A stretch of 64,000 bases of DNA, taken from contig NW_021831284.1 of assembly GCF_006345805.1 (NCBI RefSeq), forward strand, positions 124,001 through 188,000, in the 5' to 3' direction. The stretch is from Octopus sinensis. Taxonomy: Eukaryota. Both the position numbers and the translations under genes were made by a program. Positions 1-64,000 of this stretch are shown one piece after another (positions within the stretch are counted from its first letter, which is position 1; each line of letters starts with the position of its first letter). Under the pieces are notes generated by a model that was not told the DNA's origin, made no database searches, and saw nothing but the letters and a program-made list of their open reading frames with translations.

Positions 1-1495
1 GCATGGAATATATATTTAAATAACAGACAAGTTAAACATAGATAACTATTATTATAGTATAAAGTATACAAAACATACACAAAAATTCGAGCTGAACACA
101 GTAATCTTGTTTCAGACAGCGTTTTCGAAAAATCTCGACTTTATAAACTTGATAAAAGCAAATTCGGATTTACAATGTCAATATTTGATATTTTTTTAAT
201 CTTTGTTTTATTAATTTATATAATTATTAAAGCTTTCGATTGCTACGCAAATTTACAAAACCGTTTGGATTATTTCCAGCAATATCAATTCTAATCAAGT
301 TTTTTTTGCGAATAAAATGTTTTAGTATGTCGCAACAATCATTTTTTTTGACAATCTTACCTTGTCTACGTACACTAATTTTCGTTCCCTTTTCTTACTA
401 TTCTGACTTTTTAATAGAAGCTAGACATGGTTTCAACAAACAAGTATTTTATCACTATTATAATTTTTATTAGACAGTGACGTTTTTTATTAAAGACAAA
501 ATAAAAAAATTGTTGTTGATTTTATTTTTCGGGATTTTTATTGGGGTGGTTACACTCTTTATAATAAATAAAACTGGAGAATCATTTGCGAATTATTTAA
601 CACAATTCGTTTTTATTGTCAATTTAGTGAGTCATTTTGAATTATGTTTAGTTTATTTTTTTATATATATGGAGAGTTTATAGCTCCTTTATTTGATACT
701 TTTCGTGAATTGCCACAGTCAGAGTTGCGTACAAGAATTGAAGATTTGGCCTCTTCTTTGAACTTTCCCCTTCATAGACTTTTTGTGGTTGAAGGTAATT
801 TTTTATTATTTTATTTTTTAGGATCCAAAAGATCATCTCACAGTAATGCTTATGTGACTGGATTTTATAAAAAGAAGAAAATTATTTTATACGATACTCT
901 TATTGGAGCCGATAATTCGGAAAATGTAAAATTTAGTTTTTATAAATATTTTAGAATGAAAAAACTATCCAAGACGAATCTTCTCAATCAGGCGAAAGAA
1001 TGACCAATGATGAGATTGTGGCAATTCTAGCCCACGAATTAGGTCATTGGAAAAACTGGGACGTTTTTAAAATATTTGCCCTTCTTCAAGTATCTTTTTT
1101 TCATTAGTTAGATTCAACTTTTCATTACATTCAAAACATGTGGATATTTTTTGTATAACTCTAAATTCTACAATGCCTTTGGGTTTGGAACTGTGAATGT
1201 TCCAGAAATGCCTCCGTTGATTGGACTTGTCTTAATTGTTTACCTTATTTTACCACTTCAAGAACTATTGAATATATTAATGGTCACTGCGACTAGATAT
1301 AACGAGTTTGGAGCTGACAGATTTTCTACAATGATTGGATATGGGGATTACTTACAATCTGCATTAAAAAAATTGTATCGAAATAATTTGTCGTTTATTT
1401 ACGATGATTGGTTATATGCCAAATTGAAATATACACATCCACCATTGATTGAGAGACTCGATGCAATAATCAATGATTCCAAAAAGATTTCTTAG
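1..1495 (+). CDS. ZMPSTE24: CAAX prenyl protease 1 (Ste24 zinc metalloprotease), 5' end outside window, 8 short introns visible
   Basis: Spliced translation gives VFEKSRLYKLDKSKF, IEARHGFNKQ, GSKRSSHSNAY, AILAHELGHW (HExxH), EFGADRF and YTHPPLIERL. Introns are 22-30 nt GT-AG (e.g. 795-821). One apparent 1-nt indel lies in the T-run at 656-662. Confidence 0.95.
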
Positions 1496-1917
1496 TTTAG
1501 TGGGAATATGATTTTTTTTTGATTAAAAATAATACTTTAACTCAAATACATTAGAGTTTTAAATAAAAAAATCAATAAATTGAAATTAGAATTCACAGGC
1601 GAGAATCTATTTTAAATATTCTTAATTAATCTAAATGAATTACTCAAGTTACTCATATTTTTTTTTGTCAATAAAAATTCCGAATTGTCAGAAAAGAATA
1701 AAAGAAGGTTTCAAATTAGTACATATAATGCATATTGACTTATAACTATTTCTTTATCGAGGAACACTATGAAAATCGTCATTACGATAAATTCTACAAG
1801 GTTACAGATGAATCACGTTTACTAAAAATCACACGACCTCAGGTCTATAATTCCGGATATAGAGTGTAAAATTAACAAAATAAATTCGAAAAAATAAAAT
1901 AAAACAATAGAATCACA

Positions 1918-3869
1918 TCAATTAATTAAAATTAAATTGAAAATTAAAATTATAAATATGAGGCTACTTGACGATCCAGTTTCATGTTTATCCCTATCAC
2001 TCTTACACATATAAAATCTTACATTTTTATTTGTTTTCGAATTTCTGTATTAATATTTATTGTCGTTTTTGTTATAGTTGCTTGTTTATATTTTGTCGAA
2101 AAGATTTTATCAGAACTTAAATCTCCACATATATATTCATTTGATTTTATATTTTTGGAATATTTTCTAAAAACGGTTTTATTCAATATCTAAATTTCAT
2201 GCATCTAAATATTCTATACATTTATAGAATAAGTTATTTCTTCTGTTAAATTTTTTATAAATTGAGTTTTAAAGTTATATAGCTTTTTTTCATTTGTATC
2301 ATCACCTGATTTAATGCCATATCTAAGCAAAAATAATTTAATTATTACTGATCCTAAGATTGATTGTTCCAACATCTTTTTGATTGATTTGTTTCTACAT
2401 GATCCACACATTTTTTATCGCTTAAACGTGATAATAATTTGCATGAACGAAATACCTTTGTTTTAAAGTCATTTAATGTTGAACATGAGGTCACTGAATG
2501 CTCATTTTCGCTTTGAATCAAATTATTTAGAGGGTTTTTATTTTTTAGAATATTTATGAAATCCGTGTTTAGTTCTTTTTTAATGTTTGAAAATAGATTA
2601 TTTTCATTTTCGGATTCATCATCCAACATTTTACTTTTTGTACATAACTAATTTATTTAGTGAATTATTTTCTAATATTTTACAGTAATTTTCTGAGGTA
2701 TTTCAGTGACAATATTTTGCTGCCATTTCACTATAAATTTGGAAAGATATTTTAATGGTTTGGTCATTTCATCTACACCGTGTATCAACAAGAATTGTTC
2801 TACTGTTGCTGAGTATTCAAATAAACTATCAATAATAAATATAGTTAGAATTATACCTTTTAATAACATATGCATAGTCTTGAAAATATCCTGAAATGCT
2901 TTGGTGACAAAAATGTCTACAAAGTTTAACTGAATTTGCTCCGAGACATTTTCTACAATGAAGTAGTTTACAAATGTGGATTGCTCTTTTTTGACTTTCA
3001 ATTAATACTGACTCGCTTAAAATTAAAATTTTTTGGAAATTATTTATCAATGTTCTAATATAAATAACAGTAAAAAAACCTCGTTATATTTGTACTCGAT
3101 AACATATGTTTACTGAAATTAGCAAATATTTCATCATTTTTCACTATTTCATCAAAATTGCTCATATCAAGACACGGGGTGTCATTTTGTACGATCTTAT
3201 CCGAAAATGTTCGTTTATTTAAATCTACAATTTGTTGAGAAAATTCGTAAATTGCTTTCAGAAAATTTTCAGGAGTCTATAAAATTAGTTATTCAAAATA
3301 TAAAATGATACTAAAATTATAAATATAACCTCATTTCCAGAAATATAAAGTAAAAATCGAATTAAAAACGGCCGAATTATTAAATTCGCCATTTCAATTG
3401 CCAACTCACGATTCACAACAGATTGTAGATCTTCAAATATATTTACAAATGTTTTTAGCGTTGAAACTCGATGATGCACTATTAAATAAAATTTTAAATT
3501 CCCACTCCATAAAACTGAATAACTGGCATTGAAAATTCCATATAATTCTTTGAAATTATCTCCAAATTCTTTTTGGAGCATTTTATGAGTATTTTGTAGA
3601 TATGAAGCTTCTATTTTAGCCGTACAACATGAAAATCCACTTTCAAATGTTGGACAATTTAAGTCGCCTAAAGAACAATCATGATTTACAAAATAAAAAA
3701 CACCATTAAAATTTTCTCTCTCTTTATTTAACATTTCATCCAAAAAGTCATTTTCTTTATTAACAAATTCAGCAATTGTCTGATGACAAAATTCCATTTC
3801 AAGCAACTTACTTTGTTGAGAAATAGAAAATAAGAAAATAAATGAAATGAAGTTATTTTTAGTGTTCAT
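1918..3869 (-). CDS. Glypican-like GPI-anchored proteoglycan (multi-exon; in-frame TAG at 2354-2356; 3' exon frame unresolved)
   Basis: Signal-like N-terminus; glypican-type Cys motifs CPTFESGFSCCT, LLHCRKCLGANSVKLCRHFC and RCWNNQS; acidic SG site (KSGDD); C-terminal GPI-signal-like GSSSSLIFIILIFNLILIN*. Confidence 0.7.
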
Positions 3870-4057
3870 TAAAATACTTGTAAAAAAATAAATAAAACGA
3901 GCAAAAACAGTGTTTTAAATTCATTAATTATTGAATTATTAAAATAATTTAATAGGATTAATTCATTTTATCGAAATAATAATTGCTTTACGTATTTGCA
4001 TTATAAGAATTTTTGAAAAATATTCTTTCAATCTTTAAGAATAACAAATTAAAATAA

Positions 4058-5280
4058 CTATTTATAATGACCCAGCGGCAAGGACGCAGTGTGCGTTGCC
4101 CCGAACAATGGCCAGGCCGATGCGCTGGCGGAACCAGAGGCCCTCTCTCGTGTCCTTGAGCCTCCTCCCGATGGACTGCCCGACTTCGTTGAGGAACGAG
4201 TCAGTCTCCTTTCCCGTAGCTCCAGAGGTCTCCAGGGCGATTGCCGTAACGCGGTAGCGGTCCGCGAGCGAAGAATATTTTTGTATTTTGATCTTTTCGG
4301 CGTGGTTTGCCGCCGAACAAGGGTTTGCAGCGGAAGAATGGATCCTCGATTTTGAAAAGGTATCCACAACGGTAACATCCCATACGAGGGCCTTCCCCGA
4401 CGAGTACGGGAATATTGTCATCCCGTCAGGCCTTTTGCCATCTCCCCGATCGAGTCCGACCGGTTCGAGGAGGCACGAATGGCCCGCCGATTCGAGACCG
4501 GCCTTCACGATTTCATTGAGGGCCTTGTGTCTGTGTTCCCTGCCTGCGCTCCTCTTGTAGGAAAGTGGGTGCAGTCCCTTTTTGTCAACGTCCTCACCGC
4601 ATCTGCAGCGGTGTTTTGCGCAAACATCCAGGCCGAGACGGTGAGCCACTCCGATGCGTATGGCAGCATCGTCTAGCCACGTCCCGATGCTGGAAAGAGT
4701 AAGAGCCTTCAGCCAGCTGCCAGAGTGAGGGGCGGATGCCACACGAAGGCATGCCAGGCGGTGTTGATCAAGGGTTGCCGAGAGCTCAGACACACGCGCT
4801 CGGCATGCGATAGAGTCCCAGGCACGTTGGGAGGAGAAATCTTCGGGCCTCTCAGAAAAGGAGCGATCCCAGGTAGTGAGCCCATCCGAAAAAGCACCGT
4901 CTAGGCAAGATCCGAAAGATTTGAGTAGGATCTCAGAGGCCAGGTTGTTGCACATCGAAAGGGAGGATAGATATGCCGGAAGTGCCAAATCAGATGCAGT
5001 GCGGATTCCCGCACCTCCGAATCTCAGTGGGAGCGAGCATTGGGCCCATCCCGGGCCATCGAGATGGACATTGAGGACGAATTCGGCAGTCTTTTTCAGG
5101 ATTGCGTCGTATGCGGCGAGTAGGTCCATATGCAGGAAGCAGGGATTGCTCCTGAGGGTGAAAATGAGTTTCGGCAGATTAATGCTGTTCTTCAGGAGGA
5201 AAAATGCAGTGTGCGAGTCCAAGATAGAGAGATTTGTTGAAAGTCTTTGGAAGTGTTCGGCTTTGGCGGAAATCACATCA
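4058..5280 (-). mobile_element. CRE-clade non-LTR retrotransposon, 5'-truncated, intact 404-aa C-terminal ORF (post-RT region, Zn knuckle, RLE endonuclease)
   Basis: ORF 4062-5276 contains LPLRFGGAGIR, CRCGEDVDKKGLHPLSYKRSAGREHRH, KRPDGMTIFPYSSGKALVWDVTVVDTF and WFRQRIGLAIVRGNA. It is much more GC-rich than its flanks. Confidence 0.9.
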
Positions 5281-5579
5281 ATGGGGATGTGATGATATCT
5301 CCAGCAAAGCTAAAGCGGTCAGACCTACATTGGAAAAGCAGTCTCGCTTGTTTCGGCGGCGCAACTAGACCTGAAAACGGTGCGTGGCTTAATGCCATCA
5401 TTTCCTTACAGTCTGGAACTCTTCTCGATAATGACTGTGTAAGGATTGGCGTAGAAATGCGTTTTGGACTTAATGTTTGTTTGGAGGGCCAATGCCGATG
5501 TGGTAGTGAACTCGATACCAAAGGATTACATCCCCTTTCATGCAAAAGGAGTGCTGGCCGTCCTCCCAGACACACCTGA
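5281..5579 (+). mobile_element. Older CRE-like fragment (Zn-knuckle region), part of a module repeated at 28557-28918
   Basis: Translates to AWLNAII...LLDNDCVRIG...CRCGSELDTKGLHPLSCKRSAGRPPRH; highly similar to 28557-28858. Confidence 0.8.
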
Positions 5580-5640
5580 AACGTTGTAATTCTTGTATAA
5601 TATAAATTCTCTGCCATCTTTAAGATAATGAAAAATTTCT
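5571..5640 (-). pseudogene. Fragment of Ig-family domain-1 exon fused to the CRE fragment
   Basis: Minus strand reads HYLKDGREFILYKNYNVSGV, matching YHQDGRKLIFNENFKVAGV of the copy at 49622-51582. Confidence 0.6.
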
Positions 5641-5879
5641 TAGGTAAATGGGAACCTATTACCGCTACCTTCATTTCTTTATATGGCAAGAATAATGACA
5701 GAAATCAATTACCTAATTCTACATGATCATTGTTTTGATTCTTATTTAGTTGGACTCAATAATCAGAAGACACTCGGCCTTTTCTGAGATTCCCACGGAA
5801 ATGAAAAGAGTAGTAACCTGCAATCGCTTTCAGAAAGTCCAAAATGAATTGAAAATGATTTTTTCTATCTTCGGGGATT

Positions 5880-6000
5880 TTTTTAATCTATCCTCAAGGG
5901 AACATTATCATAAAAAAATTGAACGACTGGTTTTCTTTTAGCTTGGACTCGTTGATGACGATTAAATCCAGATTCCCTTTCTTTACCATCACTATGGGGC
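5880..6000 (-). mobile_element. Possible remnant of a LINE APE endonuclease N-terminus
   Basis: Only the short motif KGNLDLIVINESKL, resembling the APE D-x-I-x-I-x-E-T/S-W/K-L motif. Confidence 0.35.
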
Positions 6001-6760
6001 ATCCACGGTAGCATGCCAGATAGCTGGAGTGATTACAGTTAATTAAAATCCGTTGGCAAGGCTTTTTAGTATTCTGTTTGTTCCGAAAAACAGCTTCTAT
6101 GATCGTGTTGTTCGCCACAGAGTAGGCGGCAGGTCTTTTCGCTACATATATTGAACTTGTGTCCAAATTTATAACATCAAAAGCACCGAACTGCAGGAGT
6201 TTGACTATTTTTTACTCAGGTGCACGTTTACTTAGCTAGAAATCCATTGAGGGATCCCTTTTAGAATAAAGACTGACATCTTCCGAGCAACTAAGGCGAG
6301 TTTATGACATTATTTTCCAAAAATGTTTGTTAAAGAAAGCTGTGCTGAGAATCCATCTACATCTTCAGTCTTTCTCAATTCAAGGCAATATAACCCTGAT
6401 TTTTGTAATGTTATTCGAGTCCTCAAAACATTTGTTGCTTCAGAATGGAAATAGGACCTTATCAAGAGCGGGACATGTCAATTGTTTAAAATTAGGTTAC
6501 CCCATCTTTTTTTCTTTCCAAAGATTTATCTAGTTTAATTAACCCTTTAGTAGAGTCCGTAGGTTTTTGTCTTTTTTTACTAACTTTCAAGTGCTGTAAA
6601 CTTTGTAGTCAGACAATTTGTTGAGTTCGCGACAATAATTTAATGAAAAACTATAAATTTAATATTAATACGCTAACATTTCCTTTTATTAAATTATTGG
6701 ATTAAACCATGATTAAAAAAATCCATATTTATTAAACAAACTAGTCTAAATTATATATAT

Positions 6761-8675
6761 TTAGTAATAAGCATAAATCTCTTGTAATGTTTGTGGAGCC
6801 TTTGCATTCATGTGATTTGATTTAATAGTACAATATCCTTTTAAGTGCTTGTGGGTCTCACGCATAAAAATCCCTGAAGACCTGAAAATAAAAATACATT
6901 AAACTATACGTGAGATTTTCATCTAAAATTATATATATTTATAAAATAAAACCTTTAATTTTTCGACGGTATACAAATATTTCTAACAATGGAAGTCCAA
7001 CAAAAATAATTGTCGAAAAAAAGATCAGTAGAATGTACACGAGAGAAATAGATTTTTTTTCCTCTAAATTCATATACATTAAAAAAATTCACCAAAGTGC
7101 AAAAAAACTTTGATTGTATAATTATCTTCTAAAAATCCATCAGATAAAATGCAAGTGAGATTCATTGCTGGAGGATCATTTTTTGGAACATTGTTGGATT
7201 TCAAATAAAATAAAAAATTGCTTATATTTCCTTCAGATTTTATATTATAGGAGAGATCATTTTTTGTTGTATTTAGTACATTAAACAACCATTTGAAATT
7301 CATTTTTCTAATTGGGTCGACTTTTCCACCACATGAAATTTTATAATGATTTCTTCCGATCTTTTCAATTCGATTATAGTAAGGTAGGAATATAAATGGC
7401 GTTTCTATGATTTTGAGGTAAACCGTTTTAGCAGCTCTTGCAAATTTGTTGTAAACAAGACAACGAATGCTCATGGACTGAGTTACATTTATGATAGTAA
7501 ACGTTCTATTATCTTTAGACAAAAATGATATAAAATCAAGTGGATGTGTTCCTAAATCGAAATAGCAGTTGAATAGTACCGTATTCTACTGAATCCAAAT
7601 ACCACTTAATTTGGGGCTCAGGATATCCTCCTACCCAGGTGCACATAAAAGTCGCATTATCCCCTTTTGTTTTATTGAGTGAGACAAAATCATGGGAAAT
7701 AGAAGGTGATTCTAACATTAAAAAAATATATTACCGTAAAAAGAAAGTTTAAATTTTCTTTCAAGGTACGAATATTTATAATTCTTATACGAAGGAATGC
7801 AAATTAGTTCCCGGGTTGGATATGTCGCATTTACACCCACAAATAATCCGTCAGTGCCTATTAACGTTTTCCCCTCGTAATATGAAATCGTGTCATATAT
7901 TCTAAAATTAATATTATTTCACAAACTTTCCAAAAAATATACATGGATGAATTAATCCGGCTGTTTTAGAATTAATGAGTACATGATCTCCTCTTGAAAA
8001 TGTGTGTCCTCCCGAGGGTATGATATGTTTATTCATGGGCTTAACATTATGAAAATGAAAAATTTTTTTTTCATATTTGCCTTCACATATGAACTGACAA
8101 AATATATCCTCCTCGAGAAAATATTTAATGTAAAGATTGTTATTTTCCGTTTGCATTCTGTCATTTTTTGACTTGAACTTGATAATTTGTTTGAATCCAT
8201 TATTTGGGCAATATTTGTACCAGATGCAGTCAGTACTAACGCCTTTACTTTCTAAAGCTGCATAAGGGGACAAATAGTTGTAAAAAACTAGAATTATTCA
8301 CAATTTCGAAATACCAGTATATTTATTTAATGCCTCAACTTTAAATGGGAGAGATGTTTCCCGACCACATTTGTTTTCAACAGTGCAACTAAATATTCCT
8401 GATATGTTGTAGTCCTGATTGAATGTAAGATTTCTGCCATCTCTATAATAAGGTAAATCTTGAGTGAAGTCAATGAGAATCCCATCTTTGCTCCATCTAT
8501 AAATATATTATATAATTATCATTTACTTATATTCATGATCTGGTATACCTTCTATGGGACATTGTATGGTGTAGTTTAAGTAATTCAGAAAGTAAGTTGA
8601 GTCTGACATGTCCATAGTTGGAGGAAGACATTCAGCTATTATTTGAACAGATAATATCAATAGTATTAACAGCAT
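6761..8675 (-). CDS. Five-Ig-like-domain type I membrane protein, copy 1, long Tyr-motif tail
   Basis: Manual splicing gives an open frame: signal MLLILLILSVQIIAEC; D1 CPIE..WSKDG..FSCTVEN; D4 CTWVGGYPEPQIKW..CLVYN; D5 CGGKVDP..KW..CILSDG; TM ISLVYILLIFFSTIIFVGLPLL; tail ending LKGYCTIKSN..TLQEIYAYY*. Introns 23-30 nt, including a 13-nt microexon at 6910-6922. Confidence 0.85.
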
Positions 8676-9249
8676 TTCAATTTATTTGCGATCTAATTGC
8701 TACTTGTGTCATTGGTTTTTCTCTATTTATGGAAATATTTAAAATGTTTATAATTAGCGTTAATTATAAAAAATAAACTTTGCTGATAGTTTTTTCGTTT
8801 GTGTAAATCAATTTCTAGTTTTTCCTTATTTGGCTAAAAATTTATACAGCCAAACATGAACATAGTGAATTTCCCTTAATCACGGAACACAGTAGTTTTA
8901 ATTTCCTCTAAACTCAACTATAAAATATGATTTTTTAAACCGAAACAGATGTTGTTATTAACCAGTAGATTTTTTTAATTTTAATCTTATAAAAAAATTT
9001 TGAATTATTTAAGCTACGGTTTAGAAGAGTGATATGAACCTACATTTTTTTATATAAAAAATGCAGAACTCAAGACTCTGTATGCACATACAAAACTGTT
9101 TTTTGCGGCGACATTTATATCAATAACTCATGTTAGGCTGAACATAGCCTAAAACAATTTAGTCGAAATCGACTTTTTGATCAATAAAGAACATTATACA
9201 AACTTACTCGTGCAAAAGGATCAGAAGTGATTAGACATCGTTCTTTCTG

Positions 9250-9530
9250 CCAATCAAAAGGGATGATGGAAAATAAGCGACCAATCACGCCAATAATATC
9301 CACAAACCCGAATGATAAATATCTTACCGATTTGGTGAATCTAAGGTGTTATTAAGAAAGATATTATTGGGTATTTATTAGAAGTATTAAATTTTAGTTG
9401 CTGTTGACTCAATAGTTGCAACTTCAAAAAACTCAGAAGAAATATTATTTATCGAGAAAATCTTTTACACGATGGTCCTCCTCACATAGTTCATGCGGAT
9501 AATGGAAAATAGTTTAGGAACATAACTTCG
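9250..9530 (+). mobile_element. Degraded DDE integrase remnant (Ginger2/KRBA2-SCAND3-like)
   Basis: Reads KRPITPIISTNPNDKYLTDLVNL and GPPHIVHADNGK*FRN (integrase core D..DNG.EF pattern), with stops. Confidence 0.55.
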
Positions 9531-9665
9531 AATTTGCTTAACTTTCAAAATTCTAAAATGACCTTTCAGTTAAAGTTCAATATTTTAATCATATGCTTAA
9601 ATCTCTCAAAATCGATAATAGAAGAAATTACTCGCAGAAAAATTAAAGAAAACCAATATCAATGA

Positions 9666-10341
9666 TTATCTAATAACGGCAGGAACATCCACATCCATTT
9701 GGACATCTTGAGGCTTCAACTTTCCTGACTCCTCCATTTTCTTAGCCTGGATCCTCAGCCTCTTATCCTTCACATTCTTCCTCTTTGCATCAGCCAAATC
9801 ACTACTCATAAATAAAAACTGTCCACCTCATTTCTTTGAGCCTCTTTTGTTCTGACTGATTCTTATGAATATATTCCATAAGCGTTCTCTTACTCTTAAA
9901 TGTATTTCCCTTGCATTTCAGATATATTCGGTGATATCTGGATATTTAAAATAATTGGCAATACGTGTGACGGTCGATTTTTCCACTTTCCCTGTAGCTT
10001 TTCAGAAGACGACGTTGAATCCGAATTCTGTTGATCCACAGGCGTTTCTGAGGCATTCGAGCGTTAGCAGTGCCTCTCCTCTTTCCGATTCCAGTATGGC
10101 GACCCTTCCTTCTAGCTTCCAGTTTTATACGTATTCGGGCACGTGATTGAACTTTTACGGGCTTGCGGAAAATTATTCCGTTTTTTATCATTTTTCGAAC
10201 ACTTTGTCCTTGTGGGATATATTTTTAATATATACTTGAGTTGGCACTAGATATGTGCTGTGTCTCGTTTGAATCCAACCAAACACGTTTTTTCCCACAT
10301 TTAAGTATGTCAGCAGCTAATCTTCGTTGTAATCTCAGCAT
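9666..10341 (-). CDS. RPL19: 60S ribosomal protein L19 (eL19), 3 introns
   Basis: [57 protein letters not shown]; GT-AG introns of 25-27 nt. Confidence 0.97.
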
Positions 10342-10599
10342 TTCGTCTACTATTAAATTAAACACTACAAAACAAACAGCCACAAGAAAGGTGTACACGT
10401 GAAAATTTAAAATAATAATTAAAAAATAAAAGTTGTTAAGATTTTTTATGTTATAAATACATACAAATATTTAATTTGGTATATAAAGTTTTTTTCCTTT
10501 AGAACTTACAAATGTTGTTATTAATGCCACTTAAAGTTAGTACAAAAGGACAAAAAAAGCCGCTATTAAAACTAAAATTTTCGGATTTCAAAACCAGTT

Positions 10600-10760
10600 G
10601 AGTAATTGGCCAAAAGCTCTCAAAATCCTCTCAGAGATTGGTTTAATTACTTCGAGGAGTCACGACAGTTGCAAAACGAGCTGGCTTTTTCAACGGATAT
10701 CGCTCGCGATATTATGTGGAAACTGCTGTCCATCCGCACGGCGACTAATTCAAATTAATC
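10600..10760 (+). mobile_element. CRE-like 3' remnant
   Basis: WLFQRISLAILCGNC matches the CRE C-terminus WFRQRIGLAIVRGNA. Confidence 0.65.
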
Positions 10761-11329
10761 TTTATATTGCTATTCTTTACAAATTAACCATAGAAAAATT
10801 AGTATCTCATAAATATACTAACTCCGCGTACTAAAAGAAAGCTAGGAAAAGAGTAGACCACATAGCTCGGAGAATGTAAGTGATAGTGTGTTGGTGGACA
10901 GTTATCTCAAGCTAGCTGATTTACTTTAAGGGCCTGGATTTGATTCTTATAAGCAACCTGTGCAGAAAAGCTCGGATTGGACTGTCAGATATCAGAGTTA
11001 CTACGATCCCGCTAATCTGGGATTTTTCAATGGCAAGGCCAAACGTAACTAACCTGGACATCGATATTAACTTACGATTGGAGGTAGCGGTCCCAATCTC
11101 TATAATCTTCGTTATATGGTCGGGCTAATGTGTGAGCGTCATTCTCTGAATCTTCTACCTATCATCATTAACTATCCCGGACACCCGATACAGACCTAAT
11201 CTGGGAGATGGTGGCTCCAGAACGGTCATGCATCGTGAGCTCCTGCGTTAGAAGATCGGGCAGTTGATCGGTACAGAATCTGTAAATTCCCTAATTGACT
11301 AACGCTGGCACGAGACAGACAATCCGGCT

Positions 11330-11910
11330 GTGCAGACTTTGTCGACTTGAGGAGTTGGGTCAATGATGGGTCGACATCGAGGTGATTTAATCAGTGAGCT
11401 TGAAAGTTGTATTAAGAATGTGATCAGAACTAATAAAGATGCCATGTTTTTATTTGGTTTGGTGGTTCTCCTAAAAGAGAAAAGCAGCCACCAAATAAAT
11501 CAAATGTAACGAGTATTACTCTGTTTAATGCCTGTTCTCTTCGAAAGCGTGAGCAGAGCTGATAGCTCTTATCAGCACAGTTCAGATGAATGTATTTATC
11601 GTTAACAAAACGAAAATCAAGAGGTCTGAGAGTACAGTGCGACCTCGAATTTGGGAAAACCAAGTAGCTGGGAAACCCTCTTTTCGTGGAATACTGTAGT
11701 TTTGAGGAAATATTTTTTCTATTCCTATGAAATACGACGATTTTTAATGTAATAAAACCCATATTGGACATGTTTCTTCTGGCATGGAAGATGCCAATTG
11801 TTCGCATGATCCGGAAGAAAGGAAAACTAAGTTCTGATCCTGCAAATTACAGACCAAACAGCCTCATATGTTTTATCTCAAAAATCATGGAAAAATTGTC
11901 TTTAAAGCAC
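11330..11910 (+). mobile_element. Internally deleted APE-type LINE remnant (CR1/L2/Jockey-like)
   Basis: 11330-11640 is similar to 42500-42830 (APE start). It is followed by WKMPIVRMIRKKGKLSSDPANYRPNSLICFISKIMEK, the pre-RT motif. Confidence 0.65.
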
Positions 11911-11939
11911 TATCAACTTATTGAAGATAAGGAATATCT

Positions 11940-12340
11940 TTTGCATATTTTAGTGTATGATAAGAGGAAAAAAGAAATAAATTTAATCGAAGTGGGCATT
12001 ATTTCACAAAATCGTTTAAAGCAAGTTGAATTGGAGAAATTTTACAAATACGACATGCTTGCAAACGAACTGTCGGTTCCCTATGATGCATAAGTAGAGA
12101 TCATTCCAATTGTCTTAACATGTGAGATAGAGTTGTCTCAAAGTTCCTTAAAAGTCATATGGATAAGCTATCCATTGAAGACATTACGTCCAGTCGATTG
12201 TTCTAAAGAGGACGCTCGAGAGTATTCTCACTAAATACAGACATGGAATTAATGTAGACAACGAAGAGTAAGCCTCTATCACCAATCAACTTGCGGACGT
12301 GGCATGTCGCGAGGACACTCAGCTGAACAAAAAACAGAGT
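11940..12340 (+). mobile_element. R4/Dong-like RLE retrotransposon, 3' fragment
   Basis: ILVYDKRKKEINLIEVGIISQNRLKQVELEKFYKYDMLANEL; nucleotide similarity to the reverse complement of 33100-33500. Confidence 0.85.
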
Positions 12341-13020
12341 TGAACCGCAGGAAAGTACGCTTGAACTGGACAAAGGAATAAACGAGATTTATCACCAAAT
12401 AAGTGTGTCGTCAACATCGCCAGTGCCTGTCAGTGCCTCGACAGGAAAGAGGCGGGCTTGCCTACCTGAATTACTTCGCGAATAGAGAATATAGCAACCA
12501 GGAGTTTAATTAATTATCTCAATTATCAATAGACTATTTTTATTTTTTTAATTCTTAAAAAGTGAGCACTAACGTTCTCGATTATAAATATTTCTTGTAA
12601 AAGTTAATTAATAGGTTCTTTTTGGAAATATGTATTTTATTCTACTCTAGTATGAGAGTAAATGATGTGTTTATCACACACAAAATAAATTTTCATAAAA
12701 AAGGTAGATAAATTACTTTAATTATTTCAATTTTTATTGATTAACTTTAAAAATAAAAACCCTTTCGCATAAATATAAACATTTTTTGAAGAAAAAAAAT
12801 TAGCGCAGGCAACATTTGGTACAAACCAGCGGAAATAATATCAAACCGCAATAGATAAAATCCGTATCATTTTTGTCCTAAGCTAGGAATTTGTTTTCCG
12901 AAATTTATGTCAATTTTCTTAGAATATGATCTTCCGATATTTTCTAAACAAGTTGAAGCTTATCTCTTAAAAAATATAAGAAATTAATAAAACCAAAAAT
13001 AGAAAAAAATAGTTATCTAA

Positions 13021-13491
13021 CTACCAAATAAAATCTTTATTTTCCTTTAAAGTGTGATTTATAGAGTATTGGTGTAGTGACCACAGATTTAACTCACTAC
13101 AAGCTCTTTTATAGTCTTTTATAGCTTCGTCAATCTCCTCTTCTGTAAAGCCAATGTAGCTACTTCTGCTTGGAGGTTCATCCCATTTTGGATCTTTATG
13201 AAGTGGTTTGCAGTCGGCAAATGCTTCGCCAAAAGTTGAACGATCTTTAAAACAATTATACATACGTGTGCGTTTTGGTGTGGGTTCATCTGGGTATTGA
13301 TATGGAATTGGTTCAACCCCAGATGAATTGTAAATAAAATCATAATCTAAGATCGCATCTCGTTGGGCTTGGAGTTCGTCCCGAATGGGTTGACAAAAAT
13401 CAAATGCATAATAAAATCCATTGTAGTTATATACATTATTATATCCACTGTAGTTGTATGCATTGTTATTTCCGCAGTAATTATTATACAT
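13021..13491 (-). CDS. Intronless orphan ORF (156 aa) with Tyr/Asn-rich N-terminus
   Basis: Long stop-free frame in AT-rich DNA starting MYNNYCGNNNAYNYSGYNNVYNYNGFYY; no family recognised. Confidence 0.45.
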   Translation of the reverse strand: MYNNYCGNNNAYNYSGYNNVYNYNGFYYAFDFCQPIRDELQAQRDAILDYDFIYNSSGVEPIPYQYPDEPTPKRTRMYNCFKDRSTFGEAFADCKPLHKDPKWDEPPSRSSYIGFTEEEIDEAIKDYKRACSELNLWSLHQYSINHTLKENKDFIW

Positions 13492-14476
13492 TTTCCAATT
13501 AGAGTTAATAAATTGTAAAGATTTCCTTATATTTATAGCAAAAATTGCGTGTTTAAAATTTAATACTGATTTTAACCAATTGCGCGAATAAAGTTAAATT
13601 CACTAAATTCGCATTTTTAAAAAAACGTTCAAAATTCCATAAAAATTTACTTGTAATGAATTTTGTTTCTTACACATATTAAATGCCCAAATTTAATTAT
13701 CAAATATATTCAAAAATGTGCGAAATCAGTTTCTATTCTTTTGCGCGAAAATTTTTTTTGATAAGTTTTTTTTCCTTCTATTTTTTGCATTTATTTTTGA
13801 TTTTTACAAGAAACGAAATAGATTAGAAAAAGTTATCTTTAATGAATGAATTTTTTTGAAACTATTTATCACTTTTCTAACATAATTAATGATGATTATA
13901 AACCAGTGAGTGACCATAACACTCCACAATTGAAGACTCCAAACAAACTAACTCGAAAATTATAACAAAAAGTTGATAAAGGACTGTAGGAATACATGTT
14001 TTGAAACTTTTGTTTTTCAGAAATTAATCGAGTAAGTCACATTTGTACAAATGTACAATTTGAACAATTTTTATTCACAGCATTCGACAATTTTTGAATT
14101 TTATGTTAACTATTTTCTAGACAATTTAGTACATTTCCTTTAACAACATATTTTTTGGTATCAATTTTATCTTTCTGATGACATAAATAATATTTCTACG
14201 CAATCACCAAGAACATCAAATAACTTTATCTAAACCACCAAAAACATTTGTCAATGGATTACAATTAATTCAAAAGAATGAAGTGAAGATATTACAGAAT
14301 TCAGAATTAATTGACTAACTAATGGATTCAAATTTTTTTTAAATAAAAAATCGTTCATTTCTTAGTCTTTAAAAATATATGAAATTTTTAGTCAATTTTT
14401 TTCTCACTAGGTAAAACTGGTGAAGAATAACGTTTCTCAATTTATAAAGAAAATTGATAGAAAAGTTAAAATTCAA

Positions 14477-15412
14477 TTAATAAGTAATCTTTTGCCATGG
14501 TATATGCCCACAATCTCCGAGCAATCGTAAGGAAACAGTTCCAGAAGGGTTAATAGTCAATTCAGTAATAGAGGCATGAGCCAGCGACATCCTAGACCAA
14601 CCAGAAAGTGGCAATTGCAATGCCCTACAATAACAGAAAATATAAAGCACACCTGCATACAAAATAGCGGATAACATTTCCGTGACAGAATATTATGTCA
14701 ACTGAATCAGATTTTTGAGATGGTGGGGCGCGATAAAAAAATTTTTGAAAAGCGGAATCAATTCTGGGACCATCTTTTAAAAACTAAAGGAATAAGATCA
14801 AAATGTGTGTAAACACTGTCCTCCAATATGTTTAAATGCGTGTTCGCTGGTTCGGGAGGAAACGGAGCCCCTTCACGGAGAAGATCACAAAATTCGACTG
14901 AATCTTCTTCAAGTAAATTATTGGAGTTTTTGAAATAATTTTCACAAAATATTTTGGCTGTTTCTTGAGCTCTTATCATAGTTGAAGATGCAATTTTAGT
15001 TATGGGCATTTCAACCTCTAATAAACGTTCGGATGTATACTGAGCTTGTTCCCGACCTTTTATAAAAATAAATAAACTAAACCAAGTTCAGTCAAATAAT
15101 GCTCGTTATCAGATTTTCCTTGCTTATTAAACTGTCCATGGCGAATTAAAAAAATAGTTCTCGTGGCCGTAGGGATTATATCTTGATCTGAGTCGTTCAG
15201 AAAATGATATCTAATAAATAAAAGTTTTATGTTAATTATTACCTGTCCCAATTAAAATCCCATTTCGGACAATTTGTTGATAATAATTGTGGGGAAGCAG
15301 ATTTTACGACTAAATGGTTTTTTATTGAATTAAAAAATTTTTTAGATTCTTCGGGAACCACACAATAAGTGACAACCAAGCCTGCAGAAACTGCCAACAG
15401 ATTTCTCCACAT
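14477..15412 (-). CDS. PGAM5: Mitochondrial Ser/Thr/His phosphatase PGAM5
   Basis: N-terminal hydrophobic segment, WDFNWD motif, ATRTIFLIRHGQ, DLLREGAP, FCHGNVIRYFVCRALQLP, SLRLLGDCGHIP; short introns. Confidence 0.92.
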
Positions 15413-16003
15413 GCTATAAATATTGTTAATTGTTTTAAAAAAAAAATTATTATAATTATAATGTTTAAATATTTAAAGTCTTATTTTTATTCTAAAAATA
15501 AAATGATTACCGAACAAACAACCAAAAAACTCATCTAATTTAGTAAACTTCTCTATTTTCGACTCAAAAAAAAATTAACCAAAAAACCAATTATCTTAAT
15601 AAGTTAAACGTTGAATGTTTAATTTTGATTTTGAGGTTCGTCAATGATTGCATTGTTATCGCTTAATCTTATTGATAAATGATAGATTTATGATTGAATA
15701 TTTAATTAGCAGCAGAGGATAAGATGGAATAGCAATTCCCACGGAAGATGGCTGTTGATATTGATATGTGAATTGTATAAAATATTAAGAAATTATATCT
15801 GCCGAAGATAAGTCTTTCGATTTGGAATTATATAAATTATAAACTGCATTTAATTGAAATTTTAAAACTATCTAAGTAAATCTTTCAATCCAGTTCTAGA
15901 AATTTATATTCTTTTAGAATAAGAGTTTGTTGCCAATCCCTTTTTATTTCTTATCTTCATTACAAAGTCAGTCATCATATTTCCTTTTGCGTTTGCGGCC
16001 TGC

Positions 16004-16091
16004 CTAGGGTTGCCAACTGCCCTGGAATTGATTTCCAGAGTCCTTGTCCTGGGCTGAGTTATTTTGTCCCGGAAATCGGTGGCAGTTCTAG
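16004..16091. mobile_element. Small hAT-type MITE-like relic
   Basis: Ends CTAGGGTTGCCAAC ... GGTGGCAGTTCTAG form an imperfect inverted repeat (11/14). No TSD seen. Confidence 0.4.
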
Positions 16092-16375
16092 ATTTATTAA
16101 TTATTCAGTATTTGTCCGTATTACAACTTTTAATTAGACTGAAAAATTCACGAATTTTTATTATTTGTTTTTAAATGGTAAACCTAAAAAATTGTTTGGA
16201 GACAGTTCTCTAATAGAGTTTGTGAAGAAAAAAAATATGCTAGACAATAATTTTTATTCTTAAATTTATTACAAATAATTTTATATTTATTTAACAAAGA
16301 AATTATTACAAGTTTTTAATAACTATCAAACATCCATTTAGGCTAAAACAAGTATAAATCGTTAAGAATTATAGA

Positions 16376-18127
16376 TTAAAAAATCAACTTTTTTCTATTT
16401 AAATTTCTTCGACGATAAATGAAAAATCCGACCAGTGAAAGACATATAAGAATAAACCCCGACCAAACAATCACAATAATATTGATATTCGTGTTTTGCA
16501 CTAATTTATACTAAATAAAAAACTTACCAAACGAAACTGTAATTGTTTGAGTGACTTCTAAAAATCCATCTGATATTATGCAGGTGAGAGGCGCATCTGA
16601 TAAATAAGTTTTTGAGAAATTTTTTGAATTTTCATTAAAGAAGAATTTGCTGATATTTTTTTCAGACGTTATAAAAAAGACTGAATCATCCACATTGTGT
16701 CGTACTGGCGTTCCATTGTATAACCAGTTTATTTTCATTTCTCTGAGTGGATCGACAGTTCCTTTACACACGATTCCGATTTGGTTCAACTCCTCCACAC
16801 GGATACGATTGAAATGTGACATGAATATTGTTGGCTTTTCTATAATCTTGACGTAGACTGTTTTTGCAGCTTGTGAAAATGCATTATAAACAAAACATCG
16901 AACACTCATGGACCGGGAAGTATTGATTATAGTAAACGTTTTATTGTCTTCAGATAAAAACGATTTAAATTCAATTTCAGTTGTACCTGAGTGTAATTAA
17001 TTGCTTAAATACCATATTCCACGGAATTTAAATACCACTTTATGGCTGGTTCTGGATACCCTTCTTTAGAAGAACATACAAATGTTGCGTTTTCTCCTGT
17101 TGTTACATTTAATGAACGAAATGAATCAGAAATAGAAGGAGGTTCTACAAATTTTTAATGATATTTAACCATAAATAGAAAGTGTAAAATTTTCTCCAGA
17201 ATGAAACAATTCCGTTTCATGGCTTAAAGGGACACATAATATTGTTCTGGTTGGCTGTTTCACATTTGTATTCACAGGTAAGTAGTTAGTTCCTACTAAG
17301 GTCTCATTTTCATAATATAAAATTTGGTCGTATAGACTAAAATATATATTTATGAACAAACCTCCCATAAAATAAACATGGCTGGATTTTCTCCACCGAC
17401 GAATTGTACTTGATTTTTACGTTTTCTCCTCTTGTAAAGACGTGGACCAAATAAAAAGAGAAACCTTTTTTAAATTAATAAACAAGAAAACTGATTTCTG
17501 GAGGCTGAATATAGAAAGTTTTGTTCTCATATTTTCCTTCGCAAACATAAGAAAATTTTGAATCATCCTTAACAAAGTATTTTATATACAAATCGTTATT
17601 CTCCACTATTAATCTGTCCGTTATTGACGTAGAATTAATAATTGACTTTTTTCCATCGTATATACTATTTCTATACCACGTGCAGTCCGTGCTAATGCCT
17701 TCACTCGTTAATATAGTATTAAGAAAATTTTGTGCTGAGACAACTAAAAAAATAAATACAATAAATACAATTATTTTTAATCAAAGTCTCCACTTTGAAT
17801 GAAAGAGATGTTTCTCGACCATATTTGTTTTCCACTGAGCAGGTAAAAATTTCTGACTTGTTGTAGTCTTTGTCAAATATGAGATTTCTGCCATCTCTAT
17901 TATAAAGCAATTCTTCTGCGAAATCAATGGGGACACCATCTTTAATCCATCTGTATATATTATATAAATATTATGCACTTGTATTCGTATACGGAACTTG
18001 CCTCTATTGGACATTCTATAGTGTGGTTTAAATAATTCAAAAATTTTGTCTCATCTGTCATCTCCATGGTTGGAGGAAAATTGGCAGTAAATATTTGTGG
18101 AAATAAAACAAGCAAATTAAACAGCAT
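16376..18127 (-). CDS. Five-Ig-like-domain type I membrane protein, copy 2, short tail
   Basis: Open spliced frame from MLFNLLVLFPQIFTA through five domains homologous to copy 1 (D1 about 59/87 identical by hand). TM IIVIVWSGFILICLSLVGFFIY, then RRRNLNRKKLIF*. An additional 3' splice is possible. Confidence 0.85.
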
Positions 18128-18745
18128 TTTTTAATTATTTACGAGGATTTTTTTATAAATAAATGTTGTAATATTTACATATTTGGAAATTATGTTGGAT
18201 GTATATTTTTGGAAATTACAAAAATTAAATTCCTATTATATTTCCTTGAATTCGATTTTATTTCCGATGCTTATTTTTTATACTTTCCTTTTTAAAATTT
18301 CGTATATCACAATCAAATTAGATGAAACATTTTGAATGAAAGGAAAACTCAAGTTTTAGAGAGTTTTCCGAATCGATGTTTAGAAAATTTACACATAATG
18401 TAGTTAATTCAATGGATAGAGAACACGTTGAAATGACGAGTAAAATGCAGATTTTTGAGAAAACGTTGAGCATATTGACGAGGAAGTAAACCAACCTACG
18501 CTTGATGTTAGGTAACGATAGAAAAGGTATTTGAATGAGAGATTCTGCCAGATCCACAATGCAATTAAAAATAAGTTTAAGAAAGCAATACAAGAATTTT
18601 CTTCCGAAGGATTCTTCGAGGGTGCAAATATACATATATAGATCGGCACTAGAAGGAGGCAGATTATTGAAAAGCCACGAATTTTTGATATGAATAATTA
18701 GGGTTAATAATTTGTAAAAAATATAATTAATTTATTAATTTTAAA

Positions 18746-19230
18746 ACGTGATGCCCACCTCCACGATAACAATCTTCCCGGTAACCTTATCGTTGACCAC
18801 AATATCGGGTCTGTTGTGCTGGACAACAATCGAGGTGCGTACGGGGGTATCCACTTTAATGCACACCCTCGAGTTCTCACACACCGATTGAACTCTATGG
18901 GTTCACAACATTCTGGACCGCCTCAAGCCATACTTATTGCAAAGCAAAAGATGGAGGAACCTCTCCACCTCGTTATGCCTCCATGTGTAATCATGGTAAA
19001 GCATACTCCCGCACTTCGTGGCTAAATGGTCAACGGTCATCGCCTTACTTTTACAGTGGTTACACTGTTTTCTTTGACCATTAAAAAAGTTTCTGTCCTG
19101 CAAATATGAGAATAAATCTTCTGATCGGGGAGAGCTATTCCCATATTTTAACCACGTTAGTGACGACGTTACGTCAATGTGCGGGTTGTCCAGGCTGCTA
19201 AAGGGAATCTTGTGAATAAGTTTATCTTCT
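18746..19230 (-). mobile_element. R4/Dong-like fragment (CCHC knuckle to start of RLE)
   Basis: TVDHLATKCGSMLYHDYTWRHNEV ... HNRPDIVVNDK..IVEVGIT. Confidence 0.85.
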
Positions 19231-19409
19231 GCAAGAAAATTTTAATATTAAACAAGATAATAACTACAATTTTGTTCAATCAAACAATCTCAAATTTTGT
19301 CTCTTCTTAAAAGTTGCGTGTTTTAAGTAAAAAATTTAATCCCTCTTTTAACCAAATGCAAAAATAAAGGTAAATTCGTATGTTTTGTAAAAACAATCTC
19401 CTTTAAAAC

Positions 19410-19650
19410 TTTTTGACTCTGTCGACCACGAGTTTCTGTACTACGTCCTTGATAACTCCGGTCTCCCCCGTTGGATTGTGGATTTTATAAAGGGACTTGT
19501 CACGAAATGGAAAATCAAGCTGAGATTTAATCAAAAAGTTATTGGTAAAGTGAGAATGAAGAGAGGGATCTTGCAAAGTGATTCTTTATCGCCCCAAATT
19601 TTTGTTCTTGTCCTGACCCCCTGAGTAGAATATTGAATGCAAAATTCTCA
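19410..19650 (+). mobile_element. R4/Dong-like RT fragment
   Basis: FDSVDHEFLYYVLDNSGLPRWIV...RGILQSDSLSPQIFVL (RT domains 3-4). Confidence 0.8.
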
Positions 19651-21762
19651 ATGATCAATTCTTTCAAGCTGCCAATGAGCATGCATTATCGTTGTATAAT
19701 AACTAACTGAACGTTCTAAAAGATTTGCAAGGAAAGCACTTAATTGTACAAATACGAAAAAAGTCGCTTCACTCGATTTTGTTTAATTTCTATGGTGATT
19801 TGTTCGTGAATCTGAAGGAATCGTCCTGGCGGTTCTTATGGGAACAACTCTCCAAGGTCAGAGGGAATGCTGTGCATGGTTCAGGGCCGCAACTTATTCC
19901 TTGAAAACAATGGTAGTAGTTGTAAAAACACGCCAATTTATAATTTGTATAAAGCTCGCTTAACTTTTGAAGAAGCTTTTGCCGACTTCAAACCACTTTG
20001 CATAAATCAAAATTATCATTAACCCCAAGCAGGAGTAGCTAAATTTGCTTTACAACAGGAGAAATTGTCAAAGCCATAAAAAAAGATGAAAAGGCTTGTG
20101 GCAACTACATCGATATTCTATAAATTACTTCAAAGAAAGATAAAAATTTTATTTAGTAGATATTCTATTTTTGTTCGATAACCCTATTTTTTTAAATTTC
20201 AGTGAGCAAAAGATAGACAAGCATTCCTTTTATAAATGAGCAGAAATCCTTTATGAGAACACAAAATGTTCCTTCAGTTCTTTTTTCTTTATTAAAAAAC
20301 CGAGGAAATTGTCAGAAGACATTTGAGAACACCCAACTCAAGAAAGATATGAATCTTTTATTTCTTCTCATAAGATAAATCATGACATCAAAAGACCTAT
20401 GAATATTGATTGCACTTTTCATAGAAAGACCTTGCAACCTACCTGTATCTAAATGCCAAAAAAATCTTGTAAGCATACTTTCCTACGACCTAATTAGTTA
20501 AAAAGTCACTCCTAAACATAAAATCTCGACTCTTCATCACACAGAATTGAAGCTTAATTGGATAACCTAACTCAAAGCGAAAAATTTTTATAAACCATTG
20601 ACTGATAAACTCGATTATTAAGAATAAAGTCCAAATAATTTCATTAGTGCTGCGGATAAATGATTCTTGCGACTATTCTTTCTCACCCTCTACCATTTGA
20701 TGCCAGGCTCAATCGATTACGATGGCTGATGTAATTGAAGTGTTTCATCAACAAATTGCCGTTTTCTTTGTCGCTATGCAGGCCATTTTTGGATTTTATA
20801 TACTCTTGTGTTTCTCCATTGTTGGAACAACAATGCTGTTTATTGTTTTGACGAGTGTTTTTGTTTCGTAGTTGAGGGTATTGGCGAATTGACGTCAGTT
20901 TTTTTTTTCCTCAAATTTGTTAGATATATTCTGGTTTAGTTCTCTTAATCGGGTGACAATATCCGAGATTTCTACCATGACGTGTTTTGTTTAAGGTTTT
21001 CGCGAGTTTTCATTAGATCTGCTATTTACTTGGTGTAGTCAGAATTATACTTCATTTTTTCCCTTTGAAGGTTTGTTTTTTGGTGCTTTTAAGATTATAT
21101 TAATGATGTGATCCTTTTAGATCTGCTGGTGTTCTAATTTCTTCAATAATTTCTTTCACATAATCAAAAATAATTATGATTTAGAAGAGATTATGATTCA
21201 AATTGTTTTTTTTTGTCTGTATGTTGAGACTAATCTCATTTTCATTACTATCATTTATGTTTGATTGTATTTAAAAGTTTATCTTTTATGTATAATGAAA
21301 ACTGTTTTTTAAATGTTGATGACAGCATATCCTGTTCACACTCTATTCATCTTTCTTGCTAGGAAAATTTATTTTATAAAATTTAGAGCACTAAGACAAA
21401 TTTTTTCTGAACTCAAATTAGATAGTTTTTGTTAAACTTTCATATGCCTCTGAAGATCTCCGATAAATTATTTCACTTTTTAATGTCCTAATTACATTTT
21501 GTATAAAAAATATTTATTTTATTATTTTTTAAAAATTATGGATTCCCTGATGAATTCTTCAAATTTCATGATGACGATCACATTTAAAATTAGTAATGTA
21601 ATCTTACCCCCTAATTCTACACTTTATTTCCATAAAAGTATTCTAATAAATAATTTTCATTGATTTTTAGATGCAGGGATCTGAATTAACTGACCTGATT
21701 TCAATAATTGATGTTTTAAAAATATATAAATTCCCACGGGTTTAATTCTTTAATATAAATAG

Positions 21763-22105
21763 AAAGAGTATTAAAATAATTGCACATCAAATGGGAAGAG
21801 GATTTGGTCGTACAAAAAACATTTTTGATGACAATTTTGATAAAATGAGCAGAAATAAGAAAAGGTTGTTTTATTGTTAAAAAGTTGAATAGACGAAGTA
21901 GGTCTTATGATTTGGGATATTCATCAAACATGTTCGGAAGACGCCGGTAGTATTTCAAATACTGATCACTGAATATAGGGGACGTGGTTACAGCAATACC
22001 TCTTACGTCCTTTTTGGATCATTTCTAATGGGCAGTCTTTTCATTATTCTGTATTGGATGCACTGCCAGGAAATAATACTAATCCCGTTTTTCAGAATCG
22101 ATTAA
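21763..22105 (+). CDS. Probable small spliced gene, Arg/Gly-rich with C-terminal hydrophobic segment; 5' exons unresolved
   Basis: Removing two GT-AG introns (about 28 and 32 nt) gives ..GRGFGRTKN..RNKKRRSRSYDLG..GRRRGRGYSNTSYVLFGSFLMGSLFIILYWMHC..*. Confidence 0.35.
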
Positions 22106-22243
22106 AAAATAACCTATATTAATAATGCTAACTACTAATAAATAAAGTATTACATAACAAAAATTCTTAAACCTACATTTGTAAATTACGAGGAGCACTA
22201 TATCTATCCAGGCTTTAGCGACACGAATTTGCATTTGAGAAAT

Positions 22244-22312
22244 TTAGCCACTAGTATAATGGCATTACGCCAGATTATGCCGGAGATCCGGGTTCGATTC
22301 TCAGCAAGGGAA
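22244..22312 (+). pseudogene. Degenerate tRNA-derived sequence (tRNA pseudogene or SINE head; Asp/Glu-like)
   Basis: A-box-like TAGTATAATGG and B-box GGTTCGATTC with T-arm CCGGGTTCGATTCTCAG. The acceptor stem does not pair and the anticodon arm is defective. Confidence 0.45.
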
Positions 22313-22928
22313 CTTAAAATCTTAAACATTTTCAGTTTAAATTTAGATAGACTAATGTATAAAAAAACCGGGAGATAGGTATTAGGTACCTCTTTACTTG
22401 TTCAGAATATATTTTATTAAAAGTTCAGCGGGGTTCCCAAAATGACTTGAGTTTCTCTTTAGCCATGCATCAAAAATCTTTGCTGTCATCAATTTTCGGG
22501 ATTAATGTCCTTAACTTCCATTCGAATGTCATCATCGCAGTATAAATGATTAATTAAAGATGGACTGATCCTAAAGCCAGGACCAAAATGCCGGTTTTCG
22601 ACAATAACAGAATTATGACGTAATTTGTACAAATTCCGTCAAAAGCAGAAGACGCACTTGTTTCCTGAAAACAGAAAATCTCAATTTTGTATTTTTTTAA
22701 AATTCTAAACAAGTTTTTTTGATAGACCCCGGACGTTGAGCAATGTGAGAGTGAGGCGAGTAGTGTTTAGGCATGATGGAAACATCGGAACAAAGGCACC
22801 ACCTTTACCAACAAAAATTTTAATAAATTTCTATGAAATCTTTACTAATAATTATAAACATTTAATTAAATCGTTTTAGTAATTTTAAATAAAAATAAAT
22901 AAAACTTATCACGTTTAAATACTAAATA

Positions 22929-25179
22929 ATGTGTGACAAAGATAAAATTCAACCAAATCATAATGAAGATGAGTTTGTTACTTCAGATGACGAAGTATTA
23001 AATTTTATAGGCATTTAAACCGTCTAGGATGTAATTACAACAATTGGCAATGTCCCTAACGAATGGTACGAGCATCTCGACCACATTGGCTACTCTGTCG
23101 ACTCAAAAAAACTAATCAAGCCAAAATCAAGTGACCAAATAGACAATTTACTTGAAAAGATAGAAAATCCAAATTACTGGTAATAAACATTTATATAATA
23201 CAGGCGGACCGTTACCGACGATGTTACTAAACAGCAAGTAATATTAGACGACAGTGATCTTCGACTCATTCGTAGGATAACCTCTGGTAATGAAGTGCCG
23301 TGTGGGTTTGACCCATATAAAGTAGTTTTGATTATTTATTTTAATTTCAGCTTCTGAATCCTCCTAAATCTGTTTGCATTCATCCATTGACAAATGGTCA
23401 ACGTTCAAAAAAGAGTTTCCAACCTAGAGAGCTTCTCAAGGCAATAGATGTAATCAAATTTAAATTTCAAATAAAGGCGGAGAAAAAACTAAAAAAAATA
23501 AAACCTACAAATCACGTGAATGACACAAAAATAAAACTTTTATACGACTTGTGGCAAACTGTATTGAATGTTATTGGCATATAAATAGGAGGGTACTTCA
23601 ATCAGAGATCGGAAAGATCATATCCCGCCTCCTAAAATGGTTATGCCAGGAAACGAAGAGTCATATAATCCACCTGCAGAATATCTTTTCACGCCGGAAG
23701 AAGTAATTTAAATAATATAAATCCTTAGGAGGCAGATCTTCCTCCTGAAACATTCCGTCCTCGCAAGCATAGCAGTCTTCGTTCTATTGAGGCATATGAC
23801 AACTTTATTAAGGAAAGATTCGACAGATTACTTGATTTATACTTATGTCCACGACAAAAGAGAGTTAAGGTAAATATGCATAGCCTATTGATAAACTCAG
23901 GCTAATTATACGGTCAGAGATTTGCTTCCTCCAATGCCGAATATCAAGGATTTGGAGCCATTTCCAAGCAAGTTGTCTATGGTTGTTTATAATCACATTT
24001 TTATGTGTTTAGCAATTTAAAGGACACGAGAAATGTGTTAAATGCTTGGCAATTGACTCGTCGGGTTTATTTTTGGTGTCTGGTTAGCTTTAAGGGTATT
24101 TTTATCATAATTTAGGCTCCGATGACTGTAGTGTTAGGGTTTGGTCACTCACGACGTCGAGATGTCTTCAAACTATTACATTTGAGACTGAATGTGTTGG
24201 TGTTGCTTTTATTGAACACGAAAGGGGCTCATTCTTGGCTGTTTTATTGTATTTTTATTTGATTTTGTAATTTTCTATAGAAAACAGACAATCGAATTTG
24301 TTTTGCCCTCATTTCTAAATCCTATGGACACAGAAAAGTCAAAAGAATTGTTTTCGTCTTTAGATTTGAATGGAGAATATGATTACTTCAAATGGAATCG
24401 ACAAAATTCGAACTCTGTCCTGTCAATAAGCTCGTTTGCCGAGTTCTCGCAGTTTACTTGGCACAAAAAATGCAATTATTTTGCCACTATTCAGCCCCAA
24501 CAGGACTCTAGAAGTCTGGCTGTCCATCAACTCACCAAAGCAAATTCTCAGGTTATAATTTCACGTTTCTTAAAATTAGTTTCTCTTTCGACGTCCAAAG
24601 GGACATTTACAAGCTGTTAAATTCCACCCAATCAAGCCATGGCTGTTTGTGACTGTAAATTTTGTAATTCCAAGCATAAATAGACTAAGCGTCATGTCTT
24701 GTTGTATAATCTTTTAAAACAGTCTCTGGTCAAGAGATTTGATTGCTCTTCTCAATGGATTTCATGTTTTGCTGTCCATCCTAGTGGACATGACTTTGTA
24801 GTGGGGAGTTATGACTGTCGTCTTCACTGGTTTGACTCACAGTTGAGCAATAAGCCATATAAAACGTTATCGTATGATTGTTTAATTCTTATTTTTTATA
24901 GACATCATGAAAAACCTGTTTTGTCTGTGGACATGCATAGGAAGTATCCTCTCTTTGCTAGCACTTCAGCGGATAGGTCAGTGCTTATTTTCCATGGTCG
25001 TGTGTATGAGTATATGCTAGTTCCTAAAATTTTATAGTGATTTGTTGAAAAATGCAGAGATTATTCCACTAAAGATATTGCGGGGGCATCTTGATAAAGT
25101 CACGGCCTGTTTGTTCCATCCAGAACAGCCATGGATTTTTTCGTGTGGGGCAGATACACTGATTAATTTATATACTTGA
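22929..25179 (+). CDS. BOP1: Ribosome biogenesis protein BOP1/Erb1 (WD40), many short introns
   Basis: TIGNVPNEWYEHLDHIGY, ENPNYWRTV, PKMVMPGNEESYNPPAEYL, FIKERFDRLLDLYLCPR, and WD repeats ending FSCGADTLINLYT*. Confidence 0.95.
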
Positions 25180-25539
25180 TTACGATTTGAAACTTTTAAA
25201 ATCAAAATTTATTTTTATGGGGTTTTTGGGGCTTTAGGGTTGAGACCCTAATCATTACCGTTAATTCATAAATATTAGCCTTGACGCTCTACGTATTTGT
25301 GTTTAAACCCAGAGCATTCAAGTTTTATATGCACGTTTTATTTGTTGTTTGGTTTGGTCATTAGTCGAAAAAATGCAGACATGTTTTCGCAGTATATTCA
25401 GAAAATTGGCTGTTTCTGGTTTTGTCAATATTTCAAATATAGTTTTTCTAATTTCTCAAAATTTTTTCTATTGCAATCAAATTTATATTCACAAGGAAAG
25501 CCAAATTTAACTAAGGTTGCAGTATTTAATTAACGTTTT

Positions 25540-26700
25540 CACTCCTTATTGTTGGAAATTATTCTCTCTTATAGGGAAAGAATTTGCTGCTAGTTTCTCG
25601 CTTTCAATCTCTCCGCAGGACAAAGTTGTTATATGTCCTATAGCTACAATTGACATGTCCTAACTGCATGCCAGTTTCAAGTTGGTCGGTAGCAGAGGAG
25701 GTATTCTTCACCAGATACCCTCATCCCATGATTGTGTTCAATTAATATACTTTTGAGAGTTCCCGTGCCTGTGCTCAACCATCATATTCTTCACTAATTT
25801 CTTCAACACAACTGACTGTATGTAAGTCCAAGTTCCTTCTTTGCTAGTCCGAGTCCTGTCTTTCAATGTAGTTCTTTAAAACTTGGAAAAGACCTCGTCC
25901 CAGATCAGAACCAGTAGAATTATTTTCACTTGAGCAACGTAAAAGCTGGACAACATCCCGGTCAATTAGATTGTATTTGTGGCATTTCTCAAGTTTGGTC
26001 AGCTATAGGCGGTCCTAGGAAATGATTTCAATTTCGATGAGATTAATTTTATTTTTCATTTTGTCGTACATGAATATATCTGGCTTATTTCACTGAATTT
26101 TTCTGTCTGTAATCATTGAAGAATTGACGCATATTTCAACATTTTGTGTGGATATGATTGACTGGACTGAGTAACTTTCAATTTTTTGACTTTGTTGATT
26201 CTATACTTCCTACAGAAATGCAAATGAATACATCTCACAAACCCGTTATGTCTTATGACATAATCACTGTTGAGCATTTTCCCACACTAGGTTGCCAAAT
26301 GACAAAAAAAAATTTTGCTTCTCATACAATGGTTGCACAATGCTCCCTTAGTTTTAAAAGAACTGATTCCTATCCCGTAGTAAGCCATATAGTGTTTCAC
26401 TTCTGGAAGAAACATTCCCTTTCCAAAGCCACCCGCTTGAAGTTTCCGCATCAACATTCTGATCATTCAGATATTTTAATAATATGGAATGCAAAGGTTT
26501 GCATTCAATCTTTCTCATTAAAAAATTCGTCTGGGCGGTTTTGATAAACTCTGCACAGATGGATTCTCTGCTCTCAATACATATTTTGAGGCTAGAAATC
26601 CTGCGATTGTTGATAAGTGCAATTGATTTTTTTATTGATCTCAATATTCCCGACCTCCTCAGGCAGACTAAAAACATTTTCTAAAGCCACCCAAAAACTG
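25540..26700 (-). mobile_element. Degraded R4/Dong-like element (post-RT region to 3' end)
   Basis: KPLHSILLK..VDAETSSGWLWKGNVSSRSE..LLRDRN; nucleotide similarity to 62300-62960. Confidence 0.8.
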
Positions 26701-27099
26701 GAATAGCATCAATTCACTTTTAAAAACAATCGACGTTAATCCATTTCCAAGGTTTTTCCTACATAAATACAGGCTGTCTTTGTTCGCCGGTTAAAGAGAG
26801 GATGAAGACCATATATCGGTCGACGGTACCACTGCAGAAATCTTCAAGAATATGACCTATGTACGTGTCTTGAATTACATTAGACATCACGGGAGACTTT
26901 GGGACAAAATTTACTGAGGGATGCACTTTTATGCAATTCAGGGACGAAAATGTAGGAAAATTGTATTTTTCTCTGAATAGTCCTACTTTTCTGAAACGTG
27001 GCCAAAGATGTGCAGCAAAGCATTATGGTCTGTTTGGCCAACTCGTTAAAATCTTTTAAATTTGATGTTAGTTTTTAGAGCCGAATGGCGAAGTATATG

Positions 27100-27400
27100 A
27101 CCTTCTCTTTTCTTGCAGGAAAGAGCATGAAGCTCGTATGTGTCCATTGTTGATCCACTCAATCAGGTAGTCCGAGACAAAGGAATATTCAGAAACGGAG
27201 AGCACCAGAGTCGAGGCAGGTATCTAAATGGGTCGTAAGAAGGCAGTTAAGTCAATAGCCAGAATACGGCTAGCGACTGGCATAAAGCAAGCTAGTCTGT
27301 GCTGGTCCGAGAGACGCTTTTGCAAGTCAACATAATTTTCACAAATAATTTTATCCTATTCACACTGGAGAGATAATTCTGACGGTAAGACGGAATCCTT
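27100..27400 (-). mobile_element. Degraded CRE-like fragment
   Basis: DQHRLACF... and TCLDSGALRF*IFLCLGLP resemble the corresponding CRE region. Confidence 0.6.
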
Positions 27401-27959
27401 TTCCTTCCAAAGAAAGAGTGCAGAATTCAGAGTCCAAAGTTGATTCAAGTGATTTTTAAGAACTGTAAAGTGTTTTTCGAAATCTGTTAATTGCACAATC
27501 TATTCAAGTTTGTTTTATTAAACCTCAAAATCTCCTACAGTTAATTAAATAAATTAGGTGATCCCGACAACCCGAAGGAAGGTCCTCAGCTTTACTATGT
27601 GTTGGACTTTTGAGCCAACACACTTTCTCATGGCGCGGAACCGTTTTCCTTAGGTATTCTTCTTCTTTTATTTTTCGCTTGGAAGGTCTGCACGTATATG
27701 TGGAATGCTCATTATTCTGCGGGAACCCTTGAAACGACGAATGGAGATCATCGAAGATATTCTTGATATGGGTGAAAGGCCTTGGAGGACCTCGTCATTT
27801 CGGATTTATTCTCCATTATTGCCAATTTATCGTAAGGGGAAAGGATTTTCACAATTTATCTGTATTTTATTAATTTTAAATTGGTATGCACACACCATAC
27901 TATTTTATTATTAAAATTAATTGTTCAAAGTAACTATTACTTCGTCCAAAACTACTTAT

Positions 27960-28260
27960 GATAAGAAGACATTGTCCCTCAGAATCGCTATTGAGATTTT
28001 TTGGAACAACCATTGTTTTCCAGAGGCTCTCTTCGTCTTCTTGAGATCAGTTTCCCAATTTTTTTAACGAGTTCAAACAATTTATTACCCATGGCTTCGG
28101 ACATTTCTACAGAAATTGAAAAAAATATGATGTCTGACAGATTTGAATATTTTGAGATTTTATATTCTTCAGTCTTCTTAGCGGGTGAACCTGGACTGAG
28201 TACAGAGTGAACTATGTTCTTCTTCAAAAAGGTGTTCTTCCACGTAGAGTCCTACGCGAG
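27960..28260 (-). mobile_element. CRE-like 3' remnant
   Basis: SPGSPAKKTEEYKISKYSNLSD..ISVEMSEAMG resembles the CRE RLE C-terminus. Confidence 0.7.
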
Positions 28261-28429
28261 GCAATTAATTTCAATTTTTATTTTATAATTAAAAGTTAAT
28301 GGGATTTTTGGTATTGTAACTCTCTTGCGATTATTTCAAATTCTGGCTTAATGCTATTCTCATACAATCCGCAAGATGGCTATCCGTTAAACGGTTTTGA
28401 GATTTTATATATCGAAGGCGATCGACCCC

Positions 28430-28858
28430 TGTACTACGTCCTCATCACTCAAATCCGACGTAAATTTGGCGGATTGAAAGAGGACCGAAAATTTTCTGGA
28501 GCTTGTGAACTCTGAAATGTATCCAAATTGCTTATTCCATCTAAAATCTCACGCCAATGGGGATGTGATGATATCTCCAGCAAAGCTAAAGCGAAAGCGG
28601 TCATACTTACATTGGAAAAGCAGTCTCGCTTGTTTCGGCAGCGCACTAGACCTGAAAAGGGTGCGTGGCTTAATGCCATCACTTCCTTACACTCTGGAAC
28701 TCTTCTCGTAATGACTGTGTAAGGATTGGCGTAGAAATGCGTTTTGGACTTAATGTTTGTTGGAAGGTCAATGCCGATGTGGTAGTGAACTCGATACCAA
28801 AGGATTACATCCCCTTTCATGCAAAAGGAGTGCTGGGCGTGTTCCCAGACACACCTGA
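28430..28858 (+). mobile_element. Older CRE-like fragment, second copy of the CRE-Ig module
   Basis: Closely matches 5281-5579, with frameshifts; reads GAWLNAITSLHSGTLL and CRCGSELDTKGLHPLSCKRSAGR. Confidence 0.8.
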
Positions 28859-28918
28859 AACGTTGTAATTCTTGTATAATATAAATTTTCTGCCATCTTT
28901 ATGATATTGAAAAATTTG
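28850..28918 (-). pseudogene. Fragment of Ig-family domain-1 exon fused to the CRE fragment
   Basis: Minus strand reads QYHKDGRKFILYKNYNVSGV, with the same junction as at 5571. Confidence 0.6.
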
Positions 28919-29252
28919 TGGATGACATATAACTTCATCATGCTATTTTTGAATGTTTGGAATATTTGGAAAAACATGTATTTAATGATATTAATGACAA
29001 AGATGGAGTTGGCTGACTATGTTGTGTTTATACTACAGAATAGTAGTATTCTCATCCCCATTATGAACCAACAGAAGATCTCCTCGTTTGCTAAATTAAT
29101 AATCTCTTCTTCAACCCTTCCCAATGTCATCCCCGATATTTATAACTTTCTCAAGTCCACCAACTTCCTTGAACTGTCCCACCTCTACACCAATCTCCTC
29201 ATATCCTCGGCTAACCTTATCAAGACTGTTCACTTCGACGAGATAGAGGGGA

Positions 29253-31100
29253 CTTCCCTGAAAGGGAATGTAGTCATTCCGTCAGGACGCTTTCCATCAC
29301 TCCGACAGAGACCGACTGGGTCTAGAGTGGAGGGGAAACCTGCCTACTCTAGTGCCCTTTTCACGACGTCATTGAGGTGAGTGTGGCGAGGAATTCTGCC
29401 AGCGCTCTTCTTGCACGATAGGGCGTGCAAACCGTTCGGCGAGATCGTGGACCCGCACCGGCTGACAGATGTCCAGGCCCAAGCGTAAGCAAACACCAAT
29501 CCGTAAGGATTCGTCGTCAAGAAGTAGTCCCGTACTAGGGGTAGGGAGTGCTTTGAGCCAGTCTCCCGTATGCGGCTGGCAAGCGCAGTTTAAAGATCCC
29601 AGTTGGACTTAGTCCAACTTTGACCGAAGTTTGCACAGAGTGCCTGAGCAAAAGATTTTGACCCAGTTCTTTTGAACTGAAGGGATCGTCGGAAAATCCA
29701 GACCGAGTGACAACCAAATACGGGAGGCTGATGAGAATTCGGAAAGCTCGTTAAGTTCGAGAGAGGGAAAAAGAACCGAGCAGACCGAATTCCTGGATGC
29801 CGAGGTCGAAGAGAGATAGCAAGGAAAGGCTAGGTCCTTGCAGGAGCGAATCCCGATCCCCCCGAAACGTATAGGTAGGCACGCACGGGTAAGACCAACG
29901 CCAGTGAATCTCGAATTAAGATGGAATATCAGCGAAGTGTGGATTAGATTGTCGATTGCAAATAAAGAATTGGGAGCCACGAAACAAGGCGAAGAACGGA
30001 GGATGTATGTAAGCCTCGGGATAAAAAGGAAATTCCTCAGCAAGAAAAACGCCATGTGCGAGTCAAGCCCCCGGATCCGCTAGATAAGCAGCTTGAATTC
30101 TTCCCATTTAGACGATAAGGTCTTTAAAATTCCATGTTCGGAAATTGGTGACCCCAGAATAACTAGGTCGTTGGAAGGTGTGAGCCTTAACCCAGCAATC
30201 AGACCGCATAGGGAAGAAAATGTGTGAGAAAGAGCCCCCGAGGATAGCGAAATATTTACGAGTTCGCATTTACGACCATTTAAAGATAGACCGATCTCCG
30301 CGAAACCAGACGTGATTTTGTTAATGTTTTCCATAACGACATCCAAAGGTCCTCCAAAAGTAACATCGTCCAAGTACCAAAAATTGACGTTGGACGCAAG
30401 GTTGCGTGCAATATGGTCAATATGGTCAACAGAGAGGGCAAACAGCAATGGCCCCAGAGGGTCACTCTGCTGAATACCGCATTCGGACATAATGGTTTCG
30501 CCATGAAAGAGGAGACAGCTTGGGGAAGAATACGCAAGATTTACGATTGGCCAGAGCTCTGGGGATCGTTTTGAGACCACCTCGAGCATTTGGTCACGAC
30601 GGACACAATTGAAAGCATTACTGACATCCAGTTTGACAATAAACTCACAATCGTTGGCTTTAGAATGTAGAGTTGTCGGGTGCCGTGCGCTAGGATTTCG
30701 CAGGAACCCTTAACGCCAACACCGTACTGGAAGGATAAGAACTCCGAACTCATAGTTGGAACCACCCTGAATGACATGATTTTGGCTGAGAGCCTTCTGA
30801 AGACGTTGCCGATAGCAATCGGTCTCACACCGCCCTCGGCTTTCTTCAGGGCAATAAGCCCCGCAGAAAAGAGAAGCTCACTTGCGACGGCTGGGATCGT
30901 GCCGGACACAATGCGCGAACAAAGACGGGTGATGGAGGATAATAAGTCCCTACCGGAATCGAGGGTTAGGCGTGATACGAGATCCCGGAGATGGATCCTG
31001 TCTTGTCTGAGGATTGAGTTATTGAGTCACGTGGAAAAGAGGAAGGTCAGTGAGGTCATTTTTCGCGTTGTGAGTTGTGGGGGGAGTTCGGTAAACAGTC
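29253..31100 (-). mobile_element. CRE-clade retrotransposon with RT domain, frameshifted and truncated at both ends
   Basis: LIALKKAEGGVRPIAIG, QYGVG, GIQQSDPLGPLLF, WYLDDVTFGG, LPIRFGGIGIR, RPDGMTTFPF. Confidence 0.92.
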
Positions 31101-31650
31101 TGAAGAGTTGATTGACTCTCTGCTCAGTCAGCTCATTACTCACTCAGACTGTGTTGAGGCTCTCATTTCATCAGCCCCAAATCAGTTTTTCACAAATATG
31201 CTAAATGTTGATTTGCTCTCTGTCACAGTCGCAAGTATAAACACTGGATTGCCAAGGGAAAGTTGTCATCAATAGCAAAAACTATAATTTCTTTGTACTA
31301 CAAGGCATTCAAGCAACATTTAATTTCGAACTTGAGCATTCTGTCAAAGGAAATAAATATTTCTACAACCGAGGGTCTCCTTTCTTGGCTTTTGTCTATG
31401 GGAAGTGGGTTAGAACTGATAATTGAGAGTTGTTCTATCTCTGATGAAAACTGGCCTTATATATGTCTCTCAATGCTCTTTCCCCTTATGAGACACGAGC
31501 AGTCATTCTCCCAGAAATGTTTTAACAAGTCCCTCTGTGATGTGTTGGTGGCATTTATTCGAGTTCAGAAAATAATATACATACAACATGTGTCCTTGGC
31601 AATCAATTTGATGGTTTGCCGTTATAGCCATCCTGTAGAATCATAGTAAG
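31100..31650 (+). other. Unidentified coding-like segment (two overlapping frames), possibly a host gene fragment
   Basis: ORFs 31075-31275 and 31263-31646 read as helical, protein-like text; no family recognised. Confidence 0.3.
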
Positions 31651-31830
31651 CTTAGTAATGTATATGTTCTCAAATATAATTCCAATTCGAATAATTTGCT
31701 CAAATATATGACTTCCCACCTCGAAGTATGTACTTATTATTTGAGAATTAGAAACTTAGTTGCAGTTAATCGTGGCTTTGTTTTTGGATTTTGAATTCTC
31801 TGACTATTTTTGGGGTGTCCTTGCCTTAGT

Positions 31831-32253
31831 TTAAATTAAAGCCATCGATGTTAGAGCCATCAAATTTCTCAACGATGACTCATACGACCCACAAAGCGGA
31901 GGTTTCAGAGGTATTTTATTATTAAAATGTACTTTAATGAGGAAACGGACAACTCGGACATGTCGCATCCCTCTATGCAGCCATAAAAACCCTCCTACGC
32001 GCCCTTGATCACGTCGACAAATAAAAAATGAAAAACTTTCTTCTAAGTCTGAAACATCTCCGACGGTTCGTTCTGCCTCCAACAGACCTGGGAAGTCGAC
32101 ATTCGGTAGTCCATTCCCTCCAAATGCAGAGCCTCTACTATGTCCAATCAATTGCCCAATCGTTTGAATTAACTGAGAAAGGTAGCTAACCTCCTCCTGG
32201 CTCGAGGGGTTAACTGGCACTGAAATTCCACTGTCAGGCTGGTCCGTGTTCAA
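31831..32253 (-). CDS. Unidentified ORF; possible degenerate RING-type tail in a shifted frame
   Basis: 140-aa ORF; an adjacent frame gives WLHRG/DATCPSCPFP, weakly RING-H2-like. Confidence 0.3.
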   Translation of the reverse strand: MNTDQPDSGISVPVNPSSQEEVSYLSQLIQTIGQLIGHSRGSAFGGNGLPNVDFPGLLEAERTVGDVSDLEESFSFFICRRDQGRVGGFLWLHRGMRHVRVVRFLIKVHFNNKIPLKPPLCGSYESSLRNLMALTSMALI

Positions 32254-32689
32254 AACTACACGACCACTAAAGTACTATGATTTATTAATTATTTGACAGA
32301 CAAGTTGAGTCTTGTTCCCTTCTTTTTGGACCGCAGAGTGTCCCAAACGATATTCTGGTCACACCTCCGGACAAATTTTTCTTTTGTTAACTTTCTTGTT
32401 CTCCCTTGAACTTAAAAACCGTGTATTTCGTGTTTGCTGAACGTAGATGCTCATGTCGACCATTCATTATAAATCCAAAGCTGGCGGGACTAGTTTTTGT
32501 CGTTTTTTGGAAAGTTGACTGATTTTTGTGTACAGAATTTGAAATTTCATCAGCAGAGTGAAGAATTGAGTGTTACACGTGCTCGGTGTAGCTTCCCGAA
32601 TGATCAAATGCACAATCACGGAAATTCTCGTCAGTTGTTATCCTTTTATGATTGTGGGAGTTCATGTTTTCCTAGAATTGACCCATTCT

Positions 32690-32870
32690 CGTTGGAAGAG
32701 GGCAAAAGGAGTGCCGGCCGTGCTCCTAACATTCCGCTATCAATGAAACTATTTCATCTGAGTTACAAGCTGATGGATTTCCCACAGAACTGGAACCCGT
32801 TGGGCTTGACTGTGGAGACTGTAAACGCCTAGATAGAGTCACTGTTTTTCCGTGGAGTTATGGATCAACT
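32690..32870 (+). mobile_element. CRE-like RLE remnant
   Basis: KRSAGRAP*HSAINE..GFPTELEPVGLDCGDCKRLDRVTVFPWS. Confidence 0.7.
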
Positions 32871-33049
32871 ATAAGAAGAATATAAAATCAATAAATCCTT
32901 CATTGAAACTACACAGATTTGAATCTTCATATGAAGAAAAAGAAAAAAATTAATGTCTAATCAATATATTTTTTTTTTTTTTAACTAACCAATGTTTAAT
33001 AAAAATTAATTATGTAAATTCTATCTTAAATTATTTAAGAATCCAGATC

Positions 33050-34935
33050 GTCAGTGATTTCTCTTCTTCGCTTAAAAGAAGAGTTTGCAACAAAATTCTC
33101 ATCATTTTCCATTTCTGCGTCAAAGTAATTGTTCAACTGAGTGTCCTCACGACATGCCAGCTCCGCAAGTTGATTGGCGGCAGAGGCCGTACTCCTCGTT
33201 GTCTACCTTCATCCCATGTCTGTGTTCAATAAGCATACTCTCTAGAGTCCTCTTCAGCACAACCGACTGATGTATGTCCTCGTTCCTTTTCAATGGATAA
33301 CTTGTCCATATGACTTTTAAAGAACTTTGAGACAACTCCATCCCATGTCAAGACAATTGGAATAATCTTCACTTTTGCTTCATAGAGAACTGACAGTTCG
33401 TTTGCAAGCAGGTCATATTTGTGAAATTTCTCCACTTCCACTTGCTTTAAACGTCTTGCGAGTAACTCCCACTTCGATTAAATGAATTTCTCTTTTCCTC
33501 TTGTCATAAACGAAGATATCAGGTTTATTGAATTGAACCTTTGTTTCAGTCATAATTGAAGTGTCAACTCTGATTTCGACATTATGGGTCGACATTGTTG
33601 ACACGACTGAATGGCCTTTCAATTTCCTGCTTCGTTTTATTCCATACATTCGACACAAGTGGAGATGAATACACTTTACCACTTCGTTGTGTCTTCGGAG
33701 ATAATCACTGTTTAGCATCCTACCACACCGCGTGGCTAGATGGTCAACAGTCTGCCTGCTTTTTTTTGCAGTGGACGCATAGTGATCCCGTGTATGCAAA
33801 GAACAAATTCCTATCTTGCAAAAGACAGTACAATGCTTCGCTCGTGGACCATTGTTCCCTTTCGATAGCATTGCGAAGAAGTAGATATGTCGACATCTGA
33901 TTCCTCCATACATTTGAACATCACCGAGTGTAGTGATTTACTGTTAATTTCGTTAAGCAAGAGTTTCCTTTGTGCGTCCTTCAGTAACTCATGGTCAGAT
34001 TTTCCCTGCCGACAGCTGCATATTTGGAGACAAGAAATTCTGCGATTGTGGCTAAGTGCCATTTTTTTCCTTTTATTACTCGCAGAATACCGACCTCCGC
34101 AGACAGGTAGTCGACTGTTTTTCCAAACTTTTAAGAAACTGGAAGAGCATTAATTCGCTTTTGAAAGAAATTGAGGCAAGTCCTCTTCCAGGGTCTTGCG
34201 GTCCAAATACAACCTCTCCTTATTTGCAGGCTGGAGGTGTAACTTGAGAGTCGTAAGTAATCGGCGTATTTGTTGGTCAATCTCATCAATTCGTAGGTTC
34301 GATATTGATTAGCCCAATATAATAATTATATAGGGATAATGCATATTCATTGATTCCACGAAACAAATTTACAGCATTCAGTTTGTGTTTTGACAACATA
34401 GTTATCCTCTTCTTGACATTCTCCAATATGGAGTCCATAACTTTATTCTTGAGAACATTACTTCCGCCATCTTCAAGTACACCCAAGTAGCGATATCCGT
34501 TGATTCCATCGACAGTCTCACAGCATGATAAAGATTCCACATTAGATGCTGATTTTTCGGAATTCATCTCTAGACCGACACTTTCAAAAAATCCATTAAC
34601 AGCCTCCATCATTTTGACTAACACATCTTCTTTGAGGGCAACTATTTTCAGATCGTCAATAAAGAAGAAATGATTGGTGGAGTATGTCAACATATTGGGA
34701 TCTTCCCGATAATTTCGAGTTTGGGAAACATGGAGTTAAGCATCCTGCTTAGGGGATCCATCGCCATAACGAATAGCAGCGGGGACAATGAATCTCCTTG
34801 AGTATTCCCCGGCTTAACTTTACTTTCCCAATTCTTTTCCATCGATATGTAAGTTTACTGTCCACTTCTTGACTATGTTCTTTACAAAGCTGACAATCCA
34901 ATGTGGTATTCCAGAGCAATCCAATGAAACTAAGA
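33050..34935 (-). mobile_element. R4/Dong-like non-LTR retrotransposon, 5'-truncated within RT, frameshifted
   Basis: GILQGDSLSPLLF, NHFFFIDDLK, YRYLGVLE, TVDHLATRCG..RRHNEV, FNKPDIFVYDK..IEVG..EKFHKYDLLANEL. Confidence 0.92.
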
Positions 34936-34939
34936 TAGT

Positions 34940-35395
34940 CCCTTTATTAAAAATGAAACTAATTAACTAAGTAATTTTACTAACTAAGTCCAGAGCCTTC
35001 GAAGTGAGCAGAAGGTGGCACTCCACGCACCTCCTACCCTTCTTCCTCCTCTTCTCTGGCACTGTAGACCTTCGAGAAGGTGCAGTCCAGCGCCTCTCGC
35101 TGACTAAACATCAGGAAAGGGTTGGATCGGCGAGCATCAAACGAGACACTCTCCAGAGTCCTCTTAAGAACAGTTGACTGTATATAAGCCTGTAGAGACT
35201 TATCTACATCCAACTGTCTTAAGTACCGCTTGTGGTATTTGGTGACCAGTCCATCCCATGTCATCACACACGGAATGACATGGACTTTGCACTGGTGCAT
35301 CAGTCCTAGCTCGTTTGCAAGGAGGTCATACTTCCTCCTTTTCTTCACTTCCACTATCTGCAAACGGTCTAGGCACGTGATGCCCACCTCCACGA
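34940..35395 (-). mobile_element. Second R4/Dong-like subfamily, 3' fragment abutting the previous element head-to-tail
   Basis: EVGITCLDRLQIVEVKKRRKYDLLANELG..VMTWDGLVTKYH, then a 3' UTR with AATAAA just before the junction. Confidence 0.88.
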
Positions 35396-35829
35396 GTTAC
35401 TATAAATAGAGTTTTTTGATCTGTCAGTCAAACTATGTAGGTCACTTTAGTCGTCAGTCTAGTTTGGGAAATACTGATAATTTTGGACTATTTGGTCACT
35501 TTTTTACGTTCCCACTGTAATCGTGGGAACCCCTCCGTCATGTAGTTAAGGACAGCTAAATTAATCGAAAAAATAAAATCCTGGACCTGGACAATTACAT
35601 AGATTAATAGACGTCTGCTAGGTTTGGCAGTCACCTTGTAATAACACGGGTGGGGAAGAATTGGCTGGCAGAGAGGACATTATTTACGAGCTCTAACTTT
35701 AAAGTAATATTAAGTCGGTAGAACATGGGTATACTGGGTGATTAGTTAATTATACGTAAAATAATAAATATTTATTCAGTTTCCGTTTTCGTAATTTGAA
35801 GTATTTTGTTACATCAACTTCACCCTCTT

Positions 35830-36215
35830 AGGGCCCACGTTCAGTGGAAGGATGAGCAGATTCATGTAAACGCGGAATCTATAGATTCAGGGGCTATCTC
35901 CTCAACAGGCATCAATAATCCGTGCTTTGATTCGCTTTGCATCCTCTCTAAGATCGTCCGCAACAGCAGTTATGCCTTCACCCTGTCCTCGACTCCGACC
36001 GCCTCTCGATAATTCTTGAAAAATTTCGACACAATTACGTCCAGAAAATTTTGACACAATTACGATCTTCACTCTCGCCCGATCTTCAGGCTCACAGTTC
36101 ATTTGCCATCAAGTCGTATTTATTTAACTTTTCCACTTCGACCTGCTGATCCCCACCTCGTTTTGTCGTGAACAAATATGTCGGGCTTGTTATTGTGGAT
36201 ATCATTATCAGTCGG
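35830..36215 (-). mobile_element. Internally deleted R4/Dong-like RLE fragment
   Basis: NNKPDIFVHDK..QVEVEKLNKYDLMANEL*..RVKIV. Confidence 0.7.
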
Positions 36216-36283
36216 AAGAAGTTAATAATAAACTAATATATTATTCTACTAAATTGTGTTATTAACTAAGTGGTGTGGTGGCC

Positions 36284-36803
36284 ATGATATCACAAAAAAG
36301 AGTAATGAAGGAGACCAAATTACTGTTGGAGCAGAAGGAGGAAGGAATACAAATAGAACAAGACGAAAACAACTCCCGCCTTTTCTACGTGTGCATGGAT
36401 GGCCCAGTAGACGTAAATTTATATGTGAGTGATGTTAGAGTCCATACGAGGGCGGAAAGTTCAAATTGGAATTATTTCTGCCCGAAGACTACCCGATGGT
36501 GCCCCCGAAAGTTCGGTTCCTGACTAGCATTTACCACCCGAACATTGACAAACTGGGGAGGATATGTCTGGACGTAATAAAAGGTTAGTGATTGGAGTGA
36601 AGACAGACAAATGGTCGCCAGCAATGCAGATCTGGGCTGTGCTGATCGCCATCCAGTCCCTCCTGAGCAGTCCCAACCCAAATGACCCATTAGACCCTTC
36701 TATCGCGGAACATTGGCTGGCGAACCCTGAGGGGGCCATTTCTAAGGGTGTAATGAGTATATCATGTTTAGCCAAGGAATGGACGAAGATATTCGCAGAT
36801 TAG
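36284..36803 (+). CDS. UBE2N: Ubiquitin-conjugating enzyme E2 N (Ubc13), 3 introns
   Basis: [57 protein letters not shown] after removing 26-, 23- and 24-nt introns. Confidence 0.93.
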
Positions 36804-36808
36804 TAATA

Positions 36809-38011
36809 TTAGACATTATTTCGTTTCCTTCTATTCCTTTCTTGGTAGTGCTCACTAGGCACGTGACATCCCTCCAGTACTTGTTGGACACGACTCGACT
36901 GATGATTGTAGCCGTGGTGACCTCACTCCCCGAGTCGATTTCCCTCACAATCCCCCTCTTGTACGCAAACTAGGGGTCCCTCGGAACAAAAGATACCTTA
37001 TAGGGGTCTCCTGTCATGGACTTTGTCTTGCCATGGCACACCACCCCGATCTAAGAATAGCTGGGAAGGAGACGTTAAGATAGTCCAAGAAATCATCCCC
37101 CAATTGAAATGGAGCCTCCATAATAACGTCGTCGACATTCTTGTTGGCGAGAAGAACCATCATCCTTTCAAAGAAGGTACATATTGGGTAAGACCCCGTG
37201 GAATTGTATATTCGCTGGTCAGAGTATAGCCCCACAATGAGATAGTCTCCCAACTGTTTGGCCTTTTCAAGGAAAGACACGACCCCCACATCTGCGAGTC
37301 CTCAATAAAGTATACGATATATATCAAAGGCCCCGTCGACATAGACCACCTTCGACTGGGGAGTTCTTGGTCGTGCCAGGGCCAGGAATTGAGTGATAAC
37401 CTTGGCGGAGGGATACAAGCAACTGTCAAGAGTAGGGACCGGATTGGTCAGAATTCTACACATGTGGTTGAATTGTGACCTGTCGATAATGTCAGTCGAC
37501 GAAACTCCGATGGTCCGTGGATACTCTCTGTGGGTTACCGTGTGGAATACAAATATCGGCCACTGGCCTTTATAAACCGATAGCAGTCCTCGTTGTTCGA
37601 GTCCCGAGTGATATCGTCTATCATACTACACTCAAAATACCCGCATGAGCACAAAAGTCACATTTTAGCTCGTCCAAAGTATTCATTTGCACTACATACG
37701 GACAGTCCCCCACCACCTCACAAATCACTCACTTAATCCACCTCTTTCGGCCATCGGAATGACTCCAGGATTCGTATTCTCTCCGACTGACTAAACACTG
37801 GCATTCCCTTCACTTTCCCAATCTCCTCTACAATATTCACATTCCTTACCGTCCGAGTGCACCCCCACCACCAAGTCGTGGCCAAAACAGCTCGCCTACA
37901 TTACTCACTCTCTCTACCTTGAACAGAGCATTCGCGTGCCCGTAGTGCACCAAATCAAAACTACTTATCGCCAACATAAAACACTCACCACCCATCCAAG
38001 TACACTCGCAT
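36809..38011 (-). CDS. PCYT2: Ethanolamine-phosphate cytidylyltransferase (two CT domains), 11 introns
   Basis: MRVYLDGCFDLVHYGHANAL, LVVGVHSDEEI, CDFCAHADDIT, RTIGVSSTDII, YVDGAFDIYHVGVVSFLEKAK, DPYK..RGIVREIDSGS; introns 22-28 nt. Confidence 0.93.
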
Positions 38012-38509
38012 TTTTATATTTATGATTAATTTTTTCTTTATTATAATATTTATGAATTAACGTTAATGGTTGAATCTTGTTAAATCTCGGAAATGCACAT
38101 AATAATACATGTACATTAACTATATATTACATTTTATCTTTTCCTACGGATTTAACCAAGTACTCGCACAACAACTCAGTTTGAACTTGGAGTTATATTT
38201 CTTAGCCATTCTGATTAAACCTCACTTGATAGTTATAATTAGGGCAACCACAAAACTTCCTTAAAAACTCAATAATTAACTTCCCAAAAGTCAACAAAGT
38301 TGATTAAAATAGAGGAAAGTTGGCCAAAATGTAGATTTAAAAAGATTTTTTAAATAATTCCCCTATAGCTAATTGCATATTTCCATCACTCTGGGCAAAT
38401 TTTCCGCGTAGTATTTGATTGCTCGGAAACAGTTCTCCCATTTAGTAACAATAGGTTAGGAAGGTAGTCGTATTTCAGCAAATAGTTGCCTTTGACTACT
38501 ATTTTTCAG

Positions 38510-38690
38510 AACTTGTCCTTCAATGAGCTATCTCGCCGTCATATCTTTTCCCCGATCGCAGTGGAGACGTCGGGAATCCTCGGTCCGAGAACTAAAAAAT
38601 TCCTTATTAAACTGGGGACCTGGCAAGCAGAAGGAGAAACGATCATCGAGAACGGACATGGCTTCTTGTTGGCGGGAAGAACCATCATCC
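38510..38690 (+). mobile_element. CRE-like 3' remnant
   Basis: LSRRHIFSPIAVETSGILGPRTKKFLIKLG. Confidence 0.7.
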
Positions 38691-39604
38691 TCTCAAAGAA
38701 GGTGCATATTTGATAGGAACCTGTGGAATTATAAATAGGCTGGTCAGAAAATTTTTCCTTTCAACATTTTTACATCTAATTATATCATCCACAATCTGAA
38801 ATATAATTGATGCATTCGGCGAAGAATTTAATTCGATAAGATAGGTAATTTGAAGATCCGTTATTTTTCATTAAGAATATTTACAAATTTTTCCTTACCG
38901 GGCTCAGTCTCATCCAAAAATCGTTTCATTGATTAACAATCCGATTATCTGATTGACACCTCTTTAGTCCAAATTTTGACATTACTTCGATATTTTAATT
39001 CTTCGATATTTTAATTGACCGAGTTTCATATTAGGGTTACAAATATATGTAAAACAAAACAATACTTCCCATTAACGTTTTATCTTGACTAACTTGTGCA
39101 GTAAATAGATATTTAAATCAACTGGCAACATTAAAAACACACAAAGCATATGGTGGGTTAGTTTACTTACAATAGACTGCAACAATATCGTAAAGTCAAA
39201 ATAGATATAAAAATGTCAGAATGGTATAGTTGAGAAGTAAATTTGTAATTTTTCTTTTTTTATATTTAAAAATATCTTTGTTTTAACACTCGAAAAGGAT
39301 TTTCACTATGTAGAGATTATGTTTTATTGCATCGGATTTTAAATTGGAAAATCGGATTTAAGTAAATGGTTCAGACTCCAAAAAGAATTTATTTTTGATT
39401 GGAAATTGAGTAATTTTTTGTTTACAAATAGCCTTCCACTCTAAAGACAACTTCCAGGAACAAGAAAAAACTAAAAGTAGTAATTATTTATCAGTTTTTT
39501 AATAAATCATTTATTTTTTTGATTATTAAAACTATTTAAGACATTATATTTGGATTTATTGAATTTAATTCCTTATTATTTAATAACGAGAACTAGGAAA
39601 GAAA

Positions 39605-41640
39605 TTAGTGTAAGTTATAATTAAATAAATCCTTTTTGTTTTTGCGTTTATTTTGACGACACGAGTTTGTTGCGAAATATAGCACGATAATAATTATCAG
39701 CACTGGCAAAAAACCCCATAGCATTCTGAAAAAAACCGTAATTTTTGATGGCACTAAATTATAGCCATTTACCCAACTTACCAAATTTCAATGAAACGGT
39801 GATTGTGTGTCTTGCTTCTAGAATCCCATCTGAAACGATGCACGTGAGATTGGTAGGGGGTATGTCAATTTCATTTTTGATGTCTTATTAAATAAAAAAC
39901 TGCTTCCGCCTTTCTTGAATATTATAGAGTAGACGTAGTTTTTTCTGCTGATTTGTGCCGGTTTCCCGCCAAATAACCAGCTTATTTTCATTTTCCTGAG
40001 TGTATCAACAGTTCCATCACATGTAATTTCATGAAGATTTAGCTGAGTCATTTCTGTAAAATTTAAATATGGCATAAATATTTTCGGCCTTTCTATAGTT
40101 TTGAGGTAAACTGTTTTAGCAGTTTGTGAATATTCGTTGTGAACAAGGCAACGAACACTCATAGATCGGCTCGCATTGATTATATTAAGTGTAGTGTTTT
40201 CCATAGACAAATAAGACTTAAAATCCAGTTTTGTTGTGCCTAAATATTGTTAGAAGCATGAAGTACCATATTCCACTGAATCCAAATACCATGTTATTGT
40301 GGGTACTGGGTACCCTGATTTCCAGAAACAGCGGAATACTGCATTATCTCCTTGAGTTACATTTAGCGAGACCAATAAATCGGAAATAGAAGGGGGTTCT
40401 AATAATGTTTAAAAGAAATTAAACCGTAAATTGAAACAGTGAATTTATATTCGATTGGATCATGTAAGATAGTATTATTTGTATCCAAAATGGTATTGTT
40501 TGTGTCAAAAGTCATGCTATTCGCATCCAGAGTGATATTGTTTGCAACAAGAATGGTGTTATTGACATCCACAATCGTGTTATTCGTATCCAGGATAGTA
40601 TTATTTGTATCCAGGATAGTATTATTTGTATCCAGAATGGTGTTAGTCCAATTCTGAATGTTATTATTTGCTTCCAGAATGGTATTGTCGGCATCGAGAA
40701 TGGTATTATTTGTATCGAAAATTTCTTTACTGATGCAGAGAAAAGTCCGTGTTGGCATTTTTATTTTCCCGTTAAAATCAAAGTGATTCGATTCTAATAA
40801 TGTTGTTTTTCCTTCTTTTACTTCTGAATAGACAATTTCGTCGAGTTTTCTAAAATTTTCATTCCAGTAAAAACCTCCCAAAAAACAGACAGGGTTTAAT
40901 ATTTTCGGACATTCCATACTTAATTATGACATTTTGTCCCCTTGTAAAAACATGTGTCAGATCAAACGGAGTTGCTTAAATATTTGAAACCGAACAAACT
41001 TGTAACGTTATTTTCAAAGTGAAATTCTTTACTTTCATATTTTCCCTCGCAAATAAAAGAACAGTTTATATCTTCTTCGATGAAGTATCTTATGTATAAA
41101 TCGTTATTTTCGACTATAAGTCTATCAGTGTTCAATGAGGAAGTAATTATTGATTTGGTTCCGTTTTTTTCACAATATTTATACCATGAGCACTCGGTGC
41201 TAACTCCCTCACTTCTGAGTATTGCGTAAGGTTTTTCATAAGAGGAAAAGACTAAAATTATTTTGAATTTAATAAATACCCGTGTTTTTAATTAGAGGCT
41301 CCACTTTGAATGGAAGAGATATTTCTCGACCATGTTTGTTTTCAACAGCGCAACTAAAAATCTCTGATATAGAGTAAATCTTGTTGAATATGAGATTTCG
41401 ACCATTACTTCTATAAGGTAAATTCTGTGTAAAATCAATGGGAACTCCTCCTTTAAACCATCTATAAATATATTATGTAATTATCATGTACTTGTATTCA
41501 TCGCCTGGATTAGCTTTTATGGGACATTGTATAACGTAGCTTAACTGATTCAGATAGTAAGTTGTGTCAGACATATGCATAGTTGGAGGAAAAAAAGCAG
41601 TCGCAGTATGAAACAAAAATATCAGGATATTCAATAGCAT
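39605..41640 (-). CDS. Five-Ig-like-domain type I membrane protein, copy 3, with heptad insertion and short tail; one 1-nt homopolymer frameshift in D5
   Basis: Signal MLLNILIFLFHTATA, homologous D1-D5, TM MLWGFLPVLIIIIVLYFA, tail CRQNKRKNKKDLFNYNLH*. The frame in D5 is restored by one extra base in the 5-T run near 39875. Confidence 0.82.
40465..40716 (-). repeat. 12 tandem 21-bp coding repeats (consensus DTNNTIL)
   Basis: ORF 40399-40917 residues 68-151: DTNNTIL DADNTIL EANNNIQ NWTNTIL DTNNTIL DTNNTIL DTNNTIV DVNNTIL VANNITL DANSMTF DTNNTIL DTNNTIL. Confidence 0.95.
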
Positions 41641-42499
41641 TTTGATGGAATTACTGCGATTTTCCTTTATTTTTTAATTTAAATGTATTTATTTCCATAT
41701 TCGACAAAAATTAAATCTATTTCCATTTTGGTCCATAGAAAGGTATGCGGCAATTTATCTAGTTTTAGTCATTTTGATTTTAAATATCTTAAAATAGAAG
41801 CTTTCCATCTTTAGCAGAAACCCAATTTAGAACTTGATTCTGTTTCGCGTCTATTATTTTTCAAAACGGGGAGTAAATCCCTAAGACGATGTACATAAAC
41901 GTTGAGTTAGGTATTCGTCAAGCAATTTCGACAATTCGTTTTTATTCGAGTAAATTTGCTGAAAGTGCTTCACATACATACGCTGTTCTAAAGACTGATG
42001 CATTTTTTGAGCATTAACGACCAAGTTTGAATATTTCTATTGTAGAATTCGACTAAAATCCAGTAGTTCACTTTACTCAAATAACACAGCAAGTCGTCTA
42101 ATTGAAAATTTTTTTGAGAGATCTAAATGTGCCTTTTCAAGGAAATCGCAGAATTAACGGAATATTCCAGCTCCTTGATTAGAACTATGAAAATTATGTA
42201 AAGTGAGAAATTCTTCGTAAATTTTAAAGTCAGGCATGACACCCAAAATAAACATTGGTGTCAAAAAAATAAAAAACTGTACAAAAATTAAATTAAGTGA
42301 GTAGTTAGGATTACAGGCCGTCAGATATCCTCTCGATTGACCGAGAAACTGTATCACTGGTCACTGTAAGTTTAGAACAAATTTTAAATTATGAAGAACA
42401 GCATTCTTCAGTAAATATAAGAATGAAAAGTTCCAAGAGTTAGAAAAACAGTTGAAGTTGGAATACAGACGGAAAAGACGACTATATCTCACTCTGATG

Positions 42500-42830
42500 T
42501 GCAGACTTTGTCGACTTCTGAAGCTGGGTGAATGACGGGTCGACCTCGAGCTAAATTAATCAATGAGCTTGTAAGGTCTAAAAAACGTGACCAGAACTTA
42601 AAAGGGTGCCAAGTTTTTACTTGGTCTGGTGGCTATCTTAAAAGAGGGAAGCAACGACCAAATAAATTAAATGTAACCAGGATTACCCTGGTTAATTCCC
42701 GCTCTTTTCGAAAGCGGGCAGCAAAGCTGATAGCTCTTATCAACACAGTTAAGATGGGTGTCTTTATCATTAACGAGAAGAAAATAAGAAGTTTGAAAGT
42801 ATCACTAGTCCTGGATACAGCTCAATTAAT
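42500..42830 (+). mobile_element. LINE APE-endonuclease N-terminal remnant
   Basis: ITLVNSRSFRKRAAKLIALINTVKMGVFIINE resembles the APE start (N.RSL..K..L); homologous to 11330-11640. Confidence 0.55.
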
Positions 42831-43495
42831 ATCCTTTGGTATTCTGATACTAACGGTGACACAGGAACATCAGTATTTTACAAAAAGTCTATTGATATTG
42901 GAACTTAAGAATAATTGAACAGATGAATTAGCACCCATTGATTATTTATTTGATTTTTTAAATAATATTTGGTTACTTTAGGAATATAGCCGATCATGAA
43001 ATGATAAATAATGAATCCCATAAATAGAAAAATTTTTAATTTAGTATTTCTTGAAAACTTCCGAAAATAAGTTACAAAAATTAAAAAAAAACTTTTCAAG
43101 TGGTCTAGTTTTTTTTGAACAGACTGTATACTCCAAAAGGTCACGTCGATTTTCAGAAATTTTATGGAAGGAAATGAAAATCCAATTCTTGCGGGAGACT
43201 TAAATGCTTAACGGCATTTGGTTACAAAGGTCAAATCAGGATGTAATTTGTTTATTTAAGATTGACAAATTTTCAAATTTCAACGTCTGAAGTGCATAAC
43301 CACTTTCAGCAGCAAAATGTTAATCGATTAGGATTGTTTATTGTTGCAAATGTCTGTTTGTGTGATCGTTTTTATTTTGAAAATGATGTGGGGAGTGACC
43401 ATCTTGCACAAAGATGAAACTACGAACGGAAACAGTTCTTATTGAGGATGTATTTCTTGGTTATAATATCAGCAACATTGATTGAAATCATTTCA

Positions 43496-43634
43496 ATTTT
43501 TACATGTCTATGAAAGTGCCAAATACTCAAGAATTGAATAAATAGTGGTATAAAGGGTCATTATTTTTACATGTCTATGAAAGTGCCAAATACTCAAGAA
43601 TTGAATAAATAGTGGTACAAGGGGTCATTATTTT
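43496..43634. repeat. Tandem duplication, 67-bp unit x2
   Basis: TACATGTCTATGAAAGTGCCAAATACTCAAGAATTGAATAAATAGTGGTA.. occurs at 43501 and 43568 with about 2 mismatches. Confidence 0.9.
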
Positions 43635-44129
43635 GTCAAAGGAAATATGTTGTCTCATTAGATTAGACTTCAATCAGCAAACAAACTTGGTTCTTTCGTT
43701 TTCTTGGTTTCGTTTGGTTTTTCTCCTTTTTTATTCTCTTCCTTTTTTAAGACGAGTTTGTTATATAGAAAATAAATAATTCTGTTCTATTAATTAAAGT
43801 GGAAAAATATCTTATCCAGATAATACTGATCCCAGCTTCCCCCTCTTCGCTTCCGATCCGCTTCCTCCTGCAAGACTAATGGGTCAGGATATAGCGTCCG
43901 TGCGACCTAGCAGGTTTACTGATGTCTTGTGATGACTACTTTCTCATTCAGTCGTTAATTTATTGCTTTAACATCCATTGCAATACTTGTTACGTGATTT
44001 GCTGCCGTAGCTGAAAGTTTGTGTTCCGGACGCATGCTCTCTAATGTCTTTTAAATTACAATCATCCGGACATAGACAAGAGTCGAATCTTCAATTTTTA
44101 GAGAATTTTAGTAGTATTTGTAAAATTTG

Positions 44130-44480
44130 GATATTATTCCATCCTTTGTGAGAATCACTGTGTACGACGTCCACTTGCATTGTGGATTAACTTTAATTTA
44201 CTTGCCAAGAGATCATATTTATGTAATTTCTCGACTTCTACATGATTTAAAGATTTTTGAGAAGTAATTCCAACTTTGATGAGTTAAGGATGTTCTGAAT
44301 CTTGTCGTAGATAAAAATGTCCGGTTTATTATTATTGACTTTGGTATCTGTCTTGATCATCGTGTCCACCCGTATTTCGACCACCTCATCAGAGACTATC
44401 TACTGAACAGAGTGGGTCTTTAACTTCGTAGTGTGTATATTTTTATAATTTCAAACGGACCGCACCTAAATTGTGGTGGG
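44130..44480 (-). mobile_element. Degraded R4/Dong-like RLE fragment
   Basis: EIRVDTMIKTDTKVNNNKPDIFIYDK, with downstream stops. Confidence 0.7.
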
Positions 44481-44651
44481 CAGTTGTTGAAAATCCTTGA
44501 TATAAACAAGTATTTTTTAAGATAAAGTTTTAAAATAATTACCATGTTCAGATGATAAGAATATTAAGATTTCTTTGTAATATTTATAACCAAAACAAAA
44601 TTTATCTAAGGTTACATTATTAAGTAAAATTTTGACTCCTAATTGTTGGAG

Positions 44652-44799
44652 ATCTCTCTCCTTTTAGAAAAAAAGTTTTCTACTAATTTCTCACTCTTCT
44701 CGTTCTCTATCTCTCCGCCGAACAAAGTTGTTACAGTAAATATTTTCCTATTTGCTAACTCTGTTAGTTGCCATTCCTTTATTTTCAGAACATTTTGTT
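44652..44799. repeat. Left copy of target duplication flanking the CRE element (segment A 44652-44748, segment B 44750-44799)
   Basis: B is identical to 47950-47999; A is the reverse complement of 47855-47951 with a few differences. Confidence 0.9.
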
Positions 44800-47700
44800 T
44801 TTTTAACAATCTATACATTTATTTCAGAAACGAGTTAATTATAAGACAGGCTAGTTTTCCGCGGCTGACGACATAATCGAATAGGCATTGCCGCGAACAA
44901 CGGCCAAACCTATTCTTTGTCGAAGCCATGTTGTTCCCTCTAATCGTTTTTTATATGAGCAATTTTTCGTCCGATTTCTTTAAGGAATGACTCAGTTACA
45001 GTTCCTGTGACACCGAAGTCTCGACTGCCACAGGAACAAAGCGGTACGAATCCCCGATTGTGGAATATTTGGCAATTTTGCTTTTTCAGCAAAGTTAGCG
45101 GCCGATCCAGGGACGAACGAAAAGGAAATGTGATGTTCTTTAAAGTAAAAGTGTCCACGCATGTCGAGTCCCAAACTAGTGGTTTTCCCCCAGAGTAGGG
45201 GAAAAGAGTCACTCCATCTGGCCTTCTCCCATCATTACGGTTAAGACCCGCAGGTTCCAGTCTTGCTGGGAATCCTGCTGCCTCTAGGGCACGTCGTATC
45301 ACATCATTCAATGCGGCATGTCGAGGGGTTCGACCTGCACTTCTTCCGCAGGATAGAGGGTGCAGTCCTTTGGCATCAACAAGGCCTCCGCAACGACAGC
45401 CGTGAACTTGGCAAATATCCAGTCCCAGACGAAGTGCTACACCGATTCTCATAGAATTATTGTCCAATAGATTGCCAAGGGCAGGACACGGGAGAGCATC
45501 AAGCCACGCGCCACTATGATGGCGTGCTCCGGACAAGAGACATGTGAGTCGATGCTGATTGCCCCTCTGTTTGTATTTTTGGACGATGTCGTTGCATAAA
45601 ATCGAATCCCAGTTAGTCTGTTTGAATGTCTCCGCCGGAATCATCAACCAAGTTCCACTCCACCGTTCACAAGCTCTAGCGAACTCCGGCTCCAAGGAAA
45701 ATTCAGAAGGGTTACGTAGAATTTCCTGGACCAGATCCCAGCTGCTTGAGAGCGACGAGAGATAAGCTGGTGCTGCTACTTCCAATGCGGACCTGATTTC
45801 GTTGGCAGTTTACACTGAATCCATTCCAGATCATCAAAACGAACGTTTAAAATAGTTTCGGCCGTGTCTTTCAGTGTCTGATCAAGTAATAAAAGGCTGT
45901 CTCGTTGTGCATAGCAAGGGCAGCTCCTTAGAGCATAAAGAAGTCTTCGCATGCAGATACTCGCTCTCATGAAAAAAAACGCAGTATGCGCATCAAGGAG
46001 GGATATTTGTTGTGTAAATAGTGATAGGTTTTCTGCTTTCTTCCGAAGGTGTTTACGCAATTCTGCGTCACCAAGTGGACCACCGAGGAAATATACCTCG
46101 TCCCGAGCCGTGGTAGAAATCCCTTTAAGCAAATGGTTGAACTGTTGAGTAATTCGCATGAATTCGTCATTGGAGTACGTAATATTGATCAATTCCGATT
46201 TGTTTGTATTAATTTCCAAACCGAGGTTTTTTAAAGCAGGAGCAATTTGCGAAATTCCTTCGTAAACAGATTCCCAAGTTCCACCGATAGTGGCATCGTC
46301 GAGATACCAGAGATTGAGTTCAGTTCCAGTTGAACGTGCAACATCATCGATGGCCAACGAAAACAGTAAAGGTCCTAGTGGATCTCCTTGCTGTACTCCA
46401 GTTCGTGACTTGATAATTTCGTTACCGAAGACTAGAGACGATTCTTTCCCATAAGAGAGGTTCACTATCTGAATTATCTCCGGAACTCTCTTCCAGCACG
46501 ATCATAAGTCGATCTCGTCGCAGTGTGTTGAAAGCATTAGATATGTCTATTTTGAGCCCCATGCGGGGGGTTTTCGCACTACAGCCAAAGTAGCATCTTG
46601 TCGCATGCACAGAGGCCTCACATCCATTTGTAATACCGACTCCCAATTGAACTGGCGAAAGTTCTCCGCTTATCCGCGGACAGACTCTTTTAGCGACAAT
46701 CTTTGCCGCAAGTCTTCTGAAGTAATTAATAACTGCGATCGGTCTTACTCCCCCGTCATTCTTTTTAAAGGCCAATAGGTGCGCAAAGAATAGTAGTTCC
46801 CTTGCATAAGAAGGGATCTTTCCATTGACAATTTTAGAAATCAGCGACGTAATGGATTTAACCAAATTTGAACTATGAACTGATCTCGCAGTAAAATCTT
46901 TGACATGTCCCGGTCGCAGGCCCTCCAAGCCTCCACTGCTGCTTGGAGCAAACGACACGATTCCGGAAATCACCTCCTGTTCGGTGATGATAATGCTGAG
47001 CAAATTTTCCGGCATAGTGAATTCTTGGTAGTCCGTAGGTGGGTAAGGGTGTTTACGTATCAGATGTTCGATCACTGAAGGAGTCGGGACTAAAACCGTA
47101 TCGTCGTTGCTCACGACGCGCAAAGCAGCACGGATATCACCCTCAATGAGTTTCCTATTCACTCTGTCTCTTATGCTATCCTGGTTTAGAGTTATATTTC
47201 GTCTTTCATTCAGCTTTGTGTGGTGTACTTTGTCGTCAATTGATTTTATATTTCTCTTGATAATACAGGATATGGACTCATTCTGCGTAGCGTTTTTGAA
47301 TTGTACTCCAAGAGCAAGAGGTGCAAAGCTCAGCAATTGAACCAAAGAGGCCAAGCTGTTAGTGGAGAGAGCATTATCAATTAGCTGGCTAAGACATGAA
47401 GCAGCAGAAATACGGGCGGATTTCGGAATCCTTAGAGGAATCTTCCTGGGCTTCCGTAGCTCCGATAGGTGTAGAAGGATGAGATCTGTATTTGAGGGAA
47501 GATCAGGCGGGTTAGGCGCATATTTATTTCAGGAGGATTGAAATTCGGTTTGTACAAGAACTCATGCATCGACGACAGTCCCATTTGTATAGCGTCTTTG
47601 CTGCTTTGTTGGTGATTTTAACACATGAAAGATGGAAAAATTCACCGCAAGATGAACAGTTCATGCCAAACCGGCGTTTGTTGCTCAGTTCGCAGGAAGA

Positions 47701-47854
47701 GCATATCGTGTTCTCTCTTTTTGGAATGATGTTCGGAATGATAGTTTCACTTAACAACATGCATTGTTCTTCATTGTAGTTGTCCGTAAGCATCAAAGTT
47801 TCTTGTTTATTCACAGCAAAATTCAACCCCACATCAGCCATCACGTAATTCATT
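44800..47854 (-). mobile_element. Near full-length CRE-clade retrotransposon (PHD finger, RT, Zn knuckle, RLE), several frameshifts
   Basis: CSSCELSNK..CSSCGEFFHLSCV..WDCRRC; FKKNDGGVRPIAV; GVQQGDPLGPLLF; WYLDDATIGG; RRPDGVTLFPYSGGKPLVWD; 3' AATAAA and a short A-run at 44798-44804. Confidence 0.93.
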
Positions 47855-47999
47855 GGAAAATATTTACTGTAACAACTTTGTTCAGCGGAGAGATAGAGAA
47901 CGAGGAGAGGAGAAATTAGTAGAAAACTTTTTTTTCTAAAAGGAGAGAGATTTGCTAACTCTGTTAGTTGCCATTCCTTTATTTTCAGAACATTTTGTT
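47855..47999. repeat. Right copy of target duplication (inverted A followed by direct B)
   Basis: 47855-47951 is the reverse complement of 44652-44748; 47950-47999 equals 44750-44799. Confidence 0.9.
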
Positions 48000-48499
48000 G
48001 ATTTACATAAAAATATTCTATTATTTGCTCAATTCTGTTATTCGCAGATTTTTAAAATAAAATTTCTTTTTGATAATAATTGTTGTTATGCTTGGGCCGT
48101 GTAGAAAAAGATTCCTCATTCCAAATTAAGCCTCTCCTTATTGGAGTGTCTTAATTATATGGTAGCTGCGTATATCAACAAGAATCTATCTAACTGATTG
48201 GTGCAGATTTCGACAATAGTCTATGCTGGAAAAGTGTGCTAAATATTGAGTATGAAAAATTCTGAAAAGTCTAATTGGAGTATTGATATGAAGGAAAAAT
48301 TGAGCAGTGGAGAGCAAGGTTGGGCCATATCGAAGTTCTTTGTAAAATCTCTCACGGCTGAAAAAAAGCCACTTGTTTGAATGCATTATTTCTTGTTGGA
48401 TATAAAAGAAAAGAAAAAGCAAATAATAACTTCCTTAATTAATGAAAAACCCATGTTGAATAAAAAGAGGTTATCTACGCACGAGAAAGGAAAGGATTC

Positions 48500-49000
48500 T
48501 GACTAGATAATCAAACATTTGAGCTTAATCGGAAAGCTTTTTACAAATGATTGAAGGGAGGCGAGACTAAAAATTTTATTCAAGTGGATAGTGAAGAGTT
48601 TGGAACATATTGGCAGAATATGTGGCGAAAAAAACAGTTGAGTGTTCAGAATATGGAGATTGAAAACAGGATGATTGGAATAGAGGACGTAACAGTCTAC
48701 GTTTTGAAAAGTTTATTTCAGGAGATCGTCAAATATTTGCTAAGTGGAAGAACCCAGGCTCCGATGGTGTGTATAATTTCTTTCTGAAGTTCACATTACT
48801 TCATGAGTCAATTTTCGGACAAATAATTAATGTCATAGAAGGAAAACTACTCCAGGAGATTGTTTCTAAACAGGGGTGACACATTTTATTCCAAAGTGTG
48901 AAAACCCGGTGTGAACTAAGGTAGTCCAAGAAATCATCTCAAGCAATGGTGTCCCCAAAAGAGTTACGGCCTATAACATGTATGGGGTCTCTCTATGAAC
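48500..49000 (+). mobile_element. Degraded R4/Dong-like pre-RT fragment
   Basis: FGTYWQNMW and KWKNPGSDGVYNFFLK-like motifs across shifted frames. Confidence 0.55.
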
Positions 49001-49621
49001 TAATGATAAAATGTTTAAATACTAAGCTTGGAGAGTTTGTGGAATTTTTCTCTGAAAACAATGAAGCTCTGCTTTAATGAACAGAGTTAAACAAGGAAAA
49101 TGGAACAGACTCCACGCTGCATAAATCTACGGCAAAAAGAATTTGATTTAATCGCAGAAATTTATACAATATGCATTTTCTCAACTCAGTGAGCGAACAG
49201 AGGCATACAATCTACTATAAAGAAAACCCTTGAGAGGATGATTGTCTTTTATAGAAAGAAAGTTGAATTAAAATTATTAAAGAAATGTTTATTTTATTTG
49301 AGTTGTTATTTCTGAATCTGTTTGCTACATAAACAGTGTTGTGAGTGAAACTTATTTAGCCTGTCATTTCGTATTATACGTACTCCGATTGTTAATGTTT
49401 AGAAAACTCCAATATGTGAGAAAGATGTACAGCCCAAGATACCCACGAAATCTCTTTTGTCAGGATTGTGTTAAACCTTAGAAATTTTAAGGGGTTCCAC
49501 CATGGCCTTCATAATGACTTCGGGAAAAGTTTATGAATCATCTTGTCTTTGACAGGAAAATTATCGCATTCTAAATAACTATTCTTTTTAAGTTTTTTTA
49601 ATTTATTTAAAAATTGTATAT

Positions 49622-51582
49622 TCAGTAGTACTCATAGATCTCTTGTAATGTTAGTGGACCTTTGCTTCGATTCATATTTGATTTGACGTAACAATATCCT
49701 TTTAATCGGTTTTGATTCTTGCGAATAAAGTCTGTCAAGGGTCTGAAAATAAAAATACATTAAACTATACTTGGAATTTTTGCCTAAAATTATGTATATT
49801 TATAAAATAAAACCTGTAATTTTTTGACGATATACAAATTTTTTTAATAAAAAGATTTCAATAAAAATAATTGCCGACAGAACAATCAACAAAATGTTCA
49901 CATGAGACACCGGGATTTTTTTTCTCTCTATGTTCATATCAATTAATCAATCTTACCAAAAAGAAGAGAAACTGTAACTGAATGATTTTTTTCCAGAAAT
50001 CCATCTGATATGATACACGTGAGAATAATCGATGGAGAATCAATTATTGGTTTATTGTAGGATGTTAGGTTAAATATGAAACTACTCCTATTTTCGGCAG
50101 CTATGATATAATAGAGGAAATCATTTTTTATGTGTTTCATTTGCTTTCCATTGAGCAACCAATTTATTTTTATTTTTCGCACCGGGTCAACTGTTCCATC
50201 ACAAGTAATTTTATATATATTTGACGTAATCATATCAATTCGGTACGAATAAGGCATATTTATTATTGGTTCTTTAATGATCTTAAGATAAACTGTTTTT
50301 GCAGATTTTGCAAAAGCATTGGAAACGAGGCATTTAACACTCATAGACCGAGTTGGATTGATAACTTTCAATGTGGTTTTATCTGTTGATAAAGTTGAAT
50401 TAAAGTCAAGAATGTTTGTTCCTGAAACTAGTATCAGCAAATAATAATACCATATTCTACTGAATCCAAATACCAGGTTATTGTAGGTTTTGGATATCCT
50501 GCTTTTAAAAAACAAAAAAAAGTGGCGTTATCCTTTTCTGTTACATTTACCGATTTTAAGGAATCGGAAATTAGAGGTGATTCTAAAATTTTTTAATAAA
50601 ATTTAACCATAAATTGAAATTGTGAAATATTCTCTTTTATTAAAAATTTCTTCTCCGTAGAATGAAGGAACACAGGAAAATTCTGTATTCATCAGCTCTT
50701 CATTTGCATTCAAATTCATTCCGTCAATGTCTACTAATATATCTTCTTTGTAATATAAAATTGAGTCATACAGACTAAAATTAATATTTATGAATAAACT
50801 TTCCAAAAAATAAACAAGGATGAATTTTCTCAACGGAATTAAGCTCGATTGTTATGTTTTGACCTCTAGGAAAAGTATGAACCAGGAATAGGTTAAGGCC
50901 TTTTTGTCAAAGAACAAAAAAACCTGTTATTTCTTGAACAAAAGAAAACTTTTTTTCTTCATAATCTCCCTGGCAGACATAGAAACAAGATGAGTCATCT
51001 CTGTGGAAGTATTTTATGTATAAATCGTTATTCTCAACGATCAATCTGTCGTTTATCGACTCAAAAATTATCAATGTATTTTCTTCTTTTTCTGGACATG
51101 TTTTATACCACAAGCATTTTGTACTAACGCCTTCAGTCCTAAGTACAGTAAAATAACGATCTTGAAGGTCGTAGACTAGAAAAAGCATGCTTAAACATTA
51201 CTATTTTCTTTTATTAATGGTTCAACTTTTATTGGAAGAGATGTTTCTCTGCCACATTCATTTTCAGCAGTACAGCTGAACACTCCTGCGACTTTAAAGT
51301 TTTCGTTAAATATCAATTTTCTGCCATCTTGATGATAAGGAAGATTTCCAGTAAAGTTAATGGGGATGCCCGCTTTAGCCCAGCTATATTTAAGTTTAGA
51401 TAAAAATACGTGTATCCATCAACTGGATTCATTTCTATAGGACATTCTATGACGTATTTCAAATAATTCAGCATATATGTTGTTTCAGACATGTCCATTA
51501 TAGGGGGAAAACAAGTATTAATTGCTGGACCAATTAATAAATGCATTATTAGAAATATATGGACCTGATCTAGAAAATCCAT
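49622..51582 (-). CDS. Five-Ig-like-domain type I membrane protein, copy 4, long Tyr-motif tail
   Basis: Open spliced frame: D1 CPIE..WAKAG..FSCTAEN, D4 CFLKAGYPKPTITW..CLVSN, D5 CDGTVDP..CIISDG, TM VNILLIVLSAIIFIEIFLL, tail ending LKGYCYVKSN..TLQEIYEYY*. 13-nt microexon at 49771-49783. Start codon could be the first or second Met. Confidence 0.85.
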
Positions 51583-51789
51583 ATAATAAAAACTATTTCC
51601 ACCACTTTTGTTCCTTTATATTCTTAAAATATTATAAAATCAATAATAGGAAATAAAAATGCTAATTTCCACTATCTTGCTTTTATTTAATAAAATTTTG
51701 ATTTTATTTTTTTAAATAAAGTAAATTAAATTTTTCTTTAAATTCGTCCCCTGTTTTGTAGATTAATTAATTAATTTAATGAATTAAAA

Positions 51790-52010
51790 GGCCTGAATCT
51801 TTACTGGGCGAGAGGCTGACGCGATAGAGAAAGAGGTCGAGCGTACTATCGCGAGGGGTATCCGCTCAGAAAACCATCTCAATTCGCGGGCGTCACCTGT
51901 GAGTGTCGACATACGAGACCCGATCTCCTGAACAAACCGATTGCCTTTCCACCCAAAGTACCAAACGTCTCAATTGCGAATGGGAGGAATTGGTACTTTT
52001 CCACTTTCGC
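51790..52010 (-). mobile_element. CRE-like 3' remnant
   Basis: KYQFLPFAIETFGTLG..QEIGSR..ELRWFSERIPLAIVR across a frameshift. Confidence 0.75.
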
Positions 52011-52429
52011 ATTTTTTACACTCGGCAGTTGTGGCAATTGATCCGCGAACATCAACAGGTCAATTATTTCCGAATAAATTATTTTTTTATTAATTTAAAA
52101 ATATTAATTTTTATTAGTTCTACCAAATTGACACAAATATAATAATTAAATAAAATTAAATTATTCAGTTAAAAAAAAAACAAAAAACAAAAAAAACAAA
52201 TATAATTTTCGCCAACGAGACTCTTTGGAAAAGATGACGAGTCTCGTTGGGATCCTTGTTTCGTCTGGCAATCTTCGACCCCAGCCGACGAAGGAAAGAA
52301 AGCGATTTTGGGCCGATGACCCCGGAACTTGTTTCGTCTGGCAATCTTTGCTTTCGCGAATCATCAGATAAAAATGATTTAAAATCAAATATAATTGTTT
52401 GACAATTTAAAATTGACTAGAACCTTCAT

Positions 52430-52815
52430 TTCTTCTACGGTTTACAAATATTTTTAAAAATACAATTTCAACAAAAATAATTTTTCAAAAACGACCAACA
52501 GAATATATATGGCGATATTTTCAATTTGTTTTCCTCTAAATTCATATACCTTTAAAATTTCATCAAACTACATAAAACAGTGATCGTATACTTAATTTCT
52601 AAAATCCATCAAATAAAATACAAGTAAAATTCTTTTTTGAAGTATCAATTAATAAAGATGTCAAATTAAATAAAAAATTTTTATCAAATAATCACTCGAA
52701 TTTAATTTTCCGCACTGGTCGACTCTTCCAATCATTTCAATAATTCTGTTTTTATTTATTCCAATCATTTCAATAAGGCAAGCGTATTTCTATGTTCTTA
52801 AATTAAATCTTTAAC
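52430..52815 (-). pseudogene. Degraded 3' fragment of the Ig family (D5 and TM exons)
   Basis: Shares CCTCTAAATTCATATAC (intron/TM boundary) and TTCTAAAATCCATCA.ATAAAAT.CAAGT with copy 1; deletions and stops present. Confidence 0.65.
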
Positions 52816-53159
52816 AGCTTTCGCGAATCATCAGATAAAAATGATTTAAAATCAAATGAATGTGTTCTTAAATTGAATTAAAGACTAATAGAAATCGAAT
52901 TTTGCTCAATCCAATTAACCAATTTCAAATTAGCAAAATACAGATTAAATTGTGAAAAATCATTTCTCCCTTAAATAGCCAACAATGGGGAACAAATCAA
53001 AAATGACGAAGTTCTTCCACCCAAAAATCTTAAAACCTTCCCGCCAAGAAAATTAAAAAATGTTTTCTGTCTTCATGTTTTACTGCTGGTGATTTCTTTT
53101 TCAGAATTGATGATATTATACATCAGTCCTTCATATATTACATAAACTGACGGTTTTTC

Positions 53160-53500
53160 CGGGGCCAGGCTCCCAACGAGATTTGGGAGAATCTGGATTC
53201 GCTCTTGTGCCGACCTGGCTTTGCCTTGCTATCTATCTTCCACATCAGCTTCCAGGATTTCTGTTTGCTCTGCTCATTATCCCTTTCTCGAACTCAATGA
53301 GCTCCCAGAATACTCTTCTGGTTGCTGTATTTGGAACACAGTTGGCCTCGGTTTTCCAGAGACTCCCCTCAGTCCAAAGAAGCTGGGATGACATTCACTG
53401 CAAAAAAAATTTGCAGTCAATTCGTTCTAAACTGGATCAACTTCAGCTGGCCTCTTTACATGCCAGCCAAACAGCGGAGACTGGCTCAAAGCTCTTCAAA
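53160..53500 (+). mobile_element. CRE-like fragment (post-RT)
   Basis: Homologous to the reverse complement of 29550-29900 (DLALPCYLSS.., SVQRSWD, GDWLKAL). Confidence 0.75.
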
Positions 53501-53504
53501 AGTA

Positions 53505-55440
53505 CGGGATGTTAACTCCAACAATTGAGAACCCATGAGTCTATAAAATTCAAAAATGGTCTACCCACTGACAAAGAAAATGCCAATCTGTTAATGAAAA
53601 ACTTCAAGAACATCAGACTGCCACTCACACAAATCACGAGTATACCCCCTTGATCACAATTCCAATCCGTTCACCCAAGAAGTAAAAAACTTATTTGCCA
53701 ACCTCAAACAATCCCATGCAACTGGACCCGACAACATTAGCAGTTTCATCTTAAAGGTCTGGGTGATCATGGATTAAAATATCTCACATCGATACTAAAT
53801 GAATCTTTTAACAACACCATCCAACAAATATGGAAAATTGAGAAAATTTTCACGAAATTAAAACCACATAAACCAGCTGTCGACCCATCATCATACAGAC
53901 CAATCACACTTCTGTGCACCTCCTCAAAAATAGTGGAACGTCTAATTTTAAACAGAATATCTCATAAACTTCCAACATGGCTTCAGACAATATCATTCAA
54001 CAACTCTACTCACAAATATGCCACAAACAATATCGAACGGATTCAAGAAAAAACTCTCCCCTTCGGACAATATTAATCACTCTGGATCTAAGCAAAGCTT
54101 TTGACTCCATTCCGCGACTCTCACTAATAAACAAAATCATCAACACAAATATCGATAATAACTCAAAACGATAAATATCCAATTACCTCATTGGGAGACA
54201 AGGTTATGTCAAACTCATAAAAACGCTCAAATACATGCATCCTCCCCAATGGAATACCTCAGGGCTCAGTCCTATCCCCCACACTTTTTAACACTTACCT
54301 AAGTGACATTTCTACACCACCCGAAAATGTATCTCTGTTCCTATACGCAGATGATATTAAAATCACGTCATCAAACACAAATCCAACGGCAACATGTCGC
54401 CAAGTTCAACCATTCGTTGATACCCTGTATAACTGGATCACTCTAGAAGGGCTATCCATATCACCAGCCAAATCATCAGCAACTCTTCTAACAAGTAATA
54501 CACGAGAACACAATTTCACTCCGACAATCAGAATTAACAATATTCAAATTCCCCACACTAAAACAGTCAAAATACTCGGGATAACGTACGATACCTCTTT
54601 ATCATTTTACCAACACATTGAAATTCAAATGCAAAATGAATGCCCACCGCTCACTCACCGCAACAGACTTTGGACAAAACAATGAAGGCTTAATACTCGT
54701 ATACAAACAATAAATTCTTTCAACATTGTTCTACGCAAGTCCATCATGGGCGCCTCTGCTGTCAAAAATCTCCTTCAAAAGTTACAATTAATCCAAAACC
54801 AAGCACTCAAAATCATTACGGATTGTATGAAGTCTACTCCGACCGACCATATGCATCAGGAAACTAACATGATCAAACTTGCAGACCACTTCGACATCTA
54901 TGAAACCCAATTCTTCGCCTCCGCGAGTATGATAAAAACCATGGCCAGATTGCAGAGTGAATGAACTCATTTCACTGCATCAAAAACACATCAGCACTCC
55001 AGTACTGTCTTATCCTAAGCTCATTCCTCAACAAAAAACTATCGGAAATAAAAGAACTAATAACTAAATCCTCCTTGAACGCATTAACCGCAAACAATAT
55101 CCTTAACAATCACCCCCAAAAATAAACTCAGCTGAAAAGGATCTCAGCCGCAAAGATCTGGTCGAACTCGCAAGATTTCGCTGTGGGCATCACCCTTTAC
55201 TCCTCGACTATCAAAACAAACTGGATAAGGACGTCGACCTGTCCTGTCCAATCTGCCATGACGGACGACACATAGTAACGCACGTCGTTCTGGATTGCGA
55301 AAATCTCACCGTCATAAGAAGATCTTATAAAATTAACTCCATCCTTAATTTATGGTGTGACCCTAAGAGGTCTGTCGATTTTCATCTTGCCGCATTCCTT
55401 TCAATTTAAGGGGGAGGAATGGGGTTAAATAAATAAACTG
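53505..55440 (+). mobile_element. APE-type LINE (I/Jockey-group-like) RT and C-terminal CCHC region, 5'-truncated and degraded
   Basis: GPDNISS, SYRPITLLCTSSKIVERL, LDLSKAFDSI, GIPQGSVLSPTLF, YADDI, KILGITYD, RFRCGH..CPIC..HVVLDC. Confidence 0.85.
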
Positions 55441-55479
55441 CACGACGACCAGAAAACCCGGGTCTTGTCAATCATCGTT

Positions 55480-55700
55480 GCTTAATCGTCAAGAAATATT
55501 TCAAATGAATGAGGCTCGAAAAGTAAATGTCTATTTCAACTGTGTTAAATATGCCAAAACTTTTACAAAAAACAGGAAAATCAGTAACAGCTCAAACTAT
55601 AAGAAATACAATGAAAAAAATTGGTCTGAATGCTTATTCGCCCACGAAAAGGCCACTTCTTACAAAACAAAACAAACTTCGACGATTGATGACATACCTA
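55480..55700 (+). mobile_element. Tc1-like transposase remnant (DNA-binding region)
   Basis: TGKSVTAQTIRNTMKKIGLNAYSPTKRPLLTKQNKLRRL matches the Tc1/Tc3 second HTH-linker pattern. Confidence 0.7.
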
Positions 55701-57199
55701 ACATAGAATATGGTCTCAAATGGATTCAGTAATTTGGTTTAAATAAAAGAGAAGATGGATTGAGCTTTGTATGTTAACATACTAATGAATAAACTTATCT
55801 CATTTCTAAACAAAATCGAACTTAAAGATCATATTTACTAACAAGACAATTATCCGAAACATACTTCGGCAATAGCAAAGCGTTTTTTAAATAAATAATA
55901 TCGAATAGCTACAAAACCCAGATTTTAACCCCATAGAGAATGTTTGAGCCTTTACGCTTTCAATAAAATTATTGGACAATACAATTAAACATTAAATTTA
56001 ACTGTTTAAGTTAAAACCTTGATTGTAGGAAATATCTAAAAAGTTCACGAAACATTTGAAATTATTTTATTTTTATACTTTTAATACTTTTTATGAAAAT
56101 GTTATTTCACGTTGAATTTATGTTGGATCTTTTTTGAGTTTTAACATTCAAATCTATTATCATTCTAAAAATCAATAAAATGCTATTTAAAATTTTTATG
56201 TTACATTATTAATATTTAAAAAATTTATTTATACAATTAAAAAGCATGTTCAGCTTTTAGTTCTTTGTTGTTAAACTATTTGCACATCTAAATTGCCTTA
56301 TTTTTAAGGTTTCGCTTGTGTGCTACATTGTTTGATGGCCTTAATTATATTTCTAGGCGACAATTTCTAATCTGTTTTGCACAGTTAATTGCTTCATGTT
56401 TGAAGTTATGCTTATGTGCTAAATTAATCAGGAATATATTATTCATTCCGTTCATTTAAACAACAATTGTGACAGACAGTGAACGTTTTCTAAATGTAAA
56501 TTTTCCTTGAAAAACAGAAAAAATTACCCCTGATAAACAAACCTCAAAAATTTAGAATGACTTAAATGCTTAAACTAACTCTTATTCTCACTTGAACCCT
56601 ATTAAGAGTTGAGAATATTTTTTTTTAATTAGGAGATAGTCTCAGGATCCAAATTAATCTATTTTTTTAGCCGTTGTTAGTAGTCTCTGGGTTTCAAAGT
56701 AAGGTACAATTATTAAAAGATACTATCAAAATTTTGTTAGTTAGTAGCCCCGAAGTACGGACTTTCTAGTTTTAAAATGCTCAGATGAGATGACTACATT
56801 CCCTTTAGTGGAGGTAAATTTCTCATCAGAAATTCTTTCAAGATATTTATTTCGCTCGTCGGTGAAAGGTGATGGAAATTCCTTCAAGAAATACGTACGA
56901 ATATTTAAAATGTGTTCATTGAATAGCAATTTAAGTGCCCTCATATCTATTAACCGTTGTGAATAGAGATTGTCCAGGTTTCGGCAAAAAACAAAGGTCC
57001 CGGTTACAAGAGTCAACTGATATTTTATTAGATTAGGAAAGGATTGATTTAACAACCTAAAAGAAGGAAAAAACTATCCATGCAAAATGAAACAAAAAAG
57101 ATTGGAAATTTAAAAATTCATTAGAATAGAAAGCTGGGATTCGAAGAGTACTTTGCTTGAATTTCAAAGTTATTCATGAATAATTTGATTAGTTAATAG

Positions 57200-57531
57200 C
57201 TCACGAGACGCTCGTCCTGCCTCGTGAATAGCAAAGTCATTCCCAAGAATCATAGCGATTGACAGACGTTTCAAGAGCCAAGATGACTTTCTGGAATTGT
57301 GTCATATCCTTGATATCCGTCAAGGAAGCAGAGCGAACCAAACCAGGCTTTCAACCGACCATAAGCAGCCGAGTAATCTTGAGACAATTTCCGTTCGGGA
57401 AGATTTCTGAAAACGATGTCTAAGAAAGAACGAGAAGCAGTGTAAACGGATAGGAATGCCGGAAGGACCAGATCGAAATAGGATTTTATGCCAAAGCCGC
57501 CCCAGCGCACAGATGCCTGAGTCCAGTCGAA
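57200..57531 (-). mobile_element. CRE-like fragment (post-RT)
   Basis: WTQASVRWGGFGIKSYFDLVLPAFLS. Confidence 0.7.
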
Positions 57532-58517
57532 GGCCAGATTGCAGAGTGAATGAACTCATTTCACTGATTGAGTAGTTTACTATCTGCTATTAATCTCCTT
57601 GGTCTCGAATTAATTCCTAGAAGCTGCTTGTGCCGGAAGCTCTGATTGGGTTTGACGGGGGATGCCGTCATGACATCTCATCATATTCGGACGCCAAACA
57701 TGTATGGACCTTCGGATGGGACATCACGAGCTTCCTAGCGTTGTAACAGCCGCCAGCAACTAAAGAAAACTGATGAGAACAGGACTCAATACTTCCTATT
57801 AGTTAGAATAATTAACTTTTTAGTTCTCTCATTAAAAGTTCTCTTCGTGTAGCCGCCGCAAGCGAAACCTCAGTAACCTACGGGCCTCTGATTTCGCGGT
57901 GCGCTTATTGTATTTCGCTAAATTCAATAAATTATAGTCAATTATTTTTAAAAAGCTCAAAAACATCGTCGATCAGCACTATCTCCTCAGAAGTTTATCA
58001 ATAATAAAATTTGAACTGAATGTAAAATCCCAAAGAACTTAAAAAAATCATTAACAGAGCCAAATGGCACAATGTAAAAACTGTTCTAAAATAAAAACAG
58101 AAGTTATTTTTAAGAAATCATTTTACATAAAACTTTTTACGTCTTCAAAAAGAGCCCTAAATTCACTATTTGTAAAACAGGAATTTTAAAAAGTAAAATA
58201 ACAAGCGCTTAATTGAGCAAAATTTTAAAGCAGTGAGTATCTAATCAGACGCCCAAACTACTCGTTTCAAAAAACTAGCTTATTGATGCCTCTGGACGGT
58301 CTACGGTCTTTTTTCTTTTAAAGTACACAGAGAACAATAAATCGGTCAGTAGCAAACAAGAATCCTATTAAGAATAGTTTATTAGACACAAGCCTAGAGA
58401 AACTTCCCGCACACATCCACCCGGTGGCCAATACGACCCTGTAATACAGAAATGTAAAATTTGATTTCTAGACTATCTAGTTAAAAATATTGCCAAAAAT
58501 TTTAAAAATGGAACAAA

Positions 58518-59043
58518 TTAAAACTCATACGCTTTATGGATAATAATTGGATCGATAGGCTTGTCATTATGGTCGGTGTCGACCATTCCAATACGCCTAA
58601 TAACACTCATTCCACTATCCACACGTCCGAAAATAGTATGTTTCATGTCAAGTTGTTGGCAGGGACACAAAGTTATAAAAAACTGAGATCCATTTGAATC
58701 TTTACCGGAATTTGCCATTGATAAGATCCCTGCTCCAGTATGCTTCAAGCTACCAGTAATTTCATCGTCAAAATTTTTCCCATATATTGACTGCCCACCT
58801 CGACCTGTGCCTGTTGGGTCGCCTCCTTGGATTATGAAGTTATTGACGACTCGATGGAAGGTTACTCCATTGTAGTACCCAATCTTACTTAATTGAGCAA
58901 AATTTCTGCATGTATTTTTTGCATAGTCCCAATATAATTCGAATGTAATTTTCCCCAAACTAGATTTTAAAGATTTTGTACTGATACCTGGTTTCAAATG
59001 CAACATTTGCAGGCTTCCAATCATCAGAGGGAATCTCACACAT
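58518..59043 (-). CDS. PPIL1: Spliceosomal cyclophilin PPIL1, one 28-nt intron
   Basis: MCEIPSDDWKPANVAFETSLGKITFELYW..YYNGVTFHRVVNNFIIQGGDPTGTGRGGQSIYG..KHTIFGRV. Confidence 0.95.
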
Positions 59044-59394
59044 GATCAACTAAATTAATTATACTTTAAAAATACATTATTAAAAACTTTCAAATTCTTA
59101 ATAAATTATAATTTTTGAATTGTTCTGATTTAGAATAATATACAATTCCTTCTTTTATAACTTCTCTTATTTTTACTATCATATAACCGTTCAAAAATTA
59201 CGCTCGACTTACAATGTAGAAAAAATTAATTTTTTGCGTTATGAAAATAAACTGCTATTTTGTCAGAGAATTCCTGACAGATTTTTTCATTTGTTTAAAG
59301 TAAAGATTTCGAAAAGGACAATTAACAATATTTCGAAGATTCGGTAAAGGATTTTTGCACAATATAAAAGTGTCAATTCCTTTACAAAAACTTT

Positions 59395-59700
59395 AAAACA
59401 GCTGAAATATCCGGAACTTGATGAAAAGCTTGTCTAGTGATTGATAAGATGGAATTGAAAGGTAGTTTTAATATTTTTAAAGTTTTAAGGTGCATTACTA
59501 AATGATGCCTTTTCAACAAAGCAGAAATTTTTTATCGAGATCTCTCTCGATAAATTTAAAAACTACTCGATTCTTGTTTAAAATAAAAAAGACATGAATT
59601 CCGTTCGAGAAAATTACATGGGGAGATGAAAACTAATAAAAATGTTTAAGAATCTGTGATGTTGTATGCAAATATGTCTGGGAACCACAAACTAAAAATA
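59395..59700 (+). mobile_element. Pogo/Tigger (CENP-B-type) transposase remnant
   Basis: KYPELDEKLV*, then ..KAEIF and RKLHGE-like pieces across stops and frameshifts. Confidence 0.5.
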
Positions 59701-61128
59701 AATTTTCGAGAACAGTCTACAGATGAAAATTTTGATTAATAATTAAAACAAATATTTATGATCTATTCAAATTTAAGAATTCATTTCTATAAATTTTTTA
59801 GAAGAAAATGCAATTAGCGAAGAAAGTAATTTCGATAATGAAGATCTTGAATTATCTTCAAATGAACAAAAGTTTGTTCATCTCACTAAAAATGAAATTG
59901 GTGTAAAATTGAAAGAAATTAAAAAGTCACTACTAGAAATTGTCGAAAACGAAAACGATGAAACGCAACTTTGCAAATCTTTAAAATTTTAACATGATTT
60001 AAAATTAAAATTGAAATAACTTAAGTTTTCCATTGAATCCCATAAAATAATTTATAAGTAGACCTTAATAGAAAAAGTAAAATCAATAAATACTGAACGC
60101 TAATTTGGTTTAGGTTGTGAGGGGGGTAATAATTTGACAGATCTCATTGCTATTTCTCGTTTCAATCTCTAAACTTAGGTCTTCTAATCACAAATGAACT
60201 GTGCAGACAGGCTTGCTCCTTCAGAAGATTCTTGTTTTGACATTTTAATACATTATGAAGCATTTAGATTTTTTCTCATTTTTCTAAAATATCAATTATA
60301 AATTTTATAGTTTCTTGTTCTGCTCTTGGCTTTCTCCCTAACTTTAATTTATGGGTTTGTTGGGAAATAAAACTTGTCTTGTCTTGTCTTTTCAGGTATT
60401 TGTCAATTTATAAATTTTTTATTGACAAAATCAATTTTTTTTCTAATTTGATGTTGGCGTTTTATTAACGGCGTGTTTCATAAACCGACTGTGACATTTA
60501 TTTTAAACTACATATTTCTTATCTAAATTCGACTTCCCAAATTCTTTTCCGTCTCTTTCCTACTCTAAATACATTCATTTCCTCTTTTTTCTCTTTTGAT
60601 GCTTTAAATATCAAAGAGAAAGTGTAGATTAATGAATCACGCTGACTAAATGTTCGGATAGGAATTGAATTGTTAAAGTTTACATAATATAAGACCAGTA
60701 GGATTACTCTACATCAACCTACCTTAAATACCCCTTGTAACACAGCAAATAATTGATAAACCTCAACATCTCGTTATGACTTTATAAATGTTCACAGTGA
60801 AGCATACTTCCGCATTTTTAAACCTAGTTAGGGATATAGATAGTTTATGTCGTGTTTTCCAATAGACAACAACAGATACCTAATATAGATACCTTCCCGG
60901 TCAAATTATGTGCATAATACTGTATTTTGCAACGTTTATTCAATATAGAAAAAGATTTGATTATCCAATTCCAAAATATTCTTGAATTATAAATTCCATC
61001 TTGGATGATGAATCCTTTTTTGTGGAAGCTGTTGTATATAGAATTACTAGTATTGCCTTAATATTGTCTGTTGTATATAAAATTTTTTAAGGGTGTCGAT
61101 TAAATATTATGGGGGTCAAAAAAATCAA

Positions 61129-61163
61129 GGGGTCGACGAGTAAAAAAAGGTTGAGAACCCCTG
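61129..61163 (-). mobile_element. Single hAT/Charlie-like terminal sequence
   Basis: Minus strand begins CAGGGGTTCTCAACCTTTTTTT, a typical hAT-Charlie end; the partner end was not found. Confidence 0.45.
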
Positions 61164-61639
61164 CCCTAGACCAACAAAATGAAGATCAAGGAAAATCTGA
61201 GAGAGCCTTTACACTAACGGAGCACTGGACTAGAATGAAGTGCTCAGGTCCTACGAACTTGGTAGCCCTCATGCTCTCATATGGCAAGAATATAATGCAA
61301 TCACGGAGACGAGGGCCACATGTCGAAGACGAAGTTGCACAGGCTCACAAAAGTAAAATCTGGCAAAGATGAGGGCTCTCTTGAAACGTGTCGAGATCAT
61401 ATGACTTTATTTGTTCCGTTCCAAACAAAACCGGACCGGGTGGGTAGTCAGTTTTGCAACTACATAAACCGGAATTCTGGAGTTCAAATTAATCAGATCC
61501 TTCAGTGGAGCCGGCCCGGAACGTTTTTTTCCTTGCGACCAACGTTCAGTTAATCTCCACATTCTTAATACAGCCTCCTTCATTTTTCTCCTGTTTGTCC
61601 AAGATACATAAGCGTAGAAAAAGCTTAATTCGATGTATT

Positions 61640-62250
61640 GATGATATGTTCGCCAAGACCGGGTGAGAACCACTTTACCATATTTCCAACAAGCTTTTTA
61701 ACACATTCATTTTCATTTCGCATTTCGAAATTATGTTATCTACACGTGAAAAAAAGCAGAGATGCATATCAAGAGTCATTTCTAAGATGATTTTTGATCT
61801 AACTTCTGTTGAAAGGTATGACGACATTGTTCAGTTTCTACTCAGCATTCACGACGAGTCGGTTATCCATTAACCAGGCATTGAGCAGATCCAGGATAAA
61901 TTATATCTTTTTAGTGGCATTCCGATACCGTGAAACCAATACAATATCATCCGTTTAAGACAGTAAAACATCATTATCGTCCAAAAGTGACAGGAGGTCT
62001 TCCATGAAGAGATTAAACAAAACAAGAGATAAGAGAAAACCATCAAGTACTCTGTTGGACAGAAGACGTAACATTGACTTCAATTCTCCAAGGCACACCC
62101 TACCTCTTCGTCCACTTGAGAAATTTGTGATCCATTGTTTGAATTTGCCTAGAAACCATGTTTGAAATATTTTACTTAATAGAATCTTCCTCAAGACAGG
62201 CTCAAAATTCATGTATATGTCGACGGAACTGAGCACTGTCTTTAAGTGTC
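61640..62250 (-). mobile_element. Degraded CR1/L2-like RT fragment
   Basis: QWITNFSSGRRGRV..DGFLLSLVLFNLFMEDL..*TDDIVLV. Confidence 0.7.
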
Positions 62251-62299
62251 TCGGTTTGTTTGGGAAAGCTGAAAATCATTTTTATGAACCAATAATAAA

Positions 62300-62960
62300 T
62301 TAATAGTTAATCAGAAACTAAGCAGATCTCACTCCAGCTCGCTGATATCCACTCTCCTTCTCTTGGAAGAAGAGTCTACTTCCAGCTGCCTCTTACTCCC
62401 CACTACCACATCTGATTCAACCATTGCATCTTCTTTAGCATTCATTGGGTCGTCTTCATTTTTGCATGCCATCTCCACATACCGGTTGGAAGCAGAAGCG
62501 TATTCTTCACCAGATACCTTCATTCCGTGCTTGTGTTCGATCATCATACTCTCGAGCGTTCTTTTCAGTACAACGGATTGGATGTATGTCCTCATTCCTG
62601 CTTCAATAGATAGTTTCTTCATATAATTTTTGAAGCATTTCGAGACAACTCCATCCCATGTCATAACCACAGGAATTATTTTTACTTGACAGCTATACAG
62701 AAGCGAAAGCTCACTTGCCAATAGGTCATACTTGTGACACTTTTCAACCTCCACTTGCTTGAGGCGATCCTGTGAAGTAATACCCACTTCAATTAGATTT
62801 ATTTCGTTTCTGACTTTGTCGTCGACAAAGATATCTGGCTTGTTGTATTCTACTTTTGTTTCGGTGAGGATTGTTGAATCAACCCTGATTTCAACTTTTC
62901 CCGTCGAAAGTGTTGACTGAACAGAATGTCCCTTCAATCGTCTTGCTTTTTTTGTTTGGG
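62300..62960 (-). mobile_element. R4/Dong-like element, 5'-truncated, intact 202-aa RLE ORF
   Basis: EYNKPDIFVDDKVRNEINLIEVGITSQDRLKQVEVEKCHKYDLLASEL..VMTWDGVV. Confidence 0.9.
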
Positions 62961-63125
62961 AAATATGTTGAATTAAAATTAATTATGAATCCTAACTCAC
63001 GTATTTTCTTAGTTGATGATTTAAATTCATTCGTCATTTTTTTAAATCAAAATCTTAAAATAATGAATTAATTTTTAGAATTAAAAAAAGACTTGAATAA
63101 ATATAAAACTAAATATTTTCTGACT

Positions 63126-63639
63126 TTACAGTAATTTATTATTATAACAAGAATGGTCGTAAATTGGATCAAATTCTATTATTCCAGTACCAGTAAGATT
63201 ATCAACATCAATGCTTGCAAAACATATGACGCTAACACCATTAAAAATACAACGTGCTTTCAAATTCATCTAAAAAATTAATATTTAGAGCTAACTTTGT
63301 TTGTTAGCTGATCAAAATGAGCAAATTTTATAAAGTAAGGATTTGTATTTTTTTGATCTTCCAGAAACGTTATTGTTATCCCTTGACCTGTAAATACCTT
63401 AAAAATTTTAACAATTGTAATAAAAATATAAATATAAACCACACGACCAATGAAACGTTCCCAGCTTGACAGTCTTTAAAAAAATTATTTCTTTTTTCGC
63501 CAATTGTAGAATCCTTAGGCCCAATATATTTCATCTAAAAACAATTTTTAATCTCTATTCTCACTTCAGTGTAAGAATTTAATTTTTTAATAATTGGATC
63601 CAAATTAAAAAGAGCGCGTTGTTGAGCAGCAATATCCAT
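63126..63639 (-). CDS. CBFB: Core-binding factor beta (Runx partner), 3 introns; not in the supplied ORF track
   Basis: Spliced MDIAAQQRALFNLDPIIKKLNSYTE|MKYIGPKD..NNFFKDCQAGNVSL|VFTGQGITITF..K|MNLKARCIFNGVSVICFASIDVDNLTGTGIIEFD aligns with CBF-beta (DQRSKF, IKYTGFRD, LKAPMILNGVCV, LDGMGCLEFD). Confidence 0.85.
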
Positions 63640-64000
63640 TACACACTCTAAGCCGCAATTCTTCGATAAGCTTTAAGCACCGTAATGATTGTCAAATTAG
63701 ACGATAAAACCGCAAAACCACGTACTCGTCTGTAATGCTTCCTTGCCAAATTTTCAAAAAACGAAAAGGTGATGAAATCAAAATATTGAAATTCAAGATC
63801 CTTGATTATAATAACTATTTTGACTCAAACAAACCCAAATTCAATTGATGTCATCAATTTTGTACTCGTTGCAAAATGTATTAATGACGCAAATCAATCG
63901 ATACATAAATTAATTATTTTTGATTTAAATGCCGTGAATAATAATTATGTGACGCAGCCGGCAAAAGGATTCATTTACAATTGTTCTGAAGGATTGTACT

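Follow-up and report, generated by a model that had tools for sequence, protein, structure and literature searches.

We describe a loose, co-oriented set of paralogous genes for five-domain membrane proteins within a 64-kb stretch of DNA (hereafter the window), and we propose with moderate confidence that these genes encode lineage-restricted type I membrane glycoproteins of the immunoglobulin superfamily (IgSF) of a probable dicyemid, which would serve adhesion or recognition in the manner of IgCAMs. Each gene encodes a predicted signal peptide, five Cys-pair domains of ~90 aa each (D1 to D5), a transmembrane (TM) segment and a tail. Gene models obtained by dynamic programming and a four-way nucleotide alignment gave four minus-strand copies, of which three are intact: c1 at 6761-8675 (9 exons, 564 aa), c2 at 16376-18127 (8 exons, 522 aa, no tail exons) and c4 at 49622-51582 (10 exons, 572 aa). 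The other, c3 at 39605-41640, has the shared layout and is defective. An earlier, sequence-only reading had placed four near-complete minus-strand genes here with a near-uniform exon layout; the rebuilt models agree with its coordinates to the base, and exon lengths are almost equal in c1-c4 (149/173, 182, 252+100/103, 167, 132 and 459/458/465 nt). The exons of c1, in order on the minus strand, are 8527-8675, 8315-8496, 7927-8287, 7735-7901, 7580-7711, 7093-7551, 6953-7063, 6910-6922 and 6761-6881; this copy lacks the D2/D3 intron of the others, and the 252+100/103 exons are fused there into one of 361 nt. All introns of all copies are 22-30 nt long and bounded by GT..AG, and open frames of 522-572 codons in DNA of ~30% GC count against a chance origin. 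Housekeeping genes and LINE insertions lie between the copies, and the 64-kb window has five loci of the family.

The introns also bear on the source of the DNA. Among animals, introns of 22-30 nt are known only from dicyemids and myxobolids (PMC13644364, PMC6543705), in keeping with the earlier view that these genes belong to a reduced animal. The GC content of the window is 34.9%, compared with 36.7% for Dicyema japonicum and 29.1% for Henneguya; the window is LINE-rich, as is D. japonicum, and the best named relatives of a LINE ORF come from Octopus sinensis. These clues point indirectly to a parasite with ultra-short introns, most likely a dicyemid, as the source.

Sequence profiles place the family in the IgSF. 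The Pfam profiles Ig_3, I-set and Ig_2 match D1 and D4 of c1, c2 and c4 at E 1e-10 to 1e-17, scoring 51-63 bits for Ig_3 (cut-off 30), 37-46 for I-set (23.7) and 41 for Ig_2 (27), and the matches run across spliced junctions; by these profiles D1 and D4 are Ig domains. D2 and D5 are supported as Ig-like by predicted fold. The AlphaFold (AF2) model of D2 is all-beta (pLDDT 82-91) and its best 50 Foldseek matches are all Ig domains, AMIGO-1, DSCAM and IL-1RAcP among them, and that of D5 is also all-beta (pLDDT ~70), with top matches that are nearly all Ig-fold and TrkA D5 as the best (4.9e-4); both models were built from four-sequence alignments of single exons, and their Foldseek matches have weak E-values (5e-4 to 0.1). 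D3 matched nothing in Pfam or, by sequence, in the PDB, and would be Ig-like to judge by its length, the presence of a Cys pair and a weak resemblance to D4 in hhalign (E 0.12). Thus, the five Ig-like domains claimed earlier hold for D1 and D4 by sequence and for D2 and D5 by predicted fold, and the claim is weaker for D3.

All four copies retain the pairs C39/C87, C131/C178, C226/C265 and C310/C361 without exception, and also C404 in D5, whose partner C464 is present wherever the region is readable. A Trp after the first Cys is invariant in D1, D4 and D5; in D2 it takes the atypical form C-x-W, and D3 is without a Trp. An extra D2 pair, C137/C174, is present in c1, c3 and c4, with both cysteines missing in c2, and an extra D1 pair, C16/C93, occurs in c1 and c4 only; the joint presence or absence of both members of a pair is consistent with real disulfides. 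A single hydropathy peak at about aa 484-523 marks each intact copy (c1 TM at ~486-515) and is followed by basic residues, a predicted stop-transfer. At the N-terminus only c1 passes the hydropathy cut-off, and the N-termini of c2-c4 are hydrophobic by eye. With a predicted signal peptide, an ectodomain and one TM segment, the proteins have a predicted type I topology, and each copy carries 9-17 N-glycosylation sequons (N-x-S/T).

The searches made support a lineage-restricted family with no detectable close relative. Word-prefiltered searches of 5.8 billion clusters (NCBI and UniRef included) with c1 and with the family profile retrieved no protein at E <= 0.01, so that distant orthology to a conserved IgCAM, for instance a Kirre/Neph-like one, may remain. 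No relative was found in an exhaustive comparison of the D2 profile with 1.84 billion representatives, nor among metagenome contigs. Against the PDB, the family profile matched Robo1 (5e-10), contactins, titin, CEA, NCAM2, MuSK and SYG-1/2. The protein, profile and PDB searches yielded no orthologue, the PDB matches being generic I-set adhesion proteins, and a literature search yielded no description of these genes, in agreement with the sequence-only reading, which had called the family undescribed.

Several known systems share features with these proteins. The I-set IgCAMs (Robo, contactin/neurofascin, NCAM, titin-type proteins and CEA) likewise carry Ig domains in tandem and are type I membrane glycoproteins, their members match at PDB E-values of 5e-10 to 1e-4, and D1 and D4 match the same profiles. 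However, FN3 domains are missing from the present family, sequence alone identifies just two of the five domains as Ig, and the matches are at the level of domains and are not co-linear. In Kirre/Neph/SYG-1 and ALCAM/MCAM/BCAM proteins, five Ig domains are followed by one TM segment and by a tail of short or medium length that bears tyrosine or C-terminal motifs, an architecture that resembles the one found here, and SYG-1 and SYG-2 are matched in the PDB at E ~1e-4. These SYG matches cover profile positions 249-333 (D3b-D4) only and involve a different domain pair; residues 86-163 of SYG-1 match profile positions 259-333 at E 1e-4. The Kirre family ends in a PDZ-binding motif, unlike the EIY[A/E]YY of this family. 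We therefore rejected membership in the Kirre/Neph/SYG-1 group on the partial matches, the lack of co-linear five-domain homology and the EIY[A/E]YY C-terminus. The Alr proteins of Hydractinia are clustered, divergent Ig-like type I proteins, some of whose domains are missed by standard profiles, and the present genes are similar in their clustering and divergence, in coding for Ig-like type I proteins with profile-escaping domains and in belonging to a simple invertebrate. They differ in that D1 is conserved rather than variable, in that ITIM and ITAM are absent and in that they probably come from a dicyemid, hence a spiralian, and not from a cnidarian. The earlier statement that no homology to Alr is apparent agrees with the word-prefiltered search, which found none among the 5.8 billion clusters at E <= 0.01.

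The family also includes damaged members. In c3, the D5 exon (39782-40239) measures 458 nt; its frame shifts near 39873/39874, at a 7-nt gap relative to c4 that adjoins an A5 run, and a premature stop follows downstream at 39818-39820, so that c3 is a pseudogene unless the shift reflects a homopolymer error in the assembly. The proposal that all paralogs keep their frames and cysteines consequently stands for the intact c1, c2 and c4, but not for the frame of c3. The second D3 exon of c3 contains an in-frame tandem repeat (40472-40716, minus strand; a 21-nt unit x 11.7, each unit encoding D-T-N-N-T-I-L) that adds ~86 aa rich in N-glycosylation sequons; it follows the second D3 cysteine and precedes the last strand. 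A fifth locus, c5 (52418-52917, minus strand), is a degenerate 3' half in which part of D4, D5 and the TM exon survive, with 74-76% nucleotide identity to c1 and with deletions and stops in all frames. A plus-strand LINE lies directly past it, at 53.1-55.4 kb. Two minus-strand fragments of 58-85 nt resemble D1 exon 2, one at 5570-5652 (85 nt, 72% identical to c4) and the other at 28849-28906. They lie in two copies, at 5273-5638 and 28549-28917, of a 372-nt repeat; these are 93% identical and are joined to GC-rich LINE sequence, that at 5273-5638 to a LINE ORF. Because the fragments share one LINE-associated repeat, they are not two independent gene relics, and of the three gene fragments previously reported, that at 52430 is real (c5) but those at 5571 and 28850 are copies of one repeat.

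Within the single haplotype that the window represents, overall amino-acid identity among the paralogs is 49-52%. D1 and D4 are the best-conserved domains (52-67% identity for D1), and the earlier estimates for c1 and c2, ~68% in D1 and ~40% in the second D3 exon, are close to the 65% measured for D1 and the 37% measured for D3. With pS at ~0.6, pN at ~0.3 and dS above 1 and saturated, omega is 0.2-0.33 overall, 0.13-0.26 in D1/D4, ~0.3-0.6 in D3/D5 and 0.13-0.64 across all domains and pairs; these values are imprecise because dS is saturated, and four old paralogs may still hide episodic or site-specific positive selection. The parsimony-informative sites of the copies gave no mosaic topology and no recombination signal. 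By these measures, the copies look like old duplicates under purifying selection rather than a hypervariable antigen family.

These data bear directly on the view that the genes form a variable recognition or variant-antigen family under diversifying selection, with a role in self/non-self recognition, in interaction with the host or in evading immunity. Such a family would accord with an identity of only ~50% despite preserved frames and cysteines, with the higher omega (~0.3-0.6) of D3 and D5, with copy turnover, evident in one frameshifted copy, one half copy and the fragments borne by TEs, with the glycan-rich repeat insertion in one copy and with the orphan status of the family in a parasite. 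Polymorphic recognition receptors, however, typically have a variable membrane-distal domain, whereas here the membrane-distal D1 is among the best conserved. In addition, omega is below 1 for all domains and all pairs, with no diversifying selection seen at that level; the duplicates are ancient and saturated in dS, which leaves no evident recent birth or conversion-driven diversification; mosaic topology is not seen; and the five loci per 64 kb are interspersed with housekeeping genes. In a published survey, no more than 6 dicyemid sequences contained an Ig domain (PMC6543705); for a dicyemid source, this speaks against a large expansion. We regard a variable-antigen role as unlikely, and of the variable receptor or antigen family first envisaged, the co-oriented, orphan, type I five-domain family is real but its variability is not supported, given omega below 1, the conserved D1 and the lack of mosaics. 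Membership among the parasite variant-surface-antigen families was likewise rejected, on an omega of 0.13-0.64, the absence of mosaics and the presence of only five loci in the window.

The cytoplasmic tails are of two kinds. The long tails of c1 (49 aa, ending TLQEIYAYY) and c4 (ending TLQEIYEYY) share a conserved YxxPhi motif (GYCTI / GYCYV) and the C-terminal TLQEIY-x-YY; they are ~50% identical, with a conserved frame, an omega of 0.35 and common motifs. The tail of c2 is short (YRRRNLNRKKLIF-stop) and has neither motif, as would that of c3 with its frame restored. Regular-expression scans of the tails for ITIM, ITSM and ITAM found none, YxxPhi alone being present. The mixture of long tyrosine-bearing tails (c1, c4) and short tails (c2, c3) in one cluster is KIR/LILR-like; assignment to the KIR/LILR-type paired receptors was rejected, as the tails have no ITIM, ITSM or ITAM, the TM segment of the short-tailed c2 contains no charged residue and homology is absent. 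The tail module of c1 (6882-6952, minus strand) consists of I8 (6923-6952), a 13-nt microexon (6910-6922) and I9 (6882-6909), and that of c4 (49743-49813, minus strand) of I8 (49784-49813), the microexon (49771-49783) and I9 (49743-49770). Between c1 and c4, I8 is identical at 29/30 positions and I9 at 28/28, but the microexon at only 7/13; the introns flanking the tail microexon are thus identical at 57/58 nt (~98%), an oddity given that the exons around them are far less so.

The tails raise the possibility, to which we assign a low probability, that the proteins serve the absorptive outer cells as receptors for endocytosis or uptake, with long-tailed forms internalised through YxxPhi and short or intron-retaining forms staying at the surface. 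The D. japonicum genome paper proposed that expanded gene clusters help nutrient uptake via membrane ruffles (PMC6736024), a proposal with which such receptors would agree; the YxxPhi match (GYCTI / GYCYV) is kept between c1 and c4 though the tails are only ~50% identical, and the conserved introns beside the tail microexon would permit a choice of tail. Yet YxxPhi is short and frequently a chance occurrence, the proteins have no ligand-binding module besides Ig, c2 lacks such a tail and is still intact and constrained, and the dicyemid assignment is indirect. A more far-reaching proposal, quite improbable when judged as a whole, would make the family the main recognition system of a ~30-cell parasite, polymorphic between individuals or strains and with its output switched by regulated microexon splicing. 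Its role would be kin or germline recognition or binding to host renal epithelium, and splicing of the 13-nt microexon, whose flanking introns are frozen at 57/58 nt while other parts of the two genes diverged to saturation, would yield either a long tail for signalling or endocytosis or a protein that has no tail. Finally, unexpressed, functionless pseudogenes decaying from an ancestral IgCAM could explain the frameshift of c3, the degenerate half copy c5, the fragments within LINE sequence and the failure of a search for a conserved upstream motif among the copies, but we consider this very improbable, since three frames of 522-572 codons survive in AT-rich DNA past synonymous saturation, pN is about half of pS, and splice sites and cysteines are all kept.

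The account that we prefer, that of lineage-restricted IgCAM-type glycoproteins, would begin with old local duplications that produced a loose co-oriented cluster, later interspersed with housekeeping genes and LINEs. The family would be both kept, with three intact copies, and eroding, with one frameshifted and one half copy. At the parasite cell surface, the proteins may act as adhesion or recognition receptors, in which the canonical, conserved D1 and D4 would have constrained binding or architectural roles and D2, D3 and D5 would be spacer or modulatory domains that are freer to evolve. Long-tailed members might engage the machinery of sorting, endocytosis or phosphotyrosine signalling, whereas the short-tailed members would be adhesion-only.

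Together, our data point to the cluster as a lineage-restricted addition to a known IgSF cell-surface family, under ordinary purifying selection. It offers an example of Ig domains that have drifted past sequence recognition, with D2 and D5 recovered by predicted fold only and D3 undetected, an example of intron loss among paralogs with introns of 22-30 nt, and an example of introns conserved far above the neighbouring exons. Most of the adhesion and guidance toolkit has disappeared from extremely reduced parasites, dicyemids included. Should the window come from a dicyemid, a group for which a survey lists only 6 Ig sequences (PMC6543705), the cluster would represent a large share of the animal's entire IgSF repertoire and would be a candidate for mediating adhesion among its few cell types or to the host kidney epithelium.

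The start and stop coordinates of four Ig-family gene copies, c1 (6761-8675), c2 (16376-18127), c3 (39605-41640) and c4 (49622-51582), all on the minus strand, were confirmed by paralog-guided curation of a four-way nucleotide alignment and agree exactly with those of the sequence-only reading. Longest-ORF dynamic-programming models were dropped because they mis-spliced c2, c3 and, at the 3' end, both c1 and c4, and a cross-paralog tblastn frame-support map gave no frame discrimination, off-frames being matched as well. In the first candidate gene examined, the introns are GT..AG and just 23-30 nt long. Exon 1 (149 nt; 173 in c4) and exon 2 (182 nt) are followed by exons of 252 and 100/103 nt in c2-c4, or by one fused 361-nt exon in c1, then by exons of 167, 132 and 459/458/465 nt and the exon of the transmembrane (TM) segment; c1 and c4 alone continue past the TM exon, with a 13-nt microexon and a tail exon of 121 nt. 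The intron between the second and third domains (24-27 nt; 17465-17491, 40975-40999 and 50900-50923, minus strand) is missing from c1 along with ~18 nt, and the c1 exon (7927-8287, minus strand) reads straight through; by comparison of the copies, this state represents an intron loss between paralogs having 24-27-nt introns. No shared promoter motif beyond AT-richness was found upstream of the four ATGs.

Four near-complete genes had been proposed, and c1, c2 and c4 are indeed intact (564, 522 and 572 aa), but c3 is frameshifted. Its 458-nt D5 exon has a 7-nt gap relative to c4, adjoining an A5 run near 39873, which shifts the frame and leads to a stop at 39818-39820; this may be a genuine mutation that makes c3 a pseudogene, or the product of a homopolymer error. 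The same copy carries an in-frame tandem repeat (21 nt x 11.7; 40472-40716, minus strand) inside a coding exon, which encodes D-T-N-N-T-I-L units, each amounting to one N-glycosylation sequon, and adds ~86 residues to D3.

The five successive Cys-pair domains (D1-D5) of each protein had all been called Ig-like, and all ten domain cysteines are conserved across copies in the protein alignment. D1 and D4 lie above the Pfam gathering scores for Ig_3, I-set and Ig_2, with matches that cross predicted splice junctions. Searched as isolated domains at E <= 10, D2, D3 and D5 gave no Pfam match above threshold, with sub-threshold hints of Ig_5 for c4 D2 and of Ig_3 for c2 D5. Fold prediction on single-exon translations assigned D2 and D5: the D2 exon yields a high-confidence model (pLDDT 82-91), a beta domain of seven strands with Ig domains in 50 of the 50 best Foldseek matches, and the D4b-D5 exon model is moderate for D5 (pLDDT ~70), its top Foldseek matches being nearly all Ig-fold with TrkA D5 first. 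Similarity among the domain profiles by hhalign is weak even for D1 versus D4 (E 0.09), the best pair being D4 and D5 (0.008). D3, whose profile retrieved nothing from the PDB at E <= 10, we only infer to be Ig-like, from its length, from two invariant cysteines spaced 39 residues apart and from a weak hhalign match to D4 (E 0.12). Against solved structures, the family profile matched Robo1 (5e-10) and also contactins, titin, CEA, NCAM2, MuSK and SYG-1/2; all are adhesion proteins of the generic I-set kind, and the alignments to them are not co-linear. Hydropathy indicates a single TM segment with basic residues after it, and each copy has 9-17 N-glycosylation sequons. Extra cysteines are gained or lost pairwise (C137/C174 in c1, c3 and c4, with neither in c2; C16/C93 in c1 and c4 only), and this pattern suggests additional disulfides.

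Overall amino-acid identity among the copies is 49-52%, and the domain figures (D1 52-67%, D4 59-68%, D2 42-63%, D3 34-49%, D5 35-49%) match the identities obtained earlier by hand for D1 and D3. Nei-Gojobori estimates gave pS ~0.6 and pN ~0.3, with dS above 1 and saturated, and omega values of 0.20-0.33 over the whole gene, 0.13-0.26 for D1 and D4, and ~0.3-0.6 for D3 and D5. The combination of saturated dS and low omega indicates that these are old duplicates evolving under purifying selection, and constraint on the membrane-distal D1 is among the strongest of any domain. Recombination or gene conversion among the copies is unsupported, with no mosaic pattern seen: the parsimony-informative sites that favour each of the three topologies are spread about evenly over the gene. 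The proposal of an undescribed variable receptor or antigen family is thus supported only in part. Its variable character is not borne out by these old, constrained duplicates, and the sequence data favour a conventional adhesion/recognition receptor family, one under purifying selection, over a hypervariable receptor/antigen system. These selection and recombination results describe paralogs on a single haplotype, and allelic polymorphism in the family is compatible with them.

The description of the family as dispersed and co-oriented is accurate, ordinary genes and a number of retroelements lying between the minus-strand copies. The ordinary genes of the window encode an M48 (STE24-like) protease (58-1500, plus strand), RPL19, ribosomal protein L19 (9949-10470, minus), a His_Phos_1 (PGAM-like) protein (14480-15472, minus), a WD40 protein (24216-25034, plus) and a cyclophilin (58518-59039, minus); an Rfam scan of all 64 kb gave no family at or above its gathering score. 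Overall GC is 34.9%, and stretches of AT-rich genic DNA (~30% GC) take turns with GC-rich blocks of retroelement sequence, in which non-LTR retroelement ORFs have ~45-48% GC. Among named proteins, a 404-aa LINE ORF (4062-5276, minus) is closest to several from Octopus sinensis (46-55% identity, E to 1e-108), a likeness that may stem from a lophotrochozoan LINE clade common to both or from transfer of the element from host to parasite; related GC-rich blocks lie at ~28.5-31.7 kb and 44.9-47.4 kb. Another GC-rich block (~46% GC) contains ubiquitin-conjugating enzyme pieces and two similar cytidylyltransferase-like fragments (...YNSTGSY.ICTFFERMMVL...) beside retroelement tails (~36266-36800, plus; 37017-37301, minus; 38542-38760, minus). 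These pieces are unlike the AT-rich native genes in composition and may be pseudogenes or captured fragments.

Among three gene fragments reported earlier, one is a real half copy, a degenerate fifth gene (3' half, 52418-52917) with deletions and stops, but the other two belong to one TE-associated repeat. These D1-exon-2-like pieces (58-85 nt; 5570-5652 and 28849-28906) lie in a 372-nt repeat (5273-5638 and 28549-28917) that runs on into GC-rich LINE sequence, and they look like copies of a single TE-associated chimera. As the repeat copies are 93% identical and the gene duplicates 66-72% identical in nucleotides, the copying of the chimera would be much younger than the Ig gene duplications.

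Octopuses are hosts of dicyemids. Introns this short are reported in animals only from dicyemids and myxobolid myxozoans (PMC13644364; PMC6543705), and the GC content of the window is nearer to that of Dicyema japonicum (36.7%) than to that of Henneguya (29.1%); the D. japonicum genome reportedly comprises 49% repeats with many LINE copies. Several clues, namely intron length, GC content, LINE richness and the octopus-like LINE ORF, therefore favour a dicyemid as the source, each of them indirectly. A ciliate origin, considered for the 25-nt introns and AT-richness, was rejected because the genes read in the standard code, ending in TAA or TGA, and because neighbouring non-LTR retroelement ORFs have animal proteins as best named relatives. 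For a dicyemid source, the reported occurrence of the Ig domain in only six dicyemid sequences (PMC6543705) would argue against a large expansion.

The suggestion that the family is undescribed has held: c1 alone and the four-sequence family profile found no match in 5.8 billion protein clusters, in searches that rely on a word prefilter and in collections that seem to lack the source genome, even self-matches being missing. A metagenome contig scan revealed no relative of the family, and literature searches turned up no account of such a family from dicyemids, nor of any other dicyemid Ig family. An exhaustive search of 1.84 billion representatives, made for the D2 profile only, returned two matches, a VSTCCSWY-repeat ORF and a bacterial D-N-x-Y-x-N-x-F-V-R-D-L repeat protein, both rejected as repeat-driven artefacts. 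Given the word prefilter and the restriction of the exhaustive search to D2, a conserved IgCAM may yet prove to be a distant orthologue. Judged from sequence, these genes constitute a previously undescribed, lineage-restricted family of IgSF type I membrane proteins in a reduced parasite.

The cytoplasmic tails may divide the copies into long-tailed and short-tailed ones. The c2 protein stops 13 residues past the TM segment, and c1 and c4 have in common a 49-50-aa tail that fits YxxPhi at GYC[TY][IV] and ends in TLQEIY[A/E]YY; a motif scan found no ITIM, ITSM or ITAM. The two introns flanking the 13-nt microexon in these genes (I8 and I9; 6882-6952 in c1 and 49743-49813 in c4, minus strand) are identical at 29/30 and 28/28 positions, together 57/58, and do not occur again in the window. 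Most introns are near shuffled-level identity between copies (mean 0.65 vs 0.56 for shuffles), synonymous sites outside this region are saturated, and in protein the nearby exons are ~50% and the TM segment and tail 52% identical between c1 and c4. Gene conversion as the cause was rejected because a conversion tract would homogenise the microexon too, and this differs at 6/13 positions. The simplest idea is that the identity reflects strong constraint on intronic splicing signals controlling the tail. Retention of I8 is predicted to end both proteins in ...GFIL-stop and skipping of the microexon to shift the frame; an alternative single intron of 79/82 nt, ending at a downstream AG, also preserves the tail frame. 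I8, the microexon and I9 may act as a splicing switch for the cytoplasmic tail, and it is these conserved introns with their microexon, and the possible long-tail/short-tail dichotomy, that are worth most follow-up.

Follow-up and report, generated by a model that had tools for sequence, protein, structure and literature searches.

Long- and short-tailed members of an immunoglobulin-domain receptor family on a contig deposited as Octopus sinensis

The cytoplasmic tails of immunoglobulin (Ig)-domain adhesion molecules and related surface proteins can carry short tyrosine-based signals at or near their ends: L1 has an AP-2 signal (YRSL), and the C-termini of nectin, CADM and neurexin are Tyr/Phe-rich PDZ ligands. 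In the vertebrate paired receptors (that is, KIR, LILR, SIRP, PILR and Siglec), clustered Ig paralogs differ in having either long Tyr-bearing or short tails. Irimia et al. are said to have described in 2014 neuronal microexons that are regulated and flanked by conserved introns. Here we analyse a cluster of Ig-domain genes in a window of 64,000 nucleotides (positions 124,001 to 188,000 of NW_021831284.1, which is contig VCDQ01000570.1 of GCA_006345805.1, deposited as Octopus sinensis) that recalls each of these systems in part. We suggest, with a probability of roughly 0.55, that these genes form an Ig family of dicyemid source in which long tails couple to cytoplasmic machinery and short-tailed members became adhesion-only through loss of a splice donor.

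Gene family and probable source organism

Searches by tblastn and with a family profile recovered four colinear paralogs and one decayed fragment, all on the minus strand (Table 1), unannotated on the deposited contig and interspersed with unrelated housekeeping genes. The region is rich in LINE debris. The paralogs are ~50% identical to each other (49% over the whole proteins of copies 1 and 4), and the ectodomains of all pairs share 49–54% amino-acid identity with dS of 1.1–1.75, so that synonymous sites are saturated. The predicted architecture is that of a type-I membrane protein with a signal peptide, five Ig-like domains and a single membrane span. Copies 1, 2 and 4 give Pfam matches above the gathering scores to I-set, Ig_2 and Ig_3 (for the last, E = 1e-13 to 3e-17), a PDB search returned generic Ig-CAM matches (among them Robo, contactin, SYG-1 and NCAM; best E = 4e-10), each protein has 9–18 N-glycosylation sequons, and in 4/4 copies one 19-residue hydropathy peak near the C-terminus is followed by an R/K-rich stretch (positive-inside). 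The N-terminal hydrophobic signal lies above the scan threshold in copy 1 only, the other copies being hydrophobic by eye; in copy 4, an in-frame ATG at 51582, upstream of the modelled start, yields a better signal peptide. No orthologs or additional paralogs were retrieved, the family being absent from every protein library searched; it is lineage-specific, with four full-length copies and one remnant.

Judging from the indirect evidence of intron size, PPIL1 divergence and the known host, the source organism is probably a dicyemid, a parasite of the octopus kidney that was co-assembled with its host. All 30 modelled introns are GT–AG and of dicyemid type (that is, mostly <30 nt), with lengths of 23–30 nt; among animals, introns of <30 nt are known from dicyemids and myxobolids only (PMC13644364), and a median intron length of 27 bp is reported for Dicyema sp. 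(PMC6543705). The PPIL1 encoded on the contig shares 61% identity with its Octopus bimaculoides counterpart, a protein whose cluster at ≥90% includes Argonauta. The host of Dicyema japonicum is O. sinensis (PMC6736024).

Table 1. Positions of the Ig-family genes and of their 3' features (window coordinates)
Feature	Position	Strand	Remarks
Copy 1, long-tail Ig-superfamily gene	6761..8675	-	564 aa model, 9 exons, introns 23-30 nt
Copy 1 TM exon	6953..7063	-	ends FVYRRKIK; phase-1 donor AAG/GTTTTA
Copy 1 intron 8a, 30 nt	6923..6952	-	29/30 identical to copy 4; retention gives GFIL, then stop
Copy 1 predicted 13-nt microexon	6910..6922	-	ATGAAAATCTCAC; 7/13 identical to copy 4
Copy 1 intron 8b, 28 nt	6882..6909	-	28/28 identical to copy 4
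Copy 1 tail exon	6761..6881	-	SSGIFMRETHKHLKGYCTIKSNHMNAKAPQTLQEIYAYY; stop 6761-6763
Copy 2, short-tail gene	16376..18127	-	522 aa model, intact ORF, 8 exons
Copy 2 last exon	16376..16500	-	TM, RRRNLNRKKLIF and stop; 14-nt A-rich insertion, no phase-1 GT
Copy 3, short-tail gene	39605..41640	-	1-nt frameshift and in-frame repeat
Copy 3 last exon	39605..39753	-	TM, TNSCRQNKRKNKKDLFNYNLH and stop; 12-nt A-rich insertion
Copy 4, long-tail gene	49622..51582	-	model start ATG 51546
Copy 4 TM exon	49814..49927	-	ends FVYRQKIT; phase-1 donor CAG/GTTTTA
Copy 4 intron 8a, 30 nt	49784..49813	-	
Copy 4 predicted 13-nt microexon	49771..49783	-	GCAAAAATTCCAA
Copy 4 intron 8b, 28 nt	49743..49770	-	
Copy 4 tail exon	49622..49742	-	PLTDFIRKNQNRLKGYCYVKSNMNRSKGPLTLQEIYEYY; stop 49622-49624
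Decayed fifth copy	52400..52880	-	3' half only, several frameshifts

Long and short cytoplasmic tails

Six-frame translation places LKGYCTIKSNHMNAKAPQTLQEIYAYY at the end of copy 1 and LKGYCYVKSNMNRSKGPLTLQEIYEYY at the end of copy 4, the predicted cytoplasmic tail of each (that is, the 13-nt microexon plus the terminal exon) comprising 44 residues. The two tails are identical at 21/44 residues, a level equal to that of the whole proteins, and share two blocks, LKGYCx(I/V)KSN and, strictly at the C-terminus, TLQEIYxYY, with four residues between KSN and K.P.TLQ. Equal length, a coincident stop and an excess of synonymous differences (pN 0.32 vs pS 0.60, Fisher P = 0.007; dN/dS ~0.35) support the view that the long tail evolves as coding sequence under purifying selection. 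Conservation of the motifs themselves, with two sequences behind it, appears marginal: grouping of the identical residues into two blocks reaches P = 0.18 if judged by the longest run and P = 0.054 if judged by the two longest, and the presence in copy 4 of all four tail tyrosines of copy 1 gives P = 0.044. The tail is just mildly Tyr-rich because these proteins overall already contain 5–7% Tyr. YCTI and YCYV, each preceded by Gly, stand at the same tail position ~27 residues from the membrane and fit YxxPhi; this pattern (here YxxI/V) has little information content in a proteome rich in Tyr and Ile, and its conservation extends to just two sequences.

Several canonical motifs were considered for these tails and rejected. 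An ITIM or ITSM ([IVLS]xYxx[ILV] for the ITIM) is ruled out by Lys at Y-2 in KGYCTI/KGYCYV and by Glu at Y-2 and Tyr at Y+3 in EIYAYY/EIYEYY. An ITAM (YxxL/I, 6–12 residues, YxxL/I) is ruled out by the 20 residues from the Tyr of GYC to the Tyr of EIY and by the second motif having no L/I at +3. A class I or II PDZ ligand, which ends in an aliphatic hydrophobic residue and has either S/T or a hydrophobic side chain at -2, is ruled out by the ends -AYY and -EYY (Tyr at 0, Ala or Glu at -2).

In copies 2 and 3, the membrane span is followed by mostly basic residues and by a predicted stop after 12 residues in copy 2 (FFIY, then RRRNLNRKKLIF) and 21 in copy 3 (LYFA, then TNSCRQNKRKNKKDLFNYNLH). 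The sole GT in the last exon of copy 2 (16387-16388) is in phase 2, and its use would still yield a short Tyr-free end; copy 3 has no GT from the Arg codon to the stop. The decayed fifth copy keeps the AAG/GT boundary without an insertion, and has no recognisable tail exon. The possibility that copies 2 and 3 splice to a downstream Tyr-tail exon, raised in an earlier note on this DNA, finds no counterpart in the 2.3–2.9 kb to the next genes (blastn and tblastn), and the phase-1 donor is missing too. The division into two tail classes drawn in that note stands in the gene models, as do its motifs, its estimate of about 12–20 residues for the short tails that lack them and its reading of the motifs as neither canonical ITAM nor ITIM; its tail identity of 23/49 and its six-residue spacing after KSN do not.

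On the reading that we prefer, the ectodomains would serve cell–cell or cell–host adhesion and recognition, and the long tail would be coupled to cytoplasmic machinery via two short linear motifs; for these we give a YxxPhi-type adaptor (sorting) signal, together with a partner that recognises the C-terminus, no less weight than phosphotyrosine/SH2 docking. For want of a usable phase-1 donor behind the TM exon, translation of copies 2 and 3 would continue into sequence that is intronic in copies 1 and 4 and stop after 12–21 residues, making these copies tail-less, adhesion-only derivatives. The ectodomain quartet (1,4 versus 2,3; 56–58% bootstrap) lends weak support to the short tails having arisen once; given that the change that removed the donor is not the same, or is ambiguous, in copies 2 and 3, independent donor losses, or a gain of the long tail, may have occurred instead.

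Microexon and alternative readings of the tails

The tail ORF of copies 1 and 4 does not continue directly from the TM exon. In-frame joining can be achieved via the phase-1 donor, the predicted 13-nt microexon and a strong TTTTCAG acceptor, which yields LKGYC through the terminal YY in both copies, or via a single intron of 79–82 nt ending at a second AG that lies at non-homologous positions in the two copies. Introns 8a and 8b, each unique in sequence within the window and with no stable RNA fold, are together identical at 57/58 positions between copies 1 and 4, as against 111/165 (~67%) for the other introns (binomial P ~3e-9). Because these flanking introns are near-invariant while other neutral sites are saturated, splicing at the microexon site seems to be unusually strongly constrained. 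Regulated microexons are recognised by a length of ≤27 nt and unusually conserved flanking introns, and here a 13-nt exon lies between introns conserved at 29/30 and 28/28 positions vs 67%. The microexon could be a regulated frame switch, inclusion giving the long Tyr tail and skipping, or retention of either intron, a short one; we offer this as a speculative and rather unlikely proposal. Were it true, the short forms would end in GFIL or GLQGFLCVRPTST in copy 1 and in GFIL or DP in copy 4, splicing would decide between long and short in copies 1 and 4, donor loss having hard-wired that choice in copies 2 and 3, and the switch would reside in an animal of ~30 cells with reportedly just about six Ig-domain genes.

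A regular skipping of the microexon, with the TM donor joined to the first AG, would leave the tail exon untranslated, all four tails short (copy 1 ending in GLQGFLCVRPTST and copy 4 in DP) and the conserved blocks as 3'-UTR elements. Although no acceptor is stronger than the first AG (TTTTCAG) and exons of 13 nt are uncommon, we regard this as very unlikely, given that in both copies the LKGYC...YY frame stays open across the tail exon to a coincident stop in sequence of ~70% A+T, that the tail differences are preferentially synonymous (P = 0.007), that the 71-nt intron required is an outlier against 30 introns of 23–30 nt, and that the conserved–variable–conserved pattern of 30/13/28 nt fits two introns flanking an exon. 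It is also quite improbable, in our view, that the long tails are phosphotyrosine modules (a Src-type site at EIY and SH2 docking at YxxI/V) and the short copies decoy or adhesion-only members following paired-receptor logic, as the earlier note had it. Such a model would account for two tail classes in one cluster, for the four retained tyrosines (P = 0.044) and for purifying selection on the tail, but direct reading of the tails gives no ITIM, ITSM or ITAM pattern, Tyr is common throughout these proteins, the TM segment of copy 2 has no charged residue for adaptor pairing, and the ectodomains, ~50% identical with saturated dS (>1), are unlike those of ligand-sharing paired receptors. In the dicyemid papers searched there is no report on SH2 proteins, cytoplasmic tyrosine kinases, ITAM adaptors, Syk/ZAP70 or SHP. 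Paired-receptor logic is not borne out by these observations, and donor loss with read-through explains the short-tail class better than decoys by design.

Donor loss could also have been the first disabling hit in genes that are simply decaying, in which case there would be no functional two-class system. To this reading, which we consider doubtful, belong the 1-nt frameshift of copy 3 upstream of its TM exon, the runaway in-frame repeat in its exon 5 (21 nt x 11.7, 40469-40716), the wreck that the fifth copy has already become and the LINE debris throughout the region. Copy 2, however, has an intact ORF of 522 codons with 7/7 introns canonical, and the ectodomains of copies 2 and 3 (dN/dS = 0.20, dS ~1.6) point to constraint on both long after their divergence, so that purifying selection appears to have acted on copy 2 and through most of the history of copy 3. 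The frameshift, if real, would truncate copy 3 before the membrane span, but it sits in an A5 run (39874-39878) of a PacBio assembly and the correct frame is open downstream through the TM segment to the stop; copy 3 may now be decaying, or the assembly may have miscounted the homopolymer at this site.

Comparison with known systems

Like Ig-CAMs (Kirrel/SYG-1, nectin, CADM/SynCAM, L1/NCAM and Robo), the proteins encoded on this contig are predicted to be type-I chains of Ig domains (I-set/C2-like) with heavy N-glycosylation, in which conservation within a short tail falls on a Tyr-based motif and on the C-terminal end. Unlike them, they show generic Ig matches alone and no specific sequence relationship, have no FN3 domains and end in a Tyr that is not a canonical PDZ ligand. 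With vertebrate paired receptors they share clustering and the contrast of long Tyr-bearing and short tails, whereas their long tails carry no ITIM/ITSM and the copies, rather than being near-identical, have ectodomains ~50% identical with saturated synonymous divergence and are set apart by unrelated genes. The basic TM residue used for pairing with ITAM adaptors is absent from the copy 2 segment (NINIIVIVWSGFILICLSLVGFFIY); copy 3 shows a single R, which sits at the outer edge of the segment (FFRMLWGF...), and no such position is conserved. The predicted microexon resembles regulated microexons in its extremely conserved intronic flanks, and departs from them in being 13 nt and frame-shifting, most regulated ones being multiples of 3, and in having flanking introns of merely 28–30 nt. 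The short tails resemble those of receptor isoforms whose truncation results from a retained intron or from read-through, in that their coding sequence corresponds to an intron of the sister genes, yet here the truncation is genomically fixed in separate paralogs.

Four Ig-domain paralogs on one contig

Six-frame translation placed the two tails quoted in the earlier note on the minus strand, with ends at 6761 and 49622, and tblastn with exon peptides together with a profile search delineated four colinear minus-strand paralogs in the window, that is, the long-tail copies 1 and 4 and the short-tail copies 2 and 3. A fifth, decayed copy consists of parts of Ig4 and Ig5 and the transmembrane (TM) segment, with several frameshifts and a duplicated FDFKSFLSDDSRK fragment at ~52390; no additional paralog was found in the 5 kb past the window (L001, a stretch of the same contig). 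Unrelated genes for a Peptidase_M48, a WD40 protein, a cytidylyltransferase and the cyclophilin PPIL1 lie between the copies.

Positions of the paralogs and of other features in the window
Feature	Position	Strand	Found by	Remark
Copy 1	8675-6761	minus	tblastn + profile search	
Copy 2	18127-16376	minus	tblastn + profile search	
Copy 3	41640-39605	minus	tblastn + profile search	
Copy 4	51582/51546-49622	minus	tblastn + profile search	
Fifth paralog	~52880-52400	minus		decayed 3' fragment, just upstream of copy 4
Junction 3 of copy 1	7927-8287	minus		intron absent
A5 run in copy 3	39874-39878	minus		1-nt frameshift
Exon 5 of copy 3	40469-40716	minus		in-frame tandem repeat
Cytidylyltransferase exons	38542-38760, 37014-37289	minus		1.5 kb apart
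Single-exon ORF	13021-13491	minus		156 aa
Non-LTR retrotransposon fragments	4062-5689, 28449-31111, 33413-35393, 44940-47854, 62329-62937	both		

Gene models were built by enumerating frame-preserving GT...AG pairs and keeping those conserved among the copies; all modelled introns are canonical and 23-30 nt long. The predicted products (522-615 residues) match the Pfam families Ig_3, I-set and Ig_2, resemble proteins in the PDB only generically (Robo, contactin, SYG-1, NCAM and CEA) and carry 9-18 N-glycosylation sequons and a single TM segment at the C-terminal end with a basic juxtamembrane stretch, as expected of type-I membrane proteins of the Ig superfamily; five Ig-like domains are suggested by the Cys/Trp spacing on visual inspection of the alignment. 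Pairwise identity among the copies is 49-54%, with saturated dS (1.1-1.75) and dN/dS of 0.20-0.34. At junction 3, where copies 2, 3 and 4 have an intron of 24-27 nt, copy 1 stays in frame across the site and gains ~4 residues, suggestive of intron loss or exonisation.

No protein homolog was found at E<=0.001, whether the query was copy 1 or the alignment of all four copies, and a full HMMER scan of 1.84 billion representatives with a profile of the largest exon recovered no family member; its 22 hits were all generic multi-Ig proteins, and none resembled this family in the tail. Single-exon peptides were the queries both for this representative search and for the contig look-up, in which no gene was called over copy 4 in the source record; PPIL1 is the only gene called in the stretch of +/-10 kb around it, a stretch that includes copy 4. 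All four Ig genes thus appear to be unannotated in the host assembly, and their not being called in the source record accounts for the absence of the family from the protein libraries searched.

A predicted microexon in the long-tail copies

The TM exon of copies 1 and 4 ends in a phase-1 donor (AAG/GTTTTA and CAG/GTTTTA, respectively) that, when joined to the strong acceptor TTTTCAG, leads into the wrong frame, ending after GLQGFLCVRPTST in copy 1 and after DP in copy 4. The LKGYC...YY frame can be restored in two ways. A single intron of 79-82 nt that uses a second AG would suffice, but this AG, 8 nt downstream in copy 1 versus 11 nt in copy 4, occupies non-homologous positions. Alternatively, the tail could be joined through a 13-nt microexon between introns of 30 and 28 nt, in that order; all splice sites would then be canonical, and the strong acceptor, which is at a homologous position in both copies, would be used. 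Given that the latter arrangement has introns of the size found elsewhere in these genes (23-30 nt), yields equal tails of 44 residues and explains the pattern of conservation, we favour the predicted microexon. The distal tail keeps the reading frame of the earlier note under either arrangement.

The introns flanking the microexon are nearly invariant between copies 1 and 4 (29/30 and 28/28 identical), whereas identity is 7/13 in the microexon, 3/12 in the 12 nt after the second intron (counted by hand) and 111/165 across the other six introns common to the two copies (binomial P ~3e-9, or 1e-9 without the GT/AG positions). Gene conversion could in principle have homogenized the introns, but it cannot yield two identical patches around a diverged one, and both the microexon and the 12 nt after the second intron have diverged; dS of the tail exon is also as saturated as elsewhere. 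RNA structure is not the cause either, given that the microexon region has no stable fold (z-scores +1.1 and +0.1). There was no Rfam match in the window, flanking introns included, no second occurrence of the flanking-intron sequences anywhere in the window and no match to the invariant 28-nt intron in a metagenome scan. The splice architecture around the microexon is constrained. Such extreme conservation would be expected if tail choice were regulated, and short-tail isoforms could arise from copies 1 and 4 too, as microexon skipping or retention of either intron would truncate the tail.

The tail itself is, by its substitution pattern, a constrained coding region: between copies 1 and 4, pS is 0.60 and pN 0.32 (Fisher P 0.007), the dN/dS of ~0.35 equals the ectodomain value and both tails stop at the same position. 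Of the 44 residues, 21 are identical, mostly within LKGYC, KSN and TLQEIY.YY. The retention of Tyr motifs that had been read from these tails is a marginal case that is based on two sequences: all four Tyr are kept (P=0.044; Tyr accounts for 5-7% of residues in these proteins overall), but permutation tests of identity clustering gave only P=0.18 and P=0.054.

Donor loss and predicted read-through in the short-tail copies

At the end of the TM exon, copies 2 and 3 carry A-rich insertions (14 and 12 nt, respectively, counted by hand from the alignment) that encode additional basic residues, and the phase-1 GT is absent from both. Copy 3 has no GT before the stop; copy 2 has a single GT, in phase 2, and even joined to the first downstream AG (46 nt) it still ends after ~20 Tyr-free residues. 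As no usable phase-1 donor is present, both copies are predicted to read through, translating into the homolog of the 5' end of the copy 1/4 intron before the stop. A downstream Tyr-tail exon was sought by blastn and tblastn from copies 2 and 3 to the next genes, and only chance-level matches were found (best PQTQKEI, E=2.4). The two tail classes proposed previously are structural, with the short class produced by donor loss and read-through and the long tail constrained.

Copy 2 is intact throughout. In copy 3, a 1-nt frameshift falls at a homopolymer run (A5), with the correct frame open on both sides and through the TM segment to the stop; this could be a recent disabling mutation or, given that the assembly is PacBio-based, a homopolymer error. 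Exon 5 of copy 3 also contains an in-frame tandem repeat (21 nt x 11.7), absent from the other copies, that encodes TNNTILD-like units with one N-glycosylation sequon each. Between copies 2 and 3, ectodomain dN/dS is 0.20, an argument for long-standing compatibility of the short-tail state with function. An ectodomain quartet bootstrap of 56-58% for (1,4|2,3) lends weak support to a single origin of this state; the fragmentary fifth copy retains the GT boundary without the insertion.

Probable dicyemid origin and likeness to known receptors

The PPIL1 gene of the window is recorded on the 854-kb contig VCDQ01000570.1 of GCA_006345805.1, the Octopus sinensis PacBio/Hi-C assembly, and the window corresponds to about 124001-188000 of this contig. 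The PPIL1 protein of the window is only 61% identical to PPIL1 of O. bimaculoides, whose cluster at 90% or above also includes Argonauta, and its top matches are gastropod proteins (70-72%). A flatworm (Schistosoma) source was considered and rejected, the best flatworm PPIL1 identity being ~68% and the contig being in an octopus assembly. Among animals, introns of <30 nt are known only from dicyemids and myxobolid myxozoans (PMC13644364), with a median of 27 bp in Dicyema sp. (PMC6543705). Given the 23-30-nt introns, the 61% PPIL1 identity and the collection of D. japonicum from O. sinensis, the contig most likely comes from a dicyemid parasite of the kidney whose DNA was assembled together with that of its host. 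The D. japonicum genome contains many LINEs, with repeats at 49% and GC at ~37% (PMC6736024). The DNA of the window is eukaryotic and A+T-rich and contains remnants of LINEs and reverse transcriptases; its retrotransposon fragments (41-48% GC versus ~30% in the surroundings) show an RVT_1 match, YLDD-type reverse-transcriptase motifs and a recurring HPLSC..SAGR..RH..LN domain. Elsewhere, a degenerate second copy of a cytidylyltransferase exon (IYNSTGSYQICTFFERMMVLPANK...), probably a pseudo-exon duplicate, accompanies an intact-looking one (IYNSTGSYPICTFFERMMVLLANK...), and a single-exon ORF with an N/Y-rich N-terminus has no Pfam match and, by exact-ORF look-up, no identical product on record.

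If the source is a dicyemid, the four genes would make up the majority of the Ig-domain sequences known for the phylum, as Zverkov et al. report only six (PMC6543705), a remark that was the only one found on Ig, SH2 or tyrosine kinases in the dicyemid literature and supplements searched. The four genes would then encode candidate surface proteins by which the cells of one of the simplest animals cohere or attach to the kidney epithelium of octopus, and they are absent from the annotation of the host assembly, and a large probable parasite contig is flagged in a published octopus reference genome. The interest is moderate and lies chiefly in this probable origin and in the microexon, which with its invariant 28-30-nt introns offers a compact natural case for the splicing requirements of ultra-short introns.

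We suggest that the ectodomains mediate adhesion or recognition, that the long tail may engage partners in the cytoplasm through two elements, GYxx(I/V) and a Tyr-rich one strictly at the C-terminus, and that the short-tail members may act as adhesion molecules without a tail. Regulation of tail choice in copies 1 and 4 through microexon splicing is a less likely, additional possibility. An adaptor or sorting signal combined with a C-terminal ligand would fit the tail at least as well as phosphotyrosine/SH2 docking, and a sorting role is plausible given that dicyemid peripheral cells feed by endocytosis (dicyemid literature).

The earlier note had further read the two classes, by paired-receptor logic, as signalling members beside decoy or adhesion-only members; the classes stand, but signalling and paired logic are unproven and not favoured. 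The paired-receptor idea is at present an analogy, whose importance depends on the discovery of orthologs and of partners in phospho-signalling. The tails contain no ITIM, ITSM or ITAM (the note had allowed that the motifs are not canonical ITAM or ITIM), there is no conserved charged TM residue and the ectodomains are far from identical, which sets this family apart from paired-receptor families. The closest functional analogies are Ig-CAMs with short motif-bearing tails, and receptor truncation by intron read-through.

What the first reader, a model, noticed from the sequence alone, without database searches (positions are those of the whole stretch)
6882..49813. Introns more conserved than the exons they flank, with mosaic sharing between paralogs
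Seen: between copies 1 and 4 the last two introns are 28/28 (6882-6909 vs 49743-49770) and 29/30 (6923-6952 vs 49784-49813) identical, while the 13-nt microexon between them matches at only 7/13 (DENLT vs GKNSK). At the 5' end, copy 1 shares intron 1 with copy 3 (28/30) but not with copy 4. Inference: diversifying selection on coding sequence and/or patchwork gene conversion, both typical of immune-receptor and variant-antigen families. Constraint on microexon splicing signals is an alternative explanation.
Basis: partly seen in the sequence, partly recalled or inferred. Interest (0 to 1): 0.7.

Follow-up and report, generated by a model that had tools for sequence, protein, structure and literature searches.

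The report
Frozen mini-introns around a diverged microexon
In a cluster of old duplicated cell-surface (immunoglobulin-type) genes from what is almost certainly a dicyemid parasite hidden in an octopus genome assembly, the two 28-30 base introns around a 13-base exon have stayed virtually identical between two copies while everything around them diverged, most likely because splicing such a tiny exon depends on the exact intron sequences.

Summary
On the minus strand, copies 1 and 4 of a four-copy Ig-domain gene family share their last two introns at 29/30 and 28/28, while the 13-nt exon between them matches at 7/13. Copies 1 and 3 share intron 1 at 28/30. This is far beyond chance: unrelated or non-homologous mini-introns from the same DNA reach at most 0.75-0.77 identity.

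- The paralogs are ancient (dS 1.2-2.0).
- dN/dS is 0.22-0.37, in the tail as well.
- Exon site patterns are star-like.
- No other significant identical patch exists in any pair.

Conservation stops at the splice junctions. A decayed fifth copy has lost these introns. Homologous mini-introns in general are more alike than the null. Intron-limited gene conversion remains a weaker rival.

The host contig belongs to the Octopus sinensis assembly but has dicyemid hallmarks (27-nt introns). No relatives could be found in public data, so everything rests on one paralog pair. Interest is moderate.

The parts
6761..8675 (-). Copy 1 (c1): intact IgSF type I membrane protein gene of 564 aa with 8 mini-introns, a long cytoplasmic tail, and no intron 3
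   Evidence: Curated model gives an open ORF. Pfam Ig_3, Ig_2 and I-set hits are above their cut-offs.
6923..6952 (-). c1 intron 8 (30 nt, GT..AG), upstream of the microexon
   Evidence: 29/30 identical to c4 I8.
6910..6922 (-). c1 13-nt microexon (ATGAAAATCTCAC; with split codons it encodes DENLT)
   Evidence: 7/13 identical to c4. It is required to reach the conserved last-exon frame.
6882..6909 (-). c1 intron 9 (28 nt, GT..AG), downstream of the microexon
   Evidence: 28/28 identical to c4 I9, and bounded by mismatches at both junctions.
6761..6881 (-). c1 last exon (cytoplasmic tail ...LKGYCTIKSN...TLQEIYAYY*)
   Evidence: 90/126 nt and 21/39 aa identical to c4. Mismatches are enriched at third codon positions.
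6953..7063 (-). c1 transmembrane exon (E8)
   Evidence: 84/114 identical to c4. The last ~27 nt before I8 are about 88% identical.
8497..8526 (-). c1 intron 1 (30 nt)
   Evidence: 28/30 vs c3, 23/30 vs c2, 18/31 vs c4.
16376..18127 (-). Copy 2 (c2): intact gene of 522 aa with 7 introns and a short tail that ends just after the TM segment
   Evidence: No remnant of the tail module lies downstream.
39605..41640 (-). Copy 3 (c3): short-tail copy with an apparent 1-nt frameshift in exon 7 (near 39880) and an in-frame 21-nt tandem-repeat insertion
41462..41491 (-). c3 intron 1 (30 nt)
   Evidence: 28/30 identical to c1 I1.
49622..51582 (-). Copy 4 (c4): intact gene of 572 aa with 9 introns and a long tail like that of c1
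49784..49813 (-). c4 intron 8 (30 nt)
   Evidence: One T-to-C difference from c1.
49771..49783 (-). c4 13-nt microexon (GCAAAAATTCCAA; GKNSK)
49743..49770 (-). c4 intron 9 (28 nt)
   Evidence: Identical to c1 I9.
49622..49742 (-). c4 last exon (...LKGYCYVKSN...TLQEIYEYY*)
52418..52680 (-). Decayed fifth copy fragment (f5): end of exon 7, I7 and the TM exon, with frameshifts
   Evidence: 74% identical to c1 over 276 nt. I7 is 24/29 and E8 83/114 vs c1, but I8 is largely deleted and there is no I9.

Best explanation
The two introns are held nearly invariant by purifying selection on their RNA sequence, because they are the whole splicing context of a 13-nt exon.

In this genome introns are about 27 nt and carry almost no generic signal (GTW...TAG). 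Recognition must therefore rely on each intron's own sequence, and homologous mini-introns are in general under constraint. A 13-nt exon cannot carry enhancers of its own, and it leaves too little room for the factors at the upstream 3' splice site and the downstream 5' splice site to bind independently. I8 and I9 must therefore supply all the information for correct, probably ordered, removal. They may also control a retention switch: an unspliced I8 gives a stop after four codons (...GFIL*), a short-tail form like copies 2 and 3.

The microexon and neighbouring tail exons code for a loosely constrained juxtamembrane linker and drifted freely.

Shown: the identity pattern, its significance, the junction-sharp boundaries, the age of the paralogs, and the absence of positive selection. 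Inferred: that the constraint is splicing-related.
For: (1) I8+I9 differ at 1/58 sites, while synonymous sites of the same two genes are saturated (pS 0.59 gene-wide, 0.52 in the tail exons).
(2) The two extreme introns are exactly the pair flanking the only microexon. The other six shared c1-c4 introns are at 0.56-0.80.
(3) Conservation stops at the splice junctions. There are mismatches at the first exon base on three of four sides, and I9 is a 28-nt identical run that is exactly the intron.
(4) Homologous mini-introns as a class are more alike than non-homologous ones (0.69 vs 0.59, p=1.5e-9; still p~1e-6 without the six best; also true for intron cores), so ultra-short introns here are generally constrained.
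(5) Natural control: the pseudogene fragment f5 is closer to c1 than c4 is, yet it has lost I8 and I9. Copy 2, which reads through the equivalent position to a stop, shows no recognisable I8 or I9.
(6) The microexon must be included to reach the conserved C-terminus.
(7) In vertebrates, microexon regulation lies mainly in the flanking intronic sequence, which is highly conserved (bioRxiv 10.1101/2024.09.17.613571).
Against: - It rests on one paralog pair, with no RNA-seq and no orthologues.
- Complete invariance of 57/58 positions is more than known splice signals need. Other introns of the same genes splice (presumably) with diverged sequences.
- Intron 1 (c1-c3, 28/30) and I4/I5 (c2-c4, 22/25 and 21/25) are also unusually similar without flanking a microexon, so the microexon cannot be the whole story.
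- No significant RNA structure was found (z -0.1 to -0.85).
- No motif known from SRRM3/4-type microexons (UGC) is present in I8 or I9.
Confidence: 0.55

Rival explanations
1. Intron-limited homogenisation: short-tract non-allelic gene conversion between the tandem paralogs keeps or has recently made the introns identical. Selection for different tail sequences removes converted exons. This is the model proposed for primate L/M opsin and MHC introns.
For: - Sawyer-type run test is significant for c1-c4 (28-nt run, P=0.003-0.004).
- The copies lie in one tandem cluster 43 kb apart.
- Different introns are shared by different pairs: I1 c1-c3, I4/I5 c2-c4, I8/I9 c1-c4.
- The tail shows slightly more synonymous identity than the ectodomain (same codon at 33/42 vs 135/227 conserved residues).
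Against: - The flanks are only ~65% identical, which is poor substrate for conversion.
- Two separate tracts of 28-30 nt would each have to end exactly at splice junctions.
- No exon patch of comparable length exists in any of the six pairs beyond what protein motifs explain.
- The skipped 13-nt exon encodes an apparently unconstrained linker (DENLT vs GKNSK), so there is little reason for selection to reject its conversion.
- Quartet patterns give no significant segment incongruence.
Confidence: 0.2
2. The two blocks are conserved for a function unrelated to microexon splicing. Candidates are a DNA regulatory element, or the excised 28-30 nt introns acting as small RNAs or protein-binding RNAs.
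For: - Every position is conserved, which is more typical of a specific binding or pairing target than of degenerate splice signals.
- The block size of 28-30 nt.
- The boundaries coincide with the excised RNA species.
Against: - No Rfam family matches in the window.
- No significant fold.
- No sense or antisense copy or target elsewhere in 69 kb.
- There is no positive evidence of any kind.
Confidence: 0.12
3. Diversifying (positive) selection drove rapid exon divergence from a recently shared tail, leaving neutral introns unchanged.
For: The microexon has 4 of 5 residues different. The family is a lineage-specific cell-surface IgSF cluster in a parasite.
Against: - Tail omega is 0.37 and tail pS is 0.52, so synonymous sites next to the introns have diverged as well.
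- Gene-wide omega is 0.22-0.33.
- Windows with pN/pS > 1 are at noise level.
- The other c1-c4 introns are at null similarity, so the genes are not young.
Confidence: 0.05
4. Assembly or polishing artefact that copied short stretches between paralogs.
For: The contig is a non-target (parasite) sequence in a long-read assembly. Copy 3 has a possible homopolymer indel.
Against: Mis-polishing would not respect splice junctions. It would also need reads to align across 65%-identical flanks. And the pattern (one T/C difference in I8, intact frames) looks biological.
Confidence: 0.03

Closest known systems
Vertebrate and insect (neuronal, SRRM3/4-dependent) microexons with highly conserved flanking intronic sequence
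   Same: A tiny exon (3-27 nt) whose recognition is encoded mainly in the neighbouring intron sequence, which is unusually conserved (Irimia et al. 2014, from my own knowledge).
   Different: - There the microexon itself is also conserved, usually a multiple of 3, and alternatively included.
- Here it is 13 nt (skipping would shift the frame) and its sequence is free.
- The comparison here is between ancient paralogs, not orthologues.
- The conserved unit is the complete 28-30 nt intron.
- No UGC motif is present.
Intron homogenisation by gene conversion with exon differences kept by selection (primate L/M opsins, MHC class I/II introns; from my own knowledge)
   Same: Tandem paralogs whose introns are more alike than their exons.
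   Different: Those genes are more than 90-95% identical overall, with tracts of hundreds of bases. Here the background is 65% identity with saturated dS, and the islands are 28-30 nt and junction-sharp.
Accelerated exon evolution with conserved introns in venom PLA2, three-finger toxin and conotoxin genes (from my own knowledge)
   Same: Introns are more conserved than the coding sequence in a multigene family.
   Different: In those families the genes are young and dN/dS exceeds 1. Here dN/dS is 0.2-0.4 and the synonymous sites are saturated.
Schistosoma micro-exon genes (MEGs; from my own knowledge)
   Same: Microexons in a parasitic spiralian.
   Different: MEGs have many symmetric microexons (multiples of 3) with long introns, encode secreted proteins, and vary by exon skipping. 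Here there is a single 13-nt exon in an IgSF membrane protein with 28-30 nt introns.
Ultra-short introns of Dicyema (median 27 bp) and the 'minimal introns are not junk' idea
   Same: Intron length distribution and weak generic splice motifs match. There is general constraint on mini-introns.
   Different: In the papers read here I saw no mention of sequence conservation of individual mini-introns across paralogs, nor of microexon-flanking introns, in dicyemids.

Membership tests
Immunoglobulin superfamily, type I membrane protein | Ig-domain profile matches above the curated threshold | tested here: met
   Pfam Ig_3 54.7 bits (cut-off 30), Ig_2 41.2 (27), I-set 41.0 (23.7) on c1. Remote hits are hemicentin-like and L1-like Ig-repeat proteins.
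Immunoglobulin superfamily, type I membrane protein | Signal peptide, single TM segment, cytoplasmic tail | tested here: inconclusive
   A hydrophobic N-terminus and one hydrophobic stretch followed by YRRK are seen by eye in the proteins. No predictor was run. The AF2 model of exon 7 has low confidence (pLDDT 52).
   omega 0.22-0.33 gene-wide, 0.37 in the tail. Sliding windows are rarely above 1.
   There is no [SIVL]xYxx[IVL] and no YxxL/I-x6-8-YxxL/I in the c1 or c4 tails (inspection of the proteins). Only a conserved YxxPhi (YCTI/YCYV) and a C-terminal EIYxYY are present.
Gene conversion between paralogs | Identical tract longer than expected from overall divergence | tested here: met
   28-nt run, permutation P=0.003-0.004.
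Gene conversion between paralogs | Tracts placed without regard to exon/intron boundaries, with exon patches also present | tested here: not met
   Boundaries coincide with splice junctions. There is no significant exon run in any pair.
Gene conversion between paralogs | Significant phylogenetic incongruence between segments | tested here: inconclusive
   Quartet counts are star-like: 42/64/60 in total. My hand chi-square on the counts for 5' vs 3' heterogeneity gives p~0.14. Only four taxa are available.
SRRM3/4-type regulated microexon | Exon 3-27 nt with conserved flanking introns | tested here: met
   13 nt; flanks are 57/58 identical.
SRRM3/4-type regulated microexon | Frame-preserving length and a conserved exon sequence | tested here: not met
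   13 is not a multiple of 3. The exon is 7/13 identical.
SRRM3/4-type regulated microexon | UGC element upstream of the 3' splice site | tested here: not met
   There is no TGC in I8 (GTTTTATTTTATAAATATATATAATTTTAG), read directly from the sequence.
Dicyemid (Dicyema) genome | Introns mostly under 30 nt (median about 27) | tested here: met
   31 family introns have mean length 26.9 nt and 25 unrelated introns 27.4 nt. The literature gives a median of 27 bp, and such introns are unique among non-myxozoan animals.
Dicyemid (Dicyema) genome | Association with a cephalopod host, and not the host's own sequence | tested here: met
   The contig is VCDQ01000570.1 of the O. sinensis assembly. Its PPIL1 is only 67% identical to that of O. 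bimaculoides. D. japonicum was collected from O. sinensis.
Dicyemid (Dicyema) genome | Sequence match to a reference dicyemid genome or transcriptome | not testable with these tools
   No dicyemid sequences are present in the searchable collections.

The most novel reading that the evidence does not exclude
Whole mini-introns behave as units of inheritance or function that are independent of their exons. Either an RNA-level mechanism copies intron sequence between paralogous transcripts or genes, or the excised 28-30 nt introns are themselves functional RNAs. In both cases identity would be kept exactly from GT to AG while the surrounding coding sequence is free to change.
Probability: 0.07. 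Interest if true: 0.85.

Novelty: new variant of a known kind. Interest (0 to 1): 0.42.

Why it matters
Animals with introns under 30 nt are known only from dicyemids and some myxozoans, and how such introns are recognised with almost no consensus signal is unknown. A pair of ancient paralogs in which two complete mini-introns are frozen while the 13-nt exon between them is free is a natural mutagenesis experiment. It says that in this system the information for splicing a microexon sits in the introns, at essentially every position. With the dicyemid genomes and transcriptomes in hand, this becomes directly testable genome-wide.

Practically, the finding also flags an 854-kb parasite contig inside a widely used octopus reference assembly.

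Tried and rejected
- Universal splice motif: rejected by two nulls and by pattern searches.
- Younger tail module: rejected; tail pS is 0.52 and dS 0.90.
- Diversifying selection: rejected.
- Exon-level mosaic or recombination: not demonstrable. Site patterns are star-like and per-exon pS is near saturation.
- Conserved RNA structure: folds are not better than shuffles (z -0.1 to -0.85 for the I8-microexon-I9 region; +1.45 for c3 I1). A weak I8:I9 A/U stem that loops out the microexon appears in both copies, and the single I8 T-to-C change would turn a U.G into a C-G pair. This is only a lead.
- Known RNA families: none in the window.
- Remnants of the tail module downstream of copies 2 and 3: none.
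- Finding more family members or orthologues failed by every route:
  - k-mer protein search;
  - full HMMER profile search of 1.84 billion representatives, which gave only remote Ig-repeat proteins;
  - exact I9 scan and protein-pattern scan of the metagenome contigs;
  - extending the contig to the left through the Ste24-like gene, which is not on record.
- The AlphaFold model of exon 7 had low confidence (pLDDT 52), so no fold search was run.

Full report
**What the window is.** The cyclophilin gene at 58518-59006(-) is on record on contig VCDQ01000570.1 (854,231 bp) of GCA_006345805.1. The window corresponds to positions 124001-188000 of that record. That assembly is Octopus sinensis, but the DNA is not octopus-like:
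- GC is about 30% outside the transposon fragments.
- The PPIL1 protein is only 67% identical to that of O. bimaculoides and about 70% to those of gastropods.
- Genes are interrupted by GT..AG introns of 19-35 nt. Mean length is 26.9 nt for 31 family introns and 27.4 nt for 25 introns of unrelated genes.

Among animals, introns under 30 bp are reported only for myxobolid myxozoans and Dicyema japonicum (PMC13644364). Dicyema sp. has a median intron of 27 bp (PMC6543705). D. japonicum has a repeat-rich (49%, with LINEs) 67.5-Mb genome and was itself collected from O. sinensis (PMC6736024). I therefore infer that the contig comes from a dicyemid kidney parasite co-assembled with its host. No reference dicyemid sequence was available to confirm this.

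**The gene family.** A self-comparison finds four paralogs on the minus strand plus a fragment:

| Copy | Coordinates | State |
|---|---|---|
| c1 | 8675-6761 | intact |
| c2 | 18127-16376 | intact, short tail |
| c3 | 41640-~39605 | frameshifted, short tail |
| c4 | 51582-49622 | intact |
| f5 | 52418-52680 | decayed fragment |

Homology-guided splicing gives intact ORFs for c1 (564 aa), c2 (522 aa) and c4 (572 aa). Exon lengths are almost invariant (149/182/252/100/167/132/459 nt). c3 has a 1-nt frame problem in exon 7 and an in-frame 21-nt tandem-repeat insertion. The proteins have an N-terminal hydrophobic leader, Ig domains (Pfam Ig_3, Ig_2 and I-set above threshold), one TM segment and a tail.

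Only c1 and c4 continue after the TM exon through I8, a 13-nt exon and I9 into a 121-nt last exon (…LKGYCxΦKSN…TLQEIYxYY*). c2 and c3 stop shortly after the TM segment, and nothing resembling the tail module lies downstream of them.

No close relative exists in public protein collections. The k-mer search found nothing. A full HMMER profile search of 1.84 billion representatives found only remote Ig-repeat proteins, with a best E-value of 1.5e-19 and none at or below 1e-30 (hemicentin-like, L1-like). This is a lineage-specific IgSF cluster.

**Checking the observation.**
- c1-c4 I9 is 28/28, I8 is 29/30, and the microexon is 7/13 (DENLT vs GKNSK).
- c1-c3 intron 1 is 28/30 and c1-c4 intron 1 is 18/31.

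The microexon is real in the sense that only the frame it creates is open in the last exon of both copies. That frame ends at aligned stops, gives 21/39 identical residues, and shows third-position-biased mismatches of 5/8/13. Skipping the microexon would shift the frame into early stops.

**Is it more than chance or generic signal?** Yes.
- Non-homologous intron pairs within the family, aligned the same way, give 0.59 ± 0.06 with a maximum of 0.77 (n=424).
- Mini-introns from unrelated genes in the window reach at most 0.71, 0.75 and 0.74 against I8, I9 and I1. The only generic signal is GTW at the 5' end and (T)TAG at the 3' end.
- The three sequences occur only at their homologous sites in 69 kb, even allowing six mismatches.
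- P(≥57/58) is 5e-6 at p=0.77 and 1e-9 at p=0.66.
- Introns differ from the microexon (Fisher p=8e-5) and from 90 nt of adjacent exon, which is 58/90 identical (p=2e-7).
- In the 1,910-column c1-c4 alignment (64.8% identity) the longest identical run is I9 itself (28 nt, permutation P=0.003-0.004).

The title's generalisation is too broad. Most of the 41 homologous intron pairs (0.54-0.77) are about as similar as the exons (0.60-0.76). Three pairs stand far out: I9, I8 and I1 c1-c3. Four more lie at or above the null's 0.767 maximum: I4 c2-c4 22/25, I5 c2-c4 21/25, I4 c1-c4 20/25, and I5 c3-c4 20/26 (0.77), which only just exceeds it.

**Age and selection.** Synonymous divergence is saturated for every pair (pS 0.59-0.70, dS 1.2-2.0). 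dN is about 0.4, omega is 0.22-0.33, and amino-acid identity is 47-51%. The c1-c4 tail exons have pS 0.52, pN 0.27 and omega 0.37, so they are only slightly less diverged than the ectodomain. Per-exon pS is 0.41-0.90 for all pairs. Thirty-codon windows exceed pN/pS = 1 only at noise level.

So the genes are old and under ordinary purifying selection. The tail is not young, and diversifying selection is not what separates exon from intron here.

**Mosaicism and gene conversion.** Parsimony-informative site patterns are star-like in every exon, with totals of 42/64/60 for the three quartet topologies. There is at most a weak trend: 13|24 in the middle of the gene and 14|23 in exon 7. No pair other than c1-c4 has a significant identical run, and the one long exon run (23 nt) encodes the conserved WYLDSVEY motif.

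The intron-level sharing is real (I1 among c1/c2/c3, I4 among c1/c2/c4, I5 among c2/c3/c4, I8/I9 in c1/c4). But each of those introns is shared by three copies or by both copies that possess it. That looks more like slow divergence with occasional remodelling of one copy than like pairwise patches.

**Where conservation stops.** Identity ends at the splice junctions:
- After I8: …TTTTAG|ATG vs …TTTTAG|GCA.
- Before I9: CAC|GT vs CAA|GT.
- After I9: CAG|GTCTTC vs CAG|ACCCTT.

Only the last ~27 nt of the TM exon before I8 are also well conserved (about 88%). That region encodes the stop-transfer FVYR(R/Q)KI. A DNA-level process would not be expected to respect three of four junctions to the base. 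An RNA-level function of the intron would.

**Controls inside the window.** The pseudogene fragment f5 is closer to c1 than c4 is (74% over 276 nt; I7 24/29, TM exon 83/114). Yet its I8 is mostly deleted and I9 is absent. c2 reads through the equivalent position to a stop and has no recognisable I8. Homologous mini-introns as a class are significantly more alike than the null (0.69 vs 0.59, p=1.5e-9; p≈1e-6 without the six best; same result for intron cores without GT and NAG). This is at a level of divergence where synonymous sites are near saturation, so it points to general constraint on ultra-short introns.

**Mechanism.** I conclude, with moderate confidence (0.55), that I8 and I9 are held by purifying selection because they are the whole splicing context of a 13-nt exon in a genome that uses intron definition with minimal generic signals. 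The inferred steps are these:
- The exon is too short to hold enhancers.
- Thirteen nucleotides leave little room for independent binding at the upstream 3' splice site and the downstream 5' splice site, so removal is probably ordered and depends on both introns.
- Retention of I8 would give …GFIL*, a short-tail protein like c2 and c3, so the introns may also set a long-tail/short-tail ratio.

The analogy is the conserved intronic flanks of vertebrate microexons, where regulation lies mainly in the flanking introns. This locus is not a member of that SRRM3/4 class: its length is not a multiple of 3, the exon sequence is not conserved, and there is no UGC element. RNA folding gave no significant structure (z -0.1 to -0.85). 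A weak I8:I9 A/U stem that loops out the microexon appears in both copies, but it is only a lead.

**Rivals.**
- Intron-limited gene conversion with selection against exon conversion (0.2). It is supported by the run test and the tandem arrangement. It is weakened by the 65% flanks, the junction-sharp tracts, the absence of exon patches, and the apparently unconstrained microexon.
- Another function of the blocks, such as a regulatory DNA element or a small RNA (0.12), with no positive evidence.
- Diversifying selection (0.05).
- Artefact (0.03).

The decisive discriminator between constraint and conversion is the comparison of orthologues in other Dicyema genomes with paralogs within genomes. 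I could not run it because no dicyemid data are reachable.

**Verdict.** The feature is real and statistically robust. It is a new variant of a known kind of phenomenon, seen in a barely studied lineage with the shortest introns of any bilaterian. It rests on a single paralog pair, so interest is moderate (0.42).

Noticed in passing
whole window (= VCDQ01000570.1:124001-188000 of GCA_006345805.1): An 854-kb contig of the Octopus sinensis reference assembly appears to be dicyemid parasite DNA rather than octopus. It has 27-nt introns and about 30% GC, its PPIL1 is only 67% identical to the octopus protein, and D. japonicum is known from this host. The octopus assembly may hold a substantial part of a dicyemid genome.
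   Followed up: partly
40472-40716 (-), inside exon 5 of copy 3: In-frame tandem repeat: period 21 nt, 11.7 copies, about 70% matches. It encodes (T/A)NNTILD heptads rich in N-glycosylation sequons and is absent from the other copies.
   Followed up: partly
about 39880 (-), exon 7 of copy 3: Net 1-nt frameshift next to an A-run. Conserved residues (NLTCIVSDGILE) continue in the other frame, so this is either a very recent pseudogenisation or a long-read indel error.
   Followed up: no
8287-7927 (-), copy 1: Copy 1 lacks intron 3. Its exons 3 and 4 are fused into one 361-nt exon, 9 nt longer than 252+100, which suggests imprecise intron loss or exonisation.
   Followed up: no
52350-52410 and 52817-52877: The decayed fifth gene fragment is bracketed by 61-nt direct repeats (85% identical) and abuts transposon-like sequence. 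It may have been moved or captured by a mobile element.
   Followed up: no
4062-5276(-), 30080-30589(-), 44940-47354(-), 33413-33913(-), 62329-62937(-): GC-rich (41-48%) fragments of non-LTR retrotransposons. Three ORFs (30080-30589, 45776-46465, 46422-47354) match Pfam RVT_1; only 45776-46465 passes the curated cut-off (36.7 vs 29.6 bits). The ORFs at 4062-5276 and 44940-45785 have no Pfam hit, but their C-terminal region (…RPDG…VWD…) reads to me like an R2/NeSL-type restriction-like endonuclease. Several are broken into successive ORFs.
   Followed up: partly
1-1495 (+): 3' part of a Ste24-like CAAX prenyl protease gene (Pfam Peptidase_M48) with several 22-30 nt introns. It runs off the left end of the window and is not present in the protein collection.
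   Followed up: partly
58518-59006 (-): Intronless PPIL1-type cyclophilin gene. It is the only gene called on record in the 20 kb fetched around it (L001, window 48518-69006), which also holds copy 4 and f5. This suggests that standard annotation misses the mini-intron genes.
   Followed up: no
13021-13491 (-): 156-aa ORF with an N/Y-rich low-complexity N-terminus (MYNNYCGNNNAYNYSGYNN…) and no Pfam match.
   Followed up: no
43496-43634: Two nearly identical (97%) tandem copies of a 67-nt unit in an intergenic or transposon region.
   Followed up: no
6923-6952 / 49784-49813 (-): If intron 8 is retained, both long-tail genes terminate after four extra codons (…GFIL*). That mimics the short tails of copies 2 and 3 and is a possible long-tail/short-tail isoform switch (read from the sequences).
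   Followed up: no
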